DNA of 64,000 nucleotides. Source: Veleropilina oligotropha (lineage: Eukaryota). The notes under the pieces are model-generated. The model did not search any database, was not told where the DNA came from, and saw only the letters and a program-made list of their open reading frames with translations. This document shows, piece by piece, positions 1 to 64,000 of the stretch. Every line of letters starts with the position of its first letter. The first letter of the stretch is position 1. Location: contig JBEUKZ010000007.1 in the NCBI GenBank assembly GCA_048128005.1, positions 124,001 through 188,000 on the forward strand. The letters run 5' to 3'. Both the position numbers and the translations under genes were made by a program.

Positions 1-14
1 ACTTGTATATATTT

Positions 15-108
15 CATATGAGAATTATAAAACTCGTCAGCAAATTTATGTACCTCGCCAAGGCTCGGAACATAATTTATGCCCGACTCGTTTCATAATT
101 CTCATATG
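15..108. repeat. Long imperfect hairpin with CTCG/CTCG mismatches (probably a transposon terminus, cut by the window edge)
   Basis: catatgagaattataaaa-CTCG...CTCG-ccaagg-CTCG...CTCG-tttcataattctcatatg. Confidence 0.75.
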
Positions 109-639
109 CAATGGACACTCGTTCGATATCCTCTATATTCCACTTTTTGTAGTTTTTTCATTCAAATGCATAGTTCTAACAGAGTTAACGTAAATGTTTC
201 AAAGAAAGCTCATATTAACGCAATGAGCTCTACCTCGACCTTGGTCTATGCACCATGGTGAACATGCCCAGTATTTTGAAGATTACAGTGTTCTATAATT
301 ATCGCGACAGAAATTAATTATTGATAGATATATCATGGAACCTTGATCAACTTCGGCAAGGCATATAATGTTATAGGCGCATACACGGTATATAATTGTG
401 TTGAACATCCAGCTAATCATTTTTAATGACATTGTTTTCAAAATCTGCATATCAGGTTCATACCAGGACATATCGCTGTAGGAAAGCCTGGTACTCCGTG
501 AAAAACCGCCCTCACCGATATCAGTTATGACAACTGTGACTGTTAACAGCACAAAGATGCTCCGTTAGACAGAGAAAGAAACTAGGACTATTTAGCTGCT
601 TTGTTTTATGACCACTTTTGACAATTTTGCATATTTATC

Positions 640-800
640 GCGATCGGGGCACCCGGTTTATAGTCTCACTTCGATCTGAACGACATATGTCTCTTATTAT
701 TCTAAGAGGTAGAATAAGCCACCGGCTGGACTTGATCCCTGGCCCTCCTGATATTCTCGGCTGAATGTCCGACGAGCTGACCACTCGCCCACCGAGTTCG
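640..800 (-). mobile_element. tRNA-derived SINE, family B (related copies at ~20320-20492 and ~25585-25730)
   Basis: Shares cacccggttta..gtctcact.cgatctga.cgacata and gaataa.cc with 20325-20410; degenerate A/B-box head on the minus strand. Confidence 0.55.
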
Positions 801-1144
801 CTAAGTCACGATTTATAAACGTATTAATATATAATATAATGTTATATAAATATTAATGTCAATGTGCATAAATTAGTTAAAATTGTAATGGTGATCCTTC
901 ATCATGATGTTACAGCGTTTGAAATGTATATGTATCCTGGCAGTATGCCGAATGAAATTTGTTTATACCTTAGCTAAAAACATGTATATGTTTATAGTAT
1001 GAATATAATTTGATTGATTGATATATTACGTATTTTGTAAATAAACTGTAGTTAATTATGTATGTATGTATATGTATATAAGGTGAATACAGAGTATTAG
1101 TGTCGTTTTCCCAACTGTTCTATTCTCTGAAGTGACAGAATGAT

Positions 1145-1371
1145 TAACTCGCAATTGCGAATTAGTAACTCGCAATTGCGAATTAGTAACTCGCAATTGC
1201 GAATTAGTAATTCGCAATTGCGAATTAGTAACTCGCAATTGTGAATTAGTAACGCGCAATTGCGAATTAGTAATTCGCAATTGCGAATTAGTAACTCGCA
1301 ATTGCGAATTAGTAACTCGCAATTGCGTACTAATTCGCAATTGCGAATTAGTAACTCGCAATTGCGAATTA
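1145..1371. repeat. 21-bp minisatellite (TAACTCGCAATTGCGAATTAG, ~10-11 copies) with palindromic core
   Basis: Direct reading; core TCGCAATTGCGA is a perfect 12-bp palindrome. Confidence 0.95.
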
Positions 1372-1735
1372 AGAAATAAAATTATGTGGCAGTTCAGCGT
1401 TGCCGTAGCAAAGGCTTGAATAGAGACTATGGATTTATGTCCCATTATAATTAATACATTTAAGCTAAATATAACATTATTATAATTAGTTAATAACATT
1501 AATATGTGATTTCATAGCACTTACCGTATCTTAATTGTCTTTCAAATATCCACAATATAATAATGTGTTTGATATTTTTAATGTATTACATATGTCATTT
1601 GTCGTATATATTTATGTCTGTAGACACTGCCTACATTGCTTACCCATTGCACGTGTATGGCGTGACGTCACCTTTTCTGACGTCATAGGTAGACGTTGTA
1701 TTGCTATGGTGCTATCTTTCAATTACTGTATTCCA

Positions 1736-1796
1736 TCTTAAACTTCTGACGAAGAAACATTTGTTTCGAAAGCTCGAGGATATAATTAAATTTAAG
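1736..1796 (+). ncRNA. Minimal type I hammerhead ribozyme motif in a Penelope-like pseudo-LTR remnant
   Basis: CTGACGA(1746-1752)-A-GAAAC/ATTT/GTTTC (stem II)-GAAA(1768-1771)-GCTC, with palindromic AGCT in place of stem III; followed by ATTAAA and GTTAGTCTTAAAGGTGCC, a tail I recognise from Penelope-like pLTRs. Confidence 0.65.
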
Positions 1797-1820
1797 TTAG
1801 TCTTAAAGGTGCCGAAGTTA

Positions 1821-2700
<880 letters not shown>

Positions 2701-3174
2701 TAGGTCATTCTGAGAGAATATTTTTCAGAGTGACAACTACATTACGATGGATGAAGCAAAGTGAACCAAATTATTTGACGGAAATATCATTGTTGATTAA
2801 CATGTATATCATATTACCAAAAATCCGTAGTGTTTATACACGTCTCAGAGGAACAGACCTAAGTATACACACTCGAGGAATGGCATAGTTAAATCGTACT
2901 GTATATATCTGAAATATTACAACTGAACAACTGTATGTAATTATTGCATAAATATAGAGGTAACACATTTAAGGATGGGTAATAAATTCAACGATGATCG
3001 GCGTGCACGTTCGCGTTGCTGTGTTGTACTTGTAGCTAAAGAAAATTCGACCAAATACGTTAACGTGAACCTGTAGTTGGTAGTCAATGAATACCAAAAT
3101 GGCTACACCGTGTCGCGTTACAGGCACACGTTCACGAGATATTTGCTAAACCTCTCTAATGTCGTATTAGCCTT

Positions 3175-3580
3175 GTTTACAAAACCAGAATTTCAGTTTC
3201 GTAGCCCCAAACACCCACTTCTGACATGTGCGTATATTTATGCATTGTCCATATGTTCTCGTGTGCATTTTCTCAAACATGTCCTGGTTGTCCTTCATAT
3301 ATTTAAGTTTATAATGTCGGAGATGAATATGATACATATGACCTCCGAATGCACAATAACTCAAAGCCCGAAAGAGACATAACAGTTTCCATCACCCTTC
3401 TCGCATATGAATCGTTGCTTGTGATTTAGCCGACACGCCAATATAGTGATCTTCAACATGCCTGTGGTTGTTTTTCCCTCAACGCCAAACATCGTATAAA
3501 TAGCATCTTGCCATTCACCGTTGACCGGACGAAAATGTGTTGTCTGGTTTGGATGGGACTCCGTGTAGTCGTACATGACA
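3175..3580 (-). pseudogene. Frameshifted OTU-family cysteine protease domain, probably transposon cargo
   Basis: GDGNC, then a 5-nt TATGT insertion, then LFRALSYCAFGG...H..LR....YMKDNQ; after another shift MSEVGVWGYETEI*. Confidence 0.7.
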
Positions 3581-4578
3581 CCTGACGTGGGAGCATTGTC
3601 ACTGACATCAATAGATTCAGATGTGAATGCACTGTCATTGCCATCAGCTGGTGTACACGTGGGGCATTTTCATTACCATCGGCAGGTTTAGACTACTGTA
3701 GAAGATTTATTTAATTCTTTTGTTAAATCTGTATTCTCAATTGACGATATTTCAGAAGAGTTGCGAGGGTAGAGCAATTGATCCCATATGTAGCATGTCT
3801 ATTTGTATGTCCATGTGCAATACTACAAAAATATTGATCCTTTTTTTAATTATATCAGGATTTTATTATGACGCAATTGCAATAACATTTTGGGTTTGAT
3901 ACCTGGGATATGGAATTTTTTCAGTACACGCCAACAAATGTCAATGTATATAAATGCCATAAATGCAACCATTCCTCCATCATTGCCATCAACATCATGG
4001 TCACTTGAATAATAGTAAAAAGCTACATATATTTTCTAAGATCGGTGTCGAGAAATATATGTAAATTCAAGATTTTGAAACGCGGGGTTCTGTTGGAATG
4101 CTGTGAATAAATTTTCAGTGCGGTTGACTTCTTTATTCAACAATATCCACACTGTGAAGTTAAATGTATAGTGAAAAGCAATTTATTGTTTTCGAGTGAT
4201 TTTATTTAGAAAACAAGCGTTTATAAAATGGAACCGGCCTCGATAAGTGAGACGGTATGATGTGGATTCAATTCCAAACATCGGTGTGGCTTATTCTAAC
4301 GCTTAAAAGTCGCCTATTAGAAAGATGGCTTAAAACTCGTTCCTCGAAAGGAGGAGTTAAATTGATAGATACGAAGACAGATGTGACTCCAAACTTTGTG
4401 CAAAAAAGATGGTAAAACTAAAACTCATTCGCATCACATCCATAAAATGGATGCATATACTCCTAATTGCTCTCACAGATCAAACTACATTATGTAGTTT
4501 CAATTATACGTAAGTATATAAATTTGGAATGTGTAAAGTAAACATTAGCAAATCGGTATTCATTCTTTTTATATTAGA

Positions 4579-4825
4579 GCGCTTCGACAGCCGTGAGATT
4601 TCGGTTGCAGACTCCGACAAATCGCTTGCTTGATTCCGCTGTCGCGAACAGTAGTGGGTTCGAATCTCGGTTGGGACATGACAGTATTTTTTTCAGTTAG
4701 GAATGATAGTTGTCCATAACTGGTCGGACAGGGCCTGTTTCCCCGGCTTTTGTCCGCGATAATATGGAGATATCCTGCTTTGGACCTAATTGTTGGAAAT
4801 ATACAGGATATTAAGCATCGATGTT
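4579..4825 (+). mobile_element. tRNA-derived SINE, family A
   Basis: B-box GGGTTCGAATCTC, body agttgtcc.taac.gg.cgga...ccgcgataatatggaca..., tail tatacaggatattaagcatc; more than 12 copies in the window. Confidence 0.8.
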
Positions 4826-5309
4826 TTCCTGTCCTTTTCCTTTCATATAAAATCCGAAATTACGGAAGTATGGTTTAAATGCACTACTGACCTAATAAAA
4901 TAAATATGTATGATGCAGAAGTGCAGACGACGTTTATTAGGTAGATACACTATCGCCACGTGTATCAATAAGTATATGATATAATACATGACAAATATAA
5001 AACAGTAACCGATTTATTTTAACTTGTATGGCGTTTCATATCTTTGTTCAGCCAGTCTGAAATAAAGTAATAATGATGATTAGCAACAATACACTACATC
5101 GACGGCTATTACTAGCTCGTTCTACAGCTAAAAATGATAGATTGCGTCTGCCATAGTTCGATATAGAATCAGAAAAAACTTGAACATTTCCTACAGCGAT
5201 GTATTTGCATGTGAGTGCACGTGAAACAAGCAATGCAAGAGATAATGGGTACTCTATCTCCGCGCGGCCAAATCATCAATGAGATAGTGCACATAGGAGA
5301 GTAAAAGAC

Positions 5310-5575
5310 AGGAAAGGATCGGTGCTTAATATCCTCTGCATTTCCAATCATCATTAGTTTCAAAACAGGACATGTCCATATTATTGCGGGAGGAAAACCC
5401 GGTCGCCCGAGGAAACCCACCCTCTCCGACCAGCTACGAACAACTGTGATTCATAACATAAACAAATGTGTAATGTCAGTGTCGAGGTTTGAACCCACTA
5501 CTGTTCGCGTCAGCCGAAACAAGTCAGTAATATTCGGAGTCCACAACTGATACCACACGACTGTCGAAGCGGCCC
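5310..5575 (-). mobile_element. SINE family A copy
   Basis: Reverse-complement match to 4579-4825. Confidence 0.8.
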
Positions 5576-7148
5576 ATGATTCTGCATAAAGCTCACTAGT
5601 AGATGTGTATCGCCAATAGTATCAATAATGTTAAACAAGACAACCAGCGAGTACACACTCTCGTCCTGCCGATTTCAAATATCGCATTTGTATGATTTAA
5701 CTTGTTGATATCATTACAATAGCAACAGGGCTACCAAATGTATTACAAAAATTGTGATTACATAATCTCGTCCTGTCGATTTCAAATTTCGCATTTGTTT
5801 TATTTAACTTGTTGATATCATTATAATAGCAACAGGGTTACCATATGTATTACAAACTTTATTAATTTCGTCCGGAAAATAAAAGTTAATAACATATCTG
5901 GCCAATTTAAACCACCCTCTGTCGGCCAAATTAGATACTAGATAATACATTATGTCATTCTCCAGTGAGATAAAGCATGATTTGGTCATACGTTGAAATT
6001 TGAACCGAGTTATAGGCCATGGTCCAGGTATGGTTTATCTGAACCCCCCCCCCCCCCGCCCCACAACCTCCGACCCCATGTTTTTCTCGACCATTGGGGT
6101 CCCTTGGGGTGGAAATCAACTGGTAACAGTGAATAAACTGGGATGAACTATCCATTTGGGGGGTATATTTGATGGTACCCTCAAAACATCGAGTTTTTCG
6201 TCGCTGTCGCGTCATATTCAACACTCTTGTTATTTTCAGTTTCTAAAGTGATTAACATTTCTCCATAGCAAATCTGTATGCATCAAAAGAAAGCTGGTCA
6301 AATAGTAACCATCATAAAATATTCATATTGCAGATTTAATGGATTATTGGTTGTCAAAACGGGGGTTGAATGGCAGTACCCCCACCCCCTTTTTCATCTT
6401 AGCAGAATATTTCAGCTTTTACAAGATATATATATATATATTTATATATATATCATAAGAGTGCATAATCCCCAATATACACGAATAATTAGTTTTCTAA
6501 CATTCTACATTATCCCAGCTCTCATTTGATACCAGAAACATCTCCATAGCTCACAAATACTATTTGATACAGCATTTCAAAGATACCGCCGGTTCATCAA
6601 AAATGGACACCTGATGCCGCAATTTTCAGTTTTCTAACCGTTCTGTTGCAAAATATATTTGAACTGCACATATATATCATATTAAATTTATTTATATTAT
6701 TGATTTTGTAGGGATGGGACCAGGTATGGTGTAAGTGCACCCCCTCCACATACAACCCCCCCCCCCCCCCTCCCCCGATCTCATGTTTTTCTGGATTGGG
6801 GTTGAATAGGGAAACCCTACTTTTTCGTTGCAATGTGGAAGCGACTACAATATTTCAGCGTGTACAAGTTATATATATACAAAAATAAGAGTAAATATCT
6901 CCATATATGCATGAATTAATAGGTTTCTAGCATTCTACATTATCCCAGTTTTCAATTGATACCAGAAACATCTCCCTAGCTTCAAAATCATATTTGATAC
7001 TGTATCTCACAGATACCCCCGGTTCATCGCAAATGTTCGCCAGATGCCACAGTTGCTTCTGTTGCCAACTTGACTAGAACTGTATTTATAACTTATTTTA
7101 ATATATTATTGATTTGAGAAAATAGGATCAGGTATGGTGTATATGCAA

Positions 7149-7635
7149 CGTGAAACGTTGATTTCCGACGCCGTCCTTAGCATCACAACATAATTGTCCA
7201 GCATGGAGGATCCGGATGAGGTGCCATCACTGAAAGGGCCGAGCGATGTCATCGACGCCCTCCCTACGGCAAATGCTCCAGGCAGCGACAACATCCCACC
7301 TGAGGCCACTAAGCATGGAAAAGCTGTTCTGCTTCAGTCCGTTCTCTGTCTCTGCTGGGCTAAAAGAGCCGTCCCCCAGGACATGCGAAACGTCACCATC
7401 GTGACGAGCAACGGCAATCGCAGCGACTTCAACAACTACAGAGGATTATCCCTACTAAGCATCGTTTGCAAAATGTATGCCCGCGTCCTCCTCAATATAC
7501 TACAGCTGCTCGTGGACCTCGTCTACCAGAGTCCCAGTGCGACGTTATGGCGGGCGTGTCGATGACTGACATGATCTCCCCCAGCTTCAGGAGAAGATTA
7601 GAGAACAAAGGCCTGCCGCTCTATATGATGCAGCC
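7149..7635 (+). mobile_element. RTE-clade LINE RT fragment
   Basis: APGSDNIPPE...VPQDMRN...NNYRGLSLLSIVCKMYARVLL. Confidence 0.85.
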
Positions 7636-7639
7636 CTCG

Positions 7640-9250
7640 TGACCCACACTTAGGATGCCCTTTGAGGCATCGCATATGGAACGGGTTGAGCCGACGTTCT
7701 TGCCTCATGTATGTGGTCCATATTTTGCTTCCATTATGTAAGGTGCCGAGGACGCAGGAATGATACACTCGATCTTGGAGTGTTCTGTCGGCTCTTTGTT
7801 TTCCCAAACCCTCTTTGTCAGCCTGGCCATGATGATGTTAGCCTTCCCGAGCCGTTGGTTGAGTTCGACACCGAGTGAGATGCTTTTGCTAATGGTAGAC
7901 CCCAGGTAGATAAAGCTGTCTCCGTCTACAAGGATAACGCTGTCGATGGTGAGGGGGGGGGGGGATTAGTGACATTTTGTACCATGATGCTCGTCTTCAG
8001 GCTGATAGTGAGCTCAAACAACTTGCATGCATCAACAAAGCGGTCGCTTGGTCTCTGGAGGGCATCCTCGGTGTGGCCCACGAGGCTGCACCATCGGCAA
8101 AAAGCATCTCCTGATGATTACCATCCCGACCTTGGTCTTCGGACGCAGTCGTGTCAGATTGAGTAAGTTCCCATCCGACCTGGTTTGCAGATTGACGCCG
8201 TCAGTGGACGATTTGAAGGCTTATGTCAGGATGAGGGAAAACTATCCAGAATAGGGTCTGCGCTAGCAAGCAACCATGATTGGTTCCGTTGCTGATGGGA
8301 AGGAGTCTGTGGAGAAACCATCATATGGGACTGCTCTCGCCATATCAGCGTGGAATGAGATCACCATGCAGGATGATGCTGTGCAGCATTGTGGTCTGTC
8401 CATCTTCCTGAGGAGTTCACATAAGAACTTCCTGTTGACAATGGCGAAACAGCATCATATAGAGCGACTGTCCTTGTTCTGTACTCTTCCCCTGGAGCTG
8501 GCGGAGGGAGAAGATCATGTCTGTCGTCGACCTACCTGCCCTGGGACTCTGGGTAGATGCGGTTCACAAATATCTGCAGTATATTGAGGAGGACGCGGCC
8601 ATCCACTTTTCCAACAATGCTCAGTGGGGATATTCCTCTGTAGTTATTGACGTTGGTGCGATCACCATTATTCTTGTAACTCCTCACGATGGGCCATAGC
8701 ATTCCGCATGTCTTGGAGGACTGCTCCTTTATCCCAGCAGACACAGAGAAGGAACAGAAGCAGGGCAGGTTTTACATTTAGTGGCTTCGAGTGGGATATT
8801 GTCATTGCCTGGAACATTTACCAATGGGAAGGCGTCCATGACATCGCTCGGCTCTTCTAGTGATGGTACTTCATCCGGATTCTTCATGATGGGCAATTCT
8901 TTTTGATGCTAATGGCGGCGTCGGAGATCAACGTTTCACGAGAATACAATATCCCATCTGGTCATCTGTTTCTCGCGGTCGTTGATCTCTTCTCCATTCA
9001 GAGATCTGAGAGGGGGGCGATGCCTTACACGCCACGGACGGCATATAGCAATCGCTTTGCAATTGCACTTGCCACAAATGTTGCTAGAATCTGCATTGCC
9101 CTATATTCCTTCGAACAGTTGCTGTCGGCATTCGTTGACGCACTGTCTTGCGAGGAGATGTGTGGTGCTCCGATGACTTCTGAGCGCTGCATGTATGCTT
9201 TGACTTGTATGCTTCTTGTATGCCAGGAAGGCTTCCAATTTGACGTCAAA
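7640..9250 (-). mobile_element. RTE-clade LINE fragment (degraded RT)
   Basis: NNYRGISPLSIVGKV..., LFADGAA-like RT core, WTTYMRQERRLNPFHMRCL; many stops and frameshifts. Confidence 0.85.
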
Positions 9251-10999
9251 TACTAGTTATATCCTTGGAAGGTACGCGTTGAACCAGACCTGGCTGGACG
9301 AATGCAATGTATATGGTACATTTAAGTAACTCTTCAAACTCGTACCAGCGTTCGAAGATTCCACGAATTGGCGATATCCTTGATACATATACTGTAATAA
9401 AAGTGGATTTGGGGCTATTGTGATATCAATTGAAAGCTGGTATAATTCAGTATGATCAAAAATTATATACTCGTGCATATAATATGTTATTTAATCTTAT
9501 TTTATATACATAACTACAAGCTGAAATAGTTTAGTCATTTCCGTATTACGAAGAGAAAAAGTGGGGTAATATTGCTATTCAATCTCCGTTACGACAATCA
9601 TTAATCAATTAAACATGCTATATGAACATTTTATGATAATTATAAGACGACGATATTTTCTTGGATGTATGCATTTTTGCTATAATGCAATATTAACCAT
9701 CAAAGACACTGAAAGAACAAGAGTGTTGAATATGGCGCGACATCGATGATCAAATGAAGTATGGGTCAGGGGACCCCTGTGCTCCAGAAAAATTATGGAG
9801 TCGGACGGTTGTGTGTGTGGGCGGGGGGGGTGGGCGTTGCATATACCTGGTCCTTTTTTCCTGCAAATCAATAATATATTAAAATAAAATATAAATACAG
9901 TTATAGTCTAGTTTGCAACAGAAGCGGTTAGAAAAAGATAATTTTGGCATCTGGCGAACATTTTCCATAAACCGGAAATATCTGTGAGATACAGTATCAA
10001 ATATGATTTTGGAGCTATGGAGATGTTTCGGTATCAATTGAAAGCTGGGATAATGTAGAATGCTAGAAACCTATTTATTCATTCATATAATGCGTTATGT
10101 ACTCTTATTTTTGTATATATATATAACTTGTACAAGCTGAAATATTGTAGTCGCTTCCACATTACAATGAAAAAGTAGGGTTCCGCTTTCAACCCCAATC
10201 AAGAAAAACAGGGGATCGGGGGGGGGGTTGTATGTGAAGGGGGTGCACTTACACCATACCTGGTCCCATCCCTACAAAATCAATAATATATTTAACTTTA
10301 ATAAGATAAATGTGCATTTCTAATATAGTTTGCAACAGAACGGTTAGAAAAATGAAAATTGTGGCATCAGGTGTCCATTTTTGATGAACCGGCCGTATCT
10401 TTGAAATGCTGTATAAAATAGTATTTGGGAGCTATGGAGATGTTTCTGGAATCAAATGAAAGCTGGGATAATTTAGAATAATAGAAAACTATTTATTCGT
10501 GTATATTAGGGGTTATGAACTCTTATTATATATATATAACTTGTAAAAGCTGAAATATTTTGGTCCATTCCGCTAAGATGAAAAAGGGGGTGGGGTACTG
10601 CCATTCAACCCCCGTTTTGACAACCAATAATCCATTAAATCTGCAATATGAATCTTTTATGATGGTCAGTAGTTGACCAGATTTCTTTTGATGCATACAG
10701 TTTTGCTCTGGAGCAATATTAACCACTTTAGAAACTGAAAAGAACAAGAGTGTTGAATATGACGCGACAGCGGCGAAAAACTCGGATGTTTTGAGGGTAC
10801 CATCAAATATACCTCCCAAGTGTATACTTCATCCCAGTTTATTCACTGTTACCAGTTGATTTCCACCCCAAGGGACCCCAATGGTCCAGAAAAACACGGG
10901 GTCGGAGGGGTGTGTGGGGGGTGCAGATAAACCATACCTGGCCCATGGCCTATTATCTCTGTGTCCACGATGTAGTCAAAAGAACTTTTTGTGTTCAAA

Positions 11000-11520
11000 T
11001 GTGTGATTTCCTTCACCTCGGAGGATCACATTCATGCATTTCAGCATCTTTTTTATTCAGACTTTTTAGTTTTTTATGATTTTCCATGGGTAAAACGCTG
11101 TCGCTGCTTGTTCAAACAGTACGAACATTATTGTATATCTTCATAAGAACAGAATCTGAGCCATCGGCGAAAAGGTTTCGCTGATCTACATATCACGGCA
11201 CTTCATTGTAGTTTATAACCTAGAGTTCGGATGCGGCTATGCATTGTACTGGTCAGTTCGCTGGCCGTGTTCAATACTGACAAATAATGCAAATAACTTT
11301 GGGGCCAGCACACAACCCTGCGTTACTCCATGAATAGTGGCAAATGAGTCAATACTGTCAAACCCAATAGGGATTGTGACAATCGCGCCATCGTTGAACT
11401 TTCGCAACACCGCCAAAATTTTGCCCTGACATCAATGCAATTTAGAGAAGATACTTATAGGCCTATTCCTTGATAATTTACTCAAACTTAATGGTCACCA
11501 TTTTGTCTATATATGTGCAT
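11000..11520 (-). mobile_element. Highly degraded RTE LINE fragment
   Basis: GVTQGCVLAP RT motif on the minus strand at ~11303-11330. Confidence 0.55.
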
Positions 11521-11636
11521 CTTTCCGCTTCTGTTTAAGGTTACTAATGAAAAAACTGGAGTAATTTATAGCGCAATTAATTTCCACCGAATAATATTAT
11601 ATGGTCCGTCGGAATACCGTCAACATCAGAAGCTTA

Positions 11637-14600
11637 TCATGCCATTGTCTCGTGAATTTCAGCTACAACTTTATCAAATTGAGTGATAAATCCAGGCTGA
11701 AATCTTTAGACATGCAAAAAATACAACCATAACAAGATAAATACTTTGTTCTTCGACTGAAGTAATACCGAGCTGTGGCCGAGTATTGTGAGTATTGGCT
11801 AAATAAAATTATTTTGAGTATTACCGATTTGCGCCTTTTATAAATGCACAACTTTTTCAATGTTATCTATTAAACAGTGTGTTGGCATATGCTTGGCTAT
11901 TCATTCATTCATTTTTATAAAATGTTATGACATATCTTCAAGGGAATGTAACGAAACTAAACACTGAGTCTCTATTACTCAAATTTGAGAATATGAAAAA
12001 AGCCAGTAATTTAGCTTTTTGATTGTGAAATTTAATATTACGTGCTTACCGATGTACAGAAAACTGGAATCGCGAAAACAGAATCTTCGTCAACAAACGG
12101 TTTGAAATCTTCAAACCAAAATACTTCTTCTTTGGTGACTGCAAGCGTATAAAGAAAATGAGTAAATATGGACCACGTCAAAAAGATTTATCGTTAAATA
12201 AAATAACAATGGAACATATATATTATCGCACTTGATTCGTGGAAAACGAATAAGAAATGTTTGGACATAATTATATCCAAGAATTATAAACTACGCTCGA
12301 ATAATGACGGACTAATAGTTCATTGTATTCAATAACAGGCTATAAGTTGTTCTCTGGTTACTTAAGGCATTGCTATAACTGATCTGATAGCGACGTTAAA
12401 TAAATGGTCCCTACTGCGGTATAAAGGAAAGTATGTGTTAAAATGAACGAAACGCATGCAATGCAGGTTAATACGACAGAGCGTGATTTAATGAGTTCGG
12501 GCAGTCATATTGACTATCGCATTGTCTGGCGACTGGAAATATCTTATTTCCACTCTGTTGCTATGCATATTAACTATCGCATTGTCTGGCCACTGGAAAT
12601 ATCTTCTTTCCACTCTGTTGCTATGTATATTGACTATCGCATTGTCTGGCCACTGGAAATATCTTCTTTCTACTCTGTTGCTATGCATTTCGCCTAAGCG
12701 ATGAATACAATTTATCAAGTGCGAGCAAGATAAAACAACACTCAGAGAATGATACGTTCACCTAACCTCTAATGAATAATAGTCTGAGCGCGACCATACG
12801 AGCATCGTACCATTTGAAGAAGACAATTGTATATTAAAAAACAATTAGTTATCGGGAAGATCATAATGGTATTTAGAGAAATGCCCTTAATATTGAAACC
12901 GGGATTAGATTAAGAAAGTATATATTTACCTCGACCGAATGTACCCCGGGTGGCCTGTGTTACCGGGTAGCAGCCGTCTCTCGTCACGGTGATTGTGACC
13001 GGGTGGCCATTGTCGAAGTATTCAAAGACGTCAATCAGAAGAGGGTTGCGGGTATCTCCAAGATGCGCAGAGCCAGTAAAATTAGCAGAATCTGTTTGGA
13101 AATGATTAAATTCATAGAATTACAGTTGCACGCTCAATTTCCAAAATTTCTAGTTTTGTAAGTTCGGTACGTGTTAGAAACACGTTTGTTATAATATAAT
13201 CAAATCGTGTTGCTCAATTGACTCAAACACGTTTAAAATTGCCCTTCCGTTCAGATCATCTTCCCAGTGTTTCCGATAAGATGTGACTTCTGAAATATGC
13301 ACATATTTCCGTAGATGATTAATATTGCACTAACTTACCTGGAATACAATAGACGAATGGGGCAACAAGTGGGGCGGTTCGGCAGATACCATTCTTAATA
13401 GTGTACTCCAGTCCCTAAAAAGAGCGATATAAGCGTGAATATCATATGCTATCCGAGTACCAGTGACGACTGCCATATCATGCATATTAATCCCTTAAAA
13501 CTGACTTCATGGGTTTAGAACAGCATATATGAATTGACAGCTAATGACCACGTTAACAATATTTTAGATATACTAGTACATACAATTATTACTATAAATT
13601 TATAGCATGATGTCATTTTTTTTAAATATTTCTAAATATATTTTTTGCACAAAATGTCATTTTTTTAAATATTTCTAAATATATTTTTTATTAAAAATCT
13701 CCCAAAAAGGTGAATTTATGGAAAAAATCCCGAAAAATGTAATTTTATTTAAAAAAGCAGCATGCTAATTTACTATAAAAAAAAGAAGCTTCCAAAAAAT
13801 GCGATTTAATTAAAAAAAATCCCCCCAAAATCCATTTCAACAATTAAAGGCTAATTTTGGAAACAGCCGATCTACAATATTATTGTAGCACAGCAATACG
13901 ACTTTCCTGGTTTTAACCAATCGACGACAAGGAACTACAATAAAAAATAATAAATATATATATATATATATCGGCCAGCATTGATATAGTTTGGATCAAT
14001 GATCATTGTCCTCTTTGTAACAACCCGTCAGGTTCATACCAAGATAAGGAAAAATTATCACGGGACGAAAAGTAGGTCACCACGGAAAACCACCCTCCTC
14101 TGCTAGTTAATGACAAACTGCTACTGCTAACTGAAAAATAATGCCATTGCCCCAGCTAAGGTTCGAACGCAACCCTGTTCGAAAGAGCAGTGAAGTCAGT
14201 GAATCCAGAGTCGGTCAACCACTCGGTAAACAGAGCGGCTCCTTTAAGCTTTGAGTACAAGTATGTATTCAGGCGTTGTTTAACTGTTTATCTTCTCCGA
14301 TAAGACAACACTAACCGAGTGATATAACCGACACAAACAATAGAAAAATACAAATTAAATAACAAAATATGATTGTAATAAGCTAATAAATTCATCATTA
14401 ATGCAATAAAGTAGTCCCCCATTTGATAACAAACAATATTATAGGTTACATGGTTTGTTAGTGACCTAATATGGATATTTATTGGGTGAGTGGAATTTCA
14501 TATTGGACGAGGCGGAGCAGAGTCCAATATGAAATTCCACTCACCCAATAAATATCCATATTAGGTCACTAACAAACCATGTAACCTATATATCATGGCA

Positions 14601-17600
14601 ACGACCTAATGGTTTAATTATATTTTACTTGAGAATACAGTGCTAATAATAAATTCATTGAATGTCTTAATATTGAGATAAAATAAATTTTAAATTTAGT
14701 CGAATTGATGGTTGAATGGTGGACTTTGTAAATATCGATTTAATGAGTAGCGTATTTGTTCTAGCGATATTGATTTATAATGTTCTCCGTTTGACTTTCT
14801 TGCATCGATGTAAAAGTGACCCAGTACTTCGTCCATTCGGACGGCGTCAAACGTTTCGAAGTTAGTTGGCTGATTTTTTTCGATAAGGTAATATCGGAGG
14901 CAACTAGCAGCGTGCTGGTTACACTTCATCGTAGCTTCTGCATTTACCTTTCTCCTTTTTGCTTCTATATCCTCTAGTGTAGACGATGCAAATCTATTGG
15001 CCATTATGTAATTAACGCAGTTAGGTATTCGATAAATGGGTGTCGTCTGCTAACAGAAATAGTAACAAGGGAAGCAACTCTCGCATCGACGTAATATGAA
15101 AGTCTACTGACAGTATATGAAAATATATTACGTCGGCACGTGACGCGATGCAGCCAATGAATGGGCTGCGTGGCTGTCGGAGTCATGATATAGTTAGTTA
15201 AACCACGGGTCAAGACAAAATAAAGGAGTCACAAAAATGGTTTTAGGATAGTTAAGGAGAAGATTGGCGAAAAATCTGCAGAAACTCTCCCCTTTCATTA
15301 ATTTATCAACAATGTATGGACAAATGGATGCATAGCGCGGACAAGAGGCAAAGAAAGCCACAATAACTGTCGGTGATGTAAATCCGTAATAGAAGTAAAT
15401 GAGTTGTTGCATAATATCAATAACAACAAAAAGTTTAATATCATGATAGATTGAAAAGTATAATAATTTCATCATGCCTAATACAACGTTAAAATTAATT
15501 TTGACTGACGGTATCTGACAATTCAGCCAATTCGCACATAAAAATATAATACAACATGCATTATTGATACTGACAATCAAATAGACAAACATACACACAA
15601 ACGACCAAATTGCAGTGCCATTCGCCCACCACATGTTCCATAATTGCGTGGTGAGCGAGAAGTAATATAGTACTTGAGCTGAGACCCAAAATTTCACTCT
15701 TTGCTACCACTTGGAGTGGCAAATTCTTATGGTGTTTATGTGTTTGCATGACATCTGTGGATTACAAAAAAGTGTGATGGCCATGCCAAAGTGGCAGCTT
15801 TGACCCAGAAATGGGTATATTCCAGATAGCGCCCCAAAATGTTAATACACAATATGTCAGAGACACTAATTTGCAATATTTATTTCCATAAGCAGGGTCA
15901 AATCCTAGCTATGATTATTTGTAAATGTTTATCTATGGGTTACAAACATGCTTATTGGGTATGCCAGAAGATAGCGTTTGAGCCAGATATGAAAATTCAA
16001 GATGGCGTTCAAAAACCGTTAATACTCTGGAAAATCGATGTTTCAATAAATCCGGGAGAGTACCATGAGTATTTTTCAGTCAGAACTGGGTCTACATTAA
16101 AAATGGCTTTCTTAAAACATTTCTTTAGAGGCAGAACATTATCCCTCAGATCCTGGGGCAATAGTGTACAATAATAAAGCTTATCAAAACACAAAGATCA
16201 AAAATATATATTTAAGGTGTCTCGTCTCTGAATAAATAAACTAGAAGGCTGTTTATGTCAATATATAGTGTATCTCCAAAGCATGTAATAATAAAGCTTA
16301 TCAAAACACAATGATCGAAAATATATATCTAAGGTCTCTCGTCTTTGAATAAATAAACTAGAAGGCTGCTTATGTCAATATATAGTGTATCTCCAGAACA
16401 TATGTCATTGTGGACACCAAGTCATGAATTTCAGGACGACATATGGTGCTGGCTGACCCGTCATCCAACAAATAAACAACTTTCCATACTCTTCACTTCA
16501 ACCAAACCCAGCAGGATCAGTAATGTTTGAGTTATTCTCCATACTGCGGCGTCACACAGCTGTTTGATAATTAGCCCTTAGAACATGCATGTTCTGATAA
16601 CCTTCTCATGGTGCCACCTGACCCGATTCCAGCTCTCCTCTCCTGCCCATGAGCAACTGATAATGCAGGTGGTTAACCTTGCTGGTCTTGGACGTGGTTG
16701 GGTACAATCGGCGCGTGAATTCCTCAAGACTTTCGAACAAGTCGGGTGGTATCAGCCATTCATTTCCTAATTTGGTGAAAGCCTCTTGATGCACTACGTT
16801 AGACTTCAACAGACGATTTCACCAGGCAAGTCCAAGTTAGACATATCTAACCATTGGAAGTCTTCTTAGACCGAGTTCAATTTTAAACACAATTTAAATT
16901 ACACCAACGTCGTCTACAAATTGTTAAACACAGTCTAGTAAGACGTAGTCCAATGCGGTTTAGGCATTTCCCGTGCATCGGATGTAAAAGGAGAGCAATT
17001 GAATTAACGAAATGCGACTCATCAAATTGGGGTCAAAGAAAGTTTGCGTCATAGTAGTATCTATCGATCATGTATAATTTGAAAATGGCTGTGCAGACGG
17101 GTAATCAAAACAATTGTTACATTGATATATATATGCAGTTTTTCTGGTGACTATAAGAGTGTGAAATGATGTAATTGAATGTGTAAAATGTGATGGAGCG
17201 ATATCATCGACTGTTTATTTTAATATTTGAAGTATACATGGAGAATCGATCACAACCTTTCTAGTTTTTCGGTGGCATTGCAATCTACAGTATTGTATTA
17301 TCTCTCTTCGTCAGTAGATGGTCGTTGAACAGTCGTGAGAAGAAATCTCTAACATGTATTGTATACGCGTTATCACCTAGCAGGATGCCGTATACTCTCT
17401 AACCAGCTAGACAGTCACTGGGAAAACTATCCTGAAACATGCGACTGCCATGAGTAGAATATTGCCTGCGTACAGCATTCCGAAATTATTATCTTGTCAT
17501 TACACACCATCTGAAAATTCAGGGAACAGTTACCTTTTAGATTCATATAAATAGCATGGCTGGACAATCGTGTTGAACAAGTACTAATGATGAGTGTACC

Positions 17601-20600
17601 ATTGGGTAGTTTACATTATCAAATTTAAGCCAGTTCGAAACCGGTTTATTTTAATGCGCATATAATTGGCGTGTGAAAACGCAAATGAGTCGACTTGAAC
17701 CGGCTTCAAAATAATCCACCTCCTGCTGTGGTTTGAAACCAGCTTAAATATTTTAATCCGATCCCAGGCGCGGATCCAGGGGGGGGCGCACCCGGCACGC
17801 GCCCCCCTAATGTTGGCCAAGCATACTAAAATAATATGTATAATCTGATGCAAATGAAATTCAGACATTTGCAATGTAATAATGCAGGAGGGGGGATTTC
17901 ACATCGTTAATTGTCAAAATTTTCTTGTGCGTGGGGCGCCGACCCCACGCGGACAATTCGATTATGATAAAGTAAATACAAATTTGACTCGTGCTATTTG
18001 AGTGACGGTGGTTCATAAAAAGTTAGAATGAAATATCGCTTTTGCCCTGTCAGCGTGCAGGAGAGGGGGTTTCAGGCTGTTGATTCTCAAAATTTTCTTT
18101 CGCGTGGGGCCCTGCCCCCACGTGAACAGTTGATAATAAATTCAGCGCCCCCTAAGCGACATTCCTGGATCCGCGCCTGGATCCAGTTTGTAGTGTTAAC
18201 GCGAAAGTGACTTCGAATCGGTTTGCCTCGCTTTGAGTCGTATGTATGCACATGCTTCTATCGATGCGCGGATGCACACGTGACCTACGATTACAAGGTG
18301 ATAAGCACTGATGACACCCACATAGATAATCTTTAATTGTGTGTGAACGCAAATTAAACCGGATTATTTTTAACCGGTTCGAACCGATTTATTTTAATGC
18401 GAATTATATTTGGTAGTGTTAACGGGGCTTAGGACATGGGTCGAGGTGCGTCTACAATTTCATAAATTCTTCGTCTAAATTTAGACTCTGCCAGATATAG
18501 ACAACGTTGTTGAAATGAAATCGTGTTTATACAGAGTCTCCAATCGCCGAAGACTGAGTCTAGATGGATCCAATTCGGACGACTAAGACCTCGTTGGTGA
18601 AACGTAGTTTTAATGTAGACATAGTCTAAAAGATTTTGGACAGAGTCTAGATTGGACTTGGATGGTGAAATCGGCTGCAAGGGTTACTCAATCTGTAGTT
18701 TCCGTTTACCTCCGAATGCACCAACTCAGTACAAACATGCAATCGCAGTAATGCTTTACATACCCTCTCTCCACAGATGCTGAGACTTTCTTCACGTCAA
18801 TGAATATTTCTAGACGTTTGGTACCTCACTTGGACAATCCATATCGCTGTTGGAAGCTAATGAAAGTACAAACACATTGGTATCTTCGAATTCGACGACC
18901 AAAGAATGGGACTCTGTTACAACATGCCGTGCGTGCAAAAACATGCGAGTATCGGTTTCTTCCTGCGTTGACTCCAGTACCGCGACTTCGTGGGAAAAAT
19001 CACCTGTTATTCTAAAGCTCGTCGTCTCAGACGTGACATACATTATTAACTTTTCGATGTTTGTTCTTAACTTTGGAGTATGCCAGTCCTGCACCAGGAA
19101 CTTGTTTAAGTTTGTTTTGATATTTAAAGAGGACAGGAGTCTTCTCCACTGCCTTATCCTGTGACCGAGGACAATGTTACGTAAGAGTACACCCGTTTCC
19201 GACCCATTTACCATCTCCGCTCTGTTGACGAAATGTTCATCGTTTACATCAATTAGCACATCAATGCGATGACTTACTTATCCTATGAGCAATGCAGCCC
19301 GAAAGGTCACTCCAGAAAGCTGTCCAAAAATCATGTTATCTGCATTTACTTTATGTACCAAACTCATTCCATCTATGATGCAAGCCGAGGGTTGTGGGAT
19401 GTCTTCAGCTGATGCTACGTCCTTTTTCAGGTGTAGTGTCAAGGCTGCTTTGTGATTTTATTCAGTGACCCGTCTCAGTTACACAATGATCAAGGCAACG
19501 GTCCAAGAGGATGCATTATTATCTTGCTCATCGTCAAGTTTATGCTACTTGCGATTATCATCATATGGCCAAATAGCTTGTGATCCGCTTTGAGGATTGT
19601 CTGTTTATTGGATGTGCTGAATGTCTTCTGTTTCTTGATATCCTTGAATGTCTTGAGTTTATGTTTCTCGTGTCTGTCGTGAAATTTCGCTGTCTGCGTT
19701 ACAATTCACTCTTCTTGGAATTATTGGTAGGCTGCATCGACGACTTCATAAGCCCTCAACAGATCGTTGGCGACATCGGCAAGAGCCACTGTTGACGTTG
19801 AAATGCACATCAAATCACCCTGGCTAATATCAAAATGAATCGCTTTTCATGAGATCGACGAATGACTGGACATATGTTTTATCTTTATACGAGGTGCTTC
19901 AAGTTCCGGATGATTTAGACCAGGGGACTGCAGCTGAGTCATCTTTATAATCTGTCTAACACATGTACTTCTTAACTTGTGAAGTAATATCTACTGACGA
20001 CTCCTAATTTGACATTGAACCCTTTGATTCCACCAGCTGTTTTCGTGTCTTTGTGTATTGTCTCTTCATAAATAGTTTAATCAACTGGGATCGGACCGAA
20101 ACTGTTCTTGTCTCCACGCTGCACCGAGAATCTTCCGGCTAAAAGATGTGAATAGACATTCATAAGATCCTCTGGAAACCTCGTCATTTCTGTGAAGTAA
20201 ACTGACAAATATCGAGTGTAATTGATTATAATATGTACCAGCAAATATCCAAGTTGAGTTGAGTTGAGTTGACAACTTTGTTTTACGACACCTTGGGCAA
20301 TTTTTAAGCTTTAACGTGGTCGGGACACCCGGTTTAAGGTCTCACTCCGATCTGACCGACATACATTATGGATATGCCATCTATTAGTTTTAAGCCTTAG
20401 AATAATCCATGCCACAGCGGGCTTGAACCCACATCCTACCGTCCCACATAACGTTTTTCCGACGCTCTAACCAGTTGGGCTATCGAGGACGGATCTTAAT
20501 ACTTAATTTTCCATGATTTGAGGCTTTAAAGTTATATATATAATCGATTTGGAATCTAATTTTGTAAAATGTGCATATTCACTTAACAGAATATGCACAT

Positions 20601-23600
20601 TTTACAAAAGTAACATTCAAATCAATTATATTTATAACTTTAACCCCTCAATTCATCAAAAACTAAGCTTTGAGAGCCGTCATCTTGGATTGACCTACTT
20701 TTATCACAAAGCTACTAATTTGACATGGCCATCACATTTTTTTGTTATCTAGAGGTACAAATGAGTGGTAAAATCACAATGACGTTTTGCCACTCTGAAT
20801 GGTAGCAGTTCGTCCCCCAGCAATACGGCCTTTCATATCGATACTATTTCGTATATTGTTTCTCTCCACATCCCTCTCACCGTCGAGTAATCCTGAATGA
20901 CTTTGGTGTGGGCTCGGGCGTTTCTGTCGTCATGGGTATCCCTGACGACTACCTGTCGAGCCGCGTCGCTATAGATCTTGCCAGTTTCCTGGAAGAGAAA
21001 ACATATAATGTATGAAATTATAAATATATACAGCAATCTTATTTCAAAATCAACTGAAGTATCTATCTCGCTTTGAAATATATAGAAGATATAACACACA
21101 CATCAAAATGCAAAATCCGCTTCTCACCTGTGACTGGGAATAGAAGATAACAACTCTTGACCTCGCGAGATGTCTCAAATGACGTGGGATGTTAACCAAC
21201 TCAGTTCTGATGAAAATTCTGGGATCGAGTTGAATGCCCACTGCGAGTTGCATTGATTTTGCTTCGCAACATGGAAATTACACCTTTTGGGTATTCTTAA
21301 GTTATTACATAAACGGGGAGATTAAATGCAAATGTGTAATATTCCGTTATAAATGCGCATTGGTCATAGTGTGCTGCATCTCTAAGCAAGCCGCATTATT
21401 AGATAACCTACATGCTCTTGTACGTCTGTCCGACTATCCGTGTTGAAACTGTCCCCTAGTGCTGACAAGGTTGCAGACCACTGCGCAGGGAGGCAACACA
21501 CCGGTGGCGGCGGCTCGCAAACGGCTGGTACCGTGAACACGCTAGTGTCGTTGATGCCTGCCTTGATGTTAATGTAGTTTCTCTCAGAGGTAAAGTCAAC
21601 TGGAATGAAATATGGTTTACCATAAGAAGAGTTTACTGTGATTTAATTACTCCTCGCTAATCAGATTAAATTTGTATTTTTTGCGTGAGCGGAATAAACC
21701 GATCTAATAGTAATCATACAATGAAGTCTAAATTTCTAAATTGCAACGATAATGCAATAATAACCTACAGTCAATCAGTGACCTCTTCATCGAATGTTCA
21801 TATATAGTCATAAACGCTCCTGTGTGGCTGCAAAATACGCATCGCCCTGTAGTCCTTGCATACAAATACGTAGATTTATACAGTAACAATTTCATGATAT
21901 ATGATAGGTTTATTACTAATATATTGGAGTAACTTTTCTATTATTCTGATAATGAACAATAATTATCAAATCTTTTTATCAAATTATCAAATTCTTCAAG
22001 ATCTGACGTTTAATTAATTACTCATACAGAGAGTCCCTGTCTAGAATTTCCGTAATATTCCGACAATCAATTGGTGACGTCAGATGTGACGTCACGTACG
22101 TCTTTATGACGTTAATCCGCCGTTCTGATTGGATGACGTTAGTTACGTAAATATCCTTATCTTGCTTATGACGTTAATCCGCCGTTCTGATTGGATGACG
22201 TTGGTTACGTAAATACCCTTATACTCCTCCTGTTTGACGTCATTTTCACTCATGAGTAGTACAAATAACTTATTACCCGTCTCCATGGAGATCGGGGAGG
22301 CTCGGCTCATTCCGTAAACTCGAATAATGTTGTCAGCTTCGTTAGATGTAAACATATAGGTAAATTGTTGCACTCGTAAAATGTGACAAACAACAATGTT
22401 AGGTTAATTAATAGATAGGGAAAATATAATTCAAATTAAAAGCAAGATAAATTCGTTGTCGAATCTTCGTCTTGGTAGTATACGGTACGTTGAACACCTA
22501 TTGACGTTGAACCCCTCTGCTATCGCCTCGGGGTTAAACGTCAAACGGTGTACAATGCACCGTATACTACTGCGACGTCGCTCGACAACTTATATTATCT
22601 TACTTTAGCTCTTAATACTGCAATCTGATTGGTTAACGTTCCTTCGACAATTACCGTATTCCCCACCCAGGCGGGGTATATGAATTATTAATACCTTACG
22701 TAGTTGTGTGTACTATTGTGATTTGGAGCGCCCTCGAAGACAAGGGAGATAATTTTGAACATGTCGTCTGCCAAAACATCAATACAAATGTTAAGTCATG
22801 GAATCGTACATCGTTTCGAAAATTATGCATCAACTTCATTTTATAGTCGTAACGGTTTACACTTTTGACATTTTCATGTAAAATAAAATATTCAATTATC
22901 CTTATTTAGTTAATTTTGGTGTTTACTTCAACTTCCTATTATTCTCCTGCGGAGAGACGTCATTTATCTACCGTACTGTACGGAGTATTCTTAATTTCTC
23001 TGTCTGGAGAGTGACTGTTGCTAGGCATTATTATTACATTATAATGGGCGCGTCGGAATATCTTCAAAATATATATAATGTATATTGGTATGCATGCATT
23101 TGCCACAAACTTAGTTTGTGTGTTTTTCAATAATCATGCCAATCCTGCTAAATATCACAGTTATAACGAAAGAAATATTTTTATATTGAACATGAAGTTT
23201 TACACATGATCTTCGGCAGAGCTGAAATCATAATTTTAGGAACGCGGTTTTTTAGTAACACCAATAGAATATTTAAAATGGGTTCTTTCACGGAAAAACG
23301 GAGTTGGAATAGAAAATTGTTCAAAAGGTATGATTTTATTTTATTGAAGTAAGATAAATTCGTTGTCGGCATAGCCCTCGTGAAATATGGGTCTATGTAC
23401 CGTTTGTGAGAATTTATTAACCTCGACTTCGTCTCGCTTAATAAATTCTCACAAACAGGTACATAGACCCATATTCCCATCGGGCAATGCCGACAACTTA
23501 TATTATTACCACTTTGATATATTTCCTCGTTTTTATGTCTTGACCTTTTTGTAAAAATGGACAAGACATTATCAAATGGTCCGTGTGTATATACTTATAT

Positions 23601-26600
23601 ACTTATATATATATATATATATATATCCGTCGATTTATTTGAAAACTACCCGCTCAATTTTCACCAAATTTTGGTACACACATTCCCAAGAGTATTTGTA
23701 GGTCGTGTATATAACTTTCGCGACACAATTTTGCAAAAATATGCATTTATTGAGCACTTTTATCCATATTTGTATATAACGGATGTCTAATATTGCAAGC
23801 AAATGGCAATGACGTCATTACGACGTCGCCTTAGATTAATCGTCATTTGGTGACGTCACAATCGACGGGGTAGTAAATTAAGCCATGAAGTACTTGCACT
23901 TAGCCATTGTATTAACTGTTATGAAAATTTGAGGGAAATAAAGAAAGGTCAAGACATATTTCGAACGCGTCGTTCTTGTTCATTGGTCAATGAGTAATGC
24001 ATAAATCTCAGTGTATGCTAGGTAACGTTAATTTGCCGGGTATAACAATTTGGTATACCCCGGCAAAATGCGGTCACTGGTTTTGCCGTGGTATATCAAT
24101 TCTCAAACGTTGTTGACAAATAATCAAGATGGCGGACTTCACTCGCTTCAGATTATATTTACCTAATTAAACATTCACTAGTCAAATGTAACGAAATGCC
24201 ACTACACCAAATAGCAATATTTTTCTCAGTAGTTATCATAAATAAACAAGAACGACGCATTCGGAATATGTATTGACTTTTCTTTATATCCGTCAAATTT
24301 TCAGAACAGTTATAACGTTACAATGTCAAAGTGTACTTACCACCCCGTTGATTGTGACGTCACCCAATGACGATTAATCAAAAGCGTCATCGTAATGACG
24401 TCATTGCTATTTACATTAATTTGCCGAAGTATAACAGTTTGGTATACCCCGCCAAAATGCGGTAACGTGATTTTGACGTGGTATACCAAAATGTTTGTTT
24501 AAATGATGAACGTTATAGTGATATCGACAGTATTTATTTAGGCCTAAATATGAACAAAACTGTGAATAAGAAGGGGTAATAAATTCGCCATACTGGCTAT
24601 TGACGGCTGCGCCGAAGGAAATACGAAATTTTGGAGGGTGGTAAAATCCCGTATACCCCGTCAAGAGCCAGTGTAACTAATATTATCTTGCTTATGACGT
24701 TAATCCACCGTTTTGATTGGATGACGTTAGTTACGTAAATACCCTTACCCCTCTTGTTATAGACGTCATTTTCAAAAACGAGTAGTACAAATAACTTATT
24801 ACCCGTCTCCATGGAGATCGGGGAGGCTCGGCTCATTCCGTAAACTCGAATAACGTTGTCAGCTTCGTTAGATGTAAACATATATGCAAATGTCTGCGCT
24901 CGTAAAATGTGACAAAGAACAATGTTAGGTTAATTAATAGATAGGGAAATTATAATTCAAATTAAAAGCAAGATAAATTCGTTGTCGAATCTTCGTATTG
25001 GTAGTATATGATACGTTGTACACCTATTGACGTTGAACCCCTCGGCGATAAATCAAACGGTGTACAATGCATACCGTATACTACCGCGACGTCGCTCGAC
25101 CACTTATAGTATTCCTTATGACCTATTATCACACAAAGGGCTATTATGGTATTGAAATGGCTCAAAACAGTAACCTCTATCAAATATCAAAACGTTACAA
25201 AAACGTTCTTCAGGAGTTGACGTATTCATCAAATACCACTTTTCGTCGCTATGAAATTGCTGATGATACATCAAAGCAACATTTTTAAGGAATATGTTTT
25301 ATCTTTGCAGATAACAGATAATTGGAAATTGAAATATAGAAATAGTAACATTAGTTAGGCCTACGTCCATCTAGGGATCCTCGTATTGTCATAGACATCG
25401 GGTAACACTCGTCCGGTGTGACTAGGGCCGAAACAGTGAAGTTGTACGCTTGGAAGGAGAAGGAATTCACCAAAATGGGATGAGTATCAGGACCAAAGTA
25501 GGATGTTCCATGAAAGGTAGCATTTACTTCCTCTGAAAATATAAGTAAATAAAATGATTAATGAATGAACTAGATTAAAATCGAGCGGACGTGCAGGATG
25601 GATGGATGGATATACATTCTATTATTTTAAGCAGTAGAATAAGCCGACGGCTGGTCTCGAACCCGGGCCCTCCTGGCTGTTTCGTTTAAGTGTCCAATGC
25701 GTTATCCACTCACCAGGAGAAGCAGTTGATGGATGGATGGATGGATGGATGAATGAAAGCAGGTTATAATATATCCAACTTAGGTCTGGTCAAGAGAACA
25801 CCGGAAATTCTCACCCAGTTGATCGGATGATGTTAACTGTTCGCCATTTTAGGACATATCACAACTTACCATCAAAACACTGAACATGCGGAAACGTAAG
25901 TTCACTTCGGGTACACGATTTATCGTCAAGGTTCATTACGTATTGGTAACCCTGAAAATGTTGATTAAATATCAAATATGCAACATTTGAGAGCTTTTCA
26001 CCATTTCTTTTACCCCTTTTGTTGCCCTTTCATGGTAAATAACAGTGTCATATATTAGAATGCTGTTATGCTCATATGTTAATCAAAAATTTAATTGATT
26101 GAATAAATAGTCTCATTCCAATCGCGTTTACACTAATGTTGTCATTGATATACGTTCATAAGATATTTCCTTATAAGTAAATAGTTGTCTTTATATGAAT
26201 AATTAATGTACATAATAATGCTATATTCGTATACCATATATACATCAGATGTATATTATATATATATATATTATTTATTTAAAACTGATTTTAAGGATAA
26301 ACATATCATTTTCACTCACCGTATTATAATTGAAAATGGTATGTGTAGAATTCGTATTTACACCGTCTCCAAAACGAGTAACTGCGAGAAATTCATTTTT
26401 ATCATCGTAAAAGAACTTATATACAAGCTAGAAAGAAAACACGGTTATTATTGATATCATAAATTCGTTGGCAAAAGTACTATAACAGACAAAATTTACC
26501 CCAAGTCAAAGTAACTTGTAGAGCGCCAACGATCATTTACATTTTCATACGGGGTCAGGCAGGATGAGAATCGCACACTCCATCATATGAATTCGGGTTA

Positions 26601-26934
26601 ATTGATCTTTGAGTGCTCCACTGCATATTAGTTAAAGTATTTAACAGACGTTATATGTGACTTGGGTTGTACATCCGCAAACGAGTAAAATTTTAATGAG
26701 AACTTTGAGAAATATACCATGTTGTCTGAAACACCACCAAATATGTGTACAGGCATAATCTTTCTGAAAGCATCGATGTGTACATACCCTGTGCTGGTCA
26801 TATTTGCCTGTGGCTACATTATGATTGGCAAGATTTTCAACTACATTTGCTTCCCATTGCTTCGGAAAACAGCATCCCTTCGGATCGGCGGCCGATGCAA
26901 CGACCGAAAATAACAGCACAAGAAACCACTTCAT
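11637..26934 (-). CDS. epdr: EPDR gene A: secreted ependymin-related protein with two tandem ependymin domains (~395 aa, 10 coding exons)
   Basis: Hand-spliced exons, all GT/AG and in frame: 26934-26788 (MKWFLVLLFSVVASAADPKGCCFPKQW..., signal peptide), 26427-26320 (LVYKFFYDDKNEF...FNYNT), 25951-25870 (GYQYVMNLDDKSCTR...QCFD), 25532-25365 (NATFHGTSYFG...TPDECYPMS), 21599-21412 (YINIKAGINDTSVFTVPAVC-EPPPP-VCCLPAQW...), 20988-20881 (ETGKIYSDAAR...QDYST), 13414-13339 (GLEYTIKNGICR...YCIP), 13091-12930 (SANFTGSAHLG...TRDGCYPVT), 12138-12050 (WFEDFKPFVDEDSVFAIPVFCTS), 11696-11637 (PGFITQF...TMA*, tentative last exon). The CCxPxQW...YD...CIP...CYP...FxxPxxC pattern is the ependymin signature. Symbol is family-level only. 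Confidence 0.88.
12507..12688. repeat. 60-bp tandem repeat, 3 copies (intron of gene A)
   Basis: atattgactatcgcattgtctggccactggaaatatcttctttccactctgttgctatg repeated at a 60-nt period. Confidence 0.95.
14015..14243 (-). mobile_element. SINE family A copy (diverged)
   Basis: ggaaaaccaccctcctctgctagttaatgacaaactg...ggttcgaacgcaac...agagtcgg. Confidence 0.65.
14440..15010 (-). mobile_element. Crypton-like (tyrosine-recombinase transposon) remnant: N-terminal ORF plus 69-bp perfect inverted repeat
   Basis: ORF 15004-14696 (MANRFASST...LGHFYIDARKSNGEHYKSISLEQIRYSLNRYL) resembles the N-terminus of Crypton/DUF3504 (KCTD1/QRICH1/ZMYM-type) proteins; catalytic domain absent; arms 14440-14508 and 14522-14590. 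Confidence 0.7.
16170..16400. repeat. ~117-bp tandem duplication
   Basis: aataataaagcttatcaaaacaca...gtgtatctcca twice. Confidence 0.9.
16800..18685. mobile_element. Non-autonomous TIR element inserted in the Academ-like ORF
   Basis: Left gacgatttcaccaggcaagtccaagttagac vs right reverse complement gccgatttcaccatccaagtccaatctagac; transposase reading resumes on either side. Confidence 0.6.
17765..18179. mobile_element. MITE with TIR CAGGCGCGGATCCAGG and 5-bp TSD GATCC (hAT-related)
   Basis: Perfect 16-bp TIRs; GATCC at 17760-17764 and 18180-18184. Confidence 0.85.
20320..20492 (-). mobile_element. SINE family B copy
   Basis: Minus-strand head gtcctcgatagcccaactggttagagcg...gggttcaagccc (A- and B-box) fused to a non-tRNA body. 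Confidence 0.7.
22160..25110. repeat. ~430-bp dispersed direct duplication (22160-22595 / 24685-25110) flanking other repeat debris in intron 4 of gene A
   Basis: Near-identical tatcttgcttatgacgttaatcc...cgacgtcgctcgac blocks. Confidence 0.9.
23383..23478. repeat. Long hairpin with CTCG-acttcgt-CTCG apex
   Basis: atatgggtctatgtaccgtttgtgagaatttattaa / ttaataaattctcacaaacaggtacatagacccatat. Confidence 0.85.
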
Positions 26935-27795
26935 GTTGCGACGAAAATATCGAATTGCTTAACGAATTCTACAAGGTGTGCATTGGAGGCTGTTATCACG
27001 ATAAATACCCGCCAATCTGCCGTTTCTCATTGATATCATATTAATCTAGACACAAACCCTTGTCACTCGGTGCGTCCCAAAGTATGAATACTGTATTTAA
27101 ATTGTTATGACTATTAGAAGGCATCGGCGCGCCGGAGGATCATTGCGATTCCGGAGTCTTCACGTTTTCTCCGAAACGTCCTCTTTATTGCACACATAAT
27201 CCAAATATCGGAGAGAGGCGTTAAATCGGGGTCTCTTCTGCAATATGACTGAAAATTGTTAAAAAGTGGCCGTAACACTAACTATTTGAAATTTAAAAAA
27301 TCATGATTGCCCTTGCAAATATAAAAATTATGCTGCATATGGAATGCCACGTGGTGATGGCGATTTAACACCGATTCGCCACTAACCGAGCCATATGCTA
27401 TTTTTCATTAGGCGAATTGGCAATGTATTATATTCCAAAGAAGGAAGATTCTGATCTTTAACAGTTTCAAAAGATACTTGGTTGCATTTCCATTATGCGA
27501 GCGGCATGTTTCCTAGGTGTGGACCGCACCAGGCACGTGCACCTCTTGTCAGTGACAATTTAGATCGAAAGAGATATCAAACATGATATACCGGTAACAA
27601 TACGTTTTGATAATATACAAGAAACGCATTCAACAGTAATTGGAATTGTAAAAATGTTGTATATCTACATACATGTGCGAGTGTATTCTTATAACATAGC
27701 TCTTTGTTAATTTCTCTTCAGATGTTGTGTCATTGATATGGTGTGTTGATAATTACGACCAGTGTCCGACTCAATTTGTTTCGTATCATAATCTC

Positions 27796-27833
27796 GATAA
27801 GGCTGGAAATGGCGCCATCTGGTGGATTCTCAC
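27796..27833 (+). promoter_or_regulatory. Putative proximal promoter module (GATA site + CSL/Su(H)-like site) of gene B
   Basis: GATAAGGCTGGA 97 nt upstream of ATG and TTCTCAC; similar arrangement in genes C and D. Confidence 0.45.
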
Positions 27834-27892
27834 CTTCACTTCATTGTCTGATATTGCTAGTCATTCCGTCATCGTGCGAACAAACAGTGCAC

Positions 27893-30800
27893 ATGTCGTA
27901 CATTCTGGTAATATTACTTGTTGTGCCGTTTGCGGCCGCGCAAACGAATGCAACAAAGAAGCCCTGCTGCTACCCGGAGCGATTTCAAGCGTTCATTGGC
28001 GACGTGGGCATTGAGACCGATGAGTCACACGACAGTGAAGACGAATTCCGGGTAGGTCTATGTCCATATTAGTAGCATTTTGATTTGGTTTGGACCAATA
28101 CTTAATGTCCTGTTTATTAACAACCTTCAGGTTCAAACCATAGTATATTATCGCAAGGGAGAGACCATGTCGCCGTTGGAAACCCATCCTCTCCTGCCAG
28201 TTATGAATAACTGACTGATAAAAAAACAATTCAATTCCACTGACCCAGCCAACATTCGAGCGCACTTCTGTTAGACAGAGCAGTCAACACAGTGGTACCT
28301 GCAGTCACACCGTTAAGCACAACTATCTTCAAAAATATAGTTGTCAACACATTAATTTAAAACGTATATGAAAAAGTAATCATCGATCTAATGGCGCCCG
28401 TCCTATATTATGTTACAATCGACGAGCACCTAGTGGGGGTTATTTGTGCCCCTCCTATATTATGTCACAATAGACGAGCACCTAGTGGGGTCATTTGTGT
28501 CCCTCCTATATTATGTCACAATAGACAAGCACCTAGTGGGGGTCATTTGTGTCCCTCCTATATTATGTCACAATAGACAAGCACCTAGTGGGGGTCATTT
28601 GTGTCCCTCCTATAATATGTCACAATAGACGAGCACCTATTGGGGCAATTTCCGCGCTGTGGGGGTCATTTGTTTCAGGTTTGGTGTGGATCGATGCTTA
28701 TTGTCCCATTGACCACTGGTCAGGGTCACGCCATTATATGTCCATATATTCACTAGAGTTAACCAGTAATAACTCAAATAAATTCCATGATAAATAAATC
28801 CCTGATGTTGATCACCGCGCGGTGGGTCGCATGACGCTGCTTTGCCCGTTTGGAGTGAAACGCCATAGTCCGCCAATCTCCGATGTTCGTTCAAAACACA
28901 CAGGTATTAGCCCTTCACCCATTAAACAATTTTCAGTTAATGCAGTTATGGACAATTATGAGTATTACCTCCGCAACGTAGGATTCGAACCCACTCATGT
29001 GAAACAGCTAACCCAATCATCATCATCATTCTTTATTTCGGCTCATGCGAAGTTATTCACATTTCGCCTCCAAAATATATACAAAACATAACATAACAGT
29101 TGGTTGTTCATACAAAACTACATAAATTCAACATATGATGCATTTCATTATAAGGAGTGAAACAGTTAACATACAATGTGTCGCCAATACTATAAAATGT
29201 TAAAATGTTACACTTTAAATTAAGACTTCTTGCCATAGTTATATTTAATTATAACTAGTCTGTGTCCAGGCAATCATATCGATTGTTTGATATAAAGAGT
29301 ATATTAATTTTTTATAAATTCCCGTCACTTCTTAACGACGTGAATGTAAGTTGCAGAGGATTGCTAACAATATGACTCTTTGTTAATTTCTGTTTTGTTT
29401 ATTAAAGTAGAAACCTATATGGTTCAATGCCTGAATAAAATGAATTTATTTGAACACAGAGTAAGGGTATATCCTTTTTATGATACGCGTGGTTTCTGAA
29501 ACATTAAAAACAAAAAGCTCCGAGAACTGAGACCTCCGCCAGAAAACAGTGAGAGTTAAGATGAATCCCCTCTAAAATTTAATCAATTGGTTTCAAACCT
29601 AAGGCCAAAGTGTGACGAACACTTTTCAGCTAAAACAGAAACATCGATCCCGGATATGACGTCATCATGTCCAGATTATCACCAAAAACTAATGGAATGG
29701 TTTTGGATAAGGTACAATTAATCCGTTAACAAAAATACCCAGACGCTAGCGGAAGTGATGCGGAAAGCTATTAGGAGCATGACGGCGGGAACCGGTTGTC
29801 TGTACGGCGAATTTATCGCTATAGCTTCAAAAATAAAATATAACATAACGTCATCACATCTGGCATCAGATCCGGACCATCACCATGATTGGCCCTGTTC
29901 GTGATTGGCACATCATGATTGGCACATCGTGGTAAATGTACAATACGATACGGACCACTCCGGTAGCCGCGTGGTCTCGAGCACCGACTCTGAAATCACT
30001 GGCTTGACTGCTCTGACTAACAGGAGTGCGTTCGAATCTCGGTTGGGGCAATGATTTTATATGTTCAGTTTTCAATCGCAGAGGTCCGTAACTGGTCGGC
30101 AATATGTACATGTTCTAGATGAACCTCAAGGCTATACCAGACGTTAAGCATCGATCCAAACGGAACAGAATATTCAAGAACTTTCAAGAAAGAAAATGCT
30201 GGCCATAAGTCCCTACATCTTGTTATTACATCATTAGTTCGAGAACAATGCAAATTGAACAGAATTATTGGAAAAGAAGAAGATGCAAAGAAATTCAAAC
30301 GGATGTAAATAATTTGGTAAAGTGGTCTCTGAATTCGCAAATAATAAGTGTAAAGGTAATATGTGTGGATTATAGTAAAATATTAATTACGCAATGGATT
30401 CCGAAAGTTTAGAAATAATGAAAAAAACATATGATTTGAGTGTAAGAATAGACAGGTCGTTTAAATCATCAAATCAATGTGCATTGGCAGCTAAAAGGGA
30501 AGTCAAATACCGAGGTCGACATAACACGCCTATATAAGCATAATGATAAACCAGATGTAGAATATGCAGTGCAAGCATCGAGTACTGAAGCAAAGAAGAG
30601 CTACAAAATTGATAGTGGATTGAGGGAAACGTCATATGAGGATATATTTAAAGCACCTGACATCATTCAATGTTCAAAATGCATGCAGGAAAAAACAATG
30701 TTGATAGTAGATACAGTTTTCAGATGAATCAAAGGTAAACCAGGGGACAAGTTGAACAAAAAGAGATCACGACTTGACGTTTGAAAACACTCTTTCTCAA

Positions 30801-33800
30801 AGAGGGTTGTAAATAGAGGGGATCTCACATGAGTGGTCATTTAATATCACATTTATGAAACGAGTTAACTAATTTTCATATTTTCCGAGGTTTCACCGAG
30901 GAAAATATGAAAATTAGTTATAACGAGTTTCATAAATGTGATATTAAATGACCACGATTGTGATATTCTTGTTATCATATATCTGAAAGTTATAAGGAAA
31001 CAAGCTGTATAACGTTGCTTTTAATTTTGTTGACTCCTTCTAACATACCATATTTATGCGGCGTAGTAATATGCAGAAGGTGAAATTTGTATATGTGACA
31101 ATGGCATTGTGTGTGAAAAATAATCCCGTTATTACCCACTCTATAAATTATAAAGAGCAACAAATGTTGTTATGAAAAGAACAAATGTCGCTTTATCAAT
31201 ATTATACTATTCCAACAAGCTCTATTCAAAGAACATGAAATGCGTGTCGCGCGTGACTAATGTATGTCGATTTCACCTTATATCGAATCAGAGGTGAGAG
31301 GTCGGCACAATTTGTCGACGAAGATACGTTTGGTTACATATAAAGCATCAGAACAATAACAAAATGGTCGGCTTTGTATATGTTAACAATTATAAACACG
31401 TTTCCAGAATAATTTTGTAAAAATTCAACGTTAATATGTTAATTTTCATCTAAAATAAGTTCGAATCGAGGCCAATATGGCGGTATAATGCCTGAAATGT
31501 ACACCAATCAGATTGCATAGCAGAAACTAAATTGCAAACTTGGCCTACTACGTTGTATTTTGTATGCTATGACTATCGGAAGTTAAACGATCTTACCTGG
31601 ATGACTGCACTTAGTATTTCAACTAAATATTGGTCGTTAGTTGCGGTATTTTCCCTTGACCGTGGCCATGTTTTTCTGATCGATTAAATCGCATATCGCC
31701 GAAATCGCAGGGTAGAAAAAAGGCCGATACACTGTAAATGGCCTTGTAGGAACCGCTCTGTCATTGGATGTTATTCTGTTTAATTGATAAGCTTTTCCAA
31801 TCAAAATTACAAAAGAGAGTCGATAGTACAATCTTAGGAGTGTAATATCGATTTTATCTTCCTAGAAATATGGTAAAATCGACATCTGTAGAAAAATCAC
31901 ATAAATGAGCAATTTAAGAGGCATAACAGATTACAGATGGGTAAATAATTTTCAACATTATCATATAAACGTTATGTGTGCAAAAGTACATAATCTTTTC
32001 AGGATTTTGGAGTATTAGTGTTTGACTATCCTGGGAGGAGAATATACAGACGTTTTTATGAAAGGAACACCCGCACCCGCGTAACAGAATTCACTGACTA
32101 TATCGCGGTAAGTTTCTATAACCACTTTCTAAATAAGTCATATTTATATATGCATAGATACATCTTCCTTAACTGTAGTTTCCTCTTACGAATACCCTTG
32201 TTTTGACAGTTATATGAATGTCCCAGACGATTATGATATAGACAGTTTAGTTTTAGGACCACATATTTTGACACTTTCAGTCGTATCAAGTCACATTTAC
32301 ATATATTTTTTTATCTTTGCCAGAAAAAAAAATACCGGGTGACGAGTGTGGGTGATTGCAAAGAATGTCAAATCACGACTCTAGAGAACAATGACATCAT
32401 GACTCACTGTATACCGGGTATGTTATAACATGGTGTCGGAGACTCACTGTATACCGGGTATGTTATTACATGGTGTCGGAGACTCACTGTATACCGGGTA
32501 TGTTATAACATGGTGTCGGAGACTCACTGTATACCGGGTATGTTATGACATGGTGTCGGAGACTCACTGTATACCGGGTATGTTATGACATGGAGGGAGA
32601 CTCACTGTATACCGGGTATGTTATGACATGGTGACGGAGATTCACTGTATACCGGGTATGTTATGACATGGTGTCGGAGACTCACTGTATACCGGGTATG
32701 TTATGACATGGAGGGAGACTCACTGTATACCGGGTATGTTATGACATGGTGTCGGAGACTCACTGTATACCGGGTATGTTATGACATGGAGGGAGACTCA
32801 CTGTATGCCGGGTATGTGATGACATGGAGGGAGACTCACTGTATACCGGGTATGTTATAACATGGAGGGAGACTCGCTGTATACCGGGTATGTTATGACA
32901 TGGTGTCGGAGACTCACTGTATATCGGGTATGTTATGACATGGTGTCAGAGACTCACTGTATACCGGGTATGTTATGACATGGAGGGAGACTCGCTGTAT
33001 ACCGGGTATGTTATAACATGGAGGGAGACTCGCTGTATACCGGGTATGTTATGACATGGTGTCGGAGACTCACTGTATATCGGGTATGTTATGACATGGT
33101 GTCGGAGACTCACTGTATACCGGGTATGTTATGACATGGAGGGAGACTCACTGTATACCGGGTATGTTATGACATGGAGGGAGACTCACTGTATACCGGG
33201 TATGTTATGACATGGTGTCGGAGACTCACTGTATACCGGGTATGTTATAACATGGAGGGAGACTCGCTGTATACCGGGTATGTTATGACATGGTGTCGGA
33301 GACTCACTGTATATCGGGTATGTTATGACATGGTGTCGGAGACTCACTGTATACCGGGTATGTTATGACATGGAGGGAGACTCACTGTATACCGGGTATG
33401 TTATGACATGGAGGGAGACTCACTGTATACCGGGTATGTTATGACATGGAGGGAGACTCACTGTATACCGGGTATGTTATGACATGGTGTCGGAGACTCA
33501 CTGTATACCGGGTATGTTATAACATGGAGGGAGACTCACTGTATACCAGGTATGTTATGACATGGAGGGAGACTCACTGTATACCGGGTATGTTATGACA
33601 TGGTGTCGGAGACTCACTGTATACCGGGTATGTTATAACATGGAGGGAGACTCACTGTATACCAGGTATGTTATGACATGGAGGGAGACTCACTGTATAC
33701 CGGGTATGTTATGACATGGTGTCGGAGACTCACTGTATACCGGGTATGTTATAACATGGAGGGAGACTCACTGTATACCGGGTATGTTATAACATGGAGG

Positions 33801-36800
33801 GAGACTCGCTGTATACCGGGTATGTTATGACATGGTGTCGGAGACTCACTGTATACCGGGTATGTTATGACATGGTGTCGGAGACTCACTGTATACCGGG
33901 TATGTTATAACATGGAGGGAGACTCACTGTATACCAGGTATGTTATGACATGGAGGGAGACTCACTGTATACCGGGTATGTTATGACATGGTGTCGGAGA
34001 CTCACTGTATACCGGGTATGTTATAACATGGAGGGAGACTCACTGTATACCGGGTATGTTATAACATGGAGGGAGACTCACTGTATACCGGGTATGTTAT
34101 AACATGGAGGGAGACTCACTGTATACCGGGTATGTTATAACATGGAGGGAGACTCACTGTATACCGGGTATGTTATGACATGGTGTCGGAGACTCACTGT
34201 ATACCGGGTATGTTATAACATGGAGGGAGACTCACTCTATACCAGGTATGTTATGACATGGAGGGAGACTCACTGTAAACCGGGTATGTTGTGACATGGA
34301 GGGAGACTCACTGTATACCGGGTATGTTATGACATGGAGGGAGACTCACTGTATACCGGGTATGTTATGACATGGAGGGAGACTCACTGCATACCAGGTA
34401 TGTTATGACATGGAGGGAGACTCACTGTATGCCGGGTATGTTATGACATGGAGAGAGACCCACTGTATACCGGGTATGTTATGGTGTCAGAGACTCACTC
34501 TATACCGGGTACGTTATGACATGGAGGTAGACTCACTGCATACCAGGTATGTTATGACATGGAGGGAGACTCACTGTATGCCGGGTATGTTATGACATGG
34601 AGAGAGACCCACTGTATACCGGGTATGTTATGGTGTCAGAGACTCACTCTATACCGGGTACGTTATGACATGTAGGGAGACTCACTGTATACCGGGTATG
34701 TTATGACATGGAGGGAGACTCACTGTATACCGGGTATGTTATGACATGGAGGGAGACTCACTGTATACCGGGTATGTTATAACATGTAGGGAGACTCACT
34801 GTATACCGGGTATGTTATGACATGGAGGGAGACTCACTGTATACCGGGTATGTTATGACATGGAGGGAGACTCACTGTATACCGGGTATGTTATGACATG
34901 GAGGGAGACTCACTGTATACCGGGTATGTTATGACATGGAGGGAGACTCACTGTATGCCGGGTATGTGATGACATGGAGGGAGACTCACTGTATGCCGGG
35001 TATGTGATGACATGGAGGGAGACTCACTGTATACCGGGTATGTTATGACATGGAGGGAGACTCACTGTATACCGGGTATGTTATGACATGAAGGGAGACT
35101 CACTGTATACCGGGTATGTTATGACATGGAGTCAGAGACTCACTGTATACCGGGTATGTTATGACATGGAGGGAGACTCACTGTATACCGGGTATGTTAT
35201 GACATGGAGTCGGAGACTCACTGTATACCGGGTATGTTATGACATGGAGGGAGACTCACTGTATACCGGGTATGTTATGACATGGAGTCGGAGACTCACT
35301 GTATATCGGGTATGTTATGAAATGGAGTCTGAGATTATCACCAGGATGGCTCACTGGGTGAAACAAATCGAATTTCAAAATTGAAAAGCTTTTACAGGGA
35401 TGACAGCAGACAGTGGATATCATTATGGTGAAGGCTCAGCCTGTTGAATGCTCGTTAGCACCGAATTAAATCGAATATTTAATAATAAGCTGAAAGATGG
35501 TAATATCTCACTTAAAACGTTTCTACTAAAATATGTGTACTATATAATTATTTATATTTTGCAATAACATTATTTTAGAAAATGCTTACTTAATCCATCC
35601 TGAATTATTCAGAATTTTTGAGCCAACATAAATTTGTCAAATAACCAACAATACATGCGCAGTGTGGGTTCAACATTAATTTCAACCTTTGCTTCAGAGG
35701 ACGCAGCTTTTGTGGGCACAGCGTATTTCGGTTTTGGTCCTCACCGTATGCCCATTGACGAATGGGAATATCATATCGAGAATAACGATAATAATGTCAA
35801 CACAACACTGAAACGCGTGGTGTGGGTAACAGATGGTTGCTACCTCGTCACTATGCAGGTCACCGGAATCAATAAGGGAGGTAAGACTTTTGACGCATGT
35901 TGCTACAGCACAATATACGGTCACGATAACGTAGGTGTCGGATATGTAATAGATAATACACTGCCAGCGCGAACGATATCATCGCTCGAGGCGTTGTGTG
36001 GATATCGTCGAGGGTGTCAGTGTATTATCTATCATACACACCATGAAAATATATTGTAAATTGCTAGCTGTAACCCCTTAAAATGGAATTAGCCACCCAT
36101 ATCAGGCTGATGAGCATATTATAAGAGTCGACGCTTCCGCCGAAATGGGGCTGGCAACTTTTCAAATCCTTTGTAATGGGCCAGCTCCCAATCACGACTT
36201 TAATTAATTCCATTGTTTGGGTTGTTAACTGCAATAATGGAGGCTGGCACTACGGGTCCTATTATCCAGATATCAAGCTCACGGTGTGTATTATTTTTAA
36301 CTCATTTTACCATTAAGGAAATTAACGGTTCGATACGTGACGTCATCACCATCGGTTCGAAACGTGACGTTATTCGATCTTCTTATTTGTTGCCGTCGTC
36401 TTGTTGGAACGATAATAAGGCTGGATAAGAGAGGAGAGATGATTATTTAAGCGTACGATCATGTTATGTAAGTAAGGACGATATGGTTGTTGAAATGTTC
36501 GACTACCTTCATCGTTGTCCTCTATCATTGCAATCACTCGACTGTCGTAATTAACCGTGCGATTCCACTTCTATCAGTTAATATGTTGTAGGTATCACCT
36601 AGATACAAACGCAGAATAGAGATTATACACAAATAAAAATTATGTAATCCGTACCATGCGATGTCTTCTTAATATGTCTAGTGTATTATTATTCATAATG
36701 TCTAGTGTAAGCTGACACACATATTCCGCGACGTCACCCATTGTTGCTTAGTTACGCATTTTCTCTGACGTCACAATTTTCAAAACAACACGTCATTCTT

Positions 36801-39800
36801 ATAGCAAAAGATAAATGCATAGACGGTGGGAAAGGGGTTAAGATCAATTTGTCGCGTTATCAATGTTATTGTACTTTGATAATTTGACGTTTAAAATCGG
36901 CCGTTGTCCAGTAATTACGTTGTTTTGCATATCTCGATGGTGCGAGATTATGGTACTCAAGATCAACAAGATCGAGTGGTGAACACAAAACATTCGAAAC
37001 ATGGCTGACTCGAGTTTGCGCAGTGGTCAATTCGTGACCATCCGGTTCAAGTTGCAAGGTATGCACAGGTATGTGTAGATATTGTGGTCATGTCCCAAAT
37101 CTATAGGACGATCTTCGTTCGCGCTTTGCGCGAACTGCGTTCGTTATTATAATATGTTGTAGGTAGCACCTAGATACGAACGCAGAATAGAGATTATATA
37201 CAAATAAAAATTACGAAATCCGTACCCTGCGATGTTTTCTTAATTTTGTTATGCGTCTTTTATTGATAACGTCTAGTGTAAGCCGACACCCATTCCGCGA
37301 CGTCACTGATTGTTGCTACGCACATTCTCTGACGTCACTTGTTAAAAACTACACCCATTCCGCGACGTCACACATTGTTGCTACGCACATTCTCTGACGT
37401 CATTGTTCAACACTTCACGCCATTCTTATGGCAAAATATATGCATAGACGAAGGTAAAGGGGTTTATATCAAATTGTCGCGTTATTAATATAATTGTACA
37501 AGGATAATTTGAAGTTTAAAATCGGCCGTTGTCCAGTAATTACGTTGTTTTGCATATCTCGATGGTGCGAGATTTTGGTACTCCAAGAAATTAAGATCAA
37601 CAAAATCGAGCGATGAACACAAAACGTTCGAAACATGGCTGAATCGAGTTTGCGCAGTGGTCAATTCGTGACCATCCGGTTCAAGTTGCAAGGTATGCGT
37701 AGATATTGTGGTCATGTCCCTAATCTATAGGACGATCTTCGTTCGTTATAACAGTTATTACATACATGCAACAGTATCAGAATCTTTCTAGTATATAAAT
37801 AACTTATTTAGAACGGTGTCATTGAGAATTTAATGATTTTGGTAATGGCCTTTTTCAGATAGCAATATGAATGTGATCTTTCAATTTGTCATAGGGTTTT
37901 GTGTTCAAACAATATGTGTGTTTGTCTCAGTAATCTCACATAAAGTTATAAGTGCATGCACTATTAATATACAGCTTGGTTGATATTAAATATCTTCTAA
38001 TAATAATTTACTGAATCATAGGGGCGTCTTCAGAATCTTAACATATTTTAATATAAGAAACATCACCAAACCATAACTGAACAGTCACCAAATGAAACTG
38101 TTGTCTCCGTTTTGTCCTTGGAATACTTCATGCACTTGGCACACAAAATTCGTGCTAAACCATCAGTCGTAATCGTTAAAAACTCTCGTCTGACGAGTGC
38201 AATCTTATCCATGACAATATGTTTAACCTGATCTTAATATTACACCACCGTTATTAGCGTGCCTCCTGGTTCGTGGAGTGGAGATTGGGCGTCGCACAAG
38301 ACGTTTTGCAGAAAGAGCAGCAATCATTCTTTTAACTGTGCTGTTGGACACCCTGATCTTGATCTGACTTTGGTGTTTGCTTACAATGAATCTGCCATCT
38401 CCGATTTAATGGTGCTTTTTGTTTCAGCCTTGATATTACCTGTCGCAGCATGCGTGTTCATCAAACGAGTGACTTCCGTACGATTGTTTTCAATGGGTCC
38501 CGATTGTTTTGCATGATGGAGGAGGAGGAATGATGCTTAATGTCCTGTATATTTACAACATCGAGGATCAAGGCAGGACATGTCCGTGTTATCGCGGGAG
38601 GAAACCCCGGTCGCCCGGGTAAACCCGCCCTCTTCGGCCAGTCAATGACAACTGTGATTCATAACTTGAACCAATTTCAATGCCTCAGTCAGGTAGTGAA
38701 CTCACTACTGTTCGCCTTAGCGGAATAAAGCCAGTGAATTTAGAGTGGACACTCTACCCACTGCGCTGCCGAAGCGCCGTTTTGCATGATGGACCATCAC
38801 CTTTGAATGTCAGTGAGACTTGGTCTCGCCATTGTTTAACGTCTGCCTTCTGAAAACATTGTTATGCTTCACAATAATTTTTCCTCTCTCGCATTGAGTG
38901 ATCACTTACGTGGTACATATGCCACGATTTCCCTACATACAGCAATATATTATTTACAATATGTTGCATGTTTAGTATTTATTTAAATATGATTGTGGTG
39001 GTGCTTAAATTTTGAGCTGGTGCTGCTATATAATATAAAAATTCGATATTTATCACATTTTTATATGTATTCAGTGACAGAGGAACAGGCTCTATGGATG
39101 TACAACAATAAACCCATTCTGAATCCAGAGTTACTGGCTATACCAGACGAATGTATGGACACATCAAAGGTATGCTACACAAATGATGAACATTCAAAAA
39201 AAGAGCATGGTGGGCTTGCAAAAATCATTGTCTGCAACCGATGAACAATTACGTACCTTCATCGTCCACCAACCCGATCAAAACTTTCGCATATAATATT
39301 ATGATATCTGTATTTAATTGATGATTCGGTTGGACGCATTATGTTTCTGTAATGCTGATAATAATTTTGACAGGGATTTAATAAGCATTGAATTAAAAGC
39401 TTAGTTCGAGCAAATAGACTTTTTCCCGTACATGCGATCTTGTTTTTTAAAGAAACCTAACCACAATACACTTTTTGTTTATAGCATAAAAAGTTACGAA
39501 TTTACAATACAAAACTTTCGTCAGAAATTTGCTAACATTTAAATAAATCGCTAATGAAGATTTGAAAATAATTAAAAGCGGTCCAAAAGGGGTCCGCTTT
39601 TAATTACCTGTCAGCGAATGACATTTCCAATTGGCCTATTTAGAGCAAGTTAGCAAAGTTGCGCATGTTTCTGCTCGTCAAGTAACTTAGCTTTCAATTT
39701 GAAAAAAATATATTGCCCAGTTACAATGATAATTTCGATAAAAATATATCACTTGATGATATCTTCGCGAAAATTGTACAAATCCGATTCATGTGATACG

Positions 39801-40875
39801 TTAGGGTCTGTTCAGTCATGCTACACATTCACAAATCTGTGGTGAATGAGCTTTCTAGCAGACCATTTGGAAGCATGTATTGCTCTTACGACGTTTGACC
39901 GTACCAGTTCGTTCGAATCTCCGTTACCACGTACAGTTGTCCGTATCCGGCCGGAGAGGGAGTGTTTCCTTCCGCGATAATATGAACATGTCATGGTTTG
40001 AACCAGAAGGTTGTAAATATACAGGGTATTAAGCATCAATCCCGTCCAATCTTACGGTGTAGCGGATAAATTGACCTGTAGCAGCGATCAGTAGCATTGA
40101 CATTTGCTTTTACATAAGATGGATTTCAATACCATCCAGTCTGATTAGGCATCAGAAATATTTATGTGAAACGGCGGTTATTGATAGAGTTGACCCATGA
40201 TGGTATAATGCAGAGACCTAATGAGACCACCGTGTGTCGTCAACCAATCAGAAATTGCTTGCGATATGGCAAATTATGCCTATTATATGTTGTCGAGTGA
40301 CGTCGCGGTAAACACGGTGCACTGAATACTGCATGATGTTGAACCATGAGGCGCTAGCCGAGTGGTTTAACATTATAAGGTATTCAAGGCACCATGTTTA
40401 CCAAGACGTATCTCGACAACGTATTTATCTTGTTTTTGCGATGCTAACCTTACTAGCAAACTCCTGGCTTGGTTCATAACACTGTTGTTATTTATGATCA
40501 TAACTGTGATGTATAGGCATTGAAAATGGCAATCTTCATATTTGACTAGCAAACGACAGCTTCAGTAACGCCTACTCAGCCCATATTGACAGTTTGTCCA
40601 CCGAGGAACTACATTCATTCAATTTAATAGTTCAATATAATCAATTTTATGAGACTAGTTCATTCTTTTGTAATGATTTATGTCAGTTATATCACTTTCG
40701 ATATTTGTTGTTAATCTGTTGAATTAACCGATTAGACGACAAGACTGCTGTTGTTGTTGGGGGGGGGGGGGGGGGGTGATGACATATTTTCTCTATCTTG
40801 ACATGTTTTCATTTATTTTTACAGCAAAGGACCAGACGATGCGTTGTGACACCTCACATTGCAAATATTGGTTGA
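27893..40875 (+). CDS. epdr: EPDR gene B: secreted ependymin-related protein (228 aa, 6 coding exons)
   Basis: Exons 27893-28051 (MSYILVILLVVPFAAAQTNATKKPCCYPERFQAF...), 32003-32107 (DFGVLVFDYPGRRIY...), 32324-32417 (KKKYRVTSVGDCKEC...THCIP), 35698-35880 (DAAFVGTAYFG...TDGCYLV...), 39075-39169 (EEQALWMYNNKPILNPELLAIPDEC...), 40825-40875 (QRTRRCVVTPHIANIG*). Canonical splice sites, 687 nt open frame, AATAAA at 40924-40929. Confidence 0.92.
28400..28675. repeat. ~47-bp minisatellite, ~5-6 copies
   Basis: cctcctatattatgtcacaatagac(g/a)agcacctagtgggggtcatttgtgtc. Confidence 0.92.
29955..30160 (+). mobile_element. SINE family A copy
   Basis: gcgttcgaatctcggttgggg...gtccgtaactggtcgg...gttaagcatcgatcc. 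Confidence 0.75.
30400..30815 (+). mobile_element. Degraded CR1 LINE 3' fragment
   Basis: Similar to the CR1 at 55260-55990 (LYKH...EYAVQA...RLDV*KHSFSKRVV); cut by the hairpin at 30821. Confidence 0.65.
30821..30966. repeat. Long hairpin with paired CGAG/CGAG mismatches
   Basis: Near-perfect arms except CGAG at 30861/30924 and 30886/30897. Confidence 0.9.
32401..35334 (+). repeat. 38/40-bp tandem satellite (~75 copies) derived from the gene B exon 3 end and splice donor
   Basis: Unit GACTCACTGTATACCGG|GTATGTTATRACATGG(AG/TGTC)GGA; the first copy overlaps coding THCIP and the donor at 32418. Confidence 0.97.
36580..37750. repeat. ~570-600 bp tandem duplication (two copies) of a non-coding repeat
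   Basis: aatatgttgtaggta.cacctagatac at 36581 and 37151; both end ...ctataggacgatcttcgttcg. Confidence 0.9.
38530..38779 (-). mobile_element. SINE family A copy (young subfamily, very similar to 58828-59028)
   Basis: Reverse complement matches 58828-59028 over ~200 bp with few differences. Confidence 0.85.
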
Positions 40876-41194
40876 TTACAAAAGAGAAAATCTTCAAAAA
40901 CAATGAACACACTAATTGAATGCAATAAAATCCCTGGCTATATGTTCACTTTATTATTCTGTAGAGAAAAATCGTTACATACAATTTTTCTGTAGTTAGC
41001 AAACGAAAATATACGCTTTGAAAACTGTCATGGAAGGATAGCGACCGTATTGCAATGTTTTGAAAGTCTGGAGGGTGGCATTTATCTGATCATTGACGAA
41101 ATAGTTCAGCATATTTAAGAATTATTTTGGGGATTTTGGAAACATAACGTTATGTATTTTATCAAAAACTGGACGTTTTGAAGGCAATTTATAG

Positions 41195-41445
41195 CAAAGC
41201 CAGTAATCGTGTTGTTTCGGTTGGAGACTCTGAAAATCACTGGCTTGATTCCGCTGACACGAAAAGTAGCGGGTTCGAATCTCGGTTGGGCCATGAGTCA
41301 TGTTATGAGTCACAGTTGTCCGTAACCGATCGGAGAGAGCGGGTTTTCCCAGGGCAACCGGGCTTTCCTCCCGCGATAATATGGACATGTCCTACTTTGA
41401 ACCTGATGGTTGTAAATATACAGGACATTAAGCATCAATCCTTTC
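41195..41445 (+). mobile_element. SINE family A copy
   Basis: gggttcgaatctcggttggg...ccgcgataatatggacatgtcc...ttaagcatcaatcc. Confidence 0.85.
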
Positions 41446-42398
41446 CTTTTATTCTTTGTATGATAGCGGGTTTTGCTTTGGTACCTGCATAGCGTCAACA
41501 AAGGATTCGAAGACATCACGTAATCGTAAATTAAGTCATTATTGTATATAGGTACTGCATTGATCACCATTGAGACAGTAAGCACTTAACGGTGCCACAC
41601 GGCCCTTAGAAAAATAGTAGCATACCAGACGGGAACCGATCATACATGATTATATCGGCTACCATTTTGACAACATATCCATCATTGTAAAGGACATGTT
41701 GATATCATCAAGGATTCTTCCTCGAGTAAATATCGATTCTGCAATGTCAACGTTAGTGCTGCGGATGCTTAGATGACTTTTATGATGACAAATACTTGGC
41801 ATGAACTCAGTCGCAAACCGCCGATTGGCGGTGACTGAAACCATATTGGTACACCAACACCCAATTGTTCTGCTTTGGGGCGGGGCTCCATGTCTCATTT
41901 TAACACGTTTCATTCTCATACCAGGACATTTCAATATTATCGTGGGGAGAATGGCGGGCCGTCCGGGAAAACCAGCCATCACGGACCAGATTCGAACCCA
42001 CTTCTGTTAATCAGAGCAGTCCAGCAGGTGAATTGGGAGACGCGCAAACCACTATAGCCAGAGGTTGATCATTGCAAATTCTTGAAAATCCTGATAATTT
42101 TCAAAACAATAGTACCCGGATAGAGGAATATTATCACTGTATTTAGGAAAACGCTTTGAATTGAATGCCAGTGTAATACTGCTCTCAGTACCACTGAAAG
42201 GTATAGCCGGTGCAAGGGCATCATAACAAAAGCAATCAAGGCAACTAGCAATAATGTCAAACCAAGCAAACGTGCATTCGCGTGAACAAACATCTGTAAA
42301 CGCTAGAGCCAAAGAGAAAAGGTGATTATGTTTTCATCCGTAGTACAATCACCAACATTGCCTGACGATTGATGTGCACTCTTTGACTCATGTACGAT

Positions 42399-42445
42399 GA
42401 TAAGAATGGAAAATGTACAATATGCTCGATCGACACATGTGGGAA
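42399..42445 (+). promoter_or_regulatory. Putative GATA + CSL-like module of gene C
   Basis: GATAAGAATGGA 100 nt upstream of ATG; TGTGGGAA at 42438-42445. Confidence 0.4.
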
Positions 42446-42498
42446 TGATATGAATAGCCTTCGGTCAATCTAACCACGAGTGTCAACAACATAACGCC

Positions 42499-45400
42499 AT
42501 GTTATATGTTACTGTGATACTCCTGTCTGTGACGCTTGCAAACGGACAGGACTCGAATCAGACCAAAACTCCATGCTGCTATCCAGAGCAGTGGCAGGCG
42601 TTCATGGGAGACATCGGGTTGGATGACGGGCTCACCACGGCAAACTTCGACCTCTTTGCGGTAGGTAATATCAGGCGTTTGATCCAAGACGAGAATTAAT
42701 GTCAATAAATATATAGTCTGAATGGCGTACACGTAGTGTATTATGTGTATTTCGTGTCGAAATAATAAGATACGGTAAATTTCAGTGGATTACTTGGTAA
42801 TACCGAGGTTTGGTACTCTTTGTTGCATATGGATTCACACATGAATGATATGTACGTCATATCATGTACGATAAAGATAAAGTATATCGGACTAAATGGC
42901 TTCCACCTGAGCCATAATATGTATTTGGCCGATCACAACTGTGGTATGACTGCTACAATATGCACCTGGCGGAAATTGTTAGCAAAATGTTATTAAAGTA
43001 TTCTTAGTCAATTGACCTTGTACTAAAAAATTAGTTACACTTCGAATTACGAGCAAATTTTGCCCTAACCACTACTGAAATCATCCAATCAAATGTCATA
43101 AGAGAAATACGTTACGGTATTGCACTATAATATGGGAAACTGAGCTTGATTAGTGCTATGTGATGTAATATTGGAAAATTCATATTATAATGCGAGAAAG
43201 CTCCATAATATAATAATATTCAGTGTAATCCACCAGACTCCGCAGATTACAGACTACCGATTTGAACCAACATTGTTTAATTTATATAATGTTACTAACA
43301 TCACTTTGACAATTACCATGTTAGCATAAATTCCAGGATCAAGGGCTAATCGTGTATGATTATCCGGCTCGTAAGCTGTACAGGAGGACTTGGGAGATTA
43401 TATCGGACACTCATGTTACAGAGTTTAGCGACTTTAACACGGTGAGTCTGTTCGTTATCAACAGTTAGCAATTTTTGCTTATTTTAAATAAATATATCTT
43501 TATCTAACGATCGATGAATTAACAACTTTATGTAGTGTAATTTACATCTCAATATTAACAAGATCACTCCAACACTGTCAGCAAAAGAGGACACATAATC
43601 ACAAACCCCAGGTTCGGCGACGACATCGACGGATTGGTAGGAAGTGAACAGGAACTCGCCGACTTGGTGAACCACCTGGACGAAACACCTTTCCGGTATT
43701 GAATGAACCTCAGTGCTGAAAACACGAAAGCTGGTTTAAATAAGGCTGAACCAATCACAACAAAGTTCACAGTAAATGGAAAAATGGAAAAGAACCTGTG
43801 GGACAATTGAAATACATTGTAGTCATCATCACCTAAGAAGGCTCAAATACCTCGCATGAGCAAAAGCAAAGGTAAAACTCAAGATCATATGAAGAGGCAA
43901 CAACAAAGCTATCAGATCTAACGTAAAGCGCATGCATGCAATGATCCTTTCGATAATCTTGCAGTTGTGTGAGTAATGGACATAAACTGTACATCTACAA
44001 ATTCGGATCCAAGGTGTACAAATGAGATGCCTCGGAATACTTTCTTACACCATATTACCAACGATGAAATCCGCAGTAACAACATCAAACGTGCGCGTTA
44101 CAATGAACAATCTTCTGACCACAGTGAAAAAGAGAAAACTAGGATTGTATGGGAACATAACAAGATCAAATGGGCTCTCAAAGACCATCGTAAAAGGAAG
44201 ATTGGGGCATACAGACGAAGAAATGGATAGACAACACATCTGAATTGACCAAAAATCTTTCTGACATCTCGGCAGTTACCCACAACCGCCACAAGCGGAA
44301 GCAGTTGGTGAAGCGTTCGTCAGTACAGAGTTACGGGATCAGTTAGTAGTAAGTACGTCTCTCAAAATAAGGTCTCGACATATTAATCTTTCCAAGAATA
44401 TACATATAATAAACAACACATTCAAAACTCGAATATGACTTCAATATCAGTGTGTATATTACCAATAACTTGTGTCTGATATCACGTAATCTGGAAGGTG
44501 ATGTTAGATAATCGTGCTGCTTTTATTTATAGCAAAAGAAATACACTCTGACGACTATACAGGGGTGTACGGAATGCATCGTTACGAATACGGATGGGCC
44601 CCTGAATCATTGCATCTCAGGTAGGTGCTCCAATATTTAGGTCGATAGTGATAGATTGATTCTTAAAGACCTGTATATTTACAACCATCAAGTTCAAGTC
44701 AGGATATATCCATATTATCGCGGAAGGAAAGCCACGTCGCCCGGGGGAACCCGCTCTCTCCGGCCAGTTACGGACAACAGCGATTGCTAACTGAACAAAG
44801 AATGTTAATGCCTCAGTCGAGATTCGAACTCACTCCTGTTAGCTAGCGCAATGGAGACAGTGGTTTCAGTGTCGGCATTCGATAATACACGGCTACCGGG
44901 GCGACCTCCAATACTTAGGGTTTATGAAGGATATTCACTTGACCTAAAGTTAATAAAGGTATGCCGTAAATGATTAATATTTGCATTTACCAATGATTGC
45001 ATCTCATTTTTAATCTCCATCCTGACACTGATCAGACTGAAGAGTGCTTATCTTAGGTTATTTGACAAAAACCTTCGTGATATTTGACTGTAACCGACTT
45101 TTCTGATTTCTTCAAAAGATACATGACGTATAAAGAATGTAGTGTTGCTGTAGCTGCATCATTGTTTTAAATGTGTATTAAAAGATATACTTATTGCATT
45201 TCCGCGTATTCAATTTTATAAAAGGTGACATTAGAAAACCAATGACAAATTGTGGCATCATTTACCAATGTTCACTTAGATGAGAGACGAAACAAACTTT
45301 TGTTAACAAAAGGCACATCATAATTTTTTCTATTATTCTTCTGTTTTTGTGTCATTTTAGTCCATATTTCCTCAAAATCAAATGCGGATCACGTCTTTAC

Positions 45401-46561
45401 ATTTCAACTCATCGTCATTTAACGGTCATTATTTTGTTCGTTTAATCTTTCAGATGATGCGATTTATCGAGGAGAGGGTTACTTTGGCTATGGGCCAAAC
45501 CGTCTCAACATTGACGAATGGGAACTCCCGGACAAGGACAACAGCGACAACATCGTGACCTTCTGGGTTACTCAAGATGGCTGCTACCCAGTCACGAATA
45601 CGATAAAGAGTACAGAGAATGGAGGTGACCTGGCGGTGGTCATTTTTTTCTTTACAATGTTATAATTTGTGAGGTAAAGATGACCGATTGGATTTAATAA
45701 TACAATGTGGGTTATTAGAACGACGATTTGAATTTCTGATGCATTATTGGTTTTCCGTTTAGCCATCAACGTGTTGGAAGTACCTTGACGGGCCTTTTAT
45801 CTTAAAAGTCTTTGTTTTTATTATCAAATATGAGTTTTACGTTTTGATTTCGAAGTAGCATTATGTTATAATGCTTATGAAGACCATGCAGCTGTTAGCT
45901 TGACCACATTTTTTTTCAGTGCAAGAAGAACGTGCTCTGTGGCTCTACAATGTGAAGCCTATTTTGAACCCGGAGATGTTGGTTATTCCAGAACAGTGCG
46001 AGGCAACAGCAATGGTATACATTAAAAATAAAAGAGAGATTTTTCTAAATATTATTTAGCATTTCTGACATATTGGTGATGCAATAATTTTGTAATAAGT
46101 GAGTGTCAATTGTTTAGATTGTTGTTTGGACAAGCAATATGTCGCCAATGCGAGTCGACACAACATAACCGTACTGGATATCGAAACTGGTAGATTGTCG
46201 GGAAAACGTTCAGTTAATTGTACTTTATTGTATGTCGTGGATGCAAATCTCGAGACCGTTGTGGTTTAGTAGGACGCTTAAAAGTTATAGATAATATTAT
46301 AATGAATATATTATGTACTAGCAGGCACACCCGTTTACAAACGGGTGACTTCGCTGAAATCCCCCATCCCCCCCCCCTCAATTTCCCCTATTTTATATCA
46401 TGAATAAAAATATTTCACCGTAGTTATGCCATATGTAATTTGTTGCTATGCTATATGTAATTTGTTACCAAATATTAATTGAAAATATGTATTTAATTTG
46501 TCTGTTTCAGCAACGGCAAAGGAGATGCAACGTACCGCTACATATTAAGAATATAGGATGA
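42499..46561 (+). CDS. epdr: EPDR gene C: secreted ependymin-related protein (223 aa, 6 coding exons)
   Basis: Exons 42499-42660 (MLYVTVILLSVTLANGQ...PCCYPEQWQAF), 43337-43441 (DQGLIVYDYPARKLY...), 44533-44620 (QKKYTLTTIQGCTEC...NHCIS), 45454-45624 (DAIYRGEGYFG...TQDGCYPVT), 45920-46014 (EERALWLYNVKPILNPEMLVIPEQC), 46511-46561 (QRQRRCNVPLHIKNIG*). 672 nt open frame; AATAAA at 46608-46613; aligns exon by exon with gene B. Confidence 0.92.
43560..44345 (+). mobile_element. Degraded RTE LINE 3' fragment in intron 2 of gene C
   Basis: RFGDDIDGL RT-core remnant; MRCLGILSY...VKKRKLGLYGNITRS..LSKTIVKG. Confidence 0.75.
44655..44905 (-). mobile_element. SINE family A copy
   Basis: ccatattatcgcggaaggaaa...ccagttacggacaac...gagattcgaactc. 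Confidence 0.8.
46317..46346 (-). mobile_element. Helitron-like 3' terminus
   Basis: Minus strand hairpin ACCCGTTT-GT-AAACGGGT followed 8 nt later by CTAG|T. Confidence 0.5.
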
Positions 46562-48659
46562 GATGCTCATGTGAAACTGGATAAATTAAATCACTTCTTT
46601 TATTTTGAATAAACGTAAGAAACGTATAAACGTATAAATTGTTGCTTTATTTGTATGCATCATGCGCGGTATAATGTTAATGCTGACACCAGGACAAGAT
46701 GCTGACGGCAACAGTTACTGACATCCCGCCCTACTAGTCAAATGACTACAGATTTCGAATGATAAAATTAGTATCAGCTTGTTAGTGTCAAAGACTTCCG
46801 CTTTCAGCATTGATAAGTCTTTTCGAAGTCCATTCCTATGACCTTTAACATAAACTTTATGTCTGAAGAGAGTATATAATAAGAGTTATACGTAGGAACT
46901 TTACGAGTGATCTCAATACAAACAATGTTGTGGTCACTTGGGTTTATGGTGTTGGGTGTCCTAGCACGATCTCCACATCAAGTATCACAAAAATGATATC
47001 ATTTTGATTTAAATTGGAGTTTATTGTTCTCTTCATTACACATATTGACCTAAATATATTCATTTAGATGTCGTAAGGATTCGCATGGTTCATCCAGAAG
47101 ACATGACGCCCCATATCGAAATGGAGTGAGGTGATGGATGGCATCAGGTGCATGGCACCAGTGATGAAATGAAAATCATATCGATGATCAACAACCGGCA
47201 ATTCACCAATGTATATACCAAAACCGTCGCTCGAAGAGCCGATAGTAGGACTCCACAAAACACACACCTGCAATATTTTGGCCATACAAATGATAGAATC
47301 TGCATTAGCATCCTTGATCGTGGGAAGAGAAGGTTAGAGAAATGAATACGAGAAACAAAATGCGAGAGAACGGGCAACACATCAAACGTCTCATCTAAAA
47401 TGTTAGCATAAAAAGAAGAACTGTAATCCTGATAATGTGAGCGATATATAATATGTTCATTTATACAAGTATTGACGGTCGAGTGGTTCTGTGGATTGAT
47501 TTGACGACCGTCTTCGATGTACTCTTTCCTTTACATCAAACGAAAAATGCCTGGATCTTAATTGGGTCAGAAAACTATGACAATTTCCAACATTTATTTA
47601 GATAGAAATGTCTGCTTATTAAGCATTTGAAACTGCTTTTAATCCAGTTGCTTTCGTGGCTGATTACAGTCATGTCGACTTTTCTATTTCTCTCTCCAAA
47701 AACTCAAGATTAAATAATATTAATTATCGACGCTTCGCCACGAAAGATTTTACACCATAAGGGGACAATCACAAGCGATAATTACCGTCTTTGACGTCTC
47801 ATGGCGAAAATCCAAAAATTATTAATACTAAATCTCGAGTTTACGGGCGAGAAGTCGAAAACTCGAGATGGTCGCAATCAGTCATAATAATTTGCAAGTT
47901 TTCCTCCAGGCCGCACGGGTAACGAGTATAAATAGTGTAAATAGTGTCGAATCTGAATTCATGTCTAAAGCCGGGTTTTAATCTACCGATTTTTCCGTCT
48001 GAACGAAGGATCGGTAGATGAAGACGAAAAAAAATCCTTGAAAGTGTCAAGGAATCGCCAGCAGATTATCGAAATCGACAGCGATTTGCTTGTTAATTCT
48101 TTTCAGAATAAATAGCACGAGGTAAAATTGACCTAAAATAGACTTGAAACGTCATTCAAACTATTCAAACCGGCCCATAAAAACGATAGGTGAGCGCTCA
48201 AATGCCTACCCATGGTTACCGTCCGATTTATTCGGCCGGTTAATTAAAATCAGCCAGTTACAAAATATCGGTAGATGACTTCCCGGCTTAACAGCCGTGA
48301 GTTAATCCACGCTGGGTTAATCTTTGCTAAGTTATCAGTCTGAGTTGTCCATAAACGCCCGCAGGGAGCGTGTTTTCCAATGTGACCGGGCTCTTCACCC
48401 GCGATAATATGGACATATCATGCTAAGAACCTGAAGGTTGTTTAAAATATGACATTAATCCAAATCAAACCGAAATTGCTTTCCAAAGACGCTCGAAAAC
48501 AATACAAATTATAATACTTATAACTGTAATCTCGCTCTGAGTAACGCGGTGGGCGGCCGGATTGTCGCCACTAGTGGCACTACAAGATCCCTCTCGAACA
48601 TCTGGTTAAGCCACCGAACAAAGAAATTACGTTATTCGATAAACAGTGAAAAATTCCTT

Positions 48660-48965
48660 GATCTATTTGGTGGTGGTACAACCAAATCGATGGTGTTTTG
48701 TTATGGGGATGGTGGTGGTACAACCAAATCGATGGTGTTTTGTTATGGGGATGGTGGTGATAGAACCAGACCTTGGTGTGGTGGTGGTGGTACAACGAAG
48801 TCGGCGATGTTTTGCTACGACAGTGGTGGTGGTACAATCAGGACGACGGTGTGTGCTACGGGGGGGTACAACCAGGCCGGTGATGTCTTGCTACGGGGGG
48901 AGTTGCGGTACAATCCAGTCGGTGATGTTTAGTTACGGCGGTGGTATTGGTAGAACCTGGTCTGT
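48660..48965. repeat. Degenerate GGT-rich ~42-bp tandem repeat
   Basis: ggtggtggtacaaccaaatcgatggtgttttgttatgggga and diverged copies. Confidence 0.8.
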
Positions 48966-49049
48966 GATTTTGATTGAATTGATGTACGAGACATACACAA
49001 TTAAATCAATATAAATATAAATTAGCATATAAACTTTCAGCCAGCAGAT

Positions 49050-50830
49050 TTGTAAAAGTAAATGGGTTAAAGTTTTTGTAAAATATACACTTTTTACATA
49101 CGAGACATGCAGATAAATGAATAAATTATAAATTTGCATATACCTTTTTTTCGCCAGTAGATTTTTAAATAGTTCTTGAAGTGATAATGCTCTAAAATGT
49201 TTTGACGTATTAGGTCTAAATCAACGCATTCCAATAATATACGTTTGACCGTTTGGTTTGAAGCACAAAACGCCAAGGTGGTGGATCTTCTTTAAGCGAG
49301 CAGGAGTGAGTGGCGTCTCAATGTCCAATTCGCTGTCTGGTCAATACATTTTCCTTTGTCCTTCATTGCTCTTAATTCATATGTAAATTCAGTGGCGCTA
49401 TCCGGCAGACGGACACGAAAACAGTGTCTGCAGGCAACAGCCGTAGCACCCACACGATCCCCATCCTTGAACCCAAAAGTATATATGCTTATTCTATCAG
49501 AATATTTTAGTTTCAAATCATTTACTTATACGCAGTTATGTCTGTCTGATTTTTTAAGTTCTGTGTAAGTTGAAGGTCGATTATTGCTGATATTAATGTC
49601 CATGGTAGTATATCCGAAATACAATTTGATTCAATCTAAATGTGTCTGAATTTTCAAAATGGTGGAATTGCTTTAGATTTTATTTTCCTGAAGTAGATTT
49701 CACTGTTTCGAAATCTGGGTTGGATGGATTTGATAGCATATTGCAATGACAATTTCACGTATGCTTCGACGTAGCGGCATTCCATGGTGATGTGCGGAAG
49801 GCACCTGGAGCAAGTCGAAACTCTTGATTATGGATGGGATCCAGTATTTGGAGATAAGACTGTCGAGCAGAGTCATATACAATGTTCCCATAACCAAGTT
49901 TGGATCGAATTAATGCTCTATACATTATCAGTAAACCTCTCCTATCAGCACCCTAATTGGTGTTAGAAACGACTTTCATTAAGTTTAGGGCCTTTTGTCA
50001 TTTCGCTTTGACATATTTTATATGCGGTAAAATCCTCAGTTTATGGTCAAATGTCAGGCCTAAAAATTTAAATTGATCTAATGCTGGATTGATATGACTA
50101 ACCAGTTTTATTTTAATACAGGGTCGTCGTGCATTTACTGGCGTTTGAAAAAGTGCATGCACTTGGTTTTGTCATTTGAAATTTTTTGTTAGAAATGAAT
50201 TTTGATGTGCAGTTTTTTGGATGATAAGAAGGGAGACAATCCATATGTCAAAGTGTTTGCAATGTCTTTTGGTGTAGTAGCATCTGTAGTATTTGTTTTG
50301 AGGTGGTTAGTGCAGGTGGATGTTTGTTTATCACTAATCTTATTTTACGGATCATACCTCATGTCCTTTTAACGGATGAACGAGAGTTTAGTTTGGCAAC
50401 ATAAGTTTGCGGCGGTGTGTTCCTACGGGGGAGTGGTACTATTCGGTCGGCAGTGTTTTGTAACTGTGAAAATGGCAAAACTCGGTCGATGGTGTATTAC
50501 CAACAGATATACCAGGCTTCTATCGTGTTCTTCTGTACATATGACGCCGGACAGTGGATACTAAACACCATGGGTGCGATACATCGCCCATCATGCACCT
50601 TTGTTTTTATCTTGTCCTTAGTTTCCAATAATACTTTTCTGGAGTTTTAGTGGGCCCGAGGATGGTTTATTTCGCCGAAAATCGTTCTGAAGGCTGTGGA
50701 TGTTATATAAAAGATCAGTACCAAAAACCTCCTGAGTGTATCATGTTCCATCATTAGCTTATTGGATGAGTGAATTATGTTAACATGATCTGGGAAACGT
50801 GTAACAATGTCCTTCTTAATGATGACAATA
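49050..50830 (-). mobile_element. Degraded I-group LINE with RNase H and C-terminal CCHC-like motif
   Basis: IYTFGFKDGDRVGATAV...RLPDSATEFTYELRA (RNase H-like); CAFC...TVKRILLEC; RT remnants upstream. Confidence 0.7.
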
Positions 50831-51323
50831 ACATCATCTACATATCAGATGGCGTTACACAAATGGTTGGATGATTGGATCGGTTGTAACATGCAATCAA
50901 ACGCCTTGTATTATGATACTAGGATATATCCAAATTAGGGAGGAGGGTAGGTATGGATAACCGGGAAGATTTCCCGTTTTATCATCCAATGTATTATGGT
51001 CGTATGTGAAAAGCTCGGCATAAGGGTAACTTAGAATATTCACCCCAGTAAATTCCCGAACTATGTTTCTCTGACCCACTCTTGTGGGACCAATCAATCA
51101 ATCAGTTTAGTTTTGCCAAATATTGGTTCAATTACATATAAATACTATATAATATAGAGATTAGATTAGGTGAAAGGATAAGTATATATAAAAGAGTATA
51201 TAGAAAAATTTACAAGTAACAAATAAAGTAATGTGATATAAGTATTATCTATTGATAGATATTAATATGATGGCAGGGAGACCAGTAAAGAAACCTCGAA
51301 AGGCTTGTAAAAACGACGGGCCA

Positions 51324-51467
<144 letters not shown>

Positions 51468-51599
51468 TTAGAGTTAAGAGGGAGAGGATTATATATTTAT
51501 ATATATATACATAATATACACGCAAACATATACGCAAATAAAAACATAATTAAATAATATCAAAAACACAATTACACGTGTATAGATCTGAATAAATAT

Positions 51600-54205
51600 A
51601 TGATGTCAATTTATCAGTTATACGGAAAAGTAGATAATGTAGAGAGAAGAGGAATTGAAAAAGTATAATACCAATTTTCTAAATTATATGTTCAGCCCAT
51701 GAGGTAATAGATAAATAATTAGTAATTAATAGTGTTTTTAGTGATTTCTGGAATATATGCATTGCACGAGAATTCTTTATAAAATTAGGTAATGCATTCC
51801 ATAGTTTGGGACCCGTAATTTTAATAGTAAATTTCCTGGTGTTTGTACGACAACTGTTTATATGGTAATCATTACTAGATCTAGTATTATGTTGATGAAT
51901 TTGATTATTTAATATAAAATAATTTTGAAAGCTTGTCGGTAGCAGATTTCGATGAAACGAAAACATGAGTTAGGCCTTTTGTATTTTATTTATATCATAT
52001 ATAGTCAGTAAACCCAGAGAATTAAAATTAATCTGTGTATGAGCACGGTAGTTGACACAGCTTATTATTCTAATAACTCGTTTCTGTATGCGGAAAAGAT
52101 TACATAATCGTGATGGATAAGTGATAGCCCAAACAGTGTTGCAGTATGATAAGTATGGCAATATTAAAGTACAATATAGTGTGCGTAATATTCTCAGAGG
52201 TATTTCAGCTCTAAGTCTATTTAATTATCCTGCGTGTTTTGAAATTTTACTAGTGATGTTTGATATGTGATTTAGCCAATCAAGATTTTCATCAATTTGT
52301 ACTCCTAGGAATTTGGTCGTTGATACGCACGTTATTATCTTATCATCAAGTTTGATATTAATGCTTTCCGTTATGTATTTGCTACATTTGTTGGAAAATA
52401 AGATGTAATTTGTTTTTTTTATGTTCAATGATAACTTATTGGCCTTAAATCAAGTAGAGAGATGACTTAGTTCAGAATTAATTGTGTCTGTTAGTGTTTC
52501 GATGTTTGCATGTGAATAAAAAATATTTGTGTCATCTGCAAATAGGATGTATTTTAATAGATCTGAAGAATTACACATATCATTTACGTAAATGAGGAAT
52601 AGGAGGGGTCCAAGTATTGATCCTTGTGGAACACCACATTTGATAGTTAGATTAGTAGATTTGCATTTGTCGTAGGTGACATATTGGTGTCTATTGGATA
52701 GGTAGCTCCTAAACCAATCAAGCTGCGTTCCTCGTATTCCATATTGTTGAAGCTTTTTTAACATTATGGAATGGTCAATGGTATCAAATGCTTTCGAGAG
52801 ATCTATGAAGATCCCGATTGTAAATTATTTCTTATCAGTGCTTAATGAAATTTGATCTATTAATTCTAGGAGTGCCATATATGTTGAGTGGTCAGATCTA
52901 AAGCCATATTGTTGTTTATACAAAATGTCATGTTTTCCAATGTATTTAATTAATCTATTATATACTAGTCTCTCTAGTATTTTTGAGAAGCAAGGTAATA
53001 CAGAGATTGGTCTATAATTAGAGTATAAATTGTTATCACCACTTTTAAATATTGGCTTTACCTTTGCTAGTTTATGTTGGTCAGGTACAATTCCGGTTAT
53101 AAGAGAAAGATTTAATATGTGAGACAAAGGTGCACTAATATTAGCCATTACTTGTTTTATAATGGACGATGATATATCGTCATGCCCGGTGCTTTTTCCA
53201 CTTTTTAGTCGCTTACCTAAATTTTCAATTTCAGATGCATCTGTCGGAAAAAAGTAAAACGAATCTGAGTAGTTTCCACGTAAGAATGTAGAAAATGATT
53301 GCGATATATTTGGGATCGTTGAAGCTAAATTGAGTCCAATATTGGTAAAATATTCATTAAATGTGCGAGTAATTTCTGCAGGATCAGTAATAGATTTATC
53401 ATTATGATTGAAAGTCTTGCATGGGTTGTCGGAAGTTTTACTTTTGTTGAGAATACGTTTAATTTCTCTCCATGTTTGTTTCAAATCGTTTAGCTAGTTC
53501 AAATCGTTCAGCATTATATTTAGGTTTTGAGATGCGGATTAAGTGAGTTAATTTGTTTTGTATGACAGGTATTTACCACGACTCGATTGCGTTCTTTTAT
53601 TTAAATAATCCCTATATAATTTGTGTTTGCGATTTGTAGATATCACTAGACTGTTTGTCATGTATGGCTTAAGAGGACTTGTTTTTCTGTTCGTTTTCAA
53701 TTTTTTTAGGGGTATGTCATTGTTATATAGGATATTGAATTGTTCTATAAATGCTTCATAAACTTCGTTTGTATTGGTGGTAGATAACAAGGTTTCCCAT
53801 CTCTCATTGGCAGGTGCGTTATTGAATTTTGCAATATTTTCCTTAGTTGTTTGTCGCTTATGATAATAAGGATCCGTTTTTATAGATCTGTTTAGCGATA
53901 ATTCTATTATTAGGAAAACAGGGAGGTGGTCAGATATATCAGCAATTAAGATGTCGCTTTGCAAATCAATATCAACCATATTTGTTAAAATCATGTCAAT
54001 TAGAGTAGCCGTGGTTTCTGTAATTCGTGTTGGCTTTGTAATAGTTGGATAGAGGGAATGAGATAACATGGAATTGATAAAATTATCTGTAAGAGAATGG
54101 TTGTTATAGTTAAGGATATTAATGTTGAAATCTCCAGAGATGATTACATTTTTGTTTTCCTTGTCAATTATAGTAAGCTGACTTGATATACTGTCAGTAA
54201 ACGTG
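51600..54205 (-). mobile_element. 5'-truncated L2/Crack-type LINE ORF2 (APE C-terminus + RT), inactivated
   Basis: SGDFNI, PTRIT..TATLID, ISDHLPV, NYRPISVLP, GVPQGSILGPLLFLIYVND, ILFADDTN, GPKLWN; several in-frame stops. Confidence 0.93.
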
Positions 54206-55259
54206 GATCAGAGCAGTTAGTACAGGTGAGCTGGGAGCAGCACTCTTATCTACTCCGTCACAGAGCAGCCTAGACAAGTGGAATATAAAAATGAACATGA
54301 CGTCTATCACAAATATTATATGCTGTTATACGCAATCTGCTATCAGTTCCATTTGTCTTCATATTAAGTGTGCACCAAGGGACCTTACATGCGCAACACA
54401 GCACTAAATGCCTCGCATCGGAAACACAGATAGCAAGAAGCATGTGACGCCAGCCACATAATGAATATGCATATTCCATTCTAAATCTGCATAGGCTTAA
54501 GCCAAAGAGCTAAACAATGACTGCAGGGTGTGAATTGTGTAGGGTTTTTCATAAGCGCAATATTGGCCGGGTCATCTTAACAAGCCACAATGAAATAACA
54601 AGCCACGTTGAATAATTATTTCGCTGTTTTTGTATCGATCGATGCTATTTTCCATTTTAACATCCGTCATAACCTTGCAATCGAGAGAGGAAAGCGCGGG
54701 AAAACCCACTCTGTGATTGTTATTTGAAACAAATTGCCCAGCCGCCGATTCAAACTCAATTAGACGAGTGAATTGGTAGTCACCTTTCTTATACACTACA
54801 ACACACAGTGGCCTATTGCTCTCTGTAATAATCTTGTTACACAATACACACCATGTGATTGGCTATTTGAACAATAGGCTTTTTTGTGTTAAATACCCAT
54901 TGTTCCAAATAACAACATAGATAATAGCTAACTCGGTTAGCTGGCCAGATTAAATTAAGTGATAAAGGATTGGCCAACTTGCCAATGAAAGAGCCTATTT
55001 CTTATAACACCCCATGAGCACGTTATGTTGGGAAATTGGATGTTTTAAGGGGTGACAGCTAGCAACTTATATAGATTACCGCTGTGTGTATAACATATAA
55101 TACAACTGTCATCCCTCGGAGATATTAACATAACAGCTTCGTTCTCGCTCGGCGTGTTATGTGTATATATCGCTCGGGCTGACAGTGTATTATCCATTAC
55201 ATATTCACACTCATTTGGGACTTTGTACTATTTAAATAGATTTAAATAGAATTTGTTTG

Positions 55260-55990
55260 GGTTTAGGAAGTGCATTACTGCCACTCATATTAAAACCCAT
55301 TGTCGTTTCTGGTCATCTATAGCCTGCCCTGTTTCTTAAAATACTCATCTATGCGGTTTTTAAATTGGTTTACAGATGTTGATTCTACTACATTACTAGG
55401 AAGACTGTTCCATTCATCGACAACCCGATTTGAGAAAAAGTGTTTTCTAACGTCTAGTCGGTATCTTTTTTTGTAAACTTTGTATTGATGGCCCCTGGTA
55501 GGTCTTTGGTTCATCTGAAAAAGGAAAGTACTGTCAACATTGTCAATTCCTGTAAACATTTTACATACCTGAATCATATCCCCCCGTGTCCTTCTCAAAG
55601 ACAATGTTGTGAGGTTAAGTGCTCTTAGTCTATCCTCATAAGGTAATTATCTCAATTCGCCTATCAATTTTGCGGCTCTTCTTTGAACTTGTTCAAGAAT
55701 TTTGATATCCTTTGCAAGATATGGGCTCCATGCTTGCACTGCATATTCTAAATGCGGTCTAACCATTTGCTTGTATAAGCGTGTTATGATGACTCTGGAT
55801 TTAAAATTAAAGTTTCTCTTTATCATTCCCAATATTTGATTACCCTTTTTAGCTGATTCTGCACATTGATTTGATGGTTTAAACGTCTTGTCTACCCATA
55901 CACCCAAATCTTTCTCTTTTGTTACTACTTCTAAGGTATCTGAACCCATTTTATAATTGAAAGTTTTCATGGCAGAATTCTTTCCTAGAC
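55260..55990 (-). mobile_element. CR1 LINE 3' fragment
   Basis: EKDLGVWVD...LYKQMVRPHLEYAVQAWSPY...RRTRGDMI...TRGH...FFSNRVVDEWNSLP. Confidence 0.9.
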
Positions 55991-56060
55991 AATGTTCGCT
56001 TTAACAATGTTAACGCTGCCTGTCTTATTTTGCATTCTGCAGATAAGAGGCCGACTAATA

Positions 56061-56097
56061 GATAAGGCTGGACTTGCACAATATGGTGGATTCCCAC
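56061..56097 (+). promoter_or_regulatory. Putative GATA + CSL-like module of gene D
   Basis: GATAAGGCTGGA 101 nt upstream of ATG, second AGATAAG at 56041, TTCCCAC at 56091-56097. Confidence 0.45.
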
Positions 56098-56161
56098 CGA
56101 TACGGTATATTGTATTGTAATAGTCGCCTGCCATTCTCAAAACTATTTCACGGGCAGAGGC

Positions 56162-59100
56162 ATGTTTTTGATACTAGTTCTTCTGTTTGTGTCACTGGCA
56201 GCCGGGCAGACGCAGCCGGCAAAGAAGCCGTGCTGCTACCCGGACAGTTGGCAAGCAACGGTCGTAGACATCGGGACAGAGTTCGATTTGGAGGAAGTCG
56301 ATGGAGAACTGGAAGAATTTACGGTGGGTAGGCCGAAACCGAAAATTCGCGTTAGTGCACTCAGTATTATTCACATTGTGTCAATTTGATGTTAGTTATC
56401 ACATGTGTAAAGCATTATAAAAAATATAATATCCAGCCAAAACACACATTGGATAATTTTGGGCACCGCCTTATCGTATATCTGAAGCATTTAACGCCTG
56501 TTCTTGGTGTGCGGTAGGATGGCTCCAATGTGCTGTCTGCTAAAGCATCTGAATGAAAATCATCGAATACTTAGTGTATGCTATACAGATGATGGTTACA
56601 CACCAACACCTAACATTAAAGTATATATAATAACCGTAGAAGGATTACTTAGGAACCGCTACCGGCTACAGGTGTAATGTTAATACCGGTACATAACCTA
56701 CCGAATGTGGCAAGGATAGCAATTCGGACATATGTAATAAGCAGAAATGATACCTTCGAACGAACCCTAAACCCTTTCACTGCAGGATGAGTGACGACTT
56801 TAAACTGCATATAATGTAACCATTATATTATGTTATCCGATTGAAGAGAGATTTCTGCACATAATATACCACGCATCTTCAGGATCTAAGCCCATATTTC
56901 AGAGATATTTATATAAACTTTTCATTAGACATCTGTTGCGTGAATGTGTGTACATTAATGTAAACTTATTACTGTATGGATGTATAATAAATATTTAATA
57001 TTAATTATATCCGCGTATGCTATTTCAGAATTTTGGGTTGTTGCTGTATGATTGGCCGCATCAAAGAGTTATGAGGCAATTTCACCAGCCTCGTACACGA
57101 TATCGTGCCACTATTTATACGGATTTCGCAAAGGTAAGTTAATTGCAATATGCATATTGATCTAATGCAAATGCGCACCAGGGGCAATGTGTTAGGCGAA
57201 AATGGTCTCGAAAACGAAAGATCTATAAACTGGCCATTCCCATTGTTTATACCATCGACGCAAACCGAAATGCGCCGTACTATTAGAGGATCTATAGTTG
57301 AAGCAGAATAAATAATATAAAAAGTCTACGCTTATTCGATAACGATGTAAGCTGCGGTTTCAAGATGTACTGGTGATTTCACAAATCAGGCATGACAAAA
57401 AATCAATGGCGTTCAAAACTTATTATTAATTTTGCTGTGATTAAACTGACGTTGTAAGCGGAGCAACTAAAAATCTGGAGCCACAGGAGCCCTTATAGTC
57501 GAGGGCAAGCCTTGCCTTGTCAATCTATTTCACTCATATATATCTGCTTAACGTCGATGGCATTGTCAATAGCATATTATTTCAGAAAAATGCAAATGAT
57601 GAATGCCTAAGTCTGAGTAAAATTGTTTCTTATCAAAGACGGCATGTACCGATACATACGGGGAAATTGTTTATTGTTCTATCGAATCAGAGCTATTCAG
57701 ACATAAACGTTGATGACAGTAGTACTTCTGACAGATACAGCATAATCGCTGGGTATCGATAAATACGAACCATCAAATTGCCGAAAACCTAATATAACTG
57801 CTTACATTCATCATTATCCTAACACAAATATACAGATCACACCATTTCCAGTGGGCCTAGGGCATTGGATCTTTTCTCTTAACTCTTCCAGGGAAAACGC
57901 TACAAGCATACGTACGGCGGTGGGTGCTCTGAGTGTGTCACGACAGATATTACATTCAACATGACGCATTGCATTCCGGGTAAGGCTTGTACACGGGAGA
58001 AATACTTGGTAACGACGAGATAATTATATGCCGTCGTGGTTTATTGGTATAACACTGAACTCCGGATGGTTAGGTTCGATGTTCGACTCCCGTCGCGGCT
58101 AATTCATTTGGGTATGGGAACATGGTATGTAGAGGCATAACGCGTCAGTATGTTAACTGCAATGACACAAGGACGAGTTGAGTTCGTAACTCGAGTCACG
58201 CAGGCCTATAACCTGATATTAAATTGTGATACGGCGCATTCAGTGCTAGGGGCTACGCTCCTACAACACCACGGCGGGGCGGCCATTTAAAAAAGACGTG
58301 TAGTTCGTCTGTAACTATATATCGGTCTACGCTTGTCTGACCATGAAATACTAGTATATTTTATGTGCGCGAGATGTGTGATTTAATTCCGTCGCTGTGA
58401 CATAACTTTATACGCGATGGGTGTTCCTGTATGCAGTTGATGTCATTATGTCATTATGTGTCATGTATACGTCAGTATATGCGTTGGTTAGTTCATGATA
58501 TCATGTAGATATGTCATTATATGGGGTACCTGTATTGTTACTGTAACGACACTACTTATGATGAATTCATGAACTGTTATCTTGCGGCTATCGTTGTAGC
58601 TAACGCAACCTTCCTGGGATCTGTGTATTTTGGATATGGTGATAACCGCCTAGAGCTTGACGAATGGCATTTTCAACGACAAGGTTCCGATTACAGACAA
58701 TTTGTGACAATTAAAGAGTGCTACCCGGTCGCAGATGAGCTATTCAAAGAAGACGCCGGTGGTAAGCTTCTAACATTGGACCACTGTGACTGGTGATTTA
58801 TTCTGAATATGCAAATACATCTAACAAGGGCCGCTTCGGCATCGCAGTGGGTAGAGTGTCCACTCTAAATTCACTGGCTTGATTCCGCTAATGCGAACAG
58901 TATTGGGTTCAATACATGGCTGAGGCATTGACATTTGTTCAAGTTATGAATCACAGTTGTCCGTGACTGGCCGAAGAGGGCGGGTTTACCCGGGCGACCG
59001 GGGTTTCCTCCCGCGATAACACGGACATCAGGGGCGGATCCAGAGAGGGGGGTGCGGGGGTGTACACCCCCCACCCCACCCCCAATGGGAGTGCCCTTTT

Positions 59101-62017
59101 CATAGAGTTGATATTTTTTTGTATAATCACTTAATAATCATATTTACTATACAAATGTTGCTTTAATTATACTGAGTTCTTAATTACAATCAGACCACTA
59201 CTATAGCTGCGCATATTCTGATAGTTTTGTGAGTAGTATTAAACTTAAAACTAACATGTATTCATGATCTCAGTAGTCGTTGACCTTCCTACACCTTCGT
59301 CACTGAAATGTGAACTCAAAGACTGGGCCAAACACTGGCTATCAAAGCAACCCAGTGATCTACCATCGAATATGTTGAGTTGTTATCTTGCTGCTGATGT
59401 TGATCAATACCCGAACATCAAAGTTCTTCTACATATTGGATGTACGCTGCCGGTTGGAAGTGCGAAAGCTGAGAGATCATTTTCCTGTTTCAGACGTTTA
59501 AAAACGTACTTAAGAAGTTCAATGGGCAAGCATCATTCCTCCCTCCCACATCTAACAAGTTGACGTTGTTATAGTACTTTCATTATGAAAGAATTAACCT
59601 AATACATATATCCTGAACACCACTAGGCCTATCTAGTTTAAAAGTAGATACAAATATGCGAAGAGTGTAATAAATTCGTTATGCTGGCTTTTTGACAGGG
59701 TGTGCGAGATTTTACCACCCTCCAATATTCCGGAATACTGAAATTTGGAGGTTGGTAAAATCCCGTACATCCTGTCAAAACTCTGTATAACTAATAATAT
59801 CATATGAGTATATATAGCATACGATTATAATATATGAGTACAACATCATTTAGGTCGTTGATGTGTCCTTACATAGATCATATGGAAAGCTGAAGAAGTT
59901 GGACATTGACATTAAACAGACACCAGCATCCCATACATGACATCGATCTTGTTGTTGTTGGGTTGCTTTTTATCGAGGTCTTTCACGTTTTCCGTGATTT
60001 CGACCTCTTTAAGGCAACGATCATGTTCTATAATTTGCTATCCATTCATGGTAACACCCAACCGGTGTGAGTAATATTAGGCGCTTGATCCAGATCACAT
60101 TATAACCATGACATAAATCTACAACAGGTACAGTTCTTTTATCGTGAGAAAATGTTGATTTGTCGTCTTCACTATTGATTGGCATGAGATTATCTAATAT
60201 GATTCTCAGCAATATATTATATACCTGTCTCATTTATGTAGATGATGACAATGATGCGAAGAATATGTTTTTTTAAATACTTTTCTATTCCTGATTTCAG
60301 ATACTAATGAGGAGGCACGATGGATCTATGACATAAAGCCAATTCAGGATGCACAACTGTTGTCGATACCGGATTTATGCATAAATAATAACCGGGTACG
60401 TATTGAGTTTACCTTTTGCGAAACGTCACGTCATTTGCTACCGGGTGCTACGTACATACCGCGGCAATCGGTGTAGTAGGTACATTATGGTTATCTTACT
60501 TTGTCAAGCGTCTGTCCAGTAGAAATCACCTGGTGCCGAGTCAATTCCAGCCGAAATCTATGCCTCTGGTGGCTCACAATTGATCAATAGACTCACGGAG
60601 CTGTTTCAATCCATGTCGACCCAAGAGAAACTTTCGCAGAAATTCAATGTTGCTTCTATCGTCCACCTGTTTACGAGAAAAGGAAACCAGCAAGCATGTG
60701 ACAATCACCGCGGCATCTCACTGCTCTTCATTACAGGGAAGATTCTGGCCAGGATTTTTCTGAACCGTATGAATCAACACCAGGAGCAAAATCTGCTTCA
60801 AAAGAGTCAATGTGGATTCAGGCCGAGCCACAGTACAGCGGATATGATCTTTGCTGCGCGCTAACTACAAGAGAAATGTCAGGAGCAGAACATCGAACTC
60901 TATACCACTTTTGTAGATCTGACCAAGGCCTTCGACACTGTCTGTCGTGAGGGACTCTGGAATATCATGGCCAAATTCGACTGGCAAAGTTCATCTCACT
61001 GGTCTGGCAATTTCACGACGGCATGCTATCGTGCAGGACGGTGGAGAAAATTCAGAGTTATTCCCTGTAACAAATGGCATCAAACAGTGCTGCATACTTG
61101 CCCCACACTATTCGGTATGATGTTTTCGGCTATGTTGACAGACGCTTTTCGTGATGGCAACATCGGATTCAGTATCAGGTACCGGACAGACGGAAAGCTC
61201 TTTAACGTACCGAGGCTGCAGGCGAAAACCAAACCCCAGGAAGCCGCTGAACTCATTTCATAGGAGGTGCAAGTCAAATGAAAGGACAAAGTTCCAGATA
61301 CAAAGATACTCCAGAGGGCAATGGTCAAGCGTTCTCAACTCTGGTGGGCAAGTCACGTGCGCCGCATGTCCGACAAACCTCCCGGAGAAAATATTTTACA
61401 ACGAGCTAAAGGACGGCAAGCGCTCTCATGGGGACAAAGGAAGCGGTACAATGACACATTCAAAGTTACCCTGAAGTGTTGTAGCATCGATCCAAACTCT
61501 TGGGAATAATCTGCACAGGACTGCACCGCCCGGTGCACCCTGATCAAGTCTGGACTGACGAACTACGAATCAAGGCGCGTGGTAGAGCCGAAGAACAAAC
61601 GTCAACAGCGAAAAAGCAGGGCGAGTACCACTCCTCAGCAGGCTCACCATCGACAATTAATTGCATGCCCTCATTGCAAAACACAGTTCAGAGCGCGGAT
61701 TGGACTTACCAGCCATCTTCGCATACACAACCCCAATGATATAAGAAATCTTGGTCGTCTTCGGCAGCGAAGGACGTACATCATCATGTTGTGTAGTTAT
61801 CTGCCCCTGAAATCTTTATTTTATATTTTTCGTATGCACAACAGTGTAAAGCTCGCACTGCGTGCTCGCTATTAATATATTGTGCGTTGCTCTGTCACTT
61901 ATAAACCGTTATTTAGAGGAAGACTACGTAACTAACAATTTAAAAAATTTCTTTCAGGGTGGCGGCAATCGCGGCAAACGTTGTACCACTTCGACATTCA
62001 TATCTCACCTCGTTTAA
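56162..62017 (+). CDS. epdr: EPDR gene D: secreted ependymin-related protein (223 aa, 6 coding exons)
   Basis: Exons 56162-56323 (MFLILVLLFVSLAAGQ...KKPCCYPDSWQA), 57029-57133 (NFGLLLYDWPHQRV...), 57892-57979 (GKRYKHTYGGGCSEC...THCIP), 58600-58761 (NATFLGSVYFG...KECYPVA), 60301-60395 (EEARWIYDIKPIQDAQLLSIPDLC), 61958-62017 (GGGNRGKRCTTSTFISHLV*). 672 nt open frame; AATAAA at 62079-62084. Confidence 0.92.
58030..58295 (+). mobile_element. tRNA-derived SINE, family C
   Basis: Head gccgtcgtggtttattgg...gttcgactcccgtcgcggc, non-tRNA body, A-rich end. Confidence 0.55.
58828..59028 (+). mobile_element. SINE family A copy truncated by a hAT insertion
   Basis: Matches 38579-38779 in reverse complement; stops abruptly at the TIR at 59029. 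Confidence 0.85.
59029..59570 (+). mobile_element. hAT transposon remnant (TIR + C-terminal dimerisation domain)
   Basis: TIR CAGGGGCGGATCCAG; ORF YPNIKVLLHIGCTLPVGSAKAERSFSCFRRLKTYLRSSMG (hATC motif). Confidence 0.85.
60520..61790 (+). mobile_element. Internally deleted RTE LINE in intron 5 of gene D
   Basis: DNHRGISLL...QCGFR..HSTADMIFAAR*LQEKC..., FVDLTKAFD, C-terminal C2H2 CPHCKTQFRARIGLTSHLRIH. Confidence 0.9.
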
Positions 62018-62319
62018 GAAAGACACATCAATCAGCAACGTTGCTTGTCGCGTCTATCACTGTGGGATTATTAATGGCAATAAAATATTGGAAATGTTTT
62101 TTATGTGATGTAGTTAATGACACGTGGTATTGTGTGATATTATTTTCATTTAAGTTCTCGATTTACACATTCGTATAATGTATACTCACTAAATGTATGT
62201 CAGACATGACGCAGAAGACAGAAACAGTCAAATTATACAATTTCGTTGTTTATTCTGAAGGAGATTACTTTGTCACACTTCGAAGTTTTAAAACACATTT
62301 TCACAATCAAATAGATTGA

Positions 62320-62545
62320 TTTGGATCGATAAATGGCCTGATTTTAATAACCTTCAGGTTCACACCCGTGGGAGGAAATTCCTCTCGCCCGAGAAAACCC
62401 GTCCTCTCCGGTCAATTATGGACACCTATCATTGGTGACAGAACCAAGAACGCCATTGCCGGTGATCGAACCCACTCTTGCTAGGCTGAACATTCAAGCC
62501 AGTAATTTCAGAGTCCACATTCACATTCACTCGGCTATCGAAGCG
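62320..62545 (-). mobile_element. SINE family A copy
   Basis: gggaggaaattcctctcgcccgagaaaacccgtcctctccggtc...gatcgaacccac...atcgaagcg. Confidence 0.75.
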
Positions 62546-64000
62546 TTCACAATGTAATAGACAATTTAACAACAAAATTGTTTAGAATAAAATTTGACGC
62601 CAAATACAGACAATTTTATCCATGTCACGTGATGTCCAAATTTTACTCTTAGCTCGATAAGGTAGGCTACATAGAAATCATACTACATTGACTGAAAAGT
62701 GGAATGCGTCGCGTACAGGTCACGCGTTCGATACTTTGTCCGGATATGACCATACGAATTTCCAGATATAACCCTTTTAGAACGTGTACGGGCTTTCGCA
62801 TATGATAACAATGTGATTAATATCAACTTCTCCAACGGTTGTCTACCAAATTTTGTACGTAAACTCTAGACGTGATCGTCTGTTGATGATGGCAGTTTGC
62901 CTGAAATTAATTATTCGACGCGCATATGAACTTCGAGCGTTTTCCAAAAATATAGATAATATAATTATAGGTCTATACATTATTATTTCGCGCTATTTCA
63001 AGTTCTCATCTAAAACACGACTCAGTCATGTGTGACAGGCTCATTGGTATTATTGTTTTACGGCCATCTTTGATAATTTATAAGTGTCATCGCAGACGGT
63101 ACCCCGATTTAATGTCTTTATCCTATCTAGCCCCAACCAGTCAACAGTTGCGACAGTCGAACACTGAAAAGGGTGGTGTTATTGAGTCGAGCCTCAGTTA
63201 TTTCTGAGACGTCTAAGTGAACATGGAACCTTCACCGGTTTGGATGCTATGATGCTGTCAAGTTGCACTTAATCATATGCACACGTGTACTTTTCATACA
63301 CAACATTTATCACGGTTGCAGATGCATGTAATACGGCGGGTATGATTCTATCTCCGCAACTGGAGTATGAAAGGTCAAATTCGGCCGGAGACCGATGTCG
63401 TAAATTCTGTTGGGGACCGATGTCGTAAATACATCGCGTTGGAATGTTTCATTTACATGCAGCATACTTATCATTTCTCTTCACATCGTTATTAAAACTA
63501 AGTATCACCTCGAATTAATTTGGGAACAATTATTACCATCGACTTACGTTTGTCTGTAGGCCTATATTAGTAGCCTATATATATATGTCAATTCGCATTA
63601 GGCCTACTAAAAAATATTAATCCGATTTTAAATTTAGTCAAATCTAATTAAAATTATGTAAATTCGTATTGCAATTTGCTGTCTAAATGATATTATAACA
63701 TAATTCAGCTAAAAAAGGTGAAATATCAACATTATAAGCCTTTTAAGAATCAATTAAATCAAACTGCAACAAATAGCTATAACTCTGTAACCACTGAGAG
63801 TAGACATCTCATATTTTGACGTGACAGAGGGAGGGTGGCATTGTCTACAACTTCTTAACAGGCATTGTGTGTGCTAGAGCGAATTTGTGGACCTCTTTGT
63901 GCTCCGAAATTAAAATCGTCGAAAGGGTACGATAGTTGTAATATATCAGATAATCCGTCAACTTGGAAGAAATTTGCTAAAATCTCACAATTATGCCGTA

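Follow-up and report, generated by a model that had tools for sequence, protein, structure and literature searches.

A minisatellite of 76 donor-bearing units at the exon 3/intron 3 boundary of a predicted ependymin-related gene in Veleropilina oligotropha

In the window (the whole 64-kb stretch of DNA that was analyzed), the exon 3 donor of a predicted ependymin-related gene, gene B, forms part of the first of 76 donor-bearing minisatellite units. Our analysis points, with good confidence, to a near-neutral minisatellite lying over the exon 3/intron 3 boundary, in which the first donor would be spliced while the 75 copies drift as intron DNA. Use of the first donor in gene B is taken over from other genes, and the central step of this reading consequently rests on precedent. 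The arrangement belongs to a class already known from human and amphioxus genes, to which gene B is an added case.

Anatomy of the donor array

TRF places a minisatellite with a period of 38, 75.9 copies, and 92% matches at 32401-35327. Cutting the array of the one assembled haplotype at the donor core gives 76 donor-bearing units (32401..35334, + strand), one genuine and 75 copied, where a previous sequence-only reading had noted about 75. That reading had described the unit as 17 nt from the end of exon 3, the donor, and a stretch of intron, and this composition is borne out: Coding exon 3 of gene B ends with the first 17 nt of unit 1, and 18-23 nt of the intron start follow. The genuine donor, CGG/GTATGT (32415..32423, +; cut at 32417/32418, phase 1), is the only choice that gives the 228-aa product.

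The donor core reads CGG/GTATGT in 68 units, CAG/GTATGT in six, and CGG/GTACGT in two. Units are 38 bp (n = 49), 40 bp (n = 25, the open-ended last unit included), or 35 bp (n = 2) long and fall into 25 distinct types. The consensus exonic 17-mer is retained in 50 of the 76 copies, and variants are scattered along the whole unit, some of them altering amino acids in the exonic portion of the copies. Higher-order blocks with 38- and 40-bp variants, as noted before, are clearly present: The number of repeated trigrams made of three distinct unit types is 15, whereas shuffling yields 1.3 on average and a count of 15 in 0 of 5000 shuffles. A Mantel test on the units gives r = 0.08 (71 of 2000 permutations), and the 40-bp tail types at the 5′ end of the array differ from those at the 3′ end. 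Such a pattern is that of a real minisatellite undergoing turnover. Its last unit (35293..35334, +) runs into unique intron, carries TGA where unit 1 has TAA, and likely retains the ancestral intron start.

No match to the unit longer than 15 nt was found elsewhere in the 64-kb window. Together with the end of exon 3 in paralog D, which encodes six residues identical to those of gene B, this argues, within the window, against a dispersed repeat that matches the exon by chance. Comparison of the 20 arrays in the window with 24 exon edges, some of them approximate, revealed no other array touching an exon edge. By a rough count, based on an incomplete and partly approximate exon list, the chance of covering a donor is ~1.2% per array seed and ~21% for any of the 20 arrays. 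The array is also ruled out as coding sequence by 25-33 stops in each of the three + frames.

Gene B and its paralogs

The gene B model comprises six exons on the + strand with an open 228-aa frame and GT-AG at five of five introns. Exon 1 (27893..28051) encodes a hydrophobic N-terminus and a CC-x-P motif and is followed by exon 2 (32003..32107, 105 nt), exon 3 (32324..32417, 94 nt, ending in the 17 nt that are repeated), exon 4 (35698..35880, 183 nt, phase 1-1), exon 5 (39075..39169, 95 nt), and exon 6, which runs to the stop codon (40825..40875). The acceptor at 35698 and the intact downstream exons of the sequence-only reading are thereby confirmed. The frame of exon 4 continues to 36059; exon 4 as the last exon is ruled out, as exons 5 and 6 agree with those of paralog C in length, phase, and sequence.

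Paralog C (42499..46561, +) likewise has six exons with phases as in gene B and encodes an intact 223-aa protein, while paralog D (56162..60401, +) is partly modelled and has its phase-1 exon 3 donor at 57979. Both lack the array and serve as controls. A phase-1 intron after a C-I-P/S motif is common to C, D, and the second domain of the minus-strand gene A, with the array in none of them. The shared intron position confirms that the genuine donor is that of unit 1. Intron 3 measures 3280 nt in gene B compared to 833 nt in C and 619 nt in D. We infer that in gene B it expanded from about 388 nt (~0.39 kb) to 3.28 kb with the protein unchanged.

As separate short pieces, the single exons of gene B do not match Pfam Ependymin (PF00811), and paralog exons reach E-values of 1.7e-5 to 0.02 in five of 12 pieces, below the cut-off as fragments. 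Word-index protein searches for relatives found nothing. A profile built from four paralog exons and used in a full HMMER scan of proteins yielded 43 matches, in two of which (P0015 and P0027) only 16 positions were matched. All ten relatives that were scanned lie above the Ependymin cut-off, and nine of them align end to end with gene B, the exon 3/4 joint being free of gaps. Within the 43-protein set, end-to-end comparison with the gene B model gives E-values down to 2e-21, the cysteines of gene B are aligned in the six-cysteine pattern of its relatives, and full-length identity to the best relatives found is only 19-28%.

Ependymin-related proteins are described, in the available text of McDougall et al (2018, PMC6280359), as secreted, about 213 aa long, with conserved cysteines, and, in several invertebrates, expanded in tandem clusters. 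Gene B resembles them in length, cysteines, and clustering; it differs in that its single exons have no Pfam match and in its low identity to its best relatives. Its N-terminus, judged hydrophobic by eye, and its length of 228 aa fit the expectation of a signal peptide plus ~213 aa. Judged by sequence, gene B is intact and a predicted member of the ependymin-related family; the tandem cluster it belongs to has at least four genes. The intact frame is a modest argument for a working gene: In a rough decay model, a gene that died at the start of the 2.5% divergence among the units would keep its frame by chance with a probability of about 8-27%.

The stop behind the first donor and constraint on the copies

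Reading past the first donor gives G-M-L-stop, the stop being the in-frame TAA of unit 1 (32426..32428, +). This single stop, 9-11 nt into the intron, truncates transcripts using donors 2-76, such that each of the 75 downstream donors yields a 122-aa product. It had been claimed that only the first donor yields the full protein, and translation agrees (228 aa versus 122 aa). The premature stop lies at least 307 nt upstream of the last junction, which is the stop position that regulation by alternative splicing and NMD (AS-NMD) calls for, and under the usual junction rule NMD is expected for such a stop.

The related claim, that every extra donor is a poison choice, holds for 75 of 75 donors but is trivial. 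One ordinary stop is responsible, and an in-frame stop occurs early (after 11-179 nt) in all ten introns of genes B and C. Thus, the poison character is a default and implies no design. A stop within eight codons follows 118 of 396 other phase-1 G/GTR sites in the window, and, the stop aside, only 26 of the 75 downstream donors would extend the exon in frame. The stop is probably older than the array, since the last unit has TGA at the same place.

Within the unit, 18 of 33 scored positions are invariant. Two of nine donor positions vary compared to 13 of 24 in the rest of the unit (Fisher p = 0.13), a comparison with little power that leans to conservation. One of the two variable donor changes improves the consensus match (six copies), while the other alters +4 (two copies). 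The six CAG/GTATGT copies (units 30, 33, 40, 48, 52, and 56; 33547..34552, +), which lie 1.1-2.1 kb 3′ of the real donor, match the consensus at eight of nine positions, compared to seven of nine for the real donor. The sequence gives no good sign that the array was selected as donors. The neutral VNTR, which the sequence-only reading had kept as its fallback, emerges as the best reading, with donor bases not significantly more conserved than the rest of the unit and three paralogs free of the array.

Units acting as mini-exons or recursive splice sites find no support, given the absence of an acceptor-like tract before any AG in the array, where 7-10 (at times 6) pyrimidines per 20 nt contrast with 11-16 at the ten real acceptors. 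In the six CAG/GT copies, 9-10 pyrimidines, 3-4 of the bases being T, are accompanied by an upstream AG within 20 nt, whereas the real acceptors have 6-13 T among their pyrimidines. RNA structure gives no stable account of first-donor choice, as opening energies flip with the settings: The first donor is less open than 70 of the 75 copies with a window of 80 and more open than 65 of 75 with a window of 150. In a nascent-RNA model, it is less open than 74 of 75.

Origin, alternatives, and known boundary-spanning arrays

Arrays of this kind have been studied in several genes. In human F7 intron 7 (IVS7), the first unit of a 37-bp VNTR spans the exon/intron boundary (Borensztajn et al, 2006, PMC1557585). 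In the available sections of that paper, 50 constructs, assayed in mammalian cells with 12 units at most, show that the most upstream functional donor alone is used and that 1-12 units have no effect; competition was seen, in part, from perfect sites but not from pseudo-sites up to CV 91. Among the genes cited there, the nearest two of 25 pseudo-sites (26 donors) are constitutively used in 6-16, as are the next two pseudo-donors in CBS, while LMNB2 and PDGF use the first donor only. A 25-bp VNTR of about 12-427 units begins at the donor of human ABCA7 intron 18 (De Roeck et al, 2018, PMC5954066, available sections). Its second donor is used at 2 ± 1% independent of length, retention of one unit leads to a stop and NMD, and longer arrays go along with 33% lower expression and a 3.2-fold increase in skipping of the next exon. 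The idea of a poison choice removed by NMD has thus been measured once already, without length scaling. In amphioxus, "mirage" minisatellites with units of 10-160 bp, concerted evolution, divergent end units, and undisturbed splicing are described for Adh3, troponin C, the globins BflGb6 and BflGb9, and PGBD5 in the available text of PMC3087553 and PMC3902484. A literature search for further human boundary-spanning arrays found none, the passages of PMC10078293 examined yielded no such case, and looking for a genome-wide survey of invertebrates gave nothing relevant among the matches listed. Seen across these genes, such arrays are not always silent, as 6-16, CBS, and ABCA7 demonstrate.

The gene B array may have started with a tandem duplication of ~40 bp that used a 2-nt GA microhomology to join the intron at about +23 back to -17 of the exon; GA is present at both duplication edges. 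Slippage or unequal exchange would then have amplified the unit, spreading variants in local blocks and leaving tail types of the 40-bp units that differ between the two ends. During splicing, the exon 3 acceptor would pair with the nearest donor, by exon definition and a 5′-to-3′ priority as in F7, and exon 3 would stay 94 nt long, as donors farther away would create ever longer exons. A small leak, most likely to copies 2-3, would meet the premature stop and be removed by NMD.

Among the alternatives, an unselected side effect of array length on gene B output, similar to ABCA7, appears unlikely. The route would be skipping of exon 4, reduced transcription, or a sizeable leak, either to copies 2-3 or to the CAG/GTATGT copies. 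The long ABCA7 alleles and the two pseudo-donors used in 6-16 and CBS speak for it, as do exon 4, whose 183 nt in phase 1-1 could be skipped in frame, and the six copies closer to the consensus than the real donor. However, F7 was affected neither by unit number nor by stronger pseudo-sites, mirages are reported to be harmless to splicing, and use of the stronger copies would require exons of 1.2-2.2 kb. More doubtful still is a reading in which the length of the array governs how much, or which form, of this ependymin paralog is made, via a leak to downstream donors, the six that mutated to a stronger signal included, or via in-frame skipping of exon 4. If true, a fast-mutating repeat would tune one member of an invertebrate cluster of secreted proteins, a counterpart of the ABCA7 VNTR that acts via the repeated donors themselves. 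Gene B could also be a young, not yet decayed pseudogene whose splicing is crippled by the array and buffered by the paralogs. We regard this as very unlikely: The tandem family is redundant and the chance of an intact frame after gene death is 8-27% in the rough decay model, but all six exons and ten splice sites are intact, as is the cysteine pattern, and in none of the F7, ABCA7, and mirage precedents did a donor array abolish correct splicing.

An adaptive rheostat, in which selection on copy number would tune the dosage of gene B via unproductive donors and NMD or via U1 decoying, is highly improbable. The sequence-only reading had raised it, and all 75 downstream choices are indeed unproductive, with GT kept in 76 of 76 units. 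Yet a single ordinary stop explains all 75, and more than half of the unit positions (18/33) are invariant anyway. Moreover, an unproductive choice kept by selection, as AS-NMD implies, is at odds with its absence from three paralogs and with the donor comparison (p = 0.13), leaving rheostat and decoy with no sequence support. In ABCA7, neither second-donor use nor NMD sensitivity comes with length scaling. U1 is far too abundant to be titrated by 75 sites on the transcripts of one gene. Least credible of all is an assembly artefact. The assembly is the sole source of the exact copy number, but the 25 unit types form non-random local blocks with end-specific tails, the longest exact repeat inside the array is 240 bp of 2.9 kb, and the flanks are clean and unique, with no N.

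The probably near-neutral array in gene B is of modest value as a large invertebrate example, with 76 donors carrying 17 exonic bases each and three array-free paralogs as built-in controls, and would matter more only if its length changed gene output. It could extend the first-donor rule of F7, tested in mammalian cells with up to 12 units, to an invertebrate array of 76, and its six stronger internal donors are a natural test of distance versus strength. As a natural test of donor competition, which the sequence-only reading saw in it, the array is valid, but the experiment has already been run on the same architecture in human F7 (PMC1557585).

The feature fits the class of boundary-spanning minisatellites of the F7 and mirage type. 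Its first unit lies over a real exon-intron boundary, the repeated splice signal is intact (GT in every unit, the real 9-mer identical in 68), the host gene is intact with an open frame and canonical sites, and the repeat bears the marks of turnover, with local homogenization and distinct ends. With F7 it has in common a boundary-spanning first unit, identical donors at 37-40 nt spacing, one acceptor, and an intact gene. In contrast, each unit holds 17 exonic nt compared to 4 in F7, and donor use, measured in the human gene, is predicted for the invertebrate gene B. The 76 copies exceed the 5-9 of F7, the 26 donors of 6-16, and the 10-20 of others; this number is large but no record, as ABCA7 reaches ~427. 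With ABCA7, gene B shares a long array starting from the donor, a second donor that leads to a premature stop, and a next exon that can be skipped in frame. The ABCA7 unit, however, starts at GT without exon bases, and the length effect measured there consists of next-exon skipping and lower expression, the extra donors not being the route. The amphioxus mirages are, like gene B, invertebrate tandem repeats of an exon-intron boundary; length instability is seen in them, and the globin cases have few units (up to 6) compared to the 76 of gene B.

Position of a short repeat beside and within the array

In exon 3 of gene B, the six-exon ependymin-related gene, the 7-mer ATGACAT lies at window 32389-32395, a few bases 5' of the part repeated in the donor-bearing array, and it recurs at unit positions +8 to +14, within the intron portion, in most array units. 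The exonic and intronic copies are spaced 34 nt apart. This pair may have aided the initial misalignment behind the array; the proposed junction itself, however, is at the 2-nt microhomology GA.

The ependymin-related cluster

At least four ependymin-related genes are clustered in tandem in the window: gene A on the minus strand (~12040-26934) and, on the plus strand, gene B (27893-40875) and the paralogs C (42499-46561) and D (56162-~62000). Gene A appears to encode two ependymin domains, and a single exon (~21411-21590) fuses a C-terminal motif to a fresh CC-x-P start. The last exons of paralog D are only roughly modelled, as are its exon 4 acceptor and that site's 5' flank (58580-58600).

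The start codon of gene B at its modelled position is provisional, an alternative candidate being an in-frame upstream ATG, which is accompanied by a hydrophobic stretch (27810-27892). Further downstream, the reading frame of exon 4 (35698-36059 with its extension) meets no stop in the first 59 codons of intron 4, so that retention of this intron would yield a different C-terminus; the open frame is probably due to chance.

Other repeats and putative mobile-element remains

By eye, a segment of about 550 bp in gene B intron 4 is directly duplicated in degenerate form (~36560-37100 and ~37150-37750), within which lies a small 65-bp tandem repeat. Elsewhere in the window (52450-54207, 55317-56000, 60523-61875, and 59255-59563) are what we take, from their motifs, to be disrupted reading frames of LINE-like reverse transcriptase/endonuclease, together with a hAT-like fragment.

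Follow-up and report, generated by a model that had tools for sequence, protein, structure and literature searches.

A putative terminal micro-exon encoding a cysteine-bearing C-terminal tail in three tandem ependymin-related genes of Veleropilina oligotropha

Ependymin-related genes B, C and D

Ependymin-related proteins (EPDRs) are abundant secreted proteins, known from the molluscan shell matrix, vertebrate lysosomes and sponge pigments; a second point of reference is bacterial LolA, in which a helical plug closes the hydrophobic cavity. In vertebrate EPDR1, C113/C210 is described as the family's most conserved disulfide, anchoring the C-terminal segment, and C88/C222 as a vertebrate-only staple that holds the tail at the rim of the groove (PMC6363788). 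Clade 2 and cysteine profile 2 of the family are used here in the sense of McDougall 2018 (PMC6280359).

Here we describe three genes, B, C and D, in a window of 64 kb, the whole stretch of V. oligotropha DNA that was analysed. Each gene has six exons and a complete reading frame (228, 223 and 223 aa, respectively), with all five introns GT-AG in every gene, intron phases identical among the paralogs and exon lengths nearly so (159/162/162, 105, 94/88/88, 183/171/162, 95 and 51/51/60 nt for B/C/D), the exon junctions being deduced only from the sequence and from comparison of the paralogs. The features are as follows.

Gene B exon 1: 27893..28051, + strand; ATG, hydrophobic signal-like N-terminus, CC motif; donor GTAGGT
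Gene B exon 2: 32003..32107, + strand
Gene B exon 3: 32324..32417, + strand; CKEC at 32357-32368 and the conserved C-I-P Cys
Gene B exon 4: 35698..35880, + strand; ependymin core, GCY motif
Gene B exon 5: 39075..39169, + strand; last conserved Cys; donor GTATGC at 39170
Gene B exon 6, putative terminal micro-exon: 40825..40875, + strand; QRTRRCVVTPHIANIG and stop; RTRR 40828-40839; tail Cys 40840-40842; AATAAA 40924
Gene C exon 1: 42499..42660, + strand
Gene C exon 2: 43337..43441, + strand
Gene C exon 3: 44533..44620, + strand; CTEC at 44566-44577
Gene C exon 4: 45454..45624, + strand; weak PF00811 match, E 0.003
Gene C exon 5: 45920..46014, + strand; donor GTATAC at 46015
Gene C exon 6, putative terminal micro-exon: 46511..46561, + strand; QRQRRCNVPLHIKNIG and stop; RQRR 46514-46525; tail Cys 46526-46528; ATTAAA 46585; AATAAA 46608
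Gene D exon 1: 56162..56323, + strand; donor GTGGGT picked by homology
Gene D exon 2: 57029..57133, + strand
Gene D exon 3: 57892..57979, + strand; CSEC at 57925-57936
Gene D exon 4: 58600..58761, + strand; PF00811 match, E 2.1e-5; match to PDB EPDR1, E 0.019
Gene D exon 5: 60301..60395, + strand; donor GTACGT at 60396
Gene D exon 6, putative terminal micro-exon: 61958..62017, + strand; GGGNRGKRCTTSTFISHLV and stop; RGKR 61970-61981; tail Cys 61982-61984; AATAAA 62079

Exon 1 of gene D also has an alternative in-phase donor, GTTAGT, 27 nt downstream of GTGGGT.

When single exons were scanned against PF00811 (cut-off 32.3 bits), exon 4 of D scored 25.1 bits and exon 4 of C 18.1 bits, nine other exon peptides gave no match, and the homologs retrieved by an exon-4 profile themselves carry PF00811. 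All named proteins among the 59 HMMER matches are molluscan, and on these matches the closest database relatives of B, C and D are molluscan. The three N-termini are hydrophobic over 16-17 residues and end in A-x-x-Q or G-Q, which by eye is signal-like. B, C and D, as well as both domains of gene A, a further gene of the window, possess the six conserved cysteines (a CC close to the N-terminus, then G-x-C, C-I-P, G-C-Y/V-P and P-x-x-C), and those of B, C and D align with invariant cysteine columns of the molluscan homologs. The predicted model of a Haliotis homolog (mean pLDDT 89.3) matches human EPDR1 (6e8n_B) with Z 18.4, rmsd 2.8 Å and 177 aligned residues, and LolA chains of the same fold superfamily appear at Z 10-13. 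These features place B, C and D, as tandem paralogs with intact reading frames, in the secreted EPDR family with six conserved cysteines (profile 2, clade 2).

In all three genes exon 6 is very probably a real terminal coding micro-exon. Translation gives its peptides exactly as the earlier note had read them, with R-x-[KR]-R, then Cys and 10 further residues (11 in all) to the stop, and the placing of this tail on an exon of its own is borne out by coding-like behaviour: conservation, a unique motif and an AATAAA 49-62 nt past each stop codon. The pattern R.[KR]RC.{10} followed by a stop has three matches in the six-frame translation of the window, all of them exon 6 of B, C and D, against 0.11 expected per window from 100 mononucleotide shuffles. 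Exon 6 is the best-conserved part of B and C, with an amino-acid identity of 0.69 (11/16) versus 0.49 in the remaining protein, pN 0.233 and pS 1.0 (synonymous sites saturated), and 31/51 identical nucleotides versus 13.6 ± 3.3 (maximum 25) among 2000 random pairs of intron 51-mers; its flanks are unalignable. Exon 6 of gene D is marginally similar to those of B and C (21/51 and 19/51 nt, 4/16 residues), with a weaker acceptor tract (pyrimidines 8/12). The formal R-x-[KR]-R site is kept in all three genes as RTRR (B), RQRR (C) and RGKR (D), and the codons of its basic residues differ among the paralogs (AGG/AGA/CGA, CGG/AGG/AGA and CGC/AAA/CGT).

It would also be conceivable, if very improbable, that exon 6 is unused, with transcripts that read on past exon 5 and end there, and with the downstream similarity as a relic; an AATAAA lies about 12 nt into the read-through of gene C, as such an account would have it. 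However, strong donors close exon 5 in B, C and D, the peptides read past it are unrelated among the three genes, the conservation of exon 6 between B and C exceeds that of the protein body despite saturated synonymous sites, and equivalent tails are present in RefSeq models of the homologs of other molluscs.

Ancestry of the tail among molluscan homologs

A tail with 11 residues before the stop did not originate in B, C and D: many molluscan EPDRs end in a conserved Arg and 10-11 residues, with no Cys there. Of the 18 homolog tails listed, 7 have Arg at position -12, counted from the end, and 2 more have it at -11, and a dibasic pair (RR or KR) lies close to the C-terminus in 10 of 18, including R-H-R-R in two Mytilus tails. 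By this comparison the tail is older than the B/C/D trio, and exon 6 encodes the ancestral C-terminal tail of the family (conserved Arg and 11 residues). The available passages of the evolutionary and structural papers on the family make no mention of an "Arg + 11" tail on its own exon.

Two groups of molluscan proteins are the closest comparisons. Clade-2 EPDRs such as Haliotis XP_071107667.1 and Gigantopelta XP_041364858.1 share the six-cysteine profile and a tail with the conserved Arg 12 residues from the end, and the Gigantopelta protein, like gene B, has T-R-R followed by 11 residues. They differ in that the tail has no Cys and strand 6 no C-x-x-C, and in that most carry a single Arg or R-x-x-R rather than a full R-x-[KR]-R. 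Their tail is also predicted to be helical, at residues 218-229 of the Haliotis model (pLDDT of the ten-residue blocks 78 at 211-220 and 89 at 221-230), whereas Pro and beta-branched residues abound in the tails of B, C and D; the predicted helix thus need not apply to B and C. Superposition of the Haliotis model on human EPDR1 runs up to residue 217 of the model and residue 220 of the human protein, so that the position equivalent to the tail Cys would fall within a few residues of human C222.

The Mytilus EPDRs (for example M. galloprovincialis "ependymin-related protein 1-like", P0066) resemble B, C and D in the multibasic R-x-R-R near the C-terminus, and their RHRR tail appears to lie on a separate terminal micro-exon: paired models are the same up to ...EQN or ...QQN and then continue either as "VS...", an intron read-through, or as a 15-residue tail. 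They differ in having only six residues past the basic site, no Cys, and a tail that is predicted to be disordered (pLDDT < 50, residues 196-218).

The additional cysteines and a proposed fourth disulfide

What is peculiar to B, C and D in this comparison is the tail Cys, a second Cys near the strand-6 Cys and the full R-x-[KR]-R. Exon 3 reads CKEC, CTEC and CSEC, the second Cys lying three residues from the conserved strand-6 Cys, whereas both gene A domains (ORFs 26029-25862 and 13414-13322, minus strand) have a single Cys at this place; the totals are 8 in B, C and D and, from a count made by eye, 6 in each domain of gene A. The co-occurrence of the two extra cysteines that had been noted is thus found again, both being present in 3/3 (B, C, D) and neither in 2/2 gene A domains, but its extension to covariation across homologs finds no comparable protein: in 70 database proteins 1 of 53 regex sites has Cys at +3, inside a signal peptide, and the extra tail Cys occurs in 1 of 41 tails, a 97-aa fragment. 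Because B, C and D belong to a single clade of paralogs, the co-occurrence counts as one evolutionary event.

We propose that in B, C and D the first residue of the tail became Cys, that a second Cys was gained to give C-x-E-C with the conserved strand-6 Cys, and that the two would pair as a fourth intramolecular disulfide, stapling the tail at what would be the rim of the lipid groove. Since 10-13 residues separate the last conserved Cys from the tail Cys, such a bond would close a small loop displaying R-x-[KR]-R, which a furin-like convertase may cut to give a two-chain protein, a step that the staple itself would not need. As the best explanation overall, the fourth disulfide has a little better than an even chance of being correct. 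Strand 6 is described as an edge strand of the EPDR fold (PMC10470211); a regular strand turns i and i+3 to opposite sides, so that the staple would need a bulge or a tail that wraps around the edge strand.

The same geometry disfavours both cysteines facing one partner segment, and with eight cysteines parity equally permits a local bond within C-x-E-C with the last conserved Cys joined to the tail Cys, or bonds between subunits (a covalent dimer or a swapped tail). EPDR1 is described as a homodimer (PMC6363788) and disulfide-linked dimerisation in the ependymin family is mentioned (PMC10470211). We nevertheless regard these pairings as unlikely, since the tail Cys stands only 11-14 residues past the last conserved Cys, close to strand 6, and breaking the equivalent of C113/C210, on the published description the best-conserved bond in the family, would be unusual.

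The earlier note knew of no description of such an arrangement in EPDRs, but a Cys-tethered tail is already on record as the vertebrate C88-C222 bond, which has a different partner (PMC6363788). Vertebrate EPDR1/MERP (PDB 6E7O, 6E8N, 6JLD) shares the family and, judged by the Haliotis homolog model, probably the fold of B, C and D, but its partner Cys lies in the strand 3-4 loop rather than three residues from the strand-6 Cys, and exon 2 and early exon 3 of B, C and D contain no Cys. Moreover, the vertebrate tail Cys is followed by two residues, as opposed to ten in B, C and D, and no multibasic motif precedes it. Because the vertebrate pair is described as vertebrate-specific (PMC6363788), the resemblance would be convergent rather than homologous.

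Convertase cleavage and the role of the tail

Cleavage after R-x-[KR]-R by a furin-like proprotein convertase, yielding a two-chain EPDR whose 11-residue C-peptide stays tethered by a disulfide as a latch on the pocket, is a tentative possibility, suggested by the motif. RTRR, RQRR and RGKR each fit the furin consensus R-x-[K/R]-R and follow signal-like N-termini, as in a secretory-pathway protein; basic P4, P2 and P1 persist in all three paralogs although their divergence is saturated and the codons differ; the multibasic motif goes together with the tethering Cys; and the dibasic pairs in homolog tails point the same way, while the Mytilus tail, as a predicted disordered segment, would be accessible to a convertase. 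The wider comparison is with convertase-processed secreted proteins of two disulfide-linked chains. In preproendothelin-1, the residue right after the Lys51-Arg52 site is the first Cys of the peptide. It offers a precedent for processing directly before a disulfide-bonded Cys, comparable to B, C and D in having R-x-K/R-R in a secretory protein with Cys directly after the site. The processing of preproendothelin-1 at Lys51-Arg52 is described in PMC5503984.

Against this, convertases are described as needing an extended P6-P2' segment (core-region concept, PMC3281273), and if the staple exists the site would lie within a disulfide-closed loop of 10 residues with the bonded Cys at P1', a tight fit for a protease. 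In B and D, positions P2'-P4' hold hydrophobic or beta-branched residues, the equivalent Arg of the Haliotis model lies inside a confident helix, and most homologs conserve only one Arg, which suggests a structural role. A literature search found no paper tying ependymin to furin; five papers contain both words, but in none does either word stand in the title or abstract.

It is highly improbable that the tail is set free as a peptide signal, amidated in B and C at their C-terminal Gly. B and C do end in Gly, by different codons (GGT versus GGA), and a basic site lies upstream of the peptide; yet the conserved Cys speaks for tethering rather than release, what carries the tail is a folded lipid-binding domain of 200 residues, and B, C and D have neither repeated peptide copies nor the architecture of a neuropeptide precursor. 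Amidation, raised as a possibility in the first reading, is itself unlikely: D ends in Val, and Gly closes 0 of the 18 homolog tails listed and 2 of 32 in another homolog set.

LolA shares the fold superfamily, and by analogy the terminal amphipathic helix suggested by the Haliotis model might serve as a lid. More speculatively, and we think improbably, the clade-2 terminal micro-exon might constitute a regulatory module, a basic site with a tail covering or lining the LolA-like lipid groove, which furin-like convertases would remove or loosen across molluscs; after the cut, the tail of B, C and D would stay attached by a disulfide leash, the pocket being opened by reduction or proteolysis. 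No EPDR is known to be cleaved, and if cleavage occurs, B, C and D would be the first two-chain ependymins. A tail of the "Arg + 11" type on an exon of its own, in many cases behind a dibasic site and here proposed to be stapled independently, as in vertebrates, suggests a functional element at the groove rim, one that evolution would have pinned down more than once.

Gene models and the terminal micro-exon

The window is repeat-rich and eukaryotic in character, with a G+C content of ~38%, and self-comparison of its translated open reading frames places three ependymin-like genes on its forward strand, B, C and D. Exon junctions were read directly from the sequence and joined by script, which gave a single open frame for each gene (228, 223 and 223 codons, respectively). 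All five introns in each gene are of the GT-AG type, the intron phases (0,0,1,1,0) are identical across the three genes, and the exon lengths are nearly equal (159/162/162, 105, 94/88/88, 183/171/162, 95 and 51/51/60 nt for B/C/D). The positions of these genes, and of a two-domain relative, are as follows:

26934-12050, reverse strand: gene A, two-domain ependymin-related gene
27.9-40.9 kb, forward strand: gene B, with its terminal micro-exon (exon 6) at 40825-40875
42.5-46.6 kb, forward strand: gene C, with exon 6 at 46511-46561
56.2-62.0 kb, forward strand: gene D, with exon 6 at 61958-62017

The peptides encoded by the last exons match exactly those reported in the earlier note, each including R-x-[KR]-R, a Cys directly after it (the tail Cys), ten more residues and a stop. 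Six-frame translation of the window yields three matches to R.[KR]RC.{10}stop, each at an exon 6, where 100 mononucleotide shuffles lead one to expect 0.11 per window. The paralogs are old, with pS of ~0.75 over the body and saturated synonymous sites, and B and C keep 11 of 16 residues in exon 6 (0.69) compared with 0.49 in the other five exons (exon 6 pN 0.233, pS 1.0). The B and C versions of exon 6 agree at 31 of 51 nucleotides, compared with 13.6 ± 3.3 (maximum 25) in 2000 random pairs of intron 51-mers, and no alignment extends into the 100 nt that flank them on each side. The conserved Arg residues use codons that differ among B, C and D, and all three exons have a pyrimidine-rich tract and AG upstream and an AATAAA 49-62 nt past the stop. 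We also considered read-through of exon 5 as the true gene end; it would yield three unrelated peptides in B, C and D and is unlikely. On this pattern of conservation, exon 6 is very probably real in B and C. The exon of D is a weak member of the set, sharing 21 of 51 nucleotides with B, 19 of 51 with C, and four of 16 residues, which include the P4 Arg, the P1 Arg and the Cys; it too is likely to be real, with less assurance. A scan for terminal exons downstream of exon 5 in the three genes found only the candidates at 40825 and 46511 to be alike; it missed exon 6 of D because the tract there (8 of 12 pyrimidines) fell under the scan threshold, and a candidate at 62394 sits in a repeat.

In gene A, the open reading frame 21642-21385 is one exon in which domain 1 ends and, after a short linker rich in Pro, domain 2 begins with its CC motif. 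The final exon that can be recognised (12138-12050) stops two codons past the last Cys, where a strong donor, GTAAGC (12049-12044), follows, so a further tail exon is expected. Scanning downstream of this donor revealed no convincing tail exon, and a candidate at 9293 on the reverse strand was rejected as it has no poly(A) signal.

The window also contains several repeats and other elements:

~4700, 5350, 28110, 30050, 38540, 39950, 41350, 44700, 48380 and 58980: short interspersed repeat, at least 10 copies, both strands
28401-28645: 52-bp repeat, 4.7 copies, in gene B intron 1
32401-35327, forward strand: 38-bp minisatellite, 75.9 copies, 92% matches, in gene B intron 3
48668-48768: 42-bp repeat, 2.4 copies, in a G-rich stretch between genes C and D
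51326-51463: (AT)69 microsatellite
52450-54207, reverse strand: long open reading frame
55317-56000, reverse strand: long open reading frame
60523-61263, forward strand: long open reading frame in gene D intron 5, between exon 5 and the micro-exon

By eye, the three long open reading frames resemble non-LTR reverse-transcriptase genes. The interspersed repeat gives rise to recurring pseudo-ORFs such as '..YLQPSGS..DMSILSR..', and several of its copies fall within introns of the ependymin genes. The minisatellite unit includes the 3' end of gene B exon 3 (17 nt) together with the 5' splice site that follows (..CCGG/GTATGT.., with the slash at the junction) and therefore places ~76 decoy donors over most of intron 3, the use of which would shift the frame because 38 mod 3 = 2. 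The same minisatellite explains the GC skew of +0.25 at 32-36 kb.

Family placement and the inherited tail

Matches of the exon 4 peptides to Pfam Ependymin fall short of the cut-off, which is to be expected of fragments, and the same peptides match EPDR1 chains of frog, human and mouse in PDB. An exhaustive search with a HMMER profile built from the window's five exon 4 peptides returned 59 proteins at E <=0.001, only two of them at <=1e-10; the best single-domain E-values were ~1e-9 and none of the 59 was close. The named homologs are molluscan (Babylonia, Haliotis, Gigantopelta, Patella, the chiton Liolophura and Mytilus). The 59 matches include no close ortholog of the three genes, word-index searches with exon 4 of C and with the exon 5 open reading frame of B gave no ortholog candidate, and a search with an alignment of molluscan homologs (A3) returned only nine proteins. 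All six Cys of McDougall's 'profile 2', as set out in the available part of PMC6280359, occur in B, C and D, which therefore represent profile 2 plus two extra Cys. These genes are members of a known family, the clade-2 ependymin-related proteins (EPDRs).

We inspected the C-terminal ends of 34 of the 59 HMMER matches and then applied a script to all 70 database proteins collected, many of which have an extension past the last conserved Cys. Among the 18 homolog tails listed, seven have an Arg at precisely -12, counted from the end (three Haliotis sequences that cluster at 90%, another Haliotis protein, those of Gigantopelta and Patella, and one further protein). Two more have it at -11, and ten contain RR or KR close to the end. 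In the B, C and D tails the Arg at -12 is preceded by another basic residue at -13; Gigantopelta XP_041364858.1 resembles gene B in having T-R-R followed by 11 residues. The observation that exactly 11 residues follow the basic site is thus correct for B, C and D but, because several homologs likewise have Arg at -12, it describes an inherited property of the tail.

Two pairs of Mytilus gene models (P0059/P0065 and P0070/P0066) are identical up to ...QQN or ...EQN, beyond which one model of each pair runs on as 'VS...', the continuation given by reading through a GTnAGY donor, and the other has a 15-residue tail with R-H-R-R or H-R-R. This is the signature that a separate terminal micro-exon would leave, which suggests that Mytilus EPDRs have one too. 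The 3' ends of P0059 and P0070 are probably prediction errors that leave out a terminal 15-residue micro-exon. The invertebrate EPDR tail is not discussed in the available parts of PMC6280359 or PMC6363788, the two principal papers on the family, and the word 'cleavage' does not occur in PMC6280359. A literature search on the C-terminal cysteine of invertebrate ependymin-related proteins returned nothing on tails, and a broader one had no ependymin paper among the top matches listed.

The two extra cysteines and the putative staple

The motifs C-K-E-C, C-T-E-C and C-S-E-C lie at the same exon 3 codons in B, C and D, whereas both gene A domains have one Cys at this place. In total, B, C and D have eight Cys each and the two domains of gene A, by visual count, six each. 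The co-occurrence of the two extra Cys proposed in the earlier note is borne out, as both are present in B, C and D and neither in the two gene A domains. Among the 70 homologs, the strand-6 Cys has no second Cys three residues away, the one such case in 53 regex sites being in a signal peptide, and a further tail Cys occurs in only one of 41 identifiable tails, that of a 97-aa fragment. B, C and D make up one paralog clade, so this co-occurrence represents only one event in evolution.

The tail Cys follows the last conserved Cys at a spacing of 11 in B and C and 14 in D, and of 12 in human EPDR1 according to the available part of PMC6363788. The same part describes C113/C210 as the most conserved EPDR disulfide, tying the C-terminal segment to strand 6, and the vertebrate tail-staple region as one that orders on ligand binding; strand 6 is an edge strand in the portion of PMC10470211 available. 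From these structural points we infer that the Cys newly gained in strand 6 may pair with the tail Cys as a fourth disulfide, a pairing that we consider somewhat more likely than not. Such a bond would hold the tail beside the conserved C113/C210-type bond, and the 10-13 residues from the last conserved Cys to the tail Cys would form a small closed loop containing R-x-[KR]-R. The staple would be convergent with that of vertebrate EPDR1 (C88-C222) but wired differently.

A predicted model of a Haliotis homolog (mean pLDDT 89.3, pTM 0.83, 22 aligned sequences) matches human EPDR1 chain 6e8n_B with a Z of 18.4 and an rmsd of 2.8 Å over 177 aligned residues, model residues 19-217 superposing on chain residues 37-220. 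Because the superposition reaches human residue 220, model position 221, the equivalent of the tail Cys, is predicted to lie a few residues beyond that point, near human C222. The tail of this model is a helix (218-229), with pLDDT of 78 and 89 in the ten-residue blocks 211-220 and 221-230. A Mytilus homolog model has a mean pLDDT of 82.1 and a tail (196-218) below 50. EPDR tails are therefore structurally heterogeneous in the predictions, a confident helix in Haliotis and disordered in Mytilus, and neither proxy need fit the tails of B and C, which contain Pro and many beta-branched residues.

Convertase cleavage and peptide release

Cutting of this putative loop at R-x-[KR]-R by a furin-like convertase would produce the two-chain protein envisaged in the earlier note. 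In favour of cleavage, the site is kept at the protein level in B, C and D and is coupled there to the tethering Cys, and dibasic tails recur in the family. Endothelin offers a precedent for a cut directly ahead of a bonded Cys, which we take to be the arrangement in preproendothelin-1. Processing of that precursor at a convertase site is described in the available part of PMC5503984. Against cleavage stand the tight loop around the site, the hydrophobic P2'-P4' positions and the location of the equivalent Arg within a helix in the Haliotis model, and on balance we regard it as plausible but less likely than not. Papers containing both ependymin and furin had neither word in any title or abstract, and 12 of 27 supplementary files from Haliotis shell proteomics yielded only two matches to tail peptides, both irrelevant. 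Release of the tail as a free amidated peptide is highly improbable, since D does not end in Gly and a terminal Gly is not characteristic of the family; the amidation suggested as possible in the earlier note is disfavoured on the same grounds. The putative staple of B, C and D would belong to a kind of feature already known, in which Cys staple the C-terminal segment, here newly realised and with the addition of a formal convertase site.
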